Source of the DNA: Eledone cirrhosa
Taxonomy: Eukaryota
Length of the DNA: 64,000 nucleotides
Assembly (NCBI GenBank): GCA_964016885.1
Contig: OZ024759.1
Location: forward strand, 26,846,001 to 26,910,000
Reading direction: 5' to 3'
The notes beneath the pieces were generated by a model. The model did not search any database. It was not told the origin of the DNA and saw only the letters and a program-made list of their open reading frames with translations. Positions 1 to 64,000 of this stretch are shown here, one piece after another. Positions within the stretch are counted from its first letter, which is position 1. Every line of letters begins with the position of its first letter. The position numbers and the translations under genes are program-made.

Positions 1-3000
1 GTAATGTTATCGACATATCTGCCCTTGGGACTAATAATTGTCATGTAATGTTATGGACATCTCTGCCCCTGTGGCTAATAATTCTGTCATGTAATGTTAT
101 GGACATCTCTGCCCCTGTGGCTAATAATTCTGTCATGTAATGTTATGGACATCTCTGCCCCTGTGGTTAATAATTCTGAGAGAGATAAAACAAGTGAGGG
201 ATTAGAGTGTTGAAACAAGAGAGAGAGAGGAAGAGAGAGAGAGAGCGAGATGAAATGAGACAGGGTGAGCGAGATGAAACGCGACAGTGAGAGAAGCGAT
301 ATGAAACGAGAGAGTGAGAGCGAGATGAAACGAGAGAGAGAGCGAGATGAAACGAGACAGAGAGAGCGAGATGTAATGAGAGAGAGAGAGAGAGAGCGGG
401 ATGGAACGAGACAGAGAGGAAACGAGAGAGAGAGGAAACGAGAGTGAGGAAACGAGAGTAGAGAGCGAGATGAAACAGGAGAGAGAGAGCGAGATGAAAC
501 GAGAGGGAGAGAGAGATGAAACGAGGGAGATAGAGATGAAACGAGAGAGAGGAAGAGAGAGATGGAACGAGAGAGAGGAAGACAGAGATGAAACGAGAGA
601 GAGAGAGAGATGAAACGAGAGAGAGAGAGCGCGAGATGAAACGAGAGAAAGAGAGCGCGAGATGAAACGACAGAGAGAGAGAGAGATGAAAGGAGGGAGA
701 TAGAGATGAAACGAGAGAGAGGAAGAGAGAGATGGAACGAGCGAGAGGAAGAGAGAGATGGAACGAGAGAGAGGAAGACAGAGATGAAACGAGAGAGAGC
801 GAGATGAAACGAGAGAGAGAGAGAGAGCGAGATGAAACGAGAGAGAGGAAGAGAGAGAGCGCCAGATGAAACTCTGTCATGTAATGTTATGGACATATCT
901 GCCCTTGGGGCTAATAATTGTCATGTAATGTTATGGACATCTCTGCCCCTGTGGCTAATAATTCTGTCATGTAATGTTATGGACATCTCTGCCCCTGTGG
1001 CTAATAATTCTTTCATGTAATGTTATGGACATCTCGGCCCCTGTGGCTAATAATTCTGACATGTAATGTTATGGACATCTCTGCCCCTGTGGCTAATAAT
1101 TCTGACATGTAATGTTATGGACATCTCTGCCCCTGTGGCTAATAATTCTGTCATGTAATGTTATGGACATCTCTGCCCCTGTGGCTAATAATTCTGCCAT
1201 GTAATGTTATGGACATCTCTGCCCCTGTGGCTAATAATTCTGCCATGTAATGTTATGGACATCTCTGCCCCTGTGGCTAATAATTCTGACATGTAATGTT
1301 ATGGACATCTCTGCCCCTGTGGCTAATAATTCTGAGAGAGATGAAACAAGTGAGGGATTAGAGAGAGATAAAACAAGTGAGGGATTAGAGTGTTGAAACA
1401 AGAGAGAGAGAGGAAGAGAGATAGAGAGCGAGATGAAATGAGACAGGGAGAGCGAGATGAAACACGACAGTGAGAGAAGCGAGATGAAACGAGAGAGTGA
1501 GAGCGAGATGAAACGAGAGAGAGAGAGAGCGAGATGAAACGAGACAGAGAGAGCGAGATGTAATGAGAGAGAGAGAGAGCGGGATGGAACGAGACAGAGA
1601 GGAAACGAGAGAGAGGAAACGAGAGTAGAGAGCGAGATGAAACGAGAGGGAGAGAGAGATGAAACGAGAGAGCGAGAGAGAGATGAAACGAGGGAGATAG
1701 AGATGAAACGAGAGAGAGAAAGAGAGAGATGGAACGAGAGAGAGGAAGAAAGAGATGAAACGAGAGAGAGAGAGAGCGAGATGAAACGAGAGAGAGAGAG
1801 CGCGAGATGAAACGAGAGAGAGAGAGCGCGAGATGAAACGAGAGAGAGAGAGCGCGAGATGAAACGATAGAGAGAGAGACAGATAAAAGGAGGGAGATAG
1901 AGATGAAACGAGAGAGAGGAAGATAGAGATGGAACGAGAGAGAGCAAGAGAGAGATGGAACGAGAGAGAGGAAGACAGAGATGAAACGAGAGAGAGAGAG
2001 AGCGAGATGAAACTCTGTCATGTAATGTTATGGACATATCTGCCCTTGGGGCTAATAATTGTCATGTAATGTTATGGACATCTCTGCCCTGTGGCTAATA
2101 ATTCTGACATGTAATGTTATGGACATCTCTGCCCCTGTGGCTAATAATTCTAAGAGAGATGAAACAAGTGAGGGATTAGAGAGAGATAAAAAAGTGAGGG
2201 ATTAGAGTGTTGAAACAAGAGAGAGAGAGGAAGAGAGAGAGAGAGAGCGAGATGAAATGAGACAGGGAGAGCGAGATGAAACGAGACAGAGAGGAAACGA
2301 GAGAGAGGAGACGAGAGTAGAGAGCGAGATGAAACAGAAGAGAGAGAGCGAGATGAAACGAGAGGGAGAGAGAGATGAAACGAGTGAGCGAGAGAGAGAT
2401 GAAACGAGGGAGATAGAGATGAAACGAGAGAGAGGAAGAGAGAGATGGAACGAGAGAGAGGAAGAGAGAGAGGAAGACAGAGATGAAACGAGAGAGAGAG
2501 AGAGCGAGATGAAATGAGAGAGAGAGTGCGCGAGATGAAACGAGAGAGAGAGAGAGCGCGAGATGAAACGACAGAGAGAGAGACAGATGAAAGGAGGGAG
2601 ATAAAGATGAAACGAGAGAGAGGAAGAGAGAGATGAAACGAGAGAGAGAGCGAGAGGAAACGAGAGAGAGAGAGCGCAAGATGAAACGAGAGAGAGAGAG
2701 CGCGAGATGAAACTCTGTCATGTAATGTTATGGACATATCTGCCTCTGTGGCTAATAATTGTCATGTAATGTTATGGTCATCTCTGCCCCTGTGGCTAAT
2801 AATTCTGTCATGTAATGTTATGGACATCTCTGCCCCTGTGGTTAATAATTCTGACATGTAATGTTATGGTCATCTCTGCGCCTGTGGCTAATAATTCTGA
2901 GAGAGATGAAACAAGTGAGGGATTAGAGTGTTGAAACAAGAGAGAGAGAGCGAGATGAAATGAGAGAGTGTGAGCGAGATGAAACGAGACAGGGAGAGCG

Positions 3001-6000
3001 AGATGAAACGAGAGAGTGAGAGCGAGATGAAACGAGAGAGTGAGAGCGAGATGAAATGAGAGAGAGAGAGCGAGATGAAATGAGAGAGAGAGAGCGAGAT
3101 GAAATGAGAGAGAGAGAGCGAGATGAAACGAGACAGAGAGAGAACGAGATGAAACGAGAGAGTGAGAGCGAGATGAAACGAGAGAGAGAGAGCGAGATGA
3201 AACGGGAGGGAGAGAGAGATGAAACGAGAGAGAGTGGAAACGAGAGTAGAGAGCGAGATGAAACAGGAGAGAGAGAGAGCGAGATGAAACAGGAGAGAGA
3301 GAGCGAGATGAAACGAGAGGGAGAGAGAGATGAAACGAGAGAGCGAGAGAGAGATGAAACGAGGGAGATATAGATGAAACGAGAGAGAGGAAGAGAGAGA
3401 TGGAACTAGAGAGAGGAAGACAGAGATGGAACGAGAGAGAGGAAGACAGAGATGAAACGAGAGAGAGAGAGAGCGAGATGAAACAGGAGAGAGAGAGCGA
3501 GATGAAACGAGAGGGAGAGAGAGATGAAACGAGAGAGCGAGAGAGAGATGAAACAAGGGAGATAGAGATGAAACGAGAGAGAGGAAGAGAGAGATGGAAC
3601 GAGAGAGAGGAAGAGAGAGATGGAACGAGAGAGAGGAAGACAGAGATGAAACGAGAGAGCGAGATGAAACGAGAGAGAGAGAGAGCGAGAAGAAACGAGA
3701 GAGAGGAAGAGAGAGAGCGCCAGATGAAACTCTGTCATGTAATGTTATGGACATATCTGCCCTTGGGGCTAATAACTGTCATGTAATGTTATGGACATCT
3801 CTGCCCCTGTGGCTAATAACTCTGACATGTAATGTTATGGACATCTCTGCCCCTGTGGCTAATAATTCTGAGAGAGATGAAACAAGTGAGGGATTAGAGA
3901 GAGATAAAACAAGTGAGGGATTAGAGTGTTGAAACAAGAGAGAGAGAGAGCGAGATGAAACGCGATAGTGAGAGAAGCGAGATGAAACGAGAGAGTGAGA
4001 GCGAGATGAAACGAGAGAGAGAGAGAGCGAGATGAAACGAGACAGAGAGAGCGAGATGTAATGAGAGAGAGAGAGCGAGCGGGATGGAACGAGACAGAGA
4101 GGAAACGAGAGTAGAGAGCGAGATGAAACGAGAGGGAGAGAGAGATGAAACGAGAGAGCGAGAGAGAGATGAAACGAGGGAGATAGAGATGAAATGAGAG
4201 AGAGGAAGAGAGAGATGGAACGAGAGAGAGGAAGACAGAGATGAAACGAGAGAGAGAGAGAGCGAGATGAAACGAGACAGAGAGAGCGCGAGATGAAACG
4301 AGAGAGAGAGAGCACGAGATGAAACGACAGAGAGAGAGACAGATGAAAGGAGGGAGATAGAGATAAAACGAGAGAGAGGATGAGAGAGATGGAACGAGAG
4401 AGAGGAAGAGAGAGATGGAACGAGAGAGAGGAAGACAGAGATGAAACGAGAGAGAGAGAGAGCAAGATGAAACGAGAGAGAGAGAGCGCGAGATGAAACT
4501 CTATCATGTAATGTTATTGATATATCTGCCCCTGTGGCTAATAATTGTCATGTAATGTTATGGTCATCTCTGCCCCTGTGGCTAATAATTCTGTCATGTA
4601 ATGTTATGGACGTCTCCGCCCCTGTGGCTAATAACTCTGACATGTAATGTTATGGACATCTCTGCCCTGTGGCTAATAATTCTGACATGTAATGTTATGG
4701 ACATCTCTGCCCCTGTGGCTAATAATTCTGAGAGAGATGAAACAAGTGAGGGATTAGAGAGAGATAAAACAAGTGAGGGATTAGAGTGTTGAAACAGGAG
4801 AGAGAGAGCGAGATGAAACGCGATAGTGAGAGAGGCGAGATGAAACGAGAGAGTGAGAGCGAGATGAAACGGGACAGAGAGAGCGAGATGTAATGAGAGA
4901 GAGAGAGAGCGGGATGGAACGAGACAGAGAGGAACGAGAGTAGAGAGCGAGATGAAACGAGAGGGAGAGAGAGATGAAACGAGAGAGCGAGAGAGAGATG
5001 AAACGAGGGAGATAGAGATGAAACGAGAGAGAGGAAGAGAGAGATGGAACGAGAGAGAGGAAGACAGAGATGAAACGAGAGAGAGAGAGAGCGAGATGAA
5101 ACGAGAGAGAGAGAGCGCAAGATGAAACGAGAGAGAGAGAGCGCGAGATGAAACGACAGAGAGAGAGACAGATGAAAGGAGGGAGATAGAGATGAAACGA
5201 GGGAGAGGAAGAGAGAGATGGAACGAGAGAGAGGAAGACAGAGATGAAACGAGAGAGAGAGCGAGATGAAACGAGAGAGAGGAAGAGAGAGAGCGCGAGA
5301 TGAAACTCTCTCATGTAATGTTATCGACATATCTGCCCTTGGGGCTAATAATTGTCATGTAATGTTATGGACATCTCTGCCCCTATGGCTAATAATTCTA
5401 TCATGTAATGTTATGGACATCTCTGCCCCTGTGGCTAATAATTCTGTCATGTAATGTTATGGACATCTCTGCCCCTGTGGCTAATAATTCTGCCATGTAA
5501 TGTTATGGACATCTCTGCCCCTGTGGCTAATAATTCTGCCATGTAATGTTATGGACATCTCTGCCCTGTGGCTAATAATTCTGACATGTAATGTTATGGA
5601 CATCTCTGCCCCTGTGGCTAATAATTCTGAGAGAGATGAACCAAGTGAGGGATTAGAGAGAGATAAAACAAGTGAGGGATTAGAGTGTTGAAACAAGAGA
5701 GAGAGAGGAAGAGAGAGAGAGAGCGAGATGAAACAAGAGAGTGAGAGAAGCGAGATGAAACGAGAGAGTGAGAGCAAGATCAAACGAGAAAGAGAGAGAG
5801 CGAGATGAAACGAGACAGAGAGGAAACGAGAGAGAGAGGAAATGAGAGAGAGGAAACGAGAGTAGAGAGCGAGATGAAACAGGAGAGAGAGAGCGAGAAG
5901 AAACGAGCGGGAGAGAGAGATGAAACGAGAGAGCGAGAGAGAGATGAAACGAGGGAGATAGAGATGAAACGAGAGAGAGGAAGAGAGAGATGGAACGAGA

Positions 6001-7803
6001 GAGAGGAAGACAGAGATGAAACGAGAGAGAGAGAGAGATAAAACGAGACAGAGAGAGCGCGAGATGAAACGAGAGAGAGAGAGCGCGAGATGAAACGACA
6101 GAGAGAGAGACAGATGAAAGGAGGGAGATAGAGATGAAACGAGAGAGAGGATGAGAGAGATGGAACGAGAGAGAGGAAGAGAGAGATGGAACGAGAGAGA
6201 GGAAGACAGAGATGAAACGAGAGAGAGAGCAAGATGAAACGAGAGAGAGAGAGCGCAAGATGAAACGAGAGAGAGAGAGCGCGAGATGAAACTCTGTCAT
6301 GTAATGTTATTGACATATCTGTCCCTGTGGCTAATAATTGTCATGTAATGTTATGGTCATCTCTGCCCCTGTGGCTAATAATTCTGTCATGTAATGTTAT
6401 GGACATCTCTGCCCTTGTGGCTAATAATTCTGAGATATATTAAACAAGTGAGGGATTAGAGTGTTGAAACAAGAGAGAGAGAGCGAGAAAAAATGAGAGA
6501 GTGAGAGCGGGATGAAACGAGAGAGGGAGAGCGAGATGAAACGAGAGAGAGAGAGCTAGATGAAATGAGAGAGAGAGAGCGAGATGAAACGGGAGGGAGA
6601 GAGAGATGAAACGAGAGAGAGAGGAAACGAGAGTAGAGAGCGAGATGAAACAAGAGAGAGAGCGAGATGAAACAGGAGAGAGAGAGCGAGATGAAACGAG
6701 AGGGAGAGAGAGATGAAACGAGAGAGCGAGAGAGAGATGAAACAAAGGAGATAGAGATGAAACGAGAGAGAGGAAGAGAGAGATGGAACGAGAGAGAGGA
6801 AGAGAGAGATGGCACGAGAGAGAGGAAGACAGAGATGAAACGAGAGAGAGAGAGCGAGATGAAACGAGAGAGAGAGAGCGCGACATGAAACGAGAGAGAG
6901 AGAGCGTTAGATGAAACGACAGAGAGCGAGACAGATGAAAGAAGGGAGATAGAGATGAAACGGGAGAGAGGAAGAGAGAGATGGAACGAGAGAGAGGAAG
7001 AGAGAGATGGAACGAGAGAGAGGAAGACAGGGATGAAACGAGAGAGAGAGAGAGCGAGATGAAACGAGAGAGAGAGAGCGCAAGATGAAACGAGAGAGAG
7101 AGCGCGGGAGATGAAACGACAGAGAGAGAGACAGATGAAAGGAGGGAGATAGAGATGAAACGAGAGAGAGGATGAGAGAGATGGAACGAGAGAGAGGAAG
7201 AGTGAGATGGAACGAGAGAGAGAGAGAGCAAGATGAAACGAGAGAGAGAGAGAGAGAGAGAGCGCAAGATGAAACGAGAGAGAGAGAGCGCGAGATGAAA
7301 CGACAGAGAGAGAGACAGATGAAAGAACGGAGATAGAGATGAAACGAGAGAGAGGAGGAAAGAGATGGAACGAGAGAGAGGAAGAGAGAGATGGAACGAG
7401 AGAGAGGAAGACAGAGATGAAACGAGAGAGAGAGAGAGCGAGATGAAACGAGAGAGAGGAAGACAGAGATGAAACGAGAGAGAGGGAGAGCGAGATGAAA
7501 CGAGAGAGAGAGCGCGCAAGATGAAACTCTGTCATGTAATGTTATTGACATATCTGCCCCTGTGGCTAATAATTGTCATGTAATGTTATGGTCATCTCTG
7601 CCCCTGTGGCTAATAATTCTGTCATGTAATGTTATGGACATCTCTGCCCCTGTGGCTAATAATTCTGACATGTAATGTTATGGACATCTCTGCCCTTGTG
7701 GCTAATAAATCTGACATGTAATGTTATGGAAATCTCTGCCCCTGTGGCTAATAATTCTGTCATGTAATGTTATGGAAATCTCTGCCCCTGTGGCTAATAA
7801 ATC
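1..7803 (+). repeat. Higher-order satellite, left arm: 46-bp monomer clusters alternating with 8 GA-rich blocks
   Basis: Monomer ctgtcatgtaatgttatggacatctctgcccctgtggctaataatt (period 46, e.g. 61 to 107). GA blocks at about 178-873, 1334-2014, 2151-2714, 2899-3731, 3870-4500, 4730-5307, 5629-6293 and 6432-7528, built of gatgaaac(ga)n. Confidence 0.97.
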
Positions 7804-7804
7804 A

Positions 7805-10800
7805 GAATTATTAGCCACAGGGGCAGAGATGTCCATAACATTACATGTCAGAATTATTAGCCACAGGGGCAGAGATGTCCATAACATTACATGACAGATT
7901 TATTAGCCACAGGGGCAGAGATGTCCATAACATTACATGCCAGAATTATTAGCCACAGGGGCAGAGATGTCCATAACATTACATGACAGATTTATTAGCC
8001 ACAGGGGCAGAGATGTCCATAACATTACATGTCAGATTTATTAGCCACAGGGGCAGAGATGTCCATAACATTACATGTCAAAATTATTAGCCACAGGGGC
8101 AGAGATGTCCATAACATTACATGACAGATTTATTAGCCACAGGGGCAGAGATGTCCATAACATTACATGACAGAATTATTAGCCACAGGGGCAGAGATGT
8201 CCATAACATTACATGACAGAATTATTAGCCACAGGGGCAGAGATTTCCATAACATTACATGACAATTATTAGCCCCAAGGGCAGATATGTCCATAACATT
8301 ACATGACAGACTTTCATCTCGCGCTCTCTCTCTCTCGTTTCATCTCACGCTCTCTCTCTTCCTCTCTCTCGTTTCATCTTGCTCTCTCTCTCTCTCGTTT
8401 CATCTCGCGTTCTCTCTCTTCCTCTCTCTCGTTTCATCTCGCTCTCTCTCTCGTTTCATCTCTGTCTTCCTCTCTCTCGTTCCATCTCTCTCTTCCTCTC
8501 TCTCGTTCCATCTCTCTCTTCCTCTCTCTCGTTTCATCTCTCTCTCTCGTTTCATCTGTCTCTCTCTCTGTCGTTTCATCTCCCTCTATCTCTCTCTCGC
8601 TCTCTCGTTTCATCTCTCTCTCCCTCTCGTTTCATCTCGCTCTCTCTCTCCTGTTTCATCTCGCTCTCTCTCTCCTGTTTCATCTCGCTCTCTACTCTCG
8701 TTTCCTCTCTCTCGTATCCTCTCTCTCGTTACCTCTCTCTCTCGTTTCCTCTCTCTCTCGTTTCCTCTAGCTCTCACTCTCTCGTTTCATCTAGCTCTCT
8801 CTCTCTCATTTCATCTCGCTCTCTCTCTCTCGTTTCATCTCGCTCTAATCTGTCTCGTTTCATTTCGCTCTCTCTCTCTCTCGTTTCATTTCGCTCTCTC
8901 TGTCTCGTTTCATCTCGCTCTCTCTCTCTCATTTCAACTCGCTCTCTCTCTCTCATTTCATCTCGCTCTCTCTCTCTCGTTTCATATCGCTCTCACTCTC
9001 TCATTTCATCTCGCTCTCTCTCTCTCGTTTGATCTCGCTCTCACTCTCTCTTCCTCTCTCTCTCTTGTTTCAACACTCTAATCCCTCACTTGTTTCATCT
9101 CTCTCTTATCCCTCACTTGTTTCATCTCTCTCAGAATTATTAGCCACAGGGGCAGAGATATCCATAACATTACATGTCAGAATTATTAGCCACAGGGGCA
9201 GAGATGTCCATAACATTACATAACAGATTTATTAGCCACAGGGGCGGAGATGTCCATAACATTACATGACGAATTTATTAGCCACAGGGGCAGAGATGTC
9301 CATAACATTACATGACAGAATTATTAGCCACAGAGGCAGAGATGTCCATAACATTACATGACAGAATTATTTGCCACAGGGGCAGAGATGTACATAACAT
9401 TACATGACAATTATTAGCCCCAAGGGCAGATATGTCCATAACATTACATGACAATTATTAGCCCCAAGGGCAGATATGTCCATAACATTACATGACAGAC
9501 TTTCATCTCGCGCTCTCTCTCTTCCTCTCTCTCGTTTCATCTCGCTCTCTCTCTCTCGTTTCATCTCGCTCTCTTTCTCTCTCGTTTCATCTCGCGCTCT
9601 CTCTCTTCCTCTCTCTCGTTTCATCTCGCTCTCTCTCTCGTTTCATATCTGTCTTCCTCTCTTTCGTTCCATCTCTCTATTCCTCTCTCTCTCGTTTCAT
9701 CTAGCTATCACTCTCTCGTTTCATCTCCCTCTATCTCTCTCTCGCTCTCTCGTTTCATCTCTCCCTCCCTCTCATTTCATCTCGCTCTCTCTCTCCGGTT
9801 TCATCTCGCTCTCTCTCTCTCCTGTTTCATCTTGCTCTCTACTCTCGTTTCCTCTCTCTCGTTTCCTCTCTCTCGTTTCCTCTATCTCTCGTTTCCTCTC
9901 TCTCTCGTTTCATCTAGCTCTCACTCTCTCGTTTCATCTCGCTCTCTCTGACTCGTTCCATCTCGCTCTCACTCTCTCGTTTCATCTCGCTCTCTCTCTC
10001 TCATTTCATCTCGCTCTCTCTCTCTCATTTCATCTCGATCTCTCTGTCTCGTTTCATCCCGCTCTCTCTGTCTCGTTTCATCTCGCTCTCTCTCTCTCAT
10101 TTCATCTCGCTCTCTCTCTCTCATTTCATCTCGCTCTCTCTCTCTCTCTCGTTTCATCTCACTCTCAATCTCTCATTTCATCTCGCTCTCTCTCTCTCAT
10201 TTCATCTCGCGCTCTCTCTCTTCCTCTCTCTCGTTTCATCTCGCGCTCTCTCTCTTCCTCTCTCTCGTTTCATCTCGCTCTCTCTCTCTCGTTTCATCTT
10301 GCGCTCTCTCTCTTCCTCTCTCTCGTTTCATCTCGCGCTCTCTCTCTTCCTCTCTCTCGTTTCATCTTGCTCTCTCCCTCTCTCGTTTCATCTCGCGTTC
10401 TCTCTCTTCCTCTCTCTCGTTTCATCTCTGTCTTCCTCTCTCTCGTTCCATCTCTCTCTTCCTCTCTCTCGTTCCATCTCTCTCTTCCTCTCTCTCGTTT
10501 CATCTCTCTCTCTCGTTTCATCTCTATCTCCCTCGTTTCATCTGTCTCTCTCTCTGTCGTTTCATCTCCCTCTATCTCTCTCTCGCTCTCTCGTTTCATC
10601 TCTCTCTCCCTCTCGTTTCATCTCACTCTCTCTCTCCTGTTTCATCTCGCTCTCTCTCTCCTGTTTCATCTCGCTCTCTACTCTCGTTTCCTCTCTCTCG
10701 TATCCTCTCTCTCGTTTCCTCTCTCTCTCGTTTCCTCTCTCTCTCGTTTCCTCTAGCTCTCACTCTCTCGTTTCATCTCGCTCTCTCTCTCTCATTTCAT

Positions 10801-13800
10801 CTCGCTCTCTCTCTCTCGTTTCATATCGCTCTAATCTGTCTCGTTTCATTTCGCTCTCTCTCTCTCTCTCTCTCGTTTCATTTCGCTCTCTCTGTCTCGT
10901 TTCATCTCGCTCTCTCTCTCTCATTTCAACTCGCTCTCTCTCTCTCATTTCATCTCGCTCTCTCTCTCTCGTTTCATATCGCTCTCACTCTCTCATTTCA
11001 TCTCGCTCTCTCTCTCTCGTTTGATCTCGCTCTCACTCTCTCTTCCTCTCTCTCTCTTGTTTCAACACTCTAATCCCTCACTTGTTTCATCTCTCTCTTA
11101 TCCCTCACTTGTTTCATCTCTCTCAGAATTATTAGCCACAGGGGCAGAGATATCCATAACATTACATGTCAGAATTATTAGCCACAGGGGCAGAGATGTC
11201 CATAACATTACATGACAGATTTATTAGCCACAGGGGCGGAGATGTCCATAACATTACATGACGAATTTATTAGCCACAGGGGCAGAGATGTCCATAACAT
11301 TACATGACAGAATTATTAGCCACAGGGGCAGAGATGTCCATAACATTACATGACAGAATTATTTGCCACAGGGGCAGAGATGTACATAACATTACATGAC
11401 AATTATTAGCCCCAAGGGCAGATATGTCCATAACATTACATGACAATTATTAGCCCCAAGGGCAGATATGTCCATAACATTACATGACAGACTTTCATCT
11501 CGCGCTCTCTCTCTTCCTCTCTCTCGTTTCATCTCGCTCTCTCTCTCTCGTTTCATCTCGCTCTCTCTCTCTCTCGTTTCATCTCGCGCTCTCTCTCTTC
11601 CTCTCTCTCGTTTCATCTCGCTCTCTCTCTCTCTCGTTTCATATCTCTCTTCCTCTCTCTCGTTCCATCTCTCTATTCCTCTCTCTCTCGTTTCATCTAG
11701 CTATCACTCTCTCGTTTCATCTCCCTCTATCTCTCTCTCGCTCTCACGTTTCATCTCTCCCTCCCTCTCATTTCATCTCGCTCTCTCTCTCCGGTTTCAT
11801 CTCGCTCTCTCTCTCTCCTGTTTCATCTTGCTCTCTACTCTCGTTTCCTCTCTCTTGTTTCCTCTCTCTCGTTTCCTCTCTCTCTCGTTTCCTCTCTCTC
11901 TCGTTTCATCTAGCTCTCACTCTCTCGTTTCATCTCGCTCTCTCTGACTCGTTCCATCTCGCTCTCACTCTCTCGTTTCATCTCGCTCTCTCTCTCTCAT
12001 TTCATCTCGCTCTCTCTCATTTCATCTCGATCTCTCTGTCTCGTTTCATCCCGCTCTCTCTGTCTCGTTTCATCTCGCTCTCTCTCTCTCATTTCATCTC
12101 GCTCTCTCTCTCTCTCATTTCATCTCGCTCTCTCTCTCTCTCTCGTTTCATCTCACTCTCAATCTCTCATTTCATCTCGCTCTCTCTCTCTCATTTCATC
12201 TCGCGCTCTCTCTCTTCCTCTCTCTCGTTTCATCTCGCGCTCTCTCTCTTCCTCTCTCTCGTTTCATCTCGCTCTCTCTCTCTCGTTTCATCTTGCGCTC
12301 TCTCTCTTCCTCTCTCTCGTTTCATCTCGCTCTCTCTCTCTCATTTCATCTCGATCTCTCTGTCTCGTTTCATCCCGCTCTCTCTGTCTCGTTTCATCTC
12401 GCTCTCTCTCTCTCATTTCATCTCGCTCTCTCTCTCTCATTTCATCTCGCGCTCTCTCTCTTCCTCTCTCTCGTTTCATCTCGCGCTCTCTCTCTTCCTC
12501 TCTCTCGTTTCATCTCGCTCTCTCTCTCTCTCTCGTTTCATCTTGCGCTCTCTCTCTTCCTCTCTCTCGTTTCATCTCGATCTCTCTCTGTCTCGTTTCA
12601 TCTCTGTCTTCCTCTCGCTCGTTCCATCTCTCTCTTCCTCTCTGTCGTTCCATCTCTCTCTTCCTCTCTCTCGTTTCATCTCTCTCTCTCGTTTCATCTC
12701 TGTCTTCCTCTCTCTCGTTCCATCTCCCTCTTCCTCTCTCTCGTTCCATCTCTCTCTTCCTCTCTCTCGTTTCATCTCTCTCTCTCGTTTCATCTCTATC
12801 TCCCGCGTTTCTACTGTCTCTCTCTCTGTCGTTTCATCTCCCTCTATCTCTCTCTCGCTCTCTCGTTTCATCTCTCTCTCCCTCTCGTTTCATCTCGCTC
12901 TCTCTCTCCTGTTTCATCTCGCTCTCTCTCTCCTGTTTCATCTCGCTCTCTACTCTCGTTTCCTCTCTCTCGTTTCCTCTCTCTCGTTTCCTCTCTCTCT
13001 CGTTTCATCTAGCTCTCCCACTCTCGTTTCATCTCGCTCTCTCTGTCTCGTTCCATCTCGCTCTCACTCTCTCGTTTCATCTCGCTCTCTCTCTCTCATT
13101 TCATCTCGCTCTCTCTCTCTCATTTCATCTCGCTCGCTCTCTCTCTCTCGTTTCATCTCGCTCTCTCTGTCTCGTTTCATCTCGCTCTCGCTCTCTCTGT
13201 CTCGTTTCATCCCGCTCTCTCTCTCTCATTTCATCTCGCTCTCTCTCTCTCATTTCATCTCGCTCTCTCTCTCTCTCTCGTTTCATCTCGCTCTCACTCT
13301 CTCATTTCATCTCGCTCTCTCTCGTTTGATTTCGCTCTCTCTCTTCCTCTCTCTCTCTCTTGTTTCAACACTCTAATCCCTCACTTGTTTCATCTCTCTC
13401 AGAATTATTAGCCACAGGGGCAGAGATGTCCATAACATTACATGTCAGAATTATTAGCCACAGGGGCAGAGATGTCCATAACATTACATGACAGATTTAT
13501 TAGCCACAGGGGCAGAGATGTCCATAACATTACATGACGAATTTATTAGCCACAGGGGCAGAGATGTCCATAACATTACATGTCAGAATTATTAGCTACA
13601 GGGGCAGAGATGTCCATAACATTACATGTCAGAATTATTAGCCACAGGGGCAGAGATGTCCATATCATTACATGACAGATTTATTAGCCACAGGGGCAGA
13701 GATGTCCGTAACATTAAATGACAGATTTATTAGCCACAGGGGCAGAGATTCCATAAGATTACATGTCAGAATTATTAGCCACAGGGGCAGAGATTTCCAT

Positions 13801-14799
13801 AACATTACATGACAGAATTATTAGCCACAGGGGCAGAGATGTCCATAACATTACATGACAGAATTATTAGCCACAGGGGCAGAGATGTCCATAACATTAC
13901 ATGACAATTATTAGCCCCAGGGGCAGATATGTCCATGACAGAGTTTCATCTCTCGCTCTCTCTCTTCCTCTCTCTCGTTTCATCTCGCTCTCTCTCTCGT
14001 TTCATCTCGCTCTCTCTCTCGTTTCATCTCGCTCTCTCTCTCTCTCTTTTCACCTCTGTCTTCTTCTCTCTCGTTTCATCTCTCTCTTCCTCTCTCTCGT
14101 TCTATCTCTCTCTTCCTCTCTCTCGTTTCATCTCTCTCTCTCGTTTCATCTCTATATCCCTCGTTTCATCTGTCTCTCTCTCTGTCGTTTCATTTCCCTC
14201 TATCTCTCTCTCGCTCTCTCGTTTCATCTCTCTCTCCCTCTCGTTTCATCTCGCTCTCTCTCTCCTGTTTCATCTCGCTCTCTCTCTCCTGTTTCATCTC
14301 GCTCTCTACTCACGTTTCCTCTCTCTCGTTTCCTCTCTTTCTCGTTTCATCTCTCTCTCGTTTCATCTCTCTATGTCTCATTTCATCTCGCTCTCTCTCT
14401 CTCTCATTTCATCTCGTTCTCTCTCTTTCTCATTTCATCTCGCTCTCACTCTCTCGTTTCATCTCGCTCTCTCACTCTCGTTTCATCTCGCACTCTCTCT
14501 CTCGTTTCATCTCTCTCTCTCTCTCTCTCTCATTTCATCTCGCTCTCTGTCTCGTGTCATCTCGCTCTCTCTGTCTCTCGTTTCATCTCGCTCTCACTCT
14601 CTCGTTTCATCTCACTCTAACTCTCTCATTTCATCTCGCTCTCCCTGTCTCGTTTCATCTCGCTCCCACTCTCTCATTTCATCTCACTCTCTTTCTCTCA
14701 TTTCATCTCGCTCTCTCGCTCTTGTTTCAACACTCTAATCCCTCACTTGTTTCATCTCTCTCTAATCCCTCACTTGTTTCATCTCTCTCTTGTTTCAAT

Positions 14800-14860
<61 letters not shown>

Positions 14861-15205
14861 ATCCCCTCTCTCTTTCTCTCCCCTCTCTCTGTTGTTTCAT
14901 CCCTCACCCTCTTGTTTCATCCCCTTCTCTCCCTCTCTCTCTCTTCCCCTCTATCTCTATTCCTCTCTCTCATCCCCTCTCTCTCTCTTCCTCTCTCTCT
15001 CTCTCCCCTCACCCTCTTGTTTCAACTCTCTCCTCGTTTCAACTCTCTCCTCGTTTCAACTCTCTCCTCGTTTCAACTCTCTCCTCGTTTCAACTCTCTC
15101 TCTCTCCTCTCGTTTCAACTCTCTCTCTCTCCTCGTGTTTCAACCATCTCCTCTCTTGTTTCAACTCTCTCACCTCTCGTTTCAACTCTCTCTCTCTGTG
15201 TCTCC
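7805..15205 (-). repeat. Higher-order satellite, right arm (reverse orientation), 4 CT-rich blocks
   Basis: Reverse-complement monomer aattattagccacaggggcagagatgtccataacattacatgacag. CT blocks at about 8310-9133, 9499-11125, 11491-13401 and 13940-15205. Confidence 0.97.
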
Positions 15206-15394
15206 AATGTGTATACCGATATATATACCGAAGAATGTACATAAACACACATGCATACACGCATGTGTATATATATATACATACATGTGTCTCTCTCTCT
15301 CCCTATATATATGTACATATGTGTAAATATGTACATACATATTAGTGTATATATATTGCTATCTATATTCATATTTGTATTAATTATACTGTAT

Positions 15395-15567
15395 GGTGAA
15401 TTGGCAGTATCGGTAGAGGGTCTGACGCCATGCTTTCCAGCATAGTTACGTCCCTTTACGATCCGAGGTCAACTTTGCCTTTCATCCTTACGGGGTCGAT
15501 AAAATAAAGTACCAGTAATGTACTGGTTAATTACTGACCTTGTGCCTAAAATAGAAACAATTATTAG
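15395..15567 (+). mobile_element. tRNA-derived SINE, internally shortened (copy at 49779-49951)
   Basis: A-box-like tggcagtatcgg, then the core gtcaactttgcctttcatccttacggggtcgataaaataaagtaccagt, which resembles the Nin-domain/cephalopod SINE core; AT-rich tail. Homologous to 16232-16406. Confidence 0.8.
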
Positions 15568-16123
15568 TTCAAAGAGAAACCACCATCATAGAGAAACCAC
15601 CGTCCTACCTGAAATATTATGTTATCATATTAAATATTTCTTATACTGTCATGTTTTTTCTTTAAAACGATTGCATTTCAATAAAGTGAAGAAAACTATT
15701 ATATACTGTTGTTATATCATTATACTTTAGTTTTAACTTATTATTTCTATGTGTATAAATATAATGTATGTAAGTGTGTTTGAAAATATATAATAATAAT
15801 ATGCATGTTTGAAGCAGGGTTCAACTGAAATATCTACACCGGTAACTTAATTAGTGTTACACCTTAGGCATAAACTATTTGGCATTCTTTGAAGGAGGTA
15901 CTAGGTTTTTCACTGTCTTAAATGGAGTATACACGCGCACACAATGCATATATATAAATTGTTTTTCTCTGTACAAAGAGATTGACATCATTTCTTAAAT
16001 CATTATTTAGGGTTTTACAACAAAACATATTGTATGTGTAATTATACAAATTGAATTTAAGTATTTATTTTAAAATTTTACATACACTTTAGTAGTATAT
16101 ATATATATATATATATTCATTTG

Positions 16124-17014
16124 TGATGCCATGCATTGTATTGTACACTTCGACATATGAATTACGTTCATGCAACACTTCTCTTATCATAGCCATTTTT
16201 TGTGGTGAGCAGTCATTATTTGTTGGTACTAGGGCAGTGGATTGGCAGTATCGGTAGAGCGCCAGACACCATGCTTTACAGCATAGGGTTATGGCCATTT
16301 ACGTTCTGGGTTCAAATCCCTCCAAGGTTGACTTGGTTTTCATCCTTATGAGGTCGATAGAATAAAGTACCAGTAATTGCTGGCCTTGTGCCAGAAACAA
16401 TTATTTGGTTGTACTTCCAATCTGTGCTACACACCTTCGTTCCCATCAATAATATATAACTGGCCATATTGTGGTGTATTTTCTGCAGGTTACAGAGATG
16501 GGGGTGTAGTGATATGTTTGACCCTGAATATGAAAGCTATACGGGCCTCTGCCGGGTGGTAACACCAAATGAAGTGAAATAAATGTAGTTTTAATTGCAG
16601 ATGTTTCTGTGAAATCAACTGCTTCCTGGCCTCTTTCAAAGAGATTTCTCAGTCTCTCAGGGTATATTTGCAATGGTGGCAACACAACCTTTCCTTTATT
16701 ACAACAGTTACAATTTTCATTTCTAAATTTCAAAGCTCCACAGTGATCACACGAAACATTCATATCACTAATATGAAATTCTTCTACATTTCCATTAATA
16801 TTAATTGTTGGCCAATTTCTCTTACAACGCTCATTATCCATTCTTCTCTGTCTGAATGTTTTCCATTCTGTTGTTTATTATGTAATTAAATAGCTCTGTA
16901 CAATACATAGAGCATTCTTCTTTTCTTTACCTTTTCTATGGAAATACAAGAACAAACATGTAAATATATATATATATGTATATACATAAACAAGACTGTT
17001 ATTGCTCCAACCAG
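16124..17014 (-). pseudogene. Helitron Rep/helicase N-terminal fragment plus upstream flank, extra copy 1 (copy at 50510-51400)
   Basis: CDHCGALKFRNENCNCCNKGKVVLPPL..P..LRNLF, GRGPYSFHIQGQTYH and VLHERNSYVEVY match Helitron N-terminal motifs (CxHCxALxF..CCxxGKVxLP, GPYxFRIxGQxYH, NPY). Near-identical to 27972-28936. Confidence 0.88.
16232..16406 (+). mobile_element. tRNA-derived SINE inserted in the Helitron fragment (copy at 50618-50792)
   Basis: A-box tggcagtatcgg, B-box ggttcaaatccc, core ttcatccttatgaggtcgatagaataaagtaccagt. Flanked by an imperfect 16-bp direct repeat, attatttgttggtact (16215) and attatttggttgtact (16400). Confidence 0.85.
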
Positions 17015-17184
17015 TCTATTTACCTTTGATAACTATCCTAAATATAAATACACCTATACCATACATACATATATCATATATGTTTTTGATGCCGTGGTAT
17101 AGCAGAGATAAGCAAGAAGAGAAAAGAAAATGAAAAGGAGAAAAAAAAAGAAGTAAGAAGTCGGGGGAGGGACAGACACTTCAC

Positions 17185-17410
17185 CCCAGTCTAAGTGGTC
17201 CCTCAGCCGCAACCTGTGGAAGAAACTTAAAAGCGTTACCTCGGAGCAAGGCCAGAGACACCTGCTACAATAGTCGCCCCTCCTCATGAGGCTCCTGTCA
17301 TCTTTCCTCCCGACTTTATGGAGGAAATCAGCAGTACAGGGACCAAGTATGGCAGAGGTCTCAATGGAGTGGAAGAGGTGAGTCAGGCCTTGGTACTATC
17401 TTACAATCCT
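17185..17410 (-). mobile_element. CRE-like non-LTR retrotransposon 3' fragment, restriction-like endonuclease C-terminus (copies at ~19600-19720 deleted, 51571-51796, 54550-54775)
   Basis: My translation of the minus strand gives YQGLTHLFHSIETSAILGPCTADFLHKVGRK, a frameshift, then EPHEEGRLL*QVSLALLRGNA. This matches the CRE-clade ETxG..GP....FL...REx.WL.QR.SLA..RGNA terminus. Confidence 0.72.
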
Positions 17411-17529
17411 CTGCATTGCGGGGTGTGGAGCCTAGGTTTGTGGCTGTAGCTATATTTGAACTTTTATATGAAATTTCAGTTTTATATTTTTCACATCATA
17501 AAACTTAATCTTAGTCTTTTGCAGCTCAT

Positions 17530-17569
17530 CTTGTTTCATCTCGCAGCACACGATTTGGGAACCACTGCT
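17530..17569 (-). mobile_element. hAT-like terminal inverted repeat remnant (also ~19838-19877, 51916-51955, 54895-54934)
   Basis: The minus strand reads cagtggttcccaaa, a typical hAT/Charlie-type terminus. No partner end was identified. Confidence 0.45.
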
Positions 17570-17899
17570 CTAGAGATAGAAAAAGTATATTTTATGCAGG
17601 GCTTCCCTGAGACATAAAAACTATTTCAAGAGATCGACATGGGTAGAAAGGTTGAGAAATGCTGCACAATGTTCTTTGGTTTTTGTTCACCTTTAAATAA
17701 TCATGTATAAAATATCGGGTGTGCAAGATTTCATGAAAAGGTATAACATTTTTTATGCTGGTCTTGCAGGGACTAGCTCCAATTGAGAGTTGTACCAATT
17801 CCCACTAAACTCGAAACTCCTGGACAATATATACATATCTTTATAAGTTCCTGTGTATTGTGTCGCTGTATAATGAAACATAAATATATACCATGCATG

Positions 17900-18147
17900 T
17901 CAGTCAGATTTGAACTCACTATATTTGGCGTTTTATAGACATAATTTGTTTGTTAAAACAATTGATTAAATAATAACTAAATAAAATTAATTCTACAATC
18001 CTGGATAGGGACTGAACTTATAACTTCATAATAGAAGCCATCTATTCGAGCAGTATTGCCATCTAAGCCACCAGGTTACTTACAGAACTTCATTCAAATA
18101 TAAAATATAAAATATATGCCAGACATAGTGAGTTCGAATCTGACTGA
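17900..18147. mobile_element. ~250-bp fold-back/MITE-like element with 30-bp inverted ends (also 20208-20455, 52286-52533, 55265-55512)
   Basis: tcagtcagatttgaactcactatatttggc (17900-17929) pairs with gccagacatagtgagttcgaatctgactga (18118-18147), 27/30 complementary. Confidence 0.65.
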
Positions 18148-18266
18148 TTAGTTGGTCATTGTCCCAGCCAACAGTTTAAATCGCCAACCAGTAGGTGACA
18201 TCGACTAGGTTGGGAAAACTTGGTTAAGTAGCTCCAGTTATTGCTACGTTAGACATATTCAAGACT

Positions 18267-18373
18267 TATCGACACCGAATGGAAGAAAGGTAAAGTTGAA
18301 CTCAGAGTAAAGAACTGGAAAAATACTGCAAAGAATTCTATCTGATGTTCTAACAATTCTACCAAATTACCTT
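18267..18373 (-). mobile_element. Old degenerate SINE of the same family, reverse strand (also ~20575-20681 and both unit-2 copies)
   Basis: ttatcgacaccgaatggaagaaaggtaaagttgaactc is a decayed reverse complement of the SINE core at 15466-15502. Confidence 0.6.
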
Positions 18374-18454
18374 ATGTATATATATTTATATCTAGAGATA
18401 AGAAGAAAACTGAAAGAAAGAAAAGAAAAAAAATGAGACCTTATATGTAACCCA

Positions 18455-18986
18455 TGTTACAACTCAATATATATATATTTGGGTTGTAACATATTCCCGC
18501 CGGTGAAGTAAAAATTTTAATAGAAAAACGGCGGGAATATATGTTACAACCCAATCTATATATATTTGAGTTGTAACATATATTCCCGCCGTTGAAATAA
18601 AAATGTTAATAGAAAAACGGCGGGAATATATGTTACAATCCAATCTACATATATTTGGGTTGTAACATATATTCCCGCCGTTGAAATAAAAATTTTAATA
18701 GAAAAACGGCGGGAATATATGTTACAACCCAAATATATGTAGATTGGGTTGTAACATATATTCCCGCCGTTTTTCTATTAAAATGTTTATTTCAACGGCG
18801 GGAATATATGTTACAACCCAAATATATATAGTTTCGTTGTAACATATATTCCCGCCGTTTTTCTATTAAAATTTTTATTTCAACGGCGGGAATATATGTT
18901 ACAACCCAAATATATATAGATTGGGTTGTAACATATATTCCCGCCGTTTTTCTATTAAAATTTTTATTTCAACGGCGGGAATATAT
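18455..18986. repeat. 89-bp double-hairpin satellite, ~6 units, inverted in the middle
   Basis: tgttacaa at 18542, 18631 and 18720 (period 89). The motif aacggcgggaatatatgttacaaccca alternates with its reverse complement; 3 forward loops then 3 reverse loops. Confidence 0.95.
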
Positions 18987-19007
18987 ACCCTGAGAGACTG
19001 AGAAATC

Positions 19008-19363
19008 TCTTTCAAAGAGATTTCTCAGTCTCTCAGGGTATATTTGCCATGGTGGCAACACAACCTTTCCTTTAGTACAACAGTTACAATTTTCATTTCT
19101 AAATTTCAAAGCTCCACAGTGATCACACGAAACATTCATATCACTAATATGAAATTCTTCTACATTTCCATTAATATTAATTGTTGGCCAATTTCTCTTA
19201 CGACGCTCATTATCCATTCTTCTCAGTCTGAATGTTTTCCATTCTAAGTCTATTTGCATGGAATAATTATATTCTGTTGTTTATTATGTAATTAAATAGC
19301 TCTGTACAATACATAGAGCATTCTTCTTTTCTTTACCTTTTCTATGGAAATACAAGAACAAAC

Positions 19364-19395
<32 letters not shown>

Positions 19396-20761
19396 ATATA
19401 CATAAACAAGACTGTTATTGCTCCAACCAGTCTATTTACCTTTGATAACTATCCTAAATATAAATACACCTATACCATACATACATATATCATATATGTT
19501 TTTGATGCCGTGGTATAGCAGAGATAAGCAAGAAGAGAAAAGATAATGAAAATGAGAAAAAAAAAGAAGTAAGAAGTCGGGGGAGGGACAGACACTTCAC
19601 TCCTGTCGTCTTTCCTGCCGACTTTATGGAGGAAATCAGCAGTACAGGGACCAAGTATGGCAGAGGTCTCAATGGAGTGGAAGAGGTGAGTCAGGCCTTG
19701 GTACTATCTTACTATCCTTTGCATTGCGGGGTGTGGAGCCTAGGTTTGTGGCTGTAGCTATATTTGAATTTTTATATGAAATTTCAGTTTTATATTTTTC
19801 ACATCTTAAAACTTAATCTTAGTCTTTTGCAGCTCATCTTGTTTCATCTCGCAGCACACGATTTGGGAACCACTGCTCTAGAGTTAGAAAAAGTATATTT
19901 TATGCAGGGCTTCCCTGAGACATAAAAACTATTTCAAGAGATCGACATGGGTAGAAAGGTTGAGAAATGCTGCACAATGTTCTTTGGTTTTTGTTCACCT
20001 TTAAATAATCATGTATAAAATATCGGGTGTGCAAGATTTCATGAAAAGGTATAACATTATTTATGCTGATCTTGCAGGAACTAGCTCCAATTGAGAGTTG
20101 TACCAATTCCCACTAAACTCGAAACTCCTGGACAATATATACATATCTTTATAAGTTCCTGTGTATTGTGTCGTTGTATAATGAAACATAAATATATACC
20201 ATGCATGTCAGTCAGATTTGAACTCACTATATTTGGCGTTTTATAGATATAATTTGTTTGTTAAAACAATTGATTAAATAATAACTAAATAAAATTAATT
20301 CTACAATCCTGGATAGGGAATGAACTTATAACTTCATAATAGAAGCCATCTATTCGAGCAGTATTGCCATCTAAGCCACCAGGTTACTTACAGAACTTCA
20401 TTCAAATATAAAATATAAAATATATGCCAGACATAGTGAGTTCGAATCTGACTGATTAGTTGGTCATTGTCCCAGCCAACAGTTTAAATCGCCAACCAGT
20501 AGGTGACATCGACTAGGTTGGGAAAACTTGGTTAAGTAGCTCCAATTATTGCTACGTTAGACATATTCAAGACTTATCGACACCGAATGGAAGAAAGGTA
20601 AAGTTGAACTCAGAGTAAAGAACTGGAAAAATACTGCAAAGAATTCTATCTGATGTTCTAACAATTCTACCAAATTACCTTATGTATATATATTTATATC
20701 TAGAGATAAGAAGAAAACTGAAAGAAAGAAAAAAAAAATGAGACCTTATATGTAACCCATG
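19008..20761 (+). repeat. Direct segmental duplicate of 16631-18455, including extra copy 2 of the Helitron N-terminal fragment (copy at ~53927-55813)
   Basis: Matching ORFs 17592/19900 (offset 2308) and 16668/19044. Homology ends at cttatatgtaacccatg. Confidence 0.93.
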
Positions 20762-21602
20762 ACCGGGATTGAAACCGAAACCAGGACTACCACCATCTCT
20801 GGTATCACCCACCAGACCACCATGAAAGATACAAAAATCTGCTTTTTTAATATTTATAAGCCTACTTTCAATATTAAAGTAATTAACATGTGGTGTTGTT
20901 CATGCCTTTCTCTATGTTATTGATAAAAAATAAAGTATTTAAACCTCAAATTTTGTTATTCAAATATGCTTGCTTATGTAATTATAAATGTCGCAGAATA
21001 CACACACATATATAGATGTGAAAATATTCAGGACCCCAACGGCTGTGCTACTGCCGTTTCGACATCTATATATATATCTTTTAGTCCTAGGCTCTTTCAG
21101 CGCAGAAAGAATTCTCCAATGATCACAATCAGCTAATGGTGCCCAGTGGAAGCACTTTAGTCTAATTATAACCCCAACGATCACGATTAGCGGCGGCTTT
21201 TTCGAGTCTGAGGTTGACTGCCAGATATATATATATATATTTTTATACTTTGCTAGAATCCCGGAGAACAACAGAAAGATGCTGAGTTCAGAGTTTAAAA
21301 AACATGTCCCCTTTAATATAAAAACAATCCGAGTCTTGTAAAAGTGTTATTACTGTAATATAAAGTAGAAACCCTTTATTTAAACAAAGCTGCGATGCAG
21401 CGATCATCAAAGCAAACCCCAAAATGTAAACAAACTTCTCGCAGGTGCTGGCAGATACACGATAACATGTGTATACGAAGTGTAACAGGGAGTTGGGTCG
21501 TATTATATGACTTTCAAATTGACCCCTATTATATTCAAATTATCCCCTGTGGGGCGTGCACCCCACGTTGAGAATCCCTCATAAATAAATATATGTGAGT
21601 GT

Positions 21603-21851
21603 GTTGCTATGACTGCTATTTCTAGCAGGTTTACTGCAGTCCTGTAGACGCACAACAAAAACCGGAAGTGGCAGCCATTAAAAAACTTTGGCTTAAAATC
21701 AGCCAAAAGATTTTCAATAATAGTAAAATTTTATTTTTGACAAGGACGATAACTTTTGTCTTACTTAATCGCAAAAATCGAGGCAAAAATTTTGAGGGTG
21801 TGCAGTTTACACGCTAAAAATAAACCTGCTAGAAATAGCAGTCATAGCAAC
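21603..21851. mobile_element. MITE-like element with perfect 31-bp terminal inverted repeats (inverted copy ~22478-22724, related copy from 23287)
   Basis: gttgctatgactgctatttctagcaggttta (21603-21633) is the exact reverse complement of taaacctgctagaaatagcagtcatagcaac (21821-21851). Embedded in TA/CA microsatellite. Confidence 0.75.
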
Positions 21852-21964
21852 TCACTTACATATATTTATATATCATATATATATATATATGATATATATA
21901 TGGACACTTTAGAAATAGCAGCGAATAACAGAAAGGACACACACACACACACATATATATATAT

Positions 21965-22019
<55 letters not shown>

Positions 22020-22747
22020 TATATATATATGCCCCAGCATACACACACACACACACATATATATACATATATATATGCCCCAGCATGGTCTTGGACGATC
22101 GTCTAACTAAGGCCAATAATAAAATACTTCAAAATAAATTAAACACTACTAAATCCGGGGTTACAACTTGGATTACTTAAAAGTCAGTAAAGCTGTAAAG
22201 ATTCTATATTGTAAATAGGTGGTCGCATGTTCGAATCCGGGCAAATCCCGAGAAAAATAACAAAAAGAAGGACAATGTAAAAATAGCAGCCATAGACGAG
22301 AGGAGGACACACACACAAACACACACACATGTATATATATATATATGTGTGTCTGTGTATGTGTTTGGCTGCTATATATATATATAGCGGTCAACACACA
22401 CACACGTACATATATAAGTGTGTGTGTTTGGCTGATATATATATATATATATATATATGATATATAAATATATGTGAGTTGCTATGACTGCTATTTCTAG
22501 CAGGTTTATTTTAGCGTGTAAACTGCACACCCGCAAAATTTTTGCCTCGATTTTTGCGATTAAGTAAGACAAAAGTTATCGTCCTTGTCAAAAATAAAAT
22601 TTTACTATTATTGAAAATCTTTTGGCTGATTTTAAGCCAAAGTTTTTTAATGGCTGCCACTTCCGGTTTTTGTTGTGCGTCTACAGGACAGCCATAAACC
22701 TACTAGAAATAGCAGTCATAACAACACACTTATGTATATTTATATAT

Positions 22748-23081
22748 CAGGGATTCTCAACGAAGGGTACACGCCCCACAGGGGGCAATTTGAATTTAAT
22801 AGGGGCCAATTAGAAAGTGATATAATACGACCAAACTTCCAGTTACACTTTGTTCACATGTTATCCTGTATCTGGCAGCAGCTACGAGAAGTTTGTTTAT
22901 ATTTTGAAGTTTGTTTTGATCATCGCGGCATCGTAGCTTTGTTTAATTAAAGCATTTCTACTTTATATTACAGTAGTAACACTTTTACAAGACTCGGTTT
23001 ATTTCTATATTAAAAGGGAACATAAACCTAATTTTTAAACGTTGAGGTGGGGCATGGAGCAAAAAAGGTTTGGAACTACTG
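22748..23081 (+). mobile_element. hAT-type MITE (~334 bp); inverted or partial copies at ~21295-21580, 23108-23264 and 23894-23944
   Basis: Ends cagggattctcaac and gtttggaactactg resemble CAGTGGTTCTCAAC-type hAT TIRs. Non-coding. Confidence 0.6.
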
Positions 23082-24537
23082 AAGACAACGAATCATCGTT
23101 TTTATTAATGTAAACAAACTTCTCGCAGGTGCTGCCAGATACACGATAACATGTGTATACGAAGTGTAACAGGGAGTTGGGTCGTATTATATGACTTTCA
23201 AATTGACCCCTATTATATTCAAATTATCCCCTGTGGGGCGTGCACCCCACGTTGAGAATCCCTCATAAATAAATATATGTGAGTGTGTTGCTATGACTGC
23301 TATTTCTAGCAGGTTTACTGCAGTCCTGTAGACGCACAACAAAAACCGGAAGTGGCAGCCATTAAAAAACTTTGGCTTAAAATCAGGCAAAAGTTTTTTA
23401 ACAATTTGCCAAGAAAGATAACTCTTGTCTTACTTAATCGCAAAAATCGAGGCAAAAATTTTGCGGCTGTGCAGTTTGTTTGGTGTATTTGACTGCTATT
23501 TCTAGCATATATGGACACTTTAGAAATAGCAGCGAAACACGGGAAACATAAGAAAGAAGGTCACACACGTATATATATATATAATTATGTATCTGTATAT
23601 ATATATATATATATATATACATATATACATATATATATGCACAGATATATACATTTAAATATATATATTTATATATACATACACGCGCGCACACACACCT
23701 ATACGTAGATATTGGTGTGTGTATAGCTGGTATATATATATATGTATGGGTGAGTGTATAGCTGGTATATATATATATATATATAGGTGTGTGTCCTTCT
23801 TTCTGCTGTTTTCCGTTTTTCGCTGCTATTTCTAAAGTGTCCATACATGCTAGAAATAGCAGTCATAGAAACACACTCACATATATTTATTTATGAGGGA
23901 TTCTCAACGTGGGGTGCACGCCCCACAGGGGATAATTTGAATATCCCCCTCTTTATATCAATTAGCACTAACTCTCTCCCTCTCTATATCTACTACACGG
24001 CACTCTCTTCCAATACCCCTCTCTATATGAAGTAACACCAAACTCTCCCCCTCTCTATATATTAAGCACTAAGTCAGGAATTTGTTTCTTCTTTCGTGCA
24101 GAGAGAGTAAAGTTGATTAAATCTACTGCAGTGAATTACTGGTATTTTATTTAATAAAAATTAAAATTTACTATTTGTCTTCGTTTAATTTTCGTTTTTC
24201 TTTACATAGTTTCGTTTCGTTAAATGTCTCCAGAATTTGTTTTTACTTTTACCGGATATTGAAGGTGTAAACTTGGTGTTGTCTAGAAACGTGTTAGAAA
24301 TATTTTTCTTTTAATTGTGAAGAATTTAACCGCAAAGTAAGTTTTTTTTACTGTTTATTTGTGGCTGGGACAACGTATGGTATGTGTTAATGTAAATGGT
24401 GAAGGTTTAAAGATTCTTTTTACAACTGAAAATCGGTTTGTTGTTGCTGCTAATTACTTAACGCATGGAATAGATTAAAAAAATACAGGATTGTTTCTCG
24501 GAAGAGAGGAAGAAGAAACAAATCACAGAAGCGGGTA

Positions 24538-24717
24538 GCACACACATTTGGGACCACATACAACACAAAAACAGGTAATCCACACGTCTGGGACCACATA
24601 CAACACACCAGCAGGTAATACATACATCTAGGACCACATAAGCAGGTAATACACACATCTAGGACCACATACAACACACAAGCAGGTAATACCCACATCT
24701 AGGACGACATACAACCA
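24538..24717 (+). repeat. Imperfect ~40-bp minisatellite, ~4.5 copies (copy at ~57887-58066)
   Basis: gcaggtaatacacacatctaggaccacatacaacacacaa-like units starting at 24571, 24611, 24642 and 24682. Confidence 0.85.
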
Positions 24718-24769
24718 AAGGCAGGCGAAAGGGGTGGACAAACGAGCTGCTACTAGATCAAAAGATAAC

Positions 24770-25015
24770 AGTATCGCGAGGAGCACTGGGAAACCTCTCT
24801 AATGATTTTTTAGGCAAGCCAGCACGTCTGCAGCGTTACCTCGGGCGATGGCGAGGCTGAGGAGCTGGAACAACCAAGTGCCCTCACGAGCTTCACCAGT
24901 CACCTTCGTCAGGCTAGCCGCCAGTGAAGATAGGAATCTCGCAGTCAGTATCCCGACTCCCCCAAACGCCACAGGCTGGAAAATGTAGTTGGCCGACAGA
25001 TCACAGTATTACTTA
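24770..25015 (-). mobile_element. Second, divergent CRE-like retrotransposon 3' fragment (copy at ~58119-58365)
   Basis: The minus strand encodes YCDLSANYIFQPVAFGGVGILTARFLSSLAASLTKVTGEAREGTWLFQLLSLAIARGNAADVLAC (ORF 58109-58324 in unit 2), a typical CRE-clade C-terminus. Confidence 0.8.
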
Positions 25016-25160
25016 ACAGTGATAGATATTCTGTCTAAATGAGGGGCGTACAATAGGCGGCCCGCGGGCCACAATCGAGCCCACCTGACCAGTCAGAGTG
25101 GCCCGCAATGACTCTTGTAGGCTTATTTAGAATTTTTTCCATACCCGTAATACTTCTGTT

Positions 25161-25802
25161 AGTTGACCTATACTAAAGGACTTCACTGATAGGGTTATAT
25201 GTGTTATAATTTCCCAGTTGACCTATACTAAAGGACTTCACTGATAGGGTTATATGTGTTATAGTTTCCCAGTTGACCTATACTAAAGGACTTCACTGAT
25301 AGGGTTATATGTGTTATAGTTTCCCAGTTGACCTATACTAAAGGACTTCACTGATAGGGTTATATGTGTTATAATTTCCCAGTTGACCTATACTAAAGGA
25401 CTTCACTGATAGGGTTATATGTGTTATAGTTTCCCAGTTGACCTATACTAAAGGGCTTCACTGATAGAGTTATATGTGTTATAGTTTCCCAGAGGGCTTC
25501 ACTGATAGGGTTATATGTGTTATAGTTTCCCAGTTGACCTATACTAAATGACTTCACTGATAGGGTTATATGTGTTATAGTTTCCCAGTTGACCTATACT
25601 AAAGGACTTCACTGATAGGGTTATATGTGTTATAGTTTCCCAGTTGACCTATACTAAAGGACTTCACTGATAGGGTTATATGTGTTATAGTTTCCCAGTT
25701 GACCTATACTAAAGGACTTCACTGATAGGGTTATATGTGTTATAGTTTCCCAGTTGACCTATACTAAAGGGCTTCACTGATAGAGTTATATGTGTTATAG
25801 TT
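25161..25802 (+). repeat. 55-bp minisatellite, ~12 copies with one truncated monomer (copy at 58513-59154)
   Basis: agttgacctatactaaaggacttcactgatagggttatatgtgttatagtttccc at 25161, 25216, 25271 and onward. Confidence 0.97.
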
Positions 25803-26375
25803 TGAAACAAACTACCCGCATCAGTTATTATACTTTTATAACACCGCTATATTACCTACATGAAAGAGGTAAATATTTATTTCTCTTGTCTTCTTAAATG
25901 TATAGAACATTTTTCTTATATATATTCTTAACATAGCTAGGACCGTTTATTATTTACTAGTCTCTACTCCTAGGACTTTGCTGGTCTCATGTCCCCTCCA
26001 TCAACACACACTCGGTAGAAAGCTGGTCGTCGGAGGTAAAGTGGCCCTGATTACAGGTCTAGTATTGAAGCCTTTCGGCTTGAGCCTTGCTGATGCCGAC
26101 AGAGTTCCTGTGGTAGTTTTGGTAGCACAGGTGACATTTTATTGTGTTTAGGTACCGGCTAGTGCGGACACAGAGAGCACAACCAGGTGGTGAGCTGGCA
26201 ACGACCAAGTGTAGAGGGCCAGCTTTGAAATTCGAGCGACGGAGTGAACTAGTAAAAGAGGCAGGGTAAGCAGCATTGGTTCTAACGGTGGGACTAGAAC
26301 GGATGTTGGGTGGTGCTGGGGGTGGGCTAACAGCTAACAGTTGTAGGAGTGGTGGGGTTTTGCTAGGATTAATTT

Positions 26376-28727
26376 TTACATCTGTCTGTGAACTCTTGAA
26401 AAAGCAACATACAATTGTCCAGGGTTAAATACTTGCTCAGGGAGGAACAGACCCACTTTATCATGTATTTGACCATGGTTCTTGTTGATTGTCATGGCAT
26501 ATGACAGTCTTAATGGAAACTGGGGTCTTTCCAAAGTAAAAAGGATGTTGGCACCACTGGGGGCTAACTTCAGTCTTGGGATCAAAACACACCTGCCCAT
26601 CAAAGGACCATAGATATGAGAAGCTTTGATAAAATGTTTATGCAGTTCTACTACTTCTAATCTTGTGCCATTACATAATCTGTTCTGGATTGAAATATTC
26701 CATAGAAGCATTAGTATTGATGCTGCTTTTAATTGGAGTTTGTGAGGCGGCATCCCAGAAGGTGTAAGCAAGTTCATTTAGCTTGAACCAGGCAGCAAGG
26801 GTCCCTGCATTTCTACCACAACCTGAGCATTGCCTCTTTGAAAGTAAACTGTGTTTGTTCTCCAGGTGTGTGGCTAGGCTGTATAATGTATGTGATGTAC
26901 CATGAAGCTTAAATTCGGAGAGACACGACACTGCTTCTGGCTGAGACACATACCTGCAACAAAGATAGGTTCTTATTTCATCATGGTTGTGTTGGTTCTG
27001 AGCCTCATTAGGTAATGCATTATTCGTTACTTCTATAGATGTACAATCATGCCCCATGTAACATATTTAAAGAGGTACTTGACACTTTTTACAGAAGCGC
27101 AAACTTCAACATTAATATGTGCACAATATTTCTTAAGCAAAAAGGCATTAAATGGCACAACATTCCTGTTATCTACTGAATGTCATCCAATTTACACTGC
27201 AGTTCCTGTCTTGCACCTCCTGTACTCTGGGTATCCATTTAGGTTCAATAATGTTTCCCTTCTGTAGGTTTTTGGATAGTTCTTTTGGAAAAATCCATTT
27301 TGTATAAATGGGGGAAAAGGGTTTCCAGAACCACATGGCCCGTGGATCATAAACTTTTAAACCTGCTCATATAGTACTTGATCATCTTCCAATGCAGGTA
27401 TTTCTGCTGACACGATTCTGTCAATGTCTTCTCTGTTTCTTATCTTGTCTTCATTTCTTAAGGCTCAGTGTTATCATCTGTTTAGATAATTCATTAAACC
27501 ATTATACTCATCCACTCACAATTGGGCTTGATTGTTCCTCAAATATTGAAGCCTGCATCCCTCTACTTTCATATATGCTTCCACTAAATACTGCTAAAAT
27601 AATTTACCTGCCCTATATATCGCACTAAATCCTCCTCTATATGCTATACTGTATATGTAATACTCCTGCATTGTCAGTCTATTGCAAACACAGGTCCTGC
27701 ATTCCTCTCCATGTCACTATGCCACCAAAATTCACCATTATGGGTCGGTCATGAGGTCCAAGTGGCATGAATTATGTGATATTTTCTGAGGAGGATGGTC
27801 TTTAGGAAAGATGATAATATCTCTTTGTACAGGTGGTCTGCCCTCAATCCCCCACAAAACAACAGCTATCATTACTAGTTGGTAAATTATAGCAGCTCAT
27901 ATCTGATCCTCTTCTAAATCTTAATTCACAGTTCTGTACACGACAATGTTCTCTTCTTGCACTTTGCTGTTTGATGCCATGCATTGTATTGTACAATTCA
28001 CATATGGATTACATTCATGCAACACCTCTCTTATCATAGCCATTTTTTGTGGTGAGCACTCATTATTTGTTGGTACTAGGGCGGTGGATTGGCAGTATCG
28101 GTAGAGCGTCAGACACCATGCTTTGCAGCATAGGGTTATGGCCCTTTACGTTCTGGGTTCAAATCCCTCCAAGGTTGACTTTGTTTTCATCCTTATGAGG
28201 TCGATAGAATAAAGTACCAGTAATTGCTGGCCTTGTGCCAGAAACAATTATTTGGTCGTACTTCCAATCTGTGCTACACACCTTCGTTCCCATCAATAAT
28301 ATATAACTGGCCATATTGTGGTGTATTTTCTGCAGGTTACAGAGGTGGGGGTGTAGTGATATGTTTGACCGTGAATATGAAAGCTATACGGGCCTCTGCC
28401 GGGTGGTAACACCAAATGAAGTGAAATAAATGTAGTTTTAATTGCAGACGTTTCTGTGAAATCAACTGCTTCCTGGCCTCTTTCAAAGAGATTTCTCAGT
28501 CTCTCGGGGTATATTTGCAATGGTGGCAACACAGCCTTTCCTTTATTACAACAGTTATTTTCATTTCTAAATTTCAAAGCTTCACAGTGATCACACGAAA
28601 CATTCATATCACTAATATGAAATTCTTCTAGATTTCCATTAATATTAATTGTTGGCCAATTTCTCTTATGACGCTCATTATCCATTCTTCTCTGTCTGAA
28701 TGTTTTCCATTCTAAGTCTATTTGCAT
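26376..28727 (-). pseudogene. Degenerate, internally deleted Helitron Rep/Pif1-helicase gene
   Basis: Collinear motifs on the minus strand across frameshifts and stops: CDHC..CCNKGK, GPYSFHIHGQTYH, YNLPT, RLTMQEYY, GKLF*QYLVEAYMKVE, IDRIVSAEIP, MIHGPCG, GYPEYRR, VDNRNVVPFN..AHINVEVCASVKSVKYLFKY (Rep tyrosine motif), DEIRTYLCCRYVS, AWFKLN. Then the Pif1 C-terminus PSGMPPHKLQLK..LCNGTRL..QFPLRLSYAMTINK..GQLYVAFSRV. Confidence 0.95.
28079..28253 (+). mobile_element. tRNA-derived SINE inserted antisense in the Helitron (copy at 61431-61605)
   Basis: Same element at the same Helitron position as 16232-16406, with A/B boxes and an imperfect 16-bp flanking direct repeat. Confidence 0.85.
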
Positions 28728-28828
28728 GGAATAATTATATTCTGTTGTTTATTATGTAATTAAATAGCTCTGTACAATACATAGAGCATTCTTCTTTTCT
28801 TTACCTTTTCTATAGAAATACAAGAACA

Positions 28829-28832
<4 letters not shown>

Positions 28833-28887
<55 letters not shown>
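28833..28887. repeat. (TA)n microsatellite, length-variable between paralogs (16973, 19364, 54283, 62184)
   Basis: Pure TA run at the same position upstream of each Helitron 5' fragment, with different lengths. Confidence 0.9.
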
Positions 28888-28895
<8 letters not shown>

Positions 28896-28936
28896 GTGTG
28901 TATATACATAAACAAGACTGTTATTACTCCAACCAG

Positions 28937-31900
28937 ATAAAACTCTGTCATGTAATGTTATCGACATATCTGCCCTTGGGGCTAATAATTGTCATGTAAT
29001 GTTATGGACATCTCTGCCCCTGTGGCTAATAATTCTGTCATGTAATGTTATGGACATCTCTGCCCCTGTGGCTAATAATTCTGTCATGTAATGTTATGGA
29101 CATCTCTGCCCCTGTGGTTAATAATTCTGAGAGAGATAAAACAAGTGAGGGATTAGAGTGTTGAAACAAGAGAGAGAGAGGAAGAGAGAGAGAGAGCGAG
29201 ATGAAATGAGACAGGGAGAGCGAGATGAAACGCGAGAGTGAGAGAAGCGATATGAAACGAGAGAGTGAGAGCGAGATGAAACGAGAGAGAGAGAGAGCGA
29301 GATGAAACGAGACAGAGAGAGCGAGATGTAATGAGAGAGAGAGAGAGAGCGGGATGGAACGAGACAGAGAGGAAACGAGAGAGAGAGGAAACGAGAGTGA
29401 GGAAACGAGAGTAGAGAGCGAGATGAAACAGGAGAGAGAGAGCGAGATGAAACGAGAGGGAGAGAGAGATGAAACGAGGGAGATAGAGATGAAACGAGAG
29501 AGAGGAAGAGAGAGATGGAACGAGAGAGAGGAAGACAGAGATGAAACGAGAGAGAGAGAGAGATGAAACGAGAGAGAGAGAGCGCGAGATGAAACGAGAG
29601 AGAGAGAGCGCGAGATGAAACGACAGAGAGAGAGAGAGATGAAAGGAGGGAGATAGAGATGAAACGAGAGAGAGGAAGAGAGAGATGGAACGAGCGAGAG
29701 GAAGAGAGAGATGGAACGAGAGAGAGGAAGACAGAGATGAAACGAGAGAGAGCGAGATGAAACGAGAGAGAGAGAGAGAGCGAGATGAAACGAGAGAGAG
29801 GAAGAGAGAGAGCGCCAGATGAAACTCTGTCATGTAATGTTATGGACATATCTGCCCTTGGGGCTAATAATTGTCATGTAATGTTATGGACATCTCTGCC
29901 CCTGTGGCTAATAATTCTTTCATGTAATGTTATGGACATCTCGGCCCCTGTGGCTAATAATTCTGACATGTAATGTTATGGACATATATGCCCCTGTGGC
30001 TAATAATTCTGACATGTAATGTTATGGACATCTCTGCCCCTGTGGCTAATAATTCTGTCATGTAATGTTATGGACATCTCTGCCCCTGTGGCTAATAATT
30101 CTGCCATGTAATGTTATGGACATCTCTGCCCCTGTGGCTAATAATTCTGCCATGTAATGTTATGGACATCTCTGCCCCTGTGGCTAATAATTCTGACATG
30201 TAATGTTATGGACATCTCTGCCCTGTGGCTAATAATTCTGACATGTAATGTTATGGACATCTCTGCCCCTGTGGCTAATAATTCTGAGAGAGATGAAACA
30301 AGTGAGGGATTAGAGAGAGATAAAACAAGTGAGGGATTAGAGTGTTGAAACAAGAGAGAGAGAGGAAGAGAGAGAGAGAGCGAGATGAAATGAGACAGGG
30401 AGAGCGAGATGAAACACGAGAGTGAGTGAAGCGAGATGAAACGAGAGAGTGAGAGCGAGATGAAACGAGAGAGAGAGAGAGCGAGATGAAACGAGACAGA
30501 GAGAGCGAGATGTAATGAGAGAGAGAGAGAGCGGGATGGAACGAGACAGAGAGGAAACGAGAGAGAGGAAACGAGAGTAGAGAGCGAGATGAAACGAGAG
30601 GGAGAGAGAGATGAAACGAGAGAGCGAGAGAGAGATGAAACGAGGGAGATAGAGATGAAACGAGAGAGAGAAAGAGAGAGATGGAACGAGAGAGAGGAAG
30701 AAAGAGATGAAACGAGAGAGAGAGAGAGCGAGATGAAACGAGAGAGAGAGAGCGCGAGATGAAACGAGAGAGAGAGAGCGCGAGATGAAACGAGAGAGAG
30801 AGAGCGCGAGATGAAACGAGAGAGAGAGAGCGCGAGATGAAACGACAGAGAGAGAGACAGATAAAAGGAGGGAGATAGAGATGAAACGAGAGAGAGGAAG
30901 ATAGAGATGGAACGAGAGAGAGCAAGAGAGAGATGGAACGAGAGAGAGGAAGACAGAGATGAAACGAGAGAGAGAGAGAGCGAGATGAAACTCTGTCATG
31001 TAATGTTATGGACATATCTGCCCTTGGGGCTAATAATTGTCATGTAATGTTATGGACATCTCTGCCCCTGTGGCTAATAATTCTGTCATGTAATGTTATG
31101 GACATCTCTGCCCCTGTGGCTAATAATTTTGTCATGTAATGTTATGGACATCTCTGCCCCTGTGGCTAATAATTCTGACATGTAATGTTATGGACATCTC
31201 TGCCCTGTGGCTAATAATTCTGACATGTAATGTTATGGACATCTCTGCCCCTGTGGCTAATAATTCTAAGAGAGATGAAACAAGTGAGGGATTAGAGAGA
31301 GATAAAAAAGTGAGGGATTAGAGTGTTGAAACAAGAGAGAGAGAGGAAGAGAGAGAGAGAGAGCGAGATGAAATGAGACAGGGAGAGCGAGATGAAACGA
31401 GACAGAGAGGAAACGAGAGAGAGGAGACGAGAGTAGAGAGCGAGATGAAACAGAAGAGAGAGAGCGAGATGAAACGAGAGGGAGAGAGAGATGAAACGAG
31501 TGAGCGAGAGAGAGAGGAAACGAGGGAGATAGAGATGAAACGAGAGAGAGGAAGAGAGAGATGGAACGAGAGAGAGGAAGAGAGAGAGGAAGACAGAGAT
31601 GAAACGAGAGAGAGAGAGAGCGAGATGAAATGAGAGAGAGAGAGCGCGAGATGAAACGAGAGAGAGAGAGAGCGCGAGATGAAACGACAGAGAGAGAGAC
31701 AGATGAAAGGAGGGAGATAAAGATGAAACGAGAGAGAGAGCGAGAGGAAACGAGAGAGAGAGAGCGCAAGATGAAACGAGAGAGAGAGAGCGCGAGATGA
31801 AACTCTGTCATGTAATGTTATGGACATATCTGCCTCTGTGGCTAATAATTGTCATGTAATGTTATGGTCATCTCTGCCCCTGTGGCTAATAATTCTGTCA

Positions 31901-34900
31901 TGTAATGTTATGGACATCTCTGCCCCTGTGGTTAATAATTCTGACATGTAATGTTATGGTCATCTCTGCGCCTGTGGCTAATAATTCTGAGAGAGATGAA
32001 ACAAGTGAGGGATTAGAGTGTTGAAACAAGAGAGAGAGAGCGAGATGAAATGAGAGAGTGTGAGCGAGATGAAACGAGACAGGGAGAGCGAGATGAAACG
32101 AGAGAGTGAGAGCGAGATGAAACGAGAGAGTGAGAGCGAGATGAAATGAGAGAGAGAGAGCGAGATGAAATGAGAGAGAGAGAGCGAGATGAAATGAGAG
32201 AGAGAGAGCGAGATGAAACGAGACAGAGAGAGAACGAGATGAAACGAGAGGGAGAGAGAGATGAAACGAGAGAGAGTGGAAACGAGAGTAGAGAGCGAGA
32301 TGAAACAGGAGAGAGAGAGAGCGAGATGAAACAGGAGAGAGAGAGCGAGATGAAACGAGAGGGAGAGAGAGATGAAACGAGAGAGCGAGAGAGAGATGAA
32401 ACGAGAGGGAGAGAGAGATGAAACGAGAGAGCGAGAGAGAGATGAAACGAGGGAGATATAGATGAAACGAGAGAGAGGAAGAGAGAGATGGAACGAGAGA
32501 GAGGAAGACAGAGATGGAACGAGAGAGAGGAAGACAGAGATGAAACGAGAGAGAGAGAGAGCGAGATGAAACAGGAGAGAGAGAGCGAGATGATACGAGA
32601 GGGAGAGAGAGATGAAACGAGAGAGCGAGAGAGAGATGAAACAAGGGAGATAGAGATGAAACGAAAGAGAGGAAGAGAGAGATGGAACGAGAGAGAGGAA
32701 GAGAGAGATGGAACGAGAGAGAGGAAGACAGAGATGAAACGAGAGAGCGAGATGAAACGAGAGAGAGAGAGAGCGAGAAGAAACGAGAGAGAGGAAGAGA
32801 GAGAGCGCCAGATGAAACTCTGTCATGTAATGTTATGGACATATCTGCCCTTGGGGCTAATAATTGTCATGTAATGTTATGGACATCTCTGCCCCTGTGG
32901 CTAATAACTCTGACATGTAATGTTATGGACATCTCTGCCCCTGTGGCTAATAATTCTGAGAGAGATGAAACAAGTGAGGGATTAGAGAGAGATAAAACAA
33001 GTGAGGGATTAGAGTGTTGAAACAAGAGAGAGAGAGAGCGAGATGAAACGCGATAGTGAGAGAAGAGAGATGAAACGAGAGAGTGAGAGCGAGATGAAAC
33101 GAGAGAGAGAGAGAGCGAGATGAAACGAGACAGAGAGAGCGAGATGTAATGAGAGAGAGAGCGAGCGGGATGGAACGAGACAGAGAGGAAACGAGAGTAG
33201 AGAGCGAGATGAAACGAGAGGGAGAGAGAGATGAAACGAGAGAGCGAGAGAGAGATGAAACGAGGGAGATAGAGATGAAATGAGAGAGAGGAAGAGAGAG
33301 ATGGAACGAGAGAGAGGAAGACAGAGATGAAACGAGAGAGAGAGAGAGCGAGATGAAACGAGACAGAGAGAGCGCGAGATGAAACGAGAGAGAGAGAGCA
33401 CGAGATGAAACGACAGAGAGAGAGACAGATGAAAGGAGGGAGATAGAGATAAAACGAGAGAGATGATGAGAGAGATGGAACGAGAGAGAGGAAGAGAGAG
33501 ATGGAACGAGAGAGAGGAAGACAGAGATGAAACGAGAGAGAGAGAGCAAGATGAAGCGAGAGAGAGAGAGCGCGAGATGAAACTCTATCATGTAATGTTA
33601 TTGATATATCTGCCCCTGTGGCTAATAATTGTCATGTAATGTTATGGTCATCTCTGCCCCTGTGGCTAATAATTCTGTCATGTAATGTTATGGACGTCTC
33701 CGCCCCTGTGGCTAATAACTCTGACATGTAATGTTATGGACATCTCTGCCCTGTGGCTAATAATTCTGACATGTAATGTTATGGACATCTCTGCCCCTGT
33801 GGCTAATAATTCTGAGAGAGATGAAACAAGTGAGGGATTAGAGAGAGATAAAACAAGTGAGGGATTAGAGTGTTGAAACAGGAGAGAGAGGGCGAGATGA
33901 AACGCGATAGTGAGATAGGCGAGATGAAACGAGAGAGTGAGAGCGAGATGAAACGGGACAGAGAGAGCGAGATGTAATGAGAGAGAGAGAGAGCGGGATG
34001 GAACGAGACAGAGAGGAAACGAGAGTAGAGAGCGAGATGAAACGAGAGGGAGAGAGAGATGAAACGAGAGAGCGAGAGTGAGATGAAACGAGGGAGATAG
34101 AGATGAAACGAGAGAGAGGAAGAGAGAGATGGAACGAGAGAGAGGAAGACAGAGATGAAACGAGAGAGAGAGAGAGCGAGATGAAACGAGAGAGAGAGAG
34201 CGCAAGATGAAACGAGAGAGAGAGAGCCCGAGATGAAACGACAGAGAGAGAGACAGATGAAAGGAGGGAGATAGAGATGAAACGAGAGAGAGGAAGAGAG
34301 AGATGGAACGAGAGAGAGGAAGACAGAGATGAAACGAGAGAGAGAGCGAGATGAAACGAGAGAGAGGAAGAGAGAGAGCGCGAGATGAAACTCTCTCATG
34401 TAATGTTATCGACATATCTGCCCTTGGGGCTAATAATTGTCATGTAATGTTATGGACATCTCTGCCCCTATGGCTAATAATTCTATCATGTAATGTTATG
34501 GACATCTCTGCCCCTGTGGCTAATAATTCTGTCATGTAATGTTATGGACATCTCTGCCCCTGTGGCTAATAATTCTGACATGTAATGTTATGGACATCTC
34601 TGCCCCTGTGGCTAATAATTCTGCCATGTAATGTTATGGACATCTCTGCCCTGTGGCTAATAATTCTGACATGTAATGTTATGGACATCTCTGCCCCTGT
34701 GGCTAATAATTCTGAGAGAGATGAACCAAGTGAGGGATTAGAGAGAGATAAAACAAGTGAGGGATTAGAGTGTTGAAACAAGAGAGAGAGAGGAAGAGAG
34801 AGAGAGAGCGAGATGAAACAAGAGAGTGAGAGAAACGAGATGAAACGAGAGAGTGAGAGCGAGATCAAACGAGAAAGAGAGAGAGCGAGATGAAACGAGA

Positions 34901-36916
34901 CAGAGAGGAAACGAGAGAGAGAGGAAATGAGAGAGAGGAAACGAGAGTAGAGAGCGAGATGAAACAGGAGAGAGAGAGCGAGAAGAAACGAGCGGGAGAG
35001 AGAGATGAAACGAGAGAGCGAGAGAGAGATGAAACGAGGGAGATAGAGATGAAACGAGAGAGAGGAAGAGAGAGATGGAACGAGAGAGAGGAAGACAGAG
35101 ATGAAACGAGAGAGAGAGAGAGAGAGATAAAACGAGACAGAGAGAGCGCGAGATGAAACGAGAGAGAGAGAGCGCGAGATGAAACGACAGAGAGAGAGAC
35201 AGATGAAAGGAGGGAGATAGAGATGAAACGAGAGAGAGGATGAGAGAGATGGAACGAGAGAGAGGAAGAGAGAGATGGAACAAGAGAGAGGAAGACAGAG
35301 ATGAAACGAGAGAGAGAGCAAGATGAAACGAGAGAGAGAGAGCGCAAGATGAAACGAGAGAGAGAGAGCGCGAGATGAAACTCTGTCATGTAATGTTATT
35401 GACATATCTGTCCCTGTGGCTAATAATTGTCATGTAATGTTATGGTCATCTCTGCCCCTGTGGCTAATAATTCTGTCATGTAATGTTATGGACATCTCTG
35501 CCCTTGTGGCTAATAATTCTCAGATATATTAAACAAGTGAGGGATTAGAGTGTTGAAACAAGAGAGAGAGAGCGAGAAGAAATGAGAGAGTGAGAGCGGG
35601 ATGAAACGAGAGAGGGAGAGCGAGATGAAACGAGAGAGAGAGAGCGAGATGAAATGAGAGAGAGAGAGCGAGATGAAACGGGAGGGAGAGAGAGATGAAA
35701 CGAGAGAGAGAGGAAACGAGAGTAGAGAGCGAGATGAAACAAGAGAGAGAGAGAGCGAGATGAAACAGGAGAGAGAGAGCGAGATGAAACGAGAGGGAGA
35801 GAGAGATGAAACGAGAGAGCGAGAGAGAGATGAAACAAAGGAGATAGAGATGAAACGAGAGAGAGGAAGAGAGAGATGGAACGAGAGAGAGGAAGAGAGA
35901 GATGGCACGAGAGAGAGGAAGACAGAGATGAAACGAGAGAGAGAGAGCGAGATGAAACGAGAGAGAGAGAGCGCGACATGAAACGAGAGAGAGAGAGCGT
36001 TAGATGAAACGACAGAGAGCGAGACAGATGAAAGAAGGGAGATAGAGATGAAACGAGAGAGAGGAAGAGAGAGATGGAACGAGAGAGAGGAAGAGAGAGA
36101 TGGAACGAGAGAGAGGAAGACAGAGATGAAACGAGAGAGAGAGAGAGCGAGATGAAACGAGAGAGAGAGAGCGCAAGATGAAACGCGAGAGAGAGCGCGG
36201 GAGATGAAACGACAGAGAGAGAGACAGATGAAAGGAGGGAGATAGAGATGAAACGAGAGAGAGGATGAGAGAGATGGAACGAGAGAGAGGAAGAGTGAGA
36301 TGGAACGAGAGAGAGGAAGACAGAGATGAAACGAGAGAGAGAGAGAGCAAGATGAAACGAGAGAGAGAGAGAGAGCGCAAGATGAAACGAGAGAGAGAGA
36401 GCGCGAGATGAAACGACAGAGAGAGAGACAGATGAAAGAACGGAGATAGAGATGAAACGAGAGAGAGGAGGAAAGAGATGGAACGAGAGAGAGGAAGAGA
36501 GAGATGGAACGAGAGAGAGGAAGACAGAGATGAAACGAGAGAGAGAGAGGGCGAGATGAAACGAGAGAGAGGAAGACAGAGATGAAACGAGAGAGAGGGA
36601 GAGCGAGATGAAACGAGAGAGAGAGCGCGCAAGATGAAACTCTGTCATGTAATGTTATTGACATATCTGCCCCTGTGGCTAATAATTGTCATGTAATGTT
36701 ATGGTCATCTCTGCCCCTGTGGCTAATAATTCTGTCATGTAATGTTATGGACATCTCTGCCCCTGTGGCTAATAATTCTGACATGTAATGTTATGGACAT
36801 CTCTGCCCTTGTGGCTAATAAATCTGACATGTAATGTTATGGAAATCTCTGCCCCTGTGGCTAATAATTCTGTCATGTAATGTTATGGAAATCTCTGCCC
36901 CTGTGGCTAATAAATC
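28937..36916 (+). repeat. Higher-order satellite, left arm of unit 2 (8 GA blocks, same order as unit 1)
   Basis: Diagnostic variants recur in order, e.g. ctaagagag...aaaaaagtgaggg at 2150/31267, ggacgtctccgcc at 4608/33692 and gaaccaagtg at 5638/34723. Confidence 0.96.
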
Positions 36917-36917
36917 A

Positions 36918-39900
36918 GAATTATTAGCCACAGGGGCAGAGATGTCCATAACATTACATGACAGATTTATTAGCCACAGGGGCAGAGATTTCCATAACAT
37001 TACATGTCAGAATTATTAGCCACAGGGGCAGAGATGTCCATAACATTACATGACAGATTTATTAGCCACAGGGGCAGAGATGTCCATAACATTACATGTC
37101 AGATTTATTAGCCACAGGGGCAGAGATGTCCATAACATTACATGTCAAAATTATTAGCCACAGGGGCAGAGATGTCCATAACATTACATGACAGATTTAT
37201 TAGCCACAGGGGCAGAGATGTCCATAACATTACATGACAGAATTATTAGCCACAGGGGCAGAGATGTCCATAACATTACATGACAGAATTATTAGCCACA
37301 GGGGCAGAGATTTCCATAACATTACATGACAATTATTAGCCCCAAGGGCAGATATGTCCATAACATTACATGACAGACTTTCATCTCGCGCTCTCTCTCT
37401 CTCGTTTCATCTCACGCTCTCTCTCTTCCTCTCTCTCGTTTCATCTTGCTCTCTCTCTCTCTCGTTTCATCTCGCGTTCTCTCTCTTCCTCTCTCTCGTT
37501 TCATCTCGCTCTCTCTCTCGTTTCATCTCTGTCTTCCTCTCTCTCGTTCCATCTCTCTCTTCCTCTCTCTCGTTTCATCTCTCTCTCTCGTTTCATCTGT
37601 CTCTCTCTCTGTCGTTTCATATCCCTCTATCTCTCTCTCGCTCTCTCGTTTCATCTCTCTCTCCCTCTCGTTTCATCTTGCTCTCTCTCTCCTGTTTCAT
37701 CTCGCTCTCTCTCTCCTGTTTCATCTCGCTCTCTACTCTCGTTTCCTCTCTCTCGTATCCTCTCTCTCGTTACCTCTCTCTCTCGTTTCCTCTCTCTCTC
37801 GTTTCCTCTAGCTCTCTCTCTCTCATTTCATCTCGCTCTCTCTCTCTCGTTTCATCTCGCTCTAATCTGTCTCGTTTCATTTCGTTCTCTCTCTCTCTCG
37901 TTTCATTTCGCTCTCTCTGTCTCGTTTCATCTCGCTCTCTCTCTCTCATTTCAACTCGCTCTCTCTCTCTCATTTCATCTCGCTCTCTCTCTCTCGTTTC
38001 ATATCGCTCTCACTCTCTCATTTCATCTCGCTCTCTCTCTCTCGTTTGATCTCGCTCTCACTCTCTCTTCCTCTCTCTCTCTTGTTTCAACACTCTAATC
38101 CCTCACTTGTTTCATCTCTCTCTTATCCCTCACTTGTTTCATCTCTCTCAGAATTATTAGCCACAGGGGCAGAGATATCCATAACATTACATGTCAGAAT
38201 TATTAGCCACAGGGGCAGAGATGTCCATAACATTACATAACAGATTTATTAGCCACAGGGGCGGAGATGTCCATAACATTACATGACGAATTTATTAGCC
38301 ACAGGGGCAGAGATGTCCATAACATTACATGACAGAATTATTAGCCACAGGGGCAGAGATGTCCATAACATTACATGACAGAATTATTTGCCACAGGGGC
38401 AGAGATGTACATAACATTACATGACAATTATTAGCCCCAAGGGCAGATATGTCCATAACATTACATGACAATTATTAGCCCCAAGGGCAGATATGTCCAT
38501 AACATTACATGACAGACTTTCATCTCGCGCTCTCTCTCTTCCTCTCTCTCGTTTCATCTCGCTCTCTCTCTCTCGTTTCATCTCGCTCTCTTTCTCTCTC
38601 GTTTCATCTCGCGCTCTCTCTCTTCCTCTCTCTCGTTTCATCTCGCTCTCTCTCTCTCTCGTTTCATATCTGTCTTCCTCTCTCTCGTTCCATCTCTCTA
38701 TTCCTCTCTCTCTCGTTTCATCTAGCTATCACTCTCTCGTTTCATCTCCCTCTATCTCTCTCTCGCTCTCTCGTTTCATCTCTCCCTCCCTCTCATTTCA
38801 TCTCGCTCTCTCTCTCCGGTTTCATCTCGCTCTCTCTCTCTCCTGTTTCATCTTGCTCTCTACTCTCGTTTCCTCTCTCTCGTTTCCTCTCTCTCGTTTC
38901 CTCTATCTCTCGTTTCCTCTCTCTCTCGTTTCATCTAGCTCTCACTCTCTCGTTTCATCTCGCTCTCTCTGACTCGTTCCATCTCGCTCTCACTCTCTCG
39001 TTTCATCTCGCTCTCTCTCTCTCATTTCATCTCGCTCTCTCTCTCTCATTTCATCTCGATCTCTCTGTCTCGTTTCATCCCGCTCTCTCTGTCTCGTTTC
39101 ATCTCGCTCTCTCTCTCTCATTTCATCTCGCTCTCTCTCTCTCATTTCATCTCGCTCTCTCTCTCTCTCTCGTTTCATCTCACTCTCAATCTCTCATTTC
39201 ATCTCGCTCTCTCTCTCTCATTTCATCTCGCGCTCTCTCTCTTCCTCTCTCTCGTTTCATCTCGCGCTCTCTCACTTCCTCTCTCTCGTTTCATCTCGCT
39301 CTCTCTCTCTCGTTTCATCTTGCGCTCTCTCTCTTCCTCTCTCTCGTTTCATCTCGCGCTCTCTCTCTTCCTCTCTCTCGTTTCATCTTGCTCTCTCCCT
39401 CTCTCGTTTCATCTCGCGTTCTCTCTCTTCCTCTCTCTCGTTTCATCTCTGTCTTCCTCTCTCTCGTTCCATCTCTCTCTTCCTCTCTCTCGTTCCATCT
39501 CTCTCTTCCTCTCTCTCGTTTCATCTCTCTCTCTCGTTTCATCTCTATCTCCCTCGTTTCATCTGTCTCTCTCTCTGTCGTTTCATCTCCCTCTATCTCT
39601 CTCTCGCTCTCTCGTTTCATCTCTCTCTCCCTCTCGTTTCATCTCGCTCTCTCTCTCCTGTTTCATCTCGCTCTCTCTCTCCTGTTTCATCTCGCTCTCT
39701 ACTCTCGTTTCCTCTCTCCCGTATCCTCTCTCTCGTTTCCTCTCTCTCTCGTTTCCTCTCTCTCTCTCGTTTCCTCTAGCTCTCACTCTCTCGTTTCATC
39801 TCGCTCTCTCTCTCTCATTTCATCTCGCTCTCTCTCTCTCGTTTCATCTCGCTCTAATCTGTCTCGTTTCATTTCGCTCTCTCTCTCTCTCGTTTCATTT

Positions 39901-42900
39901 CGCTCTCTCTGTCTCATTTCATCTCGCTCTCTCTCTCTCATTTCAACTCGCTCTCTCTCTCTCATTTCATCTCGCTCTCTCTCTCTCGTTTCATATCGCT
40001 CTCACTCTCTCATTTCATCTCGCTCTCTCTCTCTCTCGTTTGATCTCGCTCTCACTCTCTCTTCCTCTCTCTCTCTTGTTTCAACACTCTAATCCCTCAC
40101 TTGTTTCATCTCTCTCTTATCCCTCACTTGTTTCATCTCTCTCAGAATTATTAGCCACAGGGGCAGAGATATCCATAACATTACATGTCAGAATTATTAG
40201 CCACAGGGGCAGAGATGTCCATAACATTACATGACAGATTTATTAGCCACAGGGGCGGAGATGTCCATAACATTACATGACGAATTTATTAGCCACAGGG
40301 GCAGAGATGTCCATAACATTACATGACAGAATTATTAGCCACAGGGGCAGAGATGTCCATAACATTACATGACAGAATTATTTGCCACAGGGGCAGAGAT
40401 GTACATAACATTACATGACAATTATTAGCCCCAAGGGCAGATATGTCCATAACATTACATGACAATTATTAGCCCCAAGGGCAGATATGTCCATAACATT
40501 ACATGACAGACTTTCATCTCGCGCTCTCTCTCTTCCTCTCTCTCGTTCCATCTCTCTCTTCCTCTCTCTCGTTTCATCTCTCTCTCTCGTTTCATCTCTA
40601 TCTCCCTCGTTTCATCTGTCTCTCTCTCTGTCGTTTCATCTCCCTCTATCTCTCTCTCGCTCTCTCGTTTCATCTCTCTCTCCCTCTCGTTTCATCTCGC
40701 TCTCTCTCTCCTGTTTCATCTCGCTCTCTCTCTCCTGTTTCATCTCGCTCTCTACTCTCGTTTCCTCTCTCTCGTATCCTCTCTCTCGTTTCCTCTCTCT
40801 CTCGTTTCCTCTCTCTCTCGTTTCCTCTAGCTCTCACTCTCTCGTTTCATCTCGCTCTCTCTCTCTCATTTCATCTCGCTCTCTCTCTCTCGTTTCATCT
40901 CGCTCTAATCTGTCTCGTTTCATTTCGCTCTCTCTCTCTCTCGTTTCATTTCGCTCTCTCTGTCTCGTTTCATCTCGCTCTCTCTCTCTCATTTCAACTC
41001 GCTCTCTCTCTCTCATTTCATCTCGCTCTCTCTCTCTCGTTTCATATCGCTCTCACTCTCTCATTTCATCTCGCTCTCTCTCTCTCGTTTGATCTCGCTC
41101 TCACTCTCTCTTCCTCTCTCTCTCTTGTTTCAACACTCTAATCCCTCACTTGTTTCATCTCTCTCTTATCCCTCACTTGTTTCATCTCTCTCAGAATTAT
41201 TAGCCACAGGGGCAGAGATATCCATAACATTACATGTCAGAATTATTAGCCACAGGGGCAGAGATGTCCATAACATTACATGACAGATTTATTAGCCACA
41301 GGGGCGGAGATGTCCATAACATTACATGACGAATATATTAGCCACAGGGGCAGAGATGTCCATAACATTACATGACAGAATTATTAGCCACAGGGGCAGA
41401 GATGTCCATAACATTACATGACAGAATTATTTGCCACAGGGGCAGAGATGTACATAACATTACATGACAATTATTAGCCCCAAGGGCAGATATGTCCATA
41501 ACATTACATGACAATTATTAGCCCCAAGGGCAGATATGTCCATAACATTACATGACAGACTTTCATCTCGCGCTCTCTCTCTTCCTCTCTCTCGTTTCAT
41601 CTCGCTCTCTCTCTCTCGTTTCATCTCGCTCTCTCTCTCTCTCGTTTCATCTCGCGCTCTCTCTCTTCCTCTCTCTCGTTTCATCTCGCTCTCTCTCTCT
41701 CTCGTTTCATATCTCTCTTCCTCTCTCTCGTTCCATCTCTCTATTCCTCTCTCTCTCGTTTCATCTAACTATCACTCTCTCGTTTCATCTCCCTCTATCT
41801 CTCTCTCGCTCTCACGTTTCATCTCTCCCTCCCTCTCATTTCATCTCGCTCTCTCTCTCCGGTTTCATCTCGCTCTCTCTCTCTCCTGTTTCATCTTGCT
41901 CTCTACTCTCGTTTCCTCTCTCTCGTTTCCTCTCTCTCGTTTCCTCTCTCTCTCATTTCCTCTCTCTCTTGTTTCATCTAGCTCTCACTCTCTCGTTTCA
42001 TCTCGCTCTCTCTGACTCGTTCCATCTCGCTCTCACTCTCTCGTTTCATCTCGCTCTCTCTCTCTCATTTCATCTCGCTCTCTCTCTCTCATTTCATCTC
42101 GATCTCTCTGTCTCGTTTCATCCCGCTCTCTCTGTCTCGTTTCATCTCGCTCTCTCTCTCTCATTTCATCTCGCTCTCTCTCTCTCATTTCATCTCGCTC
42201 TCTCTCTCTCTCTCGTTTCATCTCACTCTCAATCTCTCATTTCATCTCGCTCTCTCTCTCTCATTTCATCTCGCGCTCTCTCTCTTCCTCTCTCTCGTTT
42301 CATCTCGCGCTCTCTCTCTTCCTCTCTCTCATTTCATCTCGCTCTCTCTCTCTCGTTTCATCTTGCGCTCTCTCTCTTCCTCTCTCGTTTCATCTCGCTC
42401 TCTCTCTCTCATTTCATCTCGATCTCTCTGTCTCGTTTCATCCCGCTCTCTCTGTCTCGTTTCATCTCGCTCTCTCTCTCTCATTTCATCTCGCTCTCTC
42501 TCTCTCATTTCATCTCGATCTCTCTGTCTCGTTTCATCCCGCTCTCTCTGTCTCGTTTCATCTCGCTCTCTCTCTCTCATTTCATCTCGCTCTCTCTCTC
42601 TCATTTCATCTCGCTCTCTCTCTCTCTCTCGTTTCATCTCACTCTCAATCTCTCATTTCATCTCGCTCTCTCTCTCTCATTTCATCTCGCGCTCTCTCTC
42701 TTCCTCTCTCTCGTTTCATCTCGCGCTCTCTCACTTCCTCTCTCTCGTTTCATCTCGCTCTCTCTCTCTCGTTTCATCTTGCGCTCTCTCTCTTCCTCTC
42801 TCTCGTTTCATCTCGCGCTCTCTCTCTTCCTCTCTCTCGTTTCATCTTGCTCTCTCCCTCTCTCGTTTCATCTCGCGTTCTCTCTCTTCCTCTCTCTCGT

Positions 42901-45900
42901 TTCATCTCTGTCTTCCTCTCTCTCGTTCCATCTCTCTCTTCCTCTCTCTCGTTCCATCTCTCTCTTCCTCTCTCTCGTTTCATCTCTCTCTCTCGTTTCA
43001 TCTCTATCTCCCTCGTTTCATCTGTCTCTCTCTCTGTCGTTTCATCTCCCTCTATCTCTCTCTCGCTCTCTCGTTTCATCTCTCTCTCCCTCTCGTTTCA
43101 TCTCGCTCTCTCTCTCCTGTTTCATCTCGCTCTCTCTCTCCTGTTTCATCTCGCTCTCTACTCTCGTTTCCTCTCTCTCGTATCCTCTCTCTCGTTTCCT
43201 CTCTCTCTCGTTTCCTCTCTCTCTCTCGTTTCCTCTAGCTCTCACTCTCTCGTTTCATCTCGCTCTCTCTCTCTCATTTCATCTCGCTCTCTCTCTCTCG
43301 TTTCATCTCGCTCTAATCTGTCTCGTTTCATTTCGCTCTCTCTCTCTCTCGTTTCATTTCGCTCTCTCTGTCTCATTTCATCTCGCTCTCTCTCTCTCAT
43401 TTCAACTCGCTCTCTCTCTCTCATTTCATCTCGCTCTCTCTCTCTCGTTTCATATCGCTCTCACTCTCTCATTTCATCTCGCTCTCTCTCTCTCGTTTGA
43501 TCTCGCTCTCACTCTCTCTTCCTCTCTCTCTCTTGTTTCAACACTCTAATCCCTCACTTGTTTCATCTCTCTCTTATCCCTCACTTGTTTCATCTCTCTC
43601 AGAATTATTAGCCACAGGGGCAGAGATATCCATAACATTACATGTCAGAATTATTAGCCACAGGGGCAGAGATGTCCATAACATTACATGACAGATTTAT
43701 TAGCCACAGGGGCGGAGATGTCCATAACATTACATGACGAATTTATTAGCCACAGGGGCAGAGATGTCCATAACATTACATGACAGAATTATTAGCCACA
43801 GGGGCAGAGATGTCCATAACATTACATGACAGAATTATTTGCCACAGGGGCAGAGATGTACATAACATTACATGACAATTATTAGCCCCAAGGGCAGATA
43901 TGTCCATAACATTACATGACAATTATTAGCCCCAAGGGCAGATATGTCCATAACATTACATGACAGACTTTCATCTCGCGCTCTCTCTCTTCCTCTCTCT
44001 CGTTTCATCTCGCTCTCTCTCTCGTTTCATCTCGCTCTCTCTCTCTCTCGTTTCATCTCGCGCTCTCTCTCTTCCTCTCTCTCGTTTCATCTCGCTCTCT
44101 CTCTCGTTTCATATCTGTCTTCCTCTCTCTCGTTCCATCTCTCTATTCCTCTCTCTCTCGTTTCATCTAGCTATCACTCTCCCGTTTCATCTCCCTCTAT
44201 CTCTCTCTCGCTCTCTCGTTTCATCTCTCCCTCCCTCTCATTTCATCTCGCTCTCTCTCTCCGGTTTCATCTCGCTCTCTCTCTCTCCTGTTTCATCTTG
44301 CTCTCTACTCTCGTTTCCTCTCTCTCGTTTCCTCTCTCTCGTTTCCTCTATCTCTCGTTTCCTCTCTCTCTCGTTTCATCTAGCTCTCACTCTCTCGTTT
44401 CATCTCGCTCTCTCTGACTCGTTCCATCTCGCTCTCACTCTCTCGTTTCATCTCGCTCTCTCTCTCTCATTTCATCTCGCTCTCTCTCTCTCATTTCATC
44501 TCGATCTCTCTGTCTCGTTTCATCCCGCTCTCTCTGTCTCGTTTCATCTCGCTCTCTCTCTCTCATTTCATCTCGCTCTCTCTCTCTCATTTCATCTCGC
44601 TCTCTCTCTCTCTCTCGTTTCATCTCACTCTCAATCTCTCATTTCATCTCGCTCTCTCTCTCTCATTTCATCTCGCGCTCTCTCTCTTCCTCTCTCTCGT
44701 TTCATCTCGCTCTCTCTCTCTTCCTCTCTCTCGTTTCATCTCGCTCTCTCTCTCTCGTTTCATCTTGCGCTCTCTCTCTTCCTCTCTCTCGTTTCATCTC
44801 GCGCTCTCTCTCTTCCTCTCTCTCGTTTCATCTTGCTCTCTCCCTCTCTCGTTTCATCTCGCGTTCTCTCTCTTCCTCTCTCTCGTTTCATCTCTGTCTT
44901 CCTCTCTCTCGTTCCATCTCTCTCTTCCTCTCTCTCGTTCCATCTCTCTCTTCCTCTCTCTCGTTTCATCTCTCTCTCTCGTTTCATCTCTATCTCCCTC
45001 GTTTCATCTGTCTCTCTCTCTGTCGTTTCATCTCCCTCTATCTCTCTCTCGCTCTCTCGTTTCATCTCTCTCTCCCTCTCGTTTCATCTCGCTCTCTCTC
45101 TCCTGTTTCATCTCGCTCTCTCTCTCCTGTTTCATCTCGCTCTCTACTCTCGTTTCCTCTCTCTCGTATCCTCTCTCTCGTTTCCTCTCTCTCTCGTTTC
45201 CTCTCTCTCTCGTTTCCTCTAGCTCTCACTCTCTCGTTTCATCTCGCTCTCTCTCTCTCATTTCATCTCGCTCTCTCTCTCTCGTTTCATTTCGCTCTCT
45301 CTGTCTCGTTTCATCTCGCTCTCTCTCTCTCATTTCAACTCGCTCTCTCTCTCTCATTTCATCTCGCTCTCTCTCTCTCGTTTCATATCGCTCTCACTCT
45401 CTCATTTCATCTCGCTCTCTCTCTCTCGTTTGATCTCGCTCTCACTCTCTCTTCCTCTCTCTCTCTTGTTTCAACACTCTAATCCCTCACTTGTTTCATC
45501 TCTCTCTTATCCCTCACTTGTTTCATCTCTCTCAGAATTATTAGCCACAGGGGCAGAGATATCCATAACATTACATGTCAGAATTATTAGCCACAGGGGC
45601 AGAGATGTCCATAACATTACATGACAGATTTATTAGCCACAGGGGCGGAGATGTCCATAACATTACATGACGAATATATTAGCCACAGGGGCAGAGATGT
45701 CCATAACATTACATGACAGAATTATTAGCCACAGGGGCAGAGATGTCCATAACATTACATGACAGAATTATTTGCCACAGGGGCAGAGATGTACATAACA
45801 TTACATGACAATTATTAGCCCCAAGGGCAGATATGTCCATAACATTACATGACAATTATTAGCCCCAAGGGCAGATATGTCCATAACATTACATGACAGA

Positions 45901-48900
45901 CTTTCATCTCGCGCTCTCTCTCTTCCTCTCTCTCGTTTCATCTCGCTCTCTCTCTCTCGTTTCATCTCGCTCTCTCTCTCTCTCGTTTCATCTCGCGCTC
46001 TCTCTCTTCCTCTCTCTCGTTTCATCTCGCTCTCTCTCTCTCTCGTTTCATATCTCTCTTCCTCTCTCTCGTTCCATCTCTCTATTCCTCTCTCTCTCGT
46101 TTCATCTAACTATCACTCTCTCGTTTCATCTCCCTCTATCTCTCTCTCGCTCTCACGTTTCATCTCTCCCTCCCTCTCATTTCATCTCGCTCTCTCTCTC
46201 CGGTTTCATCTCGCTCTCTCTCTCTCCTGTTTCATCTTGCTCTCTACTCTCGTTTCCTCTCTCTCGTTTCCTCTCTCTCGTTTCCTCTCTCTCTCATTTC
46301 CTCTCTCTCTTGTTTCATCTAGCTCTCACTCTCTCGTTTCATCTCGCTCTCTCTGACTCGTTCCATCTCGCTCTCACTCTCTCGTTTCATCTCGCTCTCT
46401 CTCTCTCATTTCATCTCGCTCTCTCTCTCTCATTTCATCTCGATCTCTCTGTCTCGTTTCATCCCGCTCTCTCTGTCTCGTTTCATCTCGCTCTCTCTCT
46501 CTCATTTCATCTCGCTCTCTCTCTCTCATTTCATCTCGCTCTCTCTCTCTCTCTCGTTTCATCTCACTCTCAATCTCTCATTTCATCTCGCTCTCTCTCT
46601 CTCATTTCATCTCGCGCTCTCTCTCTTCCTCTCTCTCGTTTCATCTCGCGCTCTCTCTCTTCCTCTCTCTCATTTCATCTCGCTCTCTCTCTCTCGTTTC
46701 ATCTTGCGCTCTCTCTCTTCCTCTCTCGTTTCATCTCGCTCTCTCTCTCTCATTTCATCTCGATCTCTCTGTCTCGTTTCATCCCGCTCTCTCTGTCTCG
46801 TTTCATCTCGCTCTCTCTCTCTCATTTCATCTCGCTCTCTCTCTCTCATTTCATCTCGCGCTCTCTCTCTTCCTCTCTCTCGTTTCATCTCGCGCTCTCT
46901 CTCTTCCTCTCTCTCGTTTCATCTCGCTCTCTCTCTCTCTCTCGTTTCATCTTGCGCTCTCTCTCTTCCTCTCTCTCGTTTCATCTCGATCTCTCTCTGT
47001 CTCGTTTCATCTCTGTCTGCCTCTCGCTCGTTCCATCTCTCTCTTCCTCTCTCTCGTTCCATCTCTCTCTTCCTCTCTCTCGTTTCATCTCTCTCTCTCG
47101 TTTCATCTCTGTCTTCCTCTCTCTCGTTCCATCTCCCTCTTCCTCTCTCTCGTTCCATCTCTCTCTTCCTCTCTCTCGTTTCATCTCTCTCTCTCGTTTC
47201 ATCTCTATCTCCCGCGTTTCATCTGTCTCTCTCTCTGTCGTTTCATCTCCCTCTATCTCTCTCTCGCTCTCTCGTTTCATCTCTCTCTCCCTCTCGTTTC
47301 ATCTCGCTCTCTCTCTCCTGTTTCATCTCGCTCTCTCTCTCCTGTTTCATCTCGCTCTCTACTCTCGTTTCCTCTCTCTCGTTTCGTCTCTCTCGTTTCC
47401 TCTCTCTCTCGTTTCATCTAGCTCTCCCACTCTCGTTTCATCTCGCTCTCTCTGTCTCGTTCCATCTCGCTCTCACTCTCTCGTTTCATCTCGCTCTCTC
47501 TCTCTCATTTCATCTCGCTCTCTCTCTCTCATTTCATCTCGCTCTCTCTCTCTCTCGTTTCATCTCGCTCTCTCTGTCTCGTTTCATCTCGCTCTCGCTC
47601 TCTCTGTCTCGTTTCATCCCGCTCTCTCTCTCTCATTTCATCTCGCTCTCTCTCTCTCATTTCATCTCGCTCTCTCTCTCTCTCTCGTTTCATCTCGCTC
47701 TCACTCTCTCATTTCATCTCGCTCTCTCTCGTTTGATTTCGCTCTCACTCTCTCTTCCTCTCTCTCTCTTGTTTCAACACTCTAATCCCTCACTTGTTTC
47801 ATCTCTCTCAGAATTATTAGCCACAGGGGCAGAGATGTCCATAACATTACATGTCAGAATTATTAGCCACAGGGGCAGAGATGTCCATAACATTACATGA
47901 CAGATTTATTAGCCACAGGGCAGAGATGTCCATAACATTACATGACGAATTTATTAGCCACAGGGTCAGAGATGTCCATAACATTACATGTCAGAATTAT
48001 TAGCTACAGGGGCAGAGATGTCCATAACATTACATGTCAGAATTATTAGCCACAGGGGCAGAGATGTCCATAACATTACATGACAGATTTATTAGCCACA
48101 GGGGCAGAGATGTTCGTAACATTAAATGACAGATTTATTAGCCACAGGGGCAGAGATTCCATAACATTACATGTCAGAATTATTAGCCACAGGGGCAGAG
48201 ATTTCCATAACATTACATGACAGAATTATTAGCCACAGGGGCAGAGATGTCCATAACATTACATGACAGAATTATTAGCCACAGGGGCAGAGATGTCCAT
48301 AACATTACATGACAATTATTAGCCCCAGGGGCAGATATGTCCATGACAGAGTTTCATCTCTCGCTCTCTCTCTTCCTCTCTCTCGTTTCATCTCGCTCTC
48401 TCTCTCGTTTCATCTCGCTCTCTCTCTCTCTCGTTTCACCTCTGTCTTCTTCTCTCTCGTTTCATCTCTCTCTTCCTCTCTCTCGTTCTATCTCTCTCTT
48501 CCTCTCTCTCGTTTCATCTCTCTCTCTCGTTTCATCTCTATATCCCTCGTTTCATCTGTCTCTCTCTCTGTCGTTTCATTTCCCTCTATCTCTCTCTCGC
48601 TCTCTCGTTTCATCTCTCTCTCCCTCTCGTTTCATCTCGCTCTCTCTCTCCTGTTTCATCTCGCTCTCTCTCTCCTGTTTCATCTCGCTCTCTACTCACG
48701 TTTCCTCTCTCTCGTTTCCTCTCTTTCTCGTTTCATCTCTCTCTCGTTTCATCTCTCTATGTCTCATTTCATCTCGCTCTCTCTCTCTCTCATTTCATCT
48801 CGTTCTCTCTCTCTCTCTCTCATTTCATCTCGCTCTCACTCTCTCGTTTCATCTCGCTCTCTCACTCTCGTTTCATCTCGCACTCTCTCTCTCGTTTCAT

Positions 48901-49590
48901 CTCTCTCTCTCTCTCTCTCTCATTTCATCTCGCTCTCTGTCTCGTGTCATCTCGCTCTCTCTGTCTCTCGTTTCATCTCGCTCTCACTCTCTCGTTTCAT
49001 CTCACTCTAACTCTCTCATTTCATCTCGCTCTCCCTGTCTCGTTTCATCTCGCTCCCACTCTCTCATTTCATCTCACTCTCTTTCTCTCATTTCATCTCG
49101 CTCTCTCGCTCTTGTTTCAACACTCTAATCCCTCACTTGTTTCATCTCTCTCTAATCCCTCACTTGTTTCATCTCTCTCTTGTTTCAATTCTTTCTCTCT
49201 CTCTCTCTCACTCTCTCTCTCTCTCTCTCTCTCTTTCTATCCCCTCTCTCTTTCTCTCCCCTCTCTCTGTTGTTTCATCCCTCACCCTCTTGTTTCATCC
49301 CCTTCTCTCCCTCTCTCTCTCTTCCCCTCTATCTCTATTCCTCTCTCTCATCCCCTCTCTCTCTCTTCCTATCTCTCTCTTCCTCTCTCCCCTCACCCTC
49401 TTGTTTCAACTCTCTCCTCGTTTCAACTCTCTCCTCGTTTCAACTCTCTCCTCGTTTCAACTCTCTCCTCGTTTCAACTCTCTCTCTCTCCTCTCGTTTC
49501 AACTCTCTCTCTCTCCTCGTGTTTCAACCATCTCCTCTCTTGTTTCAACTCTCTCACCTCTCGTTTCAACTCTCTCTCTCTGTGTCTCCA
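36918..49590 (-). repeat. Higher-order satellite, right arm of unit 2 (7 CT blocks)
   Basis: CT blocks at about 37377-38150, 38516-40144, 40510-41193, 41559-43601, 43967-45534, 45900-47810 and 48349-49590, separated by reverse 46-mer clusters. Confidence 0.96.
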
Positions 49591-52500
49591 ATGTGTATAC
49601 CGATATATATACCGAAGAATGTACATAAACACACATGCATACACGCATGTGTATATATATATACATACATGTGTCTCTCTCTCTCCCTATATATATGTAC
49701 ATATGTGTAAATATGTACATACATATTAGTGTATATATATTGCTATCTATATGCATATTTGTATTAATTATACTGTATGGTGAATTGGCAGTATCGGTAG
49801 AGGGTCTGACGCCATGCTTTCCAGCATAGTTACGTCCCTTTACGATCCGAGGTCAACTTTGCCTTTCATCCTTACGGGGTCGATAAAATAAAGTACCAGT
49901 AATGTACTGGTTAATTACTGACCTTGTGCCTAAAATAGAAACAATTATTAGTTCAAAGAGAAACCACCATCATAGAGAAACCACCGTCCTACCTGAAATA
50001 TTATGTTATCATATTAAATATTTCTTATACTGTCATGTTTTTTCTTTAAAACGATTGCATTTCAATAAAGTGAAGAAAACTATTATATACTGTTGTTATA
50101 TCATTATACTTTAGTTTTAACTTATTATTTCTATGTGTATAAATATAATGTATGTAAGTGTGTTTGAAAATATATAATAATAATATGCATGTTTGAAGCA
50201 GGGTTCAACTGAAATATCTACACCGGTAACTTAATTAGTGTTACACCTTAGGCATAAACTATTTGGCATTCTTTGAAGGAGGTACTAGGTTTTTCACTGT
50301 CTTAAATGGAGTATACACGCGCACACAATGCATATATATAAATTGTTTTTCTCTGTACAAAGAGATTGACATCATTTCTTAAATCATTATTTAGGGTTTT
50401 ACAACAAAACATATTGTATGTGTAATTATACAAATTGAATTTAAGTATTTATTTTAAAATTTTACATACACTTTAGTAGTATATATATATATATATATAT
50501 ATTCATTTGTGATGCCATGCATTGTATTGTACACTTCGACATATGAATTACGTTCATGCAACACTTCTCTTATCATAGCCATTTTTTGTGGTGAGCAGTC
50601 ATTATTTGTTGGTACTAGGGCAGTGGATTGGCAGTATCGGTAGAGCGCCAGACACCATGCTTTACAGCATAGGGTTATGGCCATTTACGTTCTGGGTTCA
50701 AATCCCTCCAAGGTTGACTTGGTTTTCATCCTTATGAGGTCGATAGAATAAAGTACCAGTAATTGCTGGCCTTGTGCCAGAAACAATTATTTGGTTGTAC
50801 TTCCAATCTGTGCTACACACCTTCGTTCCCATCAATAATATATAACTGGCCATATTGTGGTGTATTTTCTGCAGGTTACAGAGATGGGGGTGTAGTGATA
50901 TGTTTGACCCTGAATATGAAAGCTATACGGGCCTCTGCCGGGTGGTAACACCAAATGAAGTGAAATAAATGTAGTTTTAATTGCAGATGTTTCTGTGAAA
51001 TCAACTGCTTCCTGGCCTCTTTCAAAGAGATTTCTCAGTCTCTCAGGGTATATTTGCAATGGTGGCAACACAACCTTTCCTTTATTACAACAGTTACAAT
51101 TTTCATTTCTAAATTTCAAAGCTCCACAGTGATCACACGAAACATTCATATCACTAATATGAAATTCTTCTACATTTCCATTAATATTAATTGTTGGCCA
51201 ATTTCTCTTACAACGCTCATTATCCATTCTTCTCTGTCTGAATGTTTTCCATTCTGTTGTTTATTATGTAATTAAATAGCTCTGTACAATACATAGAGCA
51301 TTCTTCTTTTCTTTACCTTTTCTATGGAAATACAAGAACAAACATGTAAATATATATATATATGTATATACATAAACAAGACTGTTATTGCTCCAACCAG
51401 TCTATTTACCTTTGATAACTATCCTAAATATAAATACACCTATACCATACATACATATATCATATATGTTTTTGATGCCGTGGTATAGCAGAGATAAGCA
51501 AGAAGAGAAAAGAAAATGAAAAGGAGAAAAAAAAAGAAGTAAGAAGTCGGGGGAGGGACAGACACTTCACCCCAGTCTAAGTGGTCCCTCAGCCGCAACC
51601 TGTGGAAGAAACTTAAAAGCGTTACCTCGGAGCAAGGCCAGAGACACCTGCTACAATAGTCGCCCCTCCTCATGAGGCTCCTGTCATCTTTCCTCCCGAC
51701 TTTATGGAGGAAATCAGCAGTACAGGGACCAAGTATGGCAGAGGTCTCAATGGAGTGGAAGAGGTGAGTCAGGCCTTGGTACTATCTTACTATCCTCTGC
51801 ATTGCGGGGTGTGGAGCCTAGGTTTGTGGCTGTAGCTATATTTGAACTTTTATATGAAATTTCAGTTTTATATTTTTCACATCATAAAACTTAATCTTAG
51901 TCTTTTGCAGCTCATCTTGTTTCATCTCGCAGCACACGATTTGGGAACCACTGCTCTAGAGATAGAAAAAGTATATTTTATGCAGGGCTTCCCTGAGACA
52001 TAAAAACTATTTCAAGAGATCGACATGGGTAGAAAGGTTGAGAAATGCTGCACAATGTTCTTTGGTTTTTGTTCACCTTTAAATAATCATGTATAAAATA
52101 TCGGGTGTGCAAGATTTCATGAAAAGGTATAACATTTTTTATGCTGGTCTTGCAGGGACTAGCTCCAATTGAGAGTTGTACCAATTCCCACTAAACTCGA
52201 AACTCCTGGACAATATATACATATCTTTATAAGTTCCTGTGTATTGTGTCGCTGTATAATGAAACATAAATATATACCATGCATGTCAGTCAGATTTGAA
52301 CTCACTATATTTGGCGTTTTATAGACATAATTTGTTTGTTAAAACAATTGATTAAATAATAACTAAATAAAATTAATTCTACAATCCTGGATAGGGAATG
52401 AACTTATAACTTCATAATAGAAGCCATCTATTCGAGCAGTATTGCCATCTAAGCCACCAGGTTACTTACAGAACTTCATTCAAATATAAAATATAAAATA

Positions 52501-52840
52501 TATGCCAGACATAGTGAGTTCGAATCTGACTGATTAGTTGGTCATTGTCCCAGCCAACAGTTTAAATCGCCAACCAGTAGGTGACATCGACTAGGTTGGG
52601 AAAACTTGGTTAAGTAGCTCCAGTTATTGCTACGTTAGACATATTCAAGACTTATCGACACCGAATGGAAGAAAGGTAAAGTTGAACTCAGAGTAAAGAA
52701 CAGGAAAAATACTGCAAAGAATTCTATCTGATGTTCTAACAATTCTACCAAATTACCTTATGTATATATATTTATATCTAGAGATAAGAAGAAAACTGAA
52801 AGAAAGAAAAGAAAAAAAATGAGACCTTATATGTAACCCA

Positions 52841-53905
52841 TGTTACAACTCAATATATATATATTTGGGTTGTAACATATTCCCGCCGGTGAAATAAAAA
52901 TTTTAATAGAAAAACGGCGGGAATATATGTTACAACCCAATCTATATATATTTGAGTTGTAACATATATTCCCGCCGTTGAAATAAAAATTTTAATAGAA
53001 AAACGGCGGGAATATATGTTACAATCCAATCTAGATATATTTGGGTTGTAACATATATTCCCGCCGTTGAAATAAAAATTTTAATAGAAAACCGGCGGGA
53101 ATATATGTTACAACCCAATCTATATATATTTGGGATGTAACATATATTCCCGCCGTTGAAATAAAAATTTTAATAGAAAAACGGCGGGAATATATGTTGC
53201 AACCCAATCTACATATATTTGGGTTGTAACATATATTCCCGCCGTTGAAATAAAAATTTTAATAGAAATACGGCGGGAATATATGTTACAACCCAAACTA
53301 TATATGTTTGGGTTGTAACATATATTCCCGCCGTTTTTCTATTAAAATTTTTATTTCAACGGCGGAAATATATGTTACAACCCAAATATATGTAGATTGG
53401 GTTGCAACATATATTCCCGCCGTTTTTCTATTAAAATTTTTATTTCAACGGCGGGAATATATGTTACAATCCAAATATATATAGATTGGGTTGTAACATA
53501 TATTCCCGCCGTTTTTCTATTAAAATTTTTATTTCAACGGCGGGAATATATGTTGCAACCCAAATATTTATAGATAGGGTTGTAACATATATTCCCGCCG
53601 TTTTTCTATTAAAATTTTTATTTCGACGGCGGGAATATGTTACAACCCAAATATATATAGATTGGGTTGTAACATATATTCCCGCCGTTTTTCTATTAAA
53701 ATTTTTATTTCAACGGCGGGAATATATGTTACAACTCAAATATATATAGATTGGGTTGTAACATATATTCCCGCCGTTTTTCTATTAAAATATTTATTTC
53801 AACGGCGGGAATATATGTTACAACCCAAAAATATGTAGATTGGGTTGTAACATATATTCTCGCCGTTTTTCTATTAAAATTTTTATTTCACCGGCGGGAA
53901 TATAT
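52841..53905. repeat. 89-bp double-hairpin satellite in unit 2, ~12 units, inverted internally
   Basis: Same monomer; 5 forward loops then 7 reverse loops, switching at about 53270-53330. Confidence 0.95.
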
Positions 53906-54279
53906 ACCCTGAGAGACTGAGAAATCTCTTTCAAAGAGATTTCTCAGTCTCTCAGGGTATATTTGCAATGGTGGCAACACAACCTTTCCTTTTTTACAAC
54001 AGTTACAATTTTCATTTCTAAATTTCAAAGCTCCACAGTGATCACACGAAACATTCATATCACTAATATGAAATTCTTCTACATTTCCATTAATATTAAT
54101 TGTTGGCCAATTTCTCTTACGACGCTCATTATCGATTCTTCTCTGTCTGAATGTTTTCCATTCTAAGTCTATTTGCATGGAATAATTATATTCTGTTGTT
54201 TATTATGTAATTAAATAGCTCTGTACAATACATAGAGCATTCTTCTTTTCTTTACCTTTTCTATGGAAATACAAGAACA

Positions 54280-54344
<65 letters not shown>

Positions 54345-57300
54345 ATATACATAAACAAGACTGTTATTGCTCCAACCAGTCTATTTATCTTTGATAACTA
54401 TCCTAGATATAAATACACCTATACCATACATACATATATCATATATGTTTTTGATGCCGTGGTATAGCAGAGATAAGCAAGAAGAGAAAAGAAAATGAAA
54501 AGGAGAAAAAAAAAGAAGTAAGAAGTCGGGGGAGGGACAGACACTTCACCCCAGTCTAAGTGGTCCCTCAGCCGCAACCTGTGGAAGAAACGTAAAAGCG
54601 TTACCTCAGAGCAAGGCCAGAGACACCTGCAACAATAGTCGCCCCTCCTCATGAGGCTCCTGTCGTCTTTCCTCCCGACTTTATGAAGGAAATCAGCAGT
54701 ACAGGGACCAAGTATGGCAGAGGTCTCAATGGAGTGGAAGAGGTGAGTCAGGCCTTGGTACTATCTTACTATCCTCTGCATTGCGGGGTGTGGAGCCTAG
54801 GTTTGTGGCTGTAGCTATATTTGAACTTTTATATGAAATTTCAGTTTTATTTTTTTCACATCATAAAACTTAATCTTAGTCTTTTGCAGCTCATCTTGTT
54901 TCATCTCGCAGCACACGATTTGGGAACCACTGCTCTAGAGATAGAAAAAGTATATTTTATGCAGGACTTCCCTGAGACATAAAAACTATTTCCAGAGATC
55001 GACATGGGTAGAAAGGTTGAGAAATGCTGCACAATGTTCTTTGGTTTTTGTTCACCTTTAAATAATCATGTATAAAATATCGGGTGTGCAAGATTTCATG
55101 AAAAGGTATAACATTATTTATGCTGATCTTGCAGGGACTAGCTCCAATTGAGAGTTGTACCAATTCCCACTAAACTCGAAACTCCTGGACAATATATACA
55201 TATCTTTATAAGTTCCTGTGTATTGTGTCGTTGTATAATGAAACATAAATACATACCATGCATGTCAGTCAGATTTGAACTCACTATATTTGGCGTTTTA
55301 TAGATATAATTTGTTTGTTAAAACAATTGATTAAATAATAACTAAATAAAATTAATTCTACAATCCTGGATAGGGAATGAACTTATAACTTCATAATAGA
55401 AGCCATCTATTCGAGCAGTATTGCCATCTAAGCCACCAGGTTACTTACAGAACTTCATTCAAATATAAAATATAAAATATATGCCAGACATAGTGAGTTC
55501 GAATCTGACTGATTAATTGGTCATTGTCCCAGCCAACAGTTTAAATCGCCAACCAGTAGGTGACATCGACTAGGTTGGGAAAACTTGGTTAAGCAGCTCC
55601 AGTTATTGCTACGTTAGACATATTCAAGACTTATCGACACCGAATGGAAGAAAGGTAAAGTTGAACTCAGAGTAAAGAACTGGAAAAATACTGCAAAGAA
55701 TTCTATCTGATGTTCTAACAATTCTACCAAATTACCTTATGTATATATATTTATATCTAGAGATAAGAAGAAAACTGAAAGAAAGAAAAATGAGACCTTA
55801 TATGTAACCCATGACCAGGATTGAAACCGAAACCATGACTACCACCATCTCTGGTATCACCCACCAGACCACCATGAAAGATACAAACATCTGCTTTTTT
55901 AATATTTATAAGCCTACTTTCAATATTAAAGTAATTAACATGTGGTGTTGTTCATGCCTTTCTCTATGTTATTGGTAAAAAATAAAGTATTTAAACCTCA
56001 AATTTTGTTATTCAAATATGCTTGCTTATGTAATTATAAATGTCGCAGAATACACACACATATATAGATGTGAAAATATTCAGGACCCCAACGGCTGTGC
56101 TACTGCCGTTTCGACATCTATATATATATCTTTTAGTCCTAGGCTCTTTCAGCGCAGAAAGAATTCTCCAATGATCACAACCAGCTAATGGTGCCCAGTG
56201 GAAGCACTTTAGTCTAATTATAACCCCAACGATCACGATTAGCGGCGGCTTTTTCGAGTCTGAGGTTGACTGCCAGATATATATATATATCTATATATAT
56301 ATATATATATTTTTTTATACTTTGCTAGAATCCCGGAGAACAACAGAAAGATGCTGAGTTCAGAGTTTAAAAAACATGTCCCCCTTTAATATAAAAACAA
56401 TCCGAGTCTTGTAAAAGTGTTATTACTGTAATATAAAGTAGAAACCCTTTATTTAAACAAAGCTGAGATGCAGCGATCATCAAAGCAAACCCCAAAATGT
56501 AAACAAACTTCTCGCAGGTGCTGGCAGATACACGATAACATGTGTATACGAAGTGTAACAGGGAGTTGGGTCGTATTATATGACTTTCAAATTGACCCCT
56601 ATTATATTCAAATTATCCCCTGTGGGGCGTGCACCCCACGTTGAGAATCCCTCATAAATAAATATATGTGAGTGTGTTGCTATGACTGCTATTTCTAGCA
56701 GGTTTACTGCAGTCCTGTAGACGCACAACAAAAACCGGAAGTGGCAGCCATTAAAAAACTTTGGCTTAAAATCAGGCAAAAGTTTTTTAACAATTTGCCA
56801 AGAAAGATAACTCTTGTCTTACTTAATCGCAAAAATCGAGGCAAAAAATTTTGCGGGTGTGCAGTTTGTTTGGTGTATTTGACTGCTATTTCTAGCATAT
56901 ATGGACACTTTAGAAATAGCAGCGAAACACGGGAAACATAAGAAAGAAGGACACACACGTATATATATATACATATATATATGCACAGATATATACATTT
57001 AAATATATATATTTATATATACATACACGCGCGCACACACACCTATACGTAGATATGGGTGTGTGTATAGCTGGTATATATATATATATGTATGGGTGAG
57101 TGTATAGCTGGTATATATATATATATATATATAGGTGTGTGTCCTTCTTTCTGCTGTTTTCCGTTTTTCGCTGCTATTTCTAAAGTGTCCATACATGCTA
57201 GAAATAGCAGTCATAGCAACACACTCACATATATTTATTTATGAGGGATTCTCAACGTGGGGTGCACGCCCCACAGGGGATAATTTGAATATCCCCCTCT

Positions 57301-59727
57301 TTATATCAATTAGCACTAACTCTCTCCCTCTCTATATCTACTACACGGCACTCTCTTCCAATACCCCTCTCTATATGAAGTAACACCAAACTCTCCCCCT
57401 CTCTATATATTAAGCACTAAGTCAGGAATTTTTTTCTTCTTTCGTGCAGAGAGAGTAAAGTTGATTAAATCTACTGCAGTGAATTACTGGTATTTTATTT
57501 AATAAAAATTAAAATTTACTATTTGTCTTCGTTTAATTTTCGTTTTTCTTTACATAGTTTCGTTTCGTTAAATGTCTCCAGAATTTGTTTTTACTTTTAC
57601 CGGATATTGAAGGTGTAAACTTGGTGTTGTCTAGAAACGTGTTAGAAATATTTTTCTTTTAATTGTGAAGAATTTAACCGCAAAGTAAGTTTTTTTTACT
57701 GTTTATTTGTGGCTGGGACAACGTATGGTATGTGTTAATGTAAATGGTGAAGGTTTAAAGATTCTTTTTACAACTGAAAATCAGTTTGTTGTTGCTGCTA
57801 ATTACTTAACGCATGGAATAGATTAAAAAAATACAGGATTGTTTCTCGGAAGAGAGAAAGAAGAAACAACAAATCACAGAAGCGGGTAGCACACACATTT
57901 GGGACCACATACAACACAAAAACAGGTAATCCACACATCTGGGACCACATACAACACACCAGCAGGTAATACATACATCTAGGACCACATAAGCAGGTAA
58001 TACACACATCTAGGACCACATACAACACACAAGCAGGTAATACACACATCTAGGACGACATACAACCAAAGGCAGGCGAAAGGGGTGGACAAACGAGCTG
58101 CTACTAGATCAAAAGATAACAGTATCGCGAGGAGCACTGGGAAACCTCTCTAATGATTTTTTTAGGCAAGCCAGCACGTCTGCAGCGTTACCTCGGGCGA
58201 TGGCGAGGCTGAGGAGCTGGAACAACCAAGTGCCCTCACGAGCTTCACCAGTCACCTTCGTCAGGCTAGCCGCCAGTGAAGATAGGAATCTCGCAGTCAG
58301 TATCCCGACTCCCCCAAACGCCACAGGCTGGAAAATGTAGTTGGCCGACAGATCACAGTATTACTTAACAGTGATAGATATTCTGTCTAAAGGAGGGGCG
58401 TACAACAGGCGGCCCGCGGGCCACAGTCGAGCCCACCTGACCAGTCAGAGTGGCCCGCAATGACTCTTGTAGGCTTATTTAGAATTTTTTCCATACCCGT
58501 AATACTTCTGTTAGTTGACCTATACTAAAGGACTTCACTGATAGGGTTATATGTGTTATAATTTCCCAGTTGACCTATACTAAAGGACTTCACTGATAGG
58601 GTTATATGTGTTATAGTTTCCCAGTTGACCTATACTAAAGGACTTCACTGATAGGGTTATATGTGTTATAGTTTCCCAGTTGACCTATACTAAAGGACTT
58701 CACTGATAGGGTTATATGTGTTATAATTTCCCAGTTGACCTATACTAAAGGACTTCACTGATAGGGTTATATGTGTTATAGTTTCCCAGTTGACCTATAC
58801 TAAAGGGCTTCACTGATAGAGTTATATGTGTTATAGTTTCCCAGAGGGCTTCACTGATAGGGTTATATGTGTTATAGTTTCCCAGTTGACCTATACTAAA
58901 GGACTTCACTGATAGGGTTATATGTGTTATAGTTTCCCAGTTGACCTATACTAAAGGACTTCACTGATAGGGTTATATGTGTTATAGTTTCCCAGTTGAC
59001 CTATACTAAAGGACTTCACTGATAGGGTTATATGTGTTATAGTTTCCCAGTTGACCTATACTAAAGGACTTCACTGATAGGGTTATATGTGTTATAGTTT
59101 CCCAGTTGACCTATACTAAAGGGCTTCACTGATAGAGTTATATGTGTTATAGTTTGAAACAAACTACCCGCATCAGTTATTATACTTTTATAACACCGCT
59201 ATATTACCTACATGAAAGAGGTAAATATTTATTTCTCTTGTCTTCTTAAATGTATAGAACATTTTTCTTATATATATTCTTAACATAGCTAGGACCGTTT
59301 ATTATTTACTAGTCTCTACTCCTAGGACTTTGCTGGTCTCATGTCCCCTCCATCAACACACACTCGGTAGAAAGCTGGTCGTCGGAGGTAAAGTGGCCCT
59401 GATTACAGGTCTAGTATTGAAGCCTTTCGGCTTGAGCCTTGCTGATGCCGACAGAGTTCCTGTGGTAGTTTTGGTAGCACAGGTGACATTTTATTGTGTT
59501 TAGGTACCGGCTAGTGCGGACACAGAGAGCACAACCAGGTGGTGAGCTGGCAACGACCAAGTGTAGAGGGCCAGCTTTGAAATTCGAGCGACGGAGTGAA
59601 CTAGTAAAAGAGGCAGGGTAAGCAGCATTGGTTCTAACGGTGGGACTAGAACGGAGGTTGGGTGGTGCTGGGGGTGGGCTAACAGCTAACAGTTGTAGGA
59701 GTGGTGGGGGTTTGCTAGGATTAATTT

Positions 59728-62079
59728 TTACATCTGTATGTGAACTCTTGAAAAAGCAACATACAATTGTCCAGGGTTAAATACTTGCTCAGGGAGGAAC
59801 AGACCCACTTTATCATGTATTTGACCATGGTTCTTGTTGATTGTCATGGCATATGACAGTCTTAATGGAAACTGGGGTCTTTCCAAAGTAAAAAGGATGT
59901 TGGCACCACTGGGGGCTAACTTCAGTCTTGGGATCAAAACACACCTGCCCATCAAAGGACCATAGATATGAGAAGCTTTGATAAAATGTTTATGCAGTTC
60001 TACTACTTCTAATCTTGTGCCATTACATAATCTGTTCTGGATTGAAATATTCCATAGAAGCATTAGTATTGATCCTGCTTTTAATTGGAGTTTGTGAGGC
60101 GGCATCCCAGAAGGTGTAAGCAAGTTCATTTAGCTTGAACCAGGCAGCAAGGGTCCCTGCATTTCTACCACAACCTGAGCATTGCCTCTTTGAAAGTAAA
60201 CTCTGTTTGTTCTCCAGGTGTGTGGCTAGGCTGTATAATGTATGTGATGTACCATGAAGCTTAAATTCGGAGAGACACGACACTGCTTCTGGCTGAGACA
60301 CATACCTGCAACAAAGATAGGTTCTTATTTCATCATGGTTGTGTTGGTTCTGAGCCTCATTAGGTAATGCATTATTCGTTACTTCTATAGATGTACAATC
60401 ATGCCCCATGTAACATATTTAAAGAGGTACTTGACACTTTTTACAGAAGCGCAAACTTCAACATTAATATGTGCACAATATTTCTTAAGCAAAAAGGCAT
60501 TAAATGGCACAACATTCCTGTTATCTACTGAATGTCATCCAATTTACACTGCAGTTCCTGTCTTGCACCTCCTGTACTCTGGGTATCCATTTAGGTTCAA
60601 TAATGTTTCCCTTCTGTAGGTTTTTGGATAGTTCTTTTGGAAAAATCCATTTTGTATAAATGGGGGAAAAGGGTTTCCAGAACCACATGGCCCGTGGATC
60701 ATAAACTTTTAAACCTGCTCATATAGTACTTGATCATCTTCCAATGCAGGTATTTCTGCTGACACGATTCTGTCAATGTCTTCTCTGTTTCTTATCTTGT
60801 CTTCATTTCTTAAGGCTCAGTGTTATCATCTGTTTAGATAATTCATTAAACCATTATACTCATCCACTCACAATTGGGCTTGATTGTTCCTCAAATATTG
60901 AAGCCTGCATCCCTCTACTTTCATATAGGCTTCCACTAAATACTGCTAAAATAATTTACCTGCCCTATATATCGCACTAAATCCTCCTCTATATGCTATA
61001 CTGTATATGTAATACTCCTGCATTGTCAGTCTATTGCAAACACAGGTCCTGCATTCCTCTCCATGTCACTATGCCACCAAAATTCACCATTATGGGTCGG
61101 TCATGAGGTCCAAGTGGCATGAATTATGTGATATTTTCTGAGGAGGATGGTCTTTAGGAAAGATGATAATATCTCTTTGTACAGGTGGTCTGCCCTCAAT
61201 CCCCCACAAAACAACAGCTATCATTACTAGTTGGTAAATTATAGCAGCTCATATCTGATCCTCTTCTAAATCTTAATTCACAGTTCTGTACACGACAATG
61301 TTCTCTTCTTGCACTTTGCTGTTTGATGCCATGCATTGTATTGTACAATTCACATATGGATTACATTCATGCAACACCTCTCTTATCATAGCCATTTTTT
61401 GTGGTGAGCACTCATTATTTGTTGGTACTAGGGCGGTGGATTGGCAGTATCGGTAGAGCGTCAGACACCATGCTTTGCAGCATAGGGTTATGGCCCTTTA
61501 CGTTCTGGGTTCAAATCCCTCCAAGGTTGACTTTGTTTTCATCCTTATGAGGTCGATAGAATAAAGTACCAGTAATTGCTGGCCTTGTGCCAGAAACAAT
61601 TATTTGGTCGTACTTCCAATCTGTGCTACACACCTTCGTTCCCATCAATAATATATAACTGGCCATATTGTGGTGTATTTTCTGCAGGTTACAGAGGTGA
61701 GGGTGTAGTGATATGTTTGACCGTGAATATGAAAGCTATACGGGCCTCTGCCGGGTGGTAACACCAAATGAAGTGAAATAAATGTAGTTTTAATTGCAGA
61801 CGTTTCTGTGAAATCAACTGCTTCCTGGCCTCTTTCAAAGAGATTTCTCAGTCTCTCGGGGTATATTTGCAATGGTGGCAACACAGCCTTTACTTTATTA
61901 CAACAGTTATTTTCATTTCTAAATTTCAAAGCTTCACAGTGATCACACGAAACATTCATATCACTAATATGAAATTCTTCTAGATTTCCATTAATATTAA
62001 TTGTTGGCCAATTTCTCTTATGACGCTCATTATCCATTCTTCTCTGTCTGAATGTTTTCCATTCTAAGTCTATTTGCAT
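59728..62079 (-). pseudogene. Degenerate Helitron Rep/Pif1-helicase gene, unit 2 copy
   Basis: Near-identical to 26376-28727 (offset 33352) with the same lesions. Confidence 0.95.
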
Positions 62080-62180
62080 GGAATAATTATATTCTGTTGT
62101 TTATTATGTAATTAAATAGCTCTGTACGATACATAGAGCATTCTTCTTTTCTTTACCTTTTCTATAGAAATACAAGAACA

Positions 62181-62222
<42 letters not shown>

Positions 62223-62270
62223 TGTATATATGTGTGTATATACATAAACAAGACTGTTATTACTCCAACC

Positions 62271-64000
62271 AGATGAAACTCTGTCATGTAATGTTATCGA
62301 CATATCTGCCCTTGGGGCTAATAATTGTCATGTAATGTTATGGACATCTCTGCCCCTGTGGCTAATAATTCTGTCATGTAATGTTATGGACATCTCTGCC
62401 CCTGTGGCTAATAATTCTGTCATGTAATGTTATGGACATCTCTGCCCCTGTGGTTAATAATTCTGAGAGAGATAAAACAAGTGAGGGATTAGAGTGTTGA
62501 AACAAGAGAGAGAGAGGAAGAGAGAGAGAGAGCGAGATGAAATGAGACAGGGAGAGCGAGATGAAACGCGAGAGTGAGAGAAGCGATATGAAACGAGAGA
62601 GTGAGAGCGAGATGAAACGAGAGAGAGAGAGAGCGAGATGAAACAAGACAGAGAGAGCGAGATGTAATGAGAGAGAGAGAGAGAGCGGGATGGAACGAGA
62701 CAGAGAGGAAACGAGAGAGAGAGGAAACGAGAGTAGAGAGCGAGATGAAACAGGAGAGAGAGAGCGAGATGAAACGAGAGGGAGAGAGAGATGAAACGAG
62801 GGAGATAGAGATGAAACGAGAGAGAGGAAGAGAGAGATGGAACGAGAGAGAGGAAGACAGAGATGAAACGAGAGAGAGAGAGAGATGAAACGAGAGAGAG
62901 AGAGCGCGAGATGAAACGAGAGAGAGAGAGAGCGCGAGATGAAACGACAGAGAGAGAGAGAGATGAAAGGAGGGAGATAGAGATGAAACGAGAGAGAGGA
63001 AGAGAGAGATGGAACGAGCGAGAGGAAGAGAGAGATGGAACGAGAGAGAGGAAGACAGAGATGAAACGAGAGAGAGCGAGATGAAACGAGAGAGAGAGAG
63101 AGCGAGATGAAACGAGAGAGAGGAAGAGAGAGAGCGCCAGATGAAACTCTGTCATGTAATGTTATGGACATATCTGCCCTTGGGGCTAATAATTGTCATG
63201 TAATGTTATGGACATCTCTGCCCCTGTGGCTAATAATTCTGTCATGTAATGTTATGGACATCTCGGCCCCTGTGGGTAATAATTCTGACATGTAATGTTA
63301 TGGACATCTCTGCCCCTGTGGCTAATAATTCTGACATGTAATGTTATGGACATCTCTGCCCCTGTGGCTAATAATTCTGTCATGTAATGTTATGGACATC
63401 TCTGCCCCTGTGGCTAATAATTCTGCCATGTAATGTTATGGACATCTCTGCCCCTGTGGCTAATAATTCTGCCATGTAATGTTATGGACATCTCTGCCTC
63501 TGTGGCTAATAATTCTGTCATGTAATGTTATGGACATCTCTGCCCCTGTGGCTAATAATTTTGTCATGTAATGTTATGGACATCTCTGCCCCTGTGGCTA
63601 ATAATTTTGTCATGTAATGTTATGGACATCTCTGCCCCTGTGGCTAATAATTTTGTCATGTAATGTTATGGACATCTCTGCCCCTGTGGCTAATAATTCT
63701 GACATGTAATGTTATGGACATCTCTGCCCTGTGGCTAATAATTCTGACATGTAATGTTATGGACATCTCTGCCCCTGTGGCTAATAATTCTAAGAGAGAT
63801 GAAACAAGTGAGGGATTAGAGAGAGATAAAAAAGTGAGGGATTAGAGTGTTGAAACAAGAGAGAGAGAGGAAGAGAGAGAGAGAGAGCGAGATGAAATGA
63901 GACAGGGAGAGCGAGATGAAACGAGACAGAGAGGAAACGAGAGAGAGGAGACGAGAGTAGAGAGCGAGATGAAACAGAAGAGAGAGAGCGAGATGAAACG
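62271..64000. repeat. Start of macro-repeat unit 3 (left satellite arm)
   Basis: Same junction ccaaccag|at(g/a)aaactctgtc as at 28936, followed by the first GA block and 46-mer clusters. Confidence 0.95.

Follow-up and report, generated by a model that had tools for sequence, protein, structure and literature searches.

Composite repeats of the human genome include ACRO_Comp, an approximately 6 kb unit of transposable element (TE) fragments and a 147-bp satellite with an inversion in its array, together with TELO_Comp and arrays of MaLR LTRs, and in the available excerpts of these studies their spread is ascribed to unequal crossing over (PMC2588610; bioRxiv 10.1101/2021.07.12.451456). Satellite and Helitron-derived DNA that have been co-amplified are described, again in excerpt, in the centromeric holo-units of Meloidogyne, where satellite arrays are interleaved with the Helitron-derived DNA (PMC13404089), and in the subtelomeric Helitron-like/satellite expansion of Hydractinia (PMC11934779). 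The Helitron tandem arrays reported in the accessible part of a Xenopus study measure 121-1,996 nt (PMC12001565). No description of satellites of such a kind was found in the literature searched for octopods, the group to which the host probably belongs.

The stretch of DNA analysed here (the window, 64,000 nt in all) holds an array of one tandem unit. Like the human composites, this unit combines several TE relics with satellite blocks, and monomer number varies from unit to unit; in contrast to the 3-12 kb units of those composites, as far as the excerpts describe them, it extends over 29-33 kb, more than half of it satellite, with an inversion inside every unit and a Helitron as the passenger. 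The spacers of Meloidogyne and Hydractinia are described, in the parts available, as non-autonomous Helitrons (mainly 1.5-3.5 kb and centromeric in the former, subtelomeric in the latter), whereas the spacer at this locus consists of 13-14 kb of mixed TE remains. Each unit contains at least three types of repeat (TEs, simple repeats and satellites), as expected of a composite repeat, and the multi-kb units lie head to tail with three starts and 99.5% identity across 26,853 aligned bases, as expected of a megasatellite. We place at about 0.7 the probability that the locus is a composite megasatellite that arose through a single microhomology join, grew in copy number by recombination among its copies and carries the dead Helitron as a passenger. 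The features are collected in Table 1.

Table 1. Features of the tandem array, by position in the window
Feature	Position	Strand	Remarks
Unit 1	1..28936		window opens 15 bp inside; full length 28,951 bp
Satellite forward arm, unit 1	1..7802	+	9 blocks of 46-bp monomers, GA-rich 24-26-bp repeats between
Tail-to-tail flip	7520..8090		arms ~270 bp, loop 7 nt
Satellite reverse arm, unit 1	7803..15197	-	4 blocks; degenerate 17-bp edge at 15.0-15.2 kb
SINE-like repeat	15395..15519	+	77% to copy within Helitron relic
Partial Helitron copy H2	16124..18456	-	N-terminal coding part 16116-16868 with upstream DNA; 2.7% diverged from H1
89-bp hairpin-rich array, flips mid-array	18454..18986		3+3 monomers; 5+7 at 52840-53905
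Near-perfect 61-bp fold-back	18983..19043		caps Helitron fragment H3
Partial Helitron copy H3 with upstream DNA	19007..20761	-	~1.2% from H2
Nested inverted-repeat (MITE-like) elements	21307..23944		include 386-bp direct repeats
55-bp minisatellite	25161..25803	+	11.9 copies
PHD-finger-like relic	26062..26367	-	weak identification: Pfam E 0.03; Atlas 0.90; P0154 E 9e-4
Helitron RepHel relic H1, unit 1	26382..28712	-	P0001 aa 141-512, 633-867, 1367-1498
Unit junction	28933..28940		2-4 nt microhomology (up to CCAG)
Unit 2	28937..62272		33,336 bp; relative to unit 1, satellite +5.4 kb and a 1,684-bp stretch absent
Satellite forward arm, unit 2	28937..36915	+	9 blocks
Satellite reverse arm, unit 2	36916..49581	-	7 blocks; internal duplications 95-99% alike
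Helitron relic, unit 2	59734..62064	-	deletions and stops identical to unit 1 copy
Unit junction, second copy	62269..62276		same join
Unit 3, start only	62273..64000		second GA block absent; two 46-mer blocks fused, giving ~14 monomers

Self-alignment matches positions 1-12202 to 28952-41188 and 1-1334 to 62288-63609, bearing out the three starts (1, 28952 and 62288) given by an earlier note made from the sequence alone, and the exact joints lie at 28936/28937 and 62272/62273; the unit size of 29-33 kb given there agrees with the two measured lengths. Across 26,853 aligned bases, 129 substitutions (0.48%) separate unit 1 from unit 2. Tandem-array monomers have also been gained or lost whole, and such changes make up 15 of the 25 indels of at least 10 bp. 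The 1,684 bp absent from unit 2 are flanked by 386-bp direct repeats. Substitutions are unevenly spread along the unit, at 4/3256, 23/1768, 30/6427 and 64/14869 in four segments (Fisher p 5e-6, for segment boundaries chosen post hoc). The whole-monomer indels, the loss between direct repeats, the loss of a block between 46-mer runs in unit 3 and the patchy identity would fit turnover by unequal exchange or conversion, and the macrosatellite and unequal crossing-over alternative of the earlier note is supported. Whatever mechanism first amplified the unit, patchy identity and monomer slippage could have been superimposed on it. One such mechanism would be excision of the unit at the microhomology joint as a non-Helitron extrachromosomal circle, possibly after a break of the palindrome, with rolling-circle copying and reinsertion. 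This is a proposed route for satellites in the available part of PMC8122249, and it would accommodate both the single precise novel joint and the presence of fold-back joints, but the many monomer-level indels and patchy substitutions between units argue against it and no direct evidence of circles was found. We consider this route distinctly unlikely, and any circle burst would, given those differences between units, since have been reworked by recombination.

The tandem order itself might be an assembly artefact, in which haplotypes or collapsed copies were placed in tandem: a divergence of 0.5% lies within the allelic range, the window opens almost exactly at a unit joint, a long palindrome is present in each unit, and there is no junction-spanning record among the 24 of 49,679 pieces listed. 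Against this, units 1, 2 and 3 are distinct versions, with 4, 5 and 1 substitutions plus indels across ~860 bp; the small indels among them are chiefly in microsatellites and less in homopolymers; and at 5 of the 5 listed sites where unit 1 departs from unit 2 and the reads, the read allele is found in unit 2. Independent public runs contain the relic's own deletion joints, and in one of these (X1) five relic-specific contigs have word depths of 665-1049, compared with 6.8 and 12.1 in two contigs from diverged members of the family. The unit thus appears to be multi-copy and not a false duplication; we regard an artefactual order as highly improbable, and the exact local order of the units may have been simplified in the assembly. 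The relic depth of 70-120x that of the diverged contigs suggests ~40-120 copies (roughly tens to ~100), an uncalibrated figure for which those two contigs are the assumed single-copy baseline. At 17 of 22 checked sites units 1 and 2 agree with each other and differ from most reads; a reading of these as fixed differences between species was rejected because the raw reads of run X12 hold mixed alleles and several of the sites overlap paralogs. Runs X4 and X6 (851 and 489 records), which bear other organism labels and may represent close relatives or trace DNA, were excluded from dating. No RNA run was listed among those with matching sequence, a result that has no bearing on expression.

The depth ratio of the 46-mer to the relic is ~100-110, set beside 82-108 monomers per unit, with two other ratios fitting more poorly (~12 against 14-21 expected, and ~1 against 2 expected). 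Most of the 46-bp satellite in sample S1 therefore likely resides in the array, which would be a ready FISH/CENP-A probe. Such a concentration would also suit an array that is not neutral heterochromatin and is instead maintained as a functional domain (a centromeric or subtelomeric higher-order repeat); satellites rich in dyads, and centromere units linked to Helitrons, have precedents in the accessible parts of PMC8122249 and PMC13404089. The estimated total of ~1-4 Mb would, however, be small for the centromere set of many chromosomes, and neither an RNA gene nor an intact ORF was found, the 77 Rfam matches in the spacer (15100-29000) all lying on hairpins or microsatellites with none at the gathering score, and ARAGORN returning no tRNA in the 64,000-nt window. 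We judge a functional domain unlikely.

The satellite occupies 1-15197 in unit 1 (15.2 kb) and 28937 to ~49581 in unit 2 (20.6 kb), and in both units blocks of 46-bp monomers alternate with the GA-rich repeats, the sign of the GC/AT skew reversing near 7.8 kb and 36.9 kb. The flip has a predicted folding energy of -299.5 kcal/mol (z -48), values expected for any inverted satellite. Divergence is 3.9/2.0% inside the arms and 5.6% between them. The strand flip and the size of the self-inverted 15-20 kb satellite claimed earlier are upheld, and the reverse arm as a mirror copy of the forward arm is rejected, the arms having been homogenised separately. Searches of genome and viral contigs with the 46-mer gave no matches. 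The idea that a hAT-like end (19833-19850) gave rise to the GA satellite was not accepted, shuffles having matched the score in 0, 3 and 2 of 60.

The relic contains Helitron_like_N (Pfam E 4.5e-7) and Pif1_2B (E 1.5e-10) domains, and its best homolog, P0001 (E 1.5e-179), carries Helitron_like_N, PIF1 and Pif1_2B and is a canonical RepHel. The unit accordingly ends in a Helitron Rep/Pif1 pseudogene, as had been claimed, although that account was incomplete, with two further partial Helitron fragments present in each unit. Like canonical Helitrons and the circles of Helraiser, as far as the excerpts of PMC4778049 describe them, the relic derives from a RepHel of canonical type; unlike them, its catalytic HUH and Walker A motifs are deleted, the 3' hairpin and CTAG are absent, and the joint is not CTAG followed by TC. 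The parts of P0001 that hold HUH and the helicase core found no match in the window, and the relic lacks the open frame expected of an autonomous element; its tyrosine motif region is still present, with a frameshift nearby. All 11 stops in the matched stretches, as well as both large deletions, are common to units 1 and 2, a sharing of lesions from which the relic would have been dead before the unit was amplified.

At the junction, Helitron upstream DNA meets an ordinary block joint of the satellite, the microhomology having a chance expectation of 0.4% for 4 nt and 6% for 2 nt. Four paralogous fragments run collinearly through the joint. Read on the minus strand it is A then TC, with the unit start just upstream of the Helitron ORF; the T of this TC is satellite-derived and missing from all four fragments, and the TC-like letters are accounted for by the block joint of the satellite itself. 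The terminal features of a Helitron, which the earlier note could not locate either, are absent from the unit joints: 15198-28951 contains four candidates for a hairpin ~11 nt before CTRR, none at the joint and none followed by TC, so that a CTAG then TC head-to-tail joint is missing. Nor does the unit start have a 5' TC with a TA-rich LTS, as the joint is not TA-rich and lies outside the 23 TC+TATA matches that are candidate LTSs elsewhere in the unit, none of them diagnostic. With paralogs running through the joint and the relic already dead, the proposal that the unit is a giant non-autonomous Helitron cassette is not supported; a 5' terminus may yet lie elsewhere in the unit.

A rival reading is a 3' read-through product that has its 5' end at the joint or close by, ~27-31 kb of captured downstream DNA, and amplification in trans by an intact RepHel. 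From its start on the minus strand the Helitron is directed into the unit; its own 3' end is lost, that strand reads A then TC at the joint, and diverged family copies that continue beyond the relic's deletion points are present in runs X4 and X6. In the accessible text of PMC4778049, read-through is raised when the right end is lost, Helraiser requires the left end only and non-canonical 3' ends are usable; maize Helitrons reach 39 kb (PMC6431247), and satellite arrays are linked to Helitrons in the available part of the Meloidogyne study (PMC13404089). The missing terminal signals and the satellite origin of the T nevertheless count against read-through, as does the distance of only 224 bp (~80 of these AT microsatellite) from the joint to the codon matching P0001 aa 141. 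That an intact relative rolled out 30-kb circles, giant satellite palindrome included, from a terminator-less Helitron to give a megabase-scale satellite domain is very unlikely; if true, no larger Helitron-driven satellite unit would be known from any animal, and only in that case would a new mechanism be revealed. The locus also cautions against taking Helitron remnants within satellite arrays as evidence that these spread by rolling circle.

For the composite megasatellite, we infer the mechanisms, and the order of events beyond the ranking of divergences, from the observed anatomy, lesions, divergences, junction sequence and multi-copy depth. A Helitron would have inserted and, in the course of its decay, been stripped of HUH, of most of the helicase and of its 3' end. 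Local duplication of its 5' part would have followed, the internal duplicates diverging by 2.7% and then 1.1-1.2%, while the neighbouring compound satellite would have gained its inversion before separate homogenisation of the arms. A microhomology-mediated break or template switch may then have created the first tandem pair by linking DNA upstream of the Helitron with a block joint of the satellite, and from this pair unequal exchange, gene conversion or break-induced replication could have produced roughly tens to ~100 copies. This recombination would still be ongoing, with monomers added and removed, and three fold-back joints per unit, predicted to be fragile, may feed it. Set against the divergence of the internal duplicates and of the satellite within and between its arms, the 0.48% between units places the unit duplication as the latest event, so that the arms would have diverged before the unit amplified. 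The nested layers of ~10%, 5.6%, 2.7%, 1.2% and 0.5% divergence make this a clean, datable case of the formation of a ~30 kb composite satellite.

The repeat at the start of the spacer is SINE-like, and a SINE-like insertion also lies inside the relic near 28076-28235. The PHD-finger-like relic is fused at the place expected for the Helitron C-terminus and 3' end; one further search with this stretch gave no match. In six frames of 24000-25160, Pfam returned one weak match and no informative family. No DNA of an intact member of the relic family was found, metagenome contigs giving one remote locus and viral contigs none. Among 32 further matches, the only one pointing to an octopod is a 60%-identical Pif1 fragment from Octopus bimaculoides.

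The array is a real composite megasatellite that fits the structural definition of known composites and appears to work alike, but its unit is unusually large and has three fold-back joints. Human composites are presented as tandem units of at least three repeats and ascribed to unequal crossing over (bioRxiv 2021.07.12.451456), the ACRO unit of ~6 kb is reported to mix satellite with TE fragments and to show array inversion (PMC2588610), and macrosatellite monomers are given as typically a few kb (PMC8122249). Literature searches found no published description of the present unit, which supplements or repeat libraries may catalogue. Self-alignment confirmed the claim of an earlier note that one unit begins three times in the window. 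Units 1 and 2, aligned by anchors, differ by 129 substitutions in 26,853 columns (0.48%; forward arm 0.46%, reverse arm 0.40%, spacer 0.54%) and 53 indels, and over the first ~860 bp the pairwise differences of units 1-3 amount to 4, 5 and 1 sites plus indels. The window starts only 15 bp past a unit junction (1-15), and a contig may end at this joint.

Coordinates of the features of the array within the window
Feature	Position	Strand	Content
Unit joints	28936/28937; 62272/62273		exact
Satellite blocks, unit 1			9 forward + 4 reverse; 82 monomers
Satellite blocks, unit 2			9 forward + 7 reverse; 108 monomers
H1	26382-28712	-	Helitron RepHel relic
PHD-finger-like relic	26062-26367	-	joined to Helitron C-terminus
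H3 stretch	18987-20761; 53906-55813		partial Helitron copy, units 1 and 2
89-bp array	18454-19043; 52840-53960		array hairpin-rich and palindromic (3+3 and 5+7 monomers); span includes the adjoining 61-bp fold-back
hAT-like end	19833-19850; duplicate near 17530		matches GA satellite block start in 17/18 letters; borderline against shuffles
CT-rich region	23950-24345	+	four short CT-rich repeats, then AT-rich leader and splice-donor-like site; possibly 5' end of another element
Inverted-repeat pair, ~240 bp apart	17900-18150; 20210-20460		suggests small TIR element within duplicated Helitron upstream region

The satellite is built of two alternating parts, blocks of a 46-bp monomer (3-14 copies each) and 0.5-2 kb stretches of GA-rich 24-26-bp repeats. 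The strand flip joins the arms tail-to-tail around a 7-nt loop, and its predicted fold is a ~270-bp hairpin, as is expected of any inverted satellite. When the 10 GA blocks that unit 1 yielded are compared in pairs, average substitution is lowest inside the reverse arm (2.0%, 3 pairs), higher inside the forward arm (3.9%, 21 pairs) and highest across the arms (5.6%, 21 pairs). Of the self-inverted satellite proposed earlier the flip stands, but the arms are not mirror copies. Corresponding GA blocks of units 1 and 2 are only 0-1% different, and the inversion is therefore probably older than the large unit; homogenisation would have acted mainly among blocks of the same orientation, judging from these sequences. 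At 15.0-15.2 kb the satellite ends in a degenerate 17-bp repeat that grades into the spacer and looks like an old natural edge, whereas the edge at 28937 is sharp.

The spacer contains three Helitron pieces and a weak PHD-like relic. Its other components are SINE-like copies, nested inverted-repeat elements, two tandem arrays (a 55-bp one, and an 89-bp one whose orientation flips internally) and a 61-bp fold-back; SINE, hAT and MITE are names that we presume to apply. No RNA genes were found in the spacer, and no informative Pfam match downstream of the CT-rich region. The 89-bp array adjoins the 61-bp fold-back of Helitron sequence, making three fold-back joints per unit.

Translated through its stops, with X at each, relic H1 matches Helitron_like_N and Pif1_2B as well as 352 of 1,881 candidate proteins, the best being the Helitron protein P0001 (E 1.5e-179), of which aa 141-512, 633-867 and 1367-1498 are covered. 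P0001 has its HUH motif at aa 622 and its Walker A at aa 1102. Both motifs, described as needed for transposition (PMC4778049), fall within the relic's deletions, and a search of the window with these regions gave no match; the Rep/Pif1 pseudogene recognized earlier is borne out. Units 1 and 2 agree in the position of every one of the 11 stops found across the five matched stretches. Each unit has two partial 5' Helitron copies, 2.7% and ~1.2% apart, which are older than the unit duplication. The PHD-like relic stands in place of the Helitron C-terminus, and the natural 3' end is therefore absent there. At 26374, 47 molecules of the public run X12 come to an end, and an X1 contig of depth 4340 departs at 26014, beside the PHD-like relic, which suggests that this relic is a separate dispersed repeat.

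Satellite domains have been linked to Helitrons in Meloidogyne (PMC13404089) and Hydractinia (PMC11934779), and maize Helitrons are reported to reach 39 kb (PMC6431247). The whole unit fails the Helitron terminus tests that could be run, and its proposed origin as a giant non-autonomous Helitron cassette is not upheld. A Helitron circle is described as joining CTAG to TC, with a hairpin 11 nt upstream (PMC4778049), and the left end as TA-rich (PMC12001565). A hairpin-plus-CTRR scan of 15198-28951 returned four candidates, all of them away from the joint and lacking a following TC, and no CTRR-TC site of unit 1 lies at the joint. That the joint is a 5' Helitron end and the unit a Helitron product is improbable. 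In its favour, the minus strand there reads A, then TC, the unit begins shortly before the Helitron ORF, and in Helraiser the left end alone suffices, with stops at CTTG, CTAC or AATG possible without the palindrome (PMC4778049). All four paralogous fragments run collinearly through and past the joint; a 1-bp loss in their ancestor would rescue a 5' end here. The joint takes the place of the GA side at an ordinary satellite block joint. The shared letters are CCAG for the satellite joints at 869 and 3727 but shrink to AG for the block at 5303, which has the same first-monomer variant.

The indels of the composite megasatellite suggest turnover: 15 of 25 of at least 10 bp between units 1 and 2 add or remove complete monomers of the 24/26/46/89-bp arrays, a 5,449-bp gain consists of three added blocks 95-99% like their neighbours, a 1,684-bp loss is flanked by 386-bp direct repeats, and in unit 3 the GA block that separated two 46-mer runs has been lost. 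Substitution density is uneven along the units (4/3256, 23/1768, 30/6427, 64/14869), with p 5e-6 for the H3 stretch, for boundaries set after viewing the data and with the 89-bp array (8/533) excluded. Together these patterns would be the trace left by exchange and conversion among many copies, the origin of the first copies aside. The H3 stretch differs by 1.3% between units, ~3x the rest, its two copies carry 12 and 11 private changes, and it is possibly a conversion tract or a donor from another array lineage.

Of 14 listed runs, 10, drawn from 6 studies, contain part of 24000-28900, and four runs were compared against 25810-29000. X1, which may be the source of the assembly itself, has five contigs with 0-3 differences at word depth 665-1049, some crossing the HUH deletion and the helicase/PHD fusion, and two diverged family contigs at depth 12.1 and 6.8. 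Were single-copy depth 6.8-20, there would be about 40-120 unit copies, or 1-4 Mb, depth not being copy number. Relative to the relic, summed X1 depth is ~100-110 for the 46-mer (window 82-108), ~12 for block-first monomers (expected 14-21) and ~1 for the junction-type variant (expected 2); it therefore appears that satellite and relic were amplified jointly. In X4 and X6 the 46-mer ratio drops to ~26 and ~13; these two runs have other organism labels, are possibly relatives or trace DNA, and also span relic-specific joints. Records diverged by ~10% end at the relic's deletion points (X4 record 12, X6 record 19), which is the behaviour expected of undeleted family members. Among the 24 pieces listed out of 49,679, there is no record that spans the unit junction. 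If the host is an octopod, a calibration of JC 0.09 to 25 My (PMC13282606) roughly dates the relic to ~25 My and the unit split to ~1 My. Within 25810-28000, several alleles common to units 1 and 2 are absent from the dominant X1 type (~3 in 1,090 bp), consistent with greater likeness of neighbouring copies.

What the first reader, a model, noticed from the sequence alone, without database searches (positions are those of the whole stretch)
7700..7900. Sharp palindromic strand-switch at the centre of the satellite
At 7804 (and 36917) the array turns head-to-head: tggctaataaatc-a-gaattattagcca, with a 1-nt spacer and one mismatch. Several monomers on each side can pair into a stem of hundreds of bp, and the purine skew flips from GA to CT over about 7.5 kb per side. 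Long palindromes with almost no spacer are normally unstable, yet this centre is retained identically in both units. The aataaatc variant typical of the right arm appears in the left arm only in the last ~100 bp, which suggests the junction came from fold-back of right-arm-type monomers.
Basis: partly seen in the sequence, partly recalled or inferred. Interest (0 to 1): 0.75.

Follow-up and report, generated by a model that had tools for sequence, protein, structure and literature searches.

The report
Head-to-head joint in animal satellite DNA
A repetitive DNA array in an animal genome flips direction at one sharp joint; the joint most likely formed once during break repair and was then copied passively inside a 30-kb tandem duplication, an arrangement already described in beetle and human satellites.

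Summary
The junction is real. At 7804 and 36917 a compound satellite (46-bp monomer blocks alternating with GA-rich spacers) turns head-to-head, with a formal 1-nt spacer, a predicted 7-nt loop and a ~225-bp stem at ~95%. But the arms are not mirror copies: they pair no better than random monomers (2.0-2.2 vs 2.25 mismatches per 46 bp) and belong to two diverged sub-lineages. The two junctions are one event, copied inside a 29-33-kb tandem unit whose copies differ by only 0.1-1.2%; identity spans just -366/+43 bp, so no special retention is needed. The right arm stops exactly at a natural block end where a purine tract begins, with 2-bp overlap; the last ~95 bp of the left arm carry right-arm variants. 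Best reading: fold-back priming followed by a homology switch into another array; end-joining plus later conversion is not excluded. The unit also holds a second strand-switched array (89-bp) and a demonstrable snap-back palindrome (6-bp seed grown to 30 bp) amid dead Helitron pieces. Closest precedent: Tribolium freemani macro-dyad satellites. New member of a known kind; reads were not available.

The parts
7791..7817 (.). Strand-switch junction, unit 1; centre 7804; 2-bp overlap (TC/GA) at 7802-7803
36904..36930 (.). Same junction, unit 2; centre 36917
7528..7803 (+). Left central block, 6 monomers of 46 bp; first four left-type (match block 6293-6432), last ~95 bp carry right-arm variants; lineage switch between 7697 and 7709
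7805..8310 (-). Right central block, 11 monomers (10 in unit 2); its last 138 nt are identical to the natural end of the block ending at 13399
1..7803 (+). Left arm, unit 1: nine 46-mer blocks with GA-rich spacers of 0.56-1.1 kb
7805..15197 (-). Right arm, unit 1: four 46-mer blocks, spacers 0.8-1.9 kb, fading into degenerate (TC)n at the outer end
28937..36916 (+). Left arm, unit 2 (8.0 kb)
36918..49583 (-). Right arm, unit 2 (12.7 kb, seven 46-mer blocks)
28929..28943 (+). Outer breakpoint of the left arm: satellite joined, 7 bp before a block start, to DNA upstream of a Helitron ORF with a 4-bp overlap (CCAG); repeated at 62265; uninterrupted sibling copies at 17007, 19423, 51393, 54372
28937..62272 (.). 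One complete tandem unit (33.3 kb); the preceding unit is about 29.0 kb and a third starts at 62273
18454..18986 (.). Second strand-switched array: 89-bp monomer of two hairpins, 3+3 monomers, centre ~18737; unit 2 copy 52842-53887 has 5+7, centre 53302, 333-bp stem
18983..19043 (.). Perfect palindrome, 30-bp arms, grown from a 6-bp-arm seed that is unextended in four sibling copies; unit 2 copy centred 53932
26382..28712 (-). Decayed Helitron RepHel remnant (frameshifts, internal deletions, an insertion near 28080-28240); C-terminal piece matches Pfam Pif1_2B_dom
16116..16868 (-). Second copy of the Helitron N-terminal segment; a third at 19005-19244 is cut at the snap-back palindrome

Best explanation
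A single past repair event, then passive copying. (1, inferred) A fork stalled or broke where a right-type 46-mer block meets the purine-rich spacer. (2, inferred) The free 3' end ending in TTCTGA folded back and primed through 2 bp on an upstream aataaatc monomer of its own strand, copying about 95 bp of right-type monomers. (3, inferred) Synthesis or later repair switched by 46-mer homology into a different, left-type stretch of the same satellite, whose far end is joined to Helitron DNA by a 4-bp overlap. (4, shown) The whole 29-33-kb segment was then duplicated in tandem at least twice, carrying the junction along. (5, inferred) It persists because it is young in its present copies, imperfect (about 5% mismatch, many equivalent registers), and because a strand switch in a tandem array cannot be removed by local deletion, only moved. 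It has no demonstrated function.
For: Single origin and copying: units differ by 0.12-1.2% substitutions in seven segments compared; P(27-bp core identical) = 0.81 at the observed event rate, and the 410-bp identical run is third of 71. Break at a block end: the sequence running into the unit-1 junction matches the natural block end at 13399 for 138 nt; 10 of the 12 longest matches are natural ends although only 22 of 64 candidate sites are; the next 300 nt there are 85% purine. Right-type tract on the left: two markers, each 2 of 6 central vs 0 of 39 other left monomers (Fisher p = 0.015 for the first; monomers not independent); a left-only marker at 7696 bounds the switch. In the register of the nearest upstream aataaatc monomer the A-T-A pattern of that site matches at three of three monomers (read; 4 and 3 mismatches per 100 bp). 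Fold-back is shown to operate in this unit: 6-bp arms in 4 of 6 sibling copies, 30-bp arms in 2 of 6. Literature: Pol theta extends stem-loops from two terminal base pairs (PMC11292364, abstract); fold-back insertions of about 5-34 bp at yeast breaks (PMC11724301, abstract); inverted duplications end at repeats by secondary homology switches (PMC10622511, abstract and section 11; PMC4689423 section 9).
Against: No exact template: best inverted match of 7700-7803 has 3 mismatches in 104, barely better than ordinary monomers at 4-5, so 3-4 later changes must be assumed. All six registers pair about equally. A 2-bp overlap occurs in 296 of 2116 random phase pairs (14%) and is not diagnostic. The A-T-A match has about a 50% chance among registers starting with A (2 of 4, read). 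In unit 2 the ggaaatc variant next to the centre removes an in-register mismatch and looks derived, which shows that arm-to-arm conversion could equally explain right-type variants on the left. CAG lies at both ends of the left arm, as an insertion would leave. 94%-identical, 320-bp inverted Alu arms with a 12-bp spacer are used as a fragile substrate in yeast (PMC3855049, passages), so imperfection alone may not make this centre stable. Fork stalling at (GA)n tracts is recalled, not tested.
Confidence: 0.56

Rival explanations
1. The left arm is a separate piece of the satellite that was inserted or inverted and end-joined at short overlaps; the right-type variants in its last ~95 bp came later by arm-to-arm conversion in a hairpin or cruciform. 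Copying with the tandem unit is as in the best explanation.
For: Arms are distinct sub-lineages: spacer 20-mer Jaccard 0.28 within arms vs 0.18 between; longest exact left/right match 120-124 bp; global left vs inverted right 7% substitutions and 171-181 gaps vs 0.6% and 14 for left vs left. CAG at both ends of the left arm. One apparent conversion event in unit 2.
Against: In-register pairing at the centre (2.0-2.2 mismatches per 46 bp) is not better than random left/right pairs (2.25), as repeated conversion would make it; the mismatch at offset 3 is itself a right-type variant with no in-register donor. A 3-bp match is weak, and CCAG is explained by overlap with a left-type spacer end.
Confidence: 0.25
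2. The dyad centre is kept by selection as a structural element (loop, protein-binding or centromere-like site), as hypothesised for Tribolium freemani macro-dyads.
For: Same anatomy as TfSat01 arrays (10.1101/2024.12.02.626372, passages and section 18); two different satellites in this unit each have exactly one switch while copy number changed (11 vs 10; 6 vs 12 monomers).
Against: Conservation does not exceed background; only two copies, sharing recent descent; the 89-mer centre differs between units. The T. freemani function is itself a hypothesis.
Confidence: 0.07
3. Helitron RepHel activity (in trans) nicked this region and hairpin-primed or rolling replication produced the inversions and the 30-kb tandem units.
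For: Three Helitron pieces per unit; the left-arm breakpoint, the snap-back palindrome and the 89-mer array all abut Helitron-derived or adjacent DNA.
Against: The remnant is decayed; no hairpin plus CTRR-T 3' end was found in 15200-28940 on either strand (perfect arms >=6 bp); the 7804 junction itself is 8 kb from any Helitron piece.
Confidence: 0.05
4. Artefact of fold-back reads or mis-assembly.
For: Fold-back artefacts are about 0.55-0.6% of ONT genomic reads (PMC12870357, passages). Raw reads could not be examined. The window begins about 15 bp inside a left arm.
Against: A fold-back read gives a mirror copy; here the arms differ in variants, block numbers and spacers. The junction occurs twice with differently diverged surroundings. 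Three left-arm starts differ (4, 0 and 1 private substitutions in 852 columns; second blocks of 10, 10 and 14 monomers).
Confidence: 0.05
5. The dyad is a Foldback-type DNA transposon with long modular inverted repeats.
For: Two long inverted arms built of tandem repeats, of variable length, as in Tetris (PMC4079207, passages).
Against: Outer ends are not mirror termini; no 8-10-bp target duplication (one shared 6-mer that abuts neither end); the right flank is not the continuation of the empty left site.
Confidence: 0.02

Closest known systems
Tribolium freemani TfSat01/TfSat03 macro-dyad arrays (10.1101/2024.12.02.626372; passages and section 18 read; supplements not seen)
   Same: Arrays of about 10-20 kb made of two inverted subarrays of unequal length; truncated monomers abut with no foreign DNA; junction sequences nearly identical between arrays; a second satellite in the intervening DNA also switches strand.
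   Different: There: 1793 two-subarray arrays, six junction types, on several chromosomes, centromeric, loops of 9-27 nt. Here: two copies of one junction in a tandem unit with about 14 kb of transposon-rich spacer, compound 46-mer/GA satellite, predicted loop 7 nt, location unknown.
Strand switches in human HSat3, beta and alpha satellites (10.1101/2021.07.12.452052 and 10.64898/2026.07.22.740206; passages)
   Same: Orientation switches inside satellite arrays, persistent in genomes; over 200 breakpoints reported, read as by-products of array expansion.
   Different: Different repeat families and scale; junction sequences were not seen in the passages read.
Fold-back inverted duplication with secondary repeat-mediated switch (PMC10622511; ODIRA, PMC4689423)
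   Same: Inversion junction at a short overlap, followed by a switch at repeats that leaves only part of a mirror arm.
   Different: Those have unique-sequence mirror arms; here any mirror is at most ~95 bp and already eroded.
Snap-back SD-MMEJ / Pol theta stem-loop extension (PMC5728401 passages; PMC11292364 abstract; PMC11724301 abstract)
   Same: The 18983-19043 palindrome fits closely: 6-bp primer repeat, 24-nt templated extension, exit into new DNA.
   Different: For the 7804 junction the fit is inferred only; the enzyme is unknown.

Membership tests
Macro-dyad satellite array (TfSat01 type) | Two inversely oriented subarrays, several kb each, of unequal length | tested here: met
Macro-dyad satellite array (TfSat01 type) | Truncated monomers abut with no foreign sequence | tested here: met
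Macro-dyad satellite array (TfSat01 type) | Junction conserved among arrays beyond shared descent | tested here: inconclusive
   2 of 2 identical, but expected from unit divergence
Macro-dyad satellite array (TfSat01 type) | Present on non-homologous chromosomes, centromeric | not testable with these tools
   only one window; no eukaryotic genome collection
Fold-back inverted duplication | Short overlap or inverted repeat at the junction | tested here: inconclusive
   2 bp present; 14% of random joins have >=2 bp
Fold-back inverted duplication | Arms are mirror copies | tested here: not met
   pairing equals random monomers; 7% substitutions and 171-181 gaps arm-wide
Fold-back inverted duplication | Short copied tract ending in a homology switch | tested here: inconclusive
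   right-type tract 7709-7803 and switch at 7697-7709, but no exact template
Foldback DNA transposon | Mirror-image termini | tested here: not met
Foldback DNA transposon | 8-10-bp target-site duplication and continuous empty site | tested here: not met
Foldback DNA transposon | Tandem repeats inside long inverted arms | tested here: met
Helitron tandem array | RepHel coding sequence in the unit | tested here: met
   decayed remnant only
Helitron tandem array | 3' hairpin plus CTRR terminus in the unit | tested here: not met
   0 sites under the strict scan of 15200-28940
Helitron tandem array | 5' TC terminus marking the unit boundary | not tested
   array ends lie outside the window
Long-read fold-back artefact | Second half retraces the same molecule | tested here: not met
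Long-read fold-back artefact | Absent from independent libraries | not testable with these tools
   no reads available

The most novel reading that the evidence does not exclude
Each 30-kb unit carries three independent near-zero-spacer strand switches (46-mer/GA satellite, 89-bp hairpin satellite, 30-bp perfect palindrome) among Helitron pieces. They may be footprints of one recurring germ-line fold-back process, possibly Helitron-nicked, that manufactures macro-dyad satellites; this locus would then show the birth stages of the dyads seen fully amplified in Tribolium, and the dyad centres might be what drives or licenses amplification of the unit.
Probability: 0.1. Interest if true: 0.7.

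Novelty: new member of a known kind. Interest (0 to 1): 0.3.

Why it matters
As it stands it is a clean, base-resolved example of how a satellite strand switch can be dissected: block-end breakpoint, lineage switch, and a polarised snap-back nearby. How macro-dyads arise is left open in the Tribolium paper (section 18), and this locus offers a small tractable case.

Tried and rejected
Rfam at gathering thresholds: 0 matches in 64 kb. ARAGORN: 0 genes. Pfam: 1 of 4 translated pieces matched; two further ORFs of the first try were not rescanned. Search for an exact inverted template of the last ~100 left-arm bases: none. Test whether one register pairs best: none does. Strict Helitron 3'-end scan: none. 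Target-site and terminus test for a Foldback element: failed. A 17-nt monomer stretch was found in 0 papers; searches for Helitron/satellite/Octopus and cephalopod satellite DNA listed nothing that describes this repeat in titles or abstract openings; this is weak evidence, as sequences are rarely printed in main text, and supplements were not searched. In the event-rate estimate one indel caused by my own split point at 3001 was dropped. In the per-column tally 44-bp start monomers and frameshifted monomers were left out (84 left and 80 right remained); the monomer baseline used only full 46-bp monomers of unit 1 (21 left, 28 right). The bacterial, phage and plasmid collections were not searched, being irrelevant to an animal satellite. 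Other genomic copies and raw reads stayed unchecked.
Full report
SETTING. The window is AT-rich eukaryotic DNA made of a tandem unit of about 29.0 and 33.3 kb, with a third unit starting at 62273. Each unit has a compound satellite (46-bp monomer blocks of 3-14 copies alternating with GA-rich spacers) and about 14 kb of transposon-rich spacer. The spacer holds a decayed Helitron RepHel on the minus strand (26382-28712) and two further copies of its N-terminal part. The best named relative is an Octopus bimaculoides protein at 63%, below an unnamed one at 77%; with a recalled resemblance of a dispersed repeat at 15395, 16237 and 28083 to octopus SINEs this suggests a cephalopod, which is not established. 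Rfam and ARAGORN found nothing.

THE OBSERVATION. The letters, coordinates, single mismatch and skew flip are as reported. The two centres are among the three strongest palindromes in the window, the strongest being an unrelated 89-bp array. The stem is 224 bp ungapped with 95 and 96 of the first 100 pairs matched, and the 7530-8310 strand folds at -326 kcal/mol against -53 for a single-orientation block. The minimum-energy fold is out of register, because any monomer can pair with any inverted monomer; all registers give 8-13 mismatches per 230 bp where both blocks are long enough. With only 2 bp between centre and mismatch the predicted loop is 7 nt. The right-arm variant claim holds: 0 of 39, 0 of 42 and 0 of 18 non-central left monomers, 2 of 6 central ones, 12 of 39 and 18 of 62 on the right; a second marker shows the same pattern. 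Arm lengths are >=7.8/7.4 kb in unit 1 but 8.0/12.7 kb in unit 2.

NOT A MIRROR. In-register mismatches at the centre (2.0 and 2.2 per 46 bp) equal those of random left/right monomer pairs (2.25; 21 x 28 monomers). Arm-wide, left against inverted right gives 7% substitutions and 171-181 gaps, left against left 0.6% and 14 gaps. Spacers are more alike within arms (Jaccard 0.28, n = 28 and 6 pairs) than between (0.18, n = 32), and the longest exact left/right match is 120-124 bp. The arms are two sub-lineages of one satellite. This argues against a read-level fold-back, which retraces the same molecule (definition in PMC12870357, passages), and against a recent whole-arm inverted duplication.

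NOT SPECIALLY RETAINED. The units differ by 0.12-1.2% substitutions in seven segments. At the satellite's event rate (0.0078 per bp) a 27-bp core is identical with probability 0.81; the 410-bp identical run has probability 0.04 if chosen beforehand but is only third among 71 runs. Immediately right of the centre the units differ by a monomer and two substitutions. The two junctions are therefore one event seen twice. But in a tandem array hairpin-induced lesions can heal by losing whole monomers, and a local deletion across the centre creates another centre (inference). By contrast, an inverted non-satellite copy at 22435-23019 is missing from unit 2, lost with 21423-23107 between two direct copies.

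HOW IT AROSE. Read in array direction, the unit-1 right arm runs into the junction through 138 nt identical to the natural end of the block at 13399; 10 of the 12 longest such matches are natural block ends, against 22 of 64 candidate sites; what normally follows is 85% purine. In unit 2 this signature is disturbed by the monomer loss. The join has a 2-bp overlap, which alone is unremarkable (14% of 2116 random phase pairs; spacer <=1 in 6.5%). On the left, the central block starts like the left-type block at 6293, carries a left-only variant at 7696 and right-type variants from 7709. The left arm's outer end lies 7 bp before a block start and joins Helitron-upstream DNA with a 4-bp overlap found in left-type spacer ends; four sibling copies are uninterrupted. 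I infer fold-back priming at the block end, a copied tract of about 95 bp, and a homology switch into left-type array. Against this, no exact template survives (3 mismatches in 104 at best), and one change in unit 2 looks like arm-to-arm conversion, so end-joining of a separate piece plus conversion remains a serious rival.

FOLD-BACK IS SHOWN NEARBY. At 19013 and 53932 a perfect palindrome has 30-bp arms, whereas the four sibling copies of the same Helitron DNA (1-3% diverged) have only the 6-bp-arm seed. This is the snap-back signature described for SD-MMEJ (PMC5728401, passages), Pol theta stem-loop extension (PMC11292364, abstract) and yeast fold-back insertions (PMC11724301, abstract). 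It abuts an 89-bp double-hairpin array that also switches strand once (3+3 monomers in unit 1, 5+7 in unit 2; about 96% arm identity); there the switch lies inside the monomer's own hairpin and its centre differs between units.

COMPARISON. The closest system is the macro-dyad organisation of T. freemani TfSat01: arrays with median lengths of 9-16 kb, 71.8% with two inverted subarrays, truncated monomers abutting without foreign DNA, junctions 95-99.9% alike, loops of 9-27 nt, function hypothetical (10.1101/2024.12.02.626372, passages and section 18; its supplements, which hold the junction alignments, could not be seen). Strand switches number in the hundreds in some human satellites (passages). 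Fold-back followed by repeat-mediated switches is documented in yeast (PMC10622511 abstract and section 11; PMC4689423 abstract and section 9). It works like those, but fails the mirror-arm test for a plain inverted duplication, the terminus and target-site tests for a Foldback transposon (PMC4079207, passages), and the 3'-end test for a Helitron array. I found no description of this particular repeat, which is weak evidence.

VERDICT. Real, singly originated, passively duplicated strand switch; new member of a known kind; interest 0.3. The boldest open reading, that the three switches per unit record a recurring process that builds macro-dyad satellites, has probability about 0.1 and would merit 0.7. 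Raw reads and other genomic copies were not available and stay unchecked.

Noticed in passing
window 18454-18986 and 52842-53887: 89-bp monomer made of two hairpins; the array switches strand once in each unit (3+3 and 5+7 monomers) and in unit 2 forms the strongest palindrome in the window (333-bp stem). It sits at a duplication junction. Origin unknown.
   Followed up: partly
window 18983-19043 and 53902-53962: Perfect 30-bp-arm palindrome grown from a 6-bp seed that is unextended at 16637, 28484, 51023 and 61836: a polarised snap-back event.
   Followed up: yes
window 21307-23477: MITE-like segment in direct, inverted and direct copies (91-93% alike) in unit 1; unit 2 has one hybrid copy and lacks about 1.7 kb. 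The MITE label is from terminal inverted repeats seen, not from a library.
   Followed up: partly
window 28934-28936 and 36916-36918: CAG lies at both ends of the left arm; a 3-bp target duplication or chance.
   Followed up: partly
46-mer, last column of the tally: The most variable monomer position is the middle base of the interrupted palindrome TG-N-CA; all four bases occur.
   Followed up: no
window 25161-25803 and 58513-59155: 55-bp minisatellite, about 12 copies, downstream of the Helitron helicase piece; nearly unchanged between units.
   Followed up: no
window 15395-15519, 16237-16377, 28083-28224: Dispersed ~140-170-bp repeat, one copy interrupting the Helitron frame; recalled resemblance to octopus SINEs, untested.
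   Followed up: no
window 37379-47810: Unit 2 right arm has five near-identical 8-monomer blocks against two in unit 1, with exact internal matches up to 1588 bp: very recent higher-order expansion on one side only.
   Followed up: partly
window 1-20: The window starts about 15 bp inside a left arm; if this is a contig start the assembly breaks at the repeat edge.
   Followed up: no
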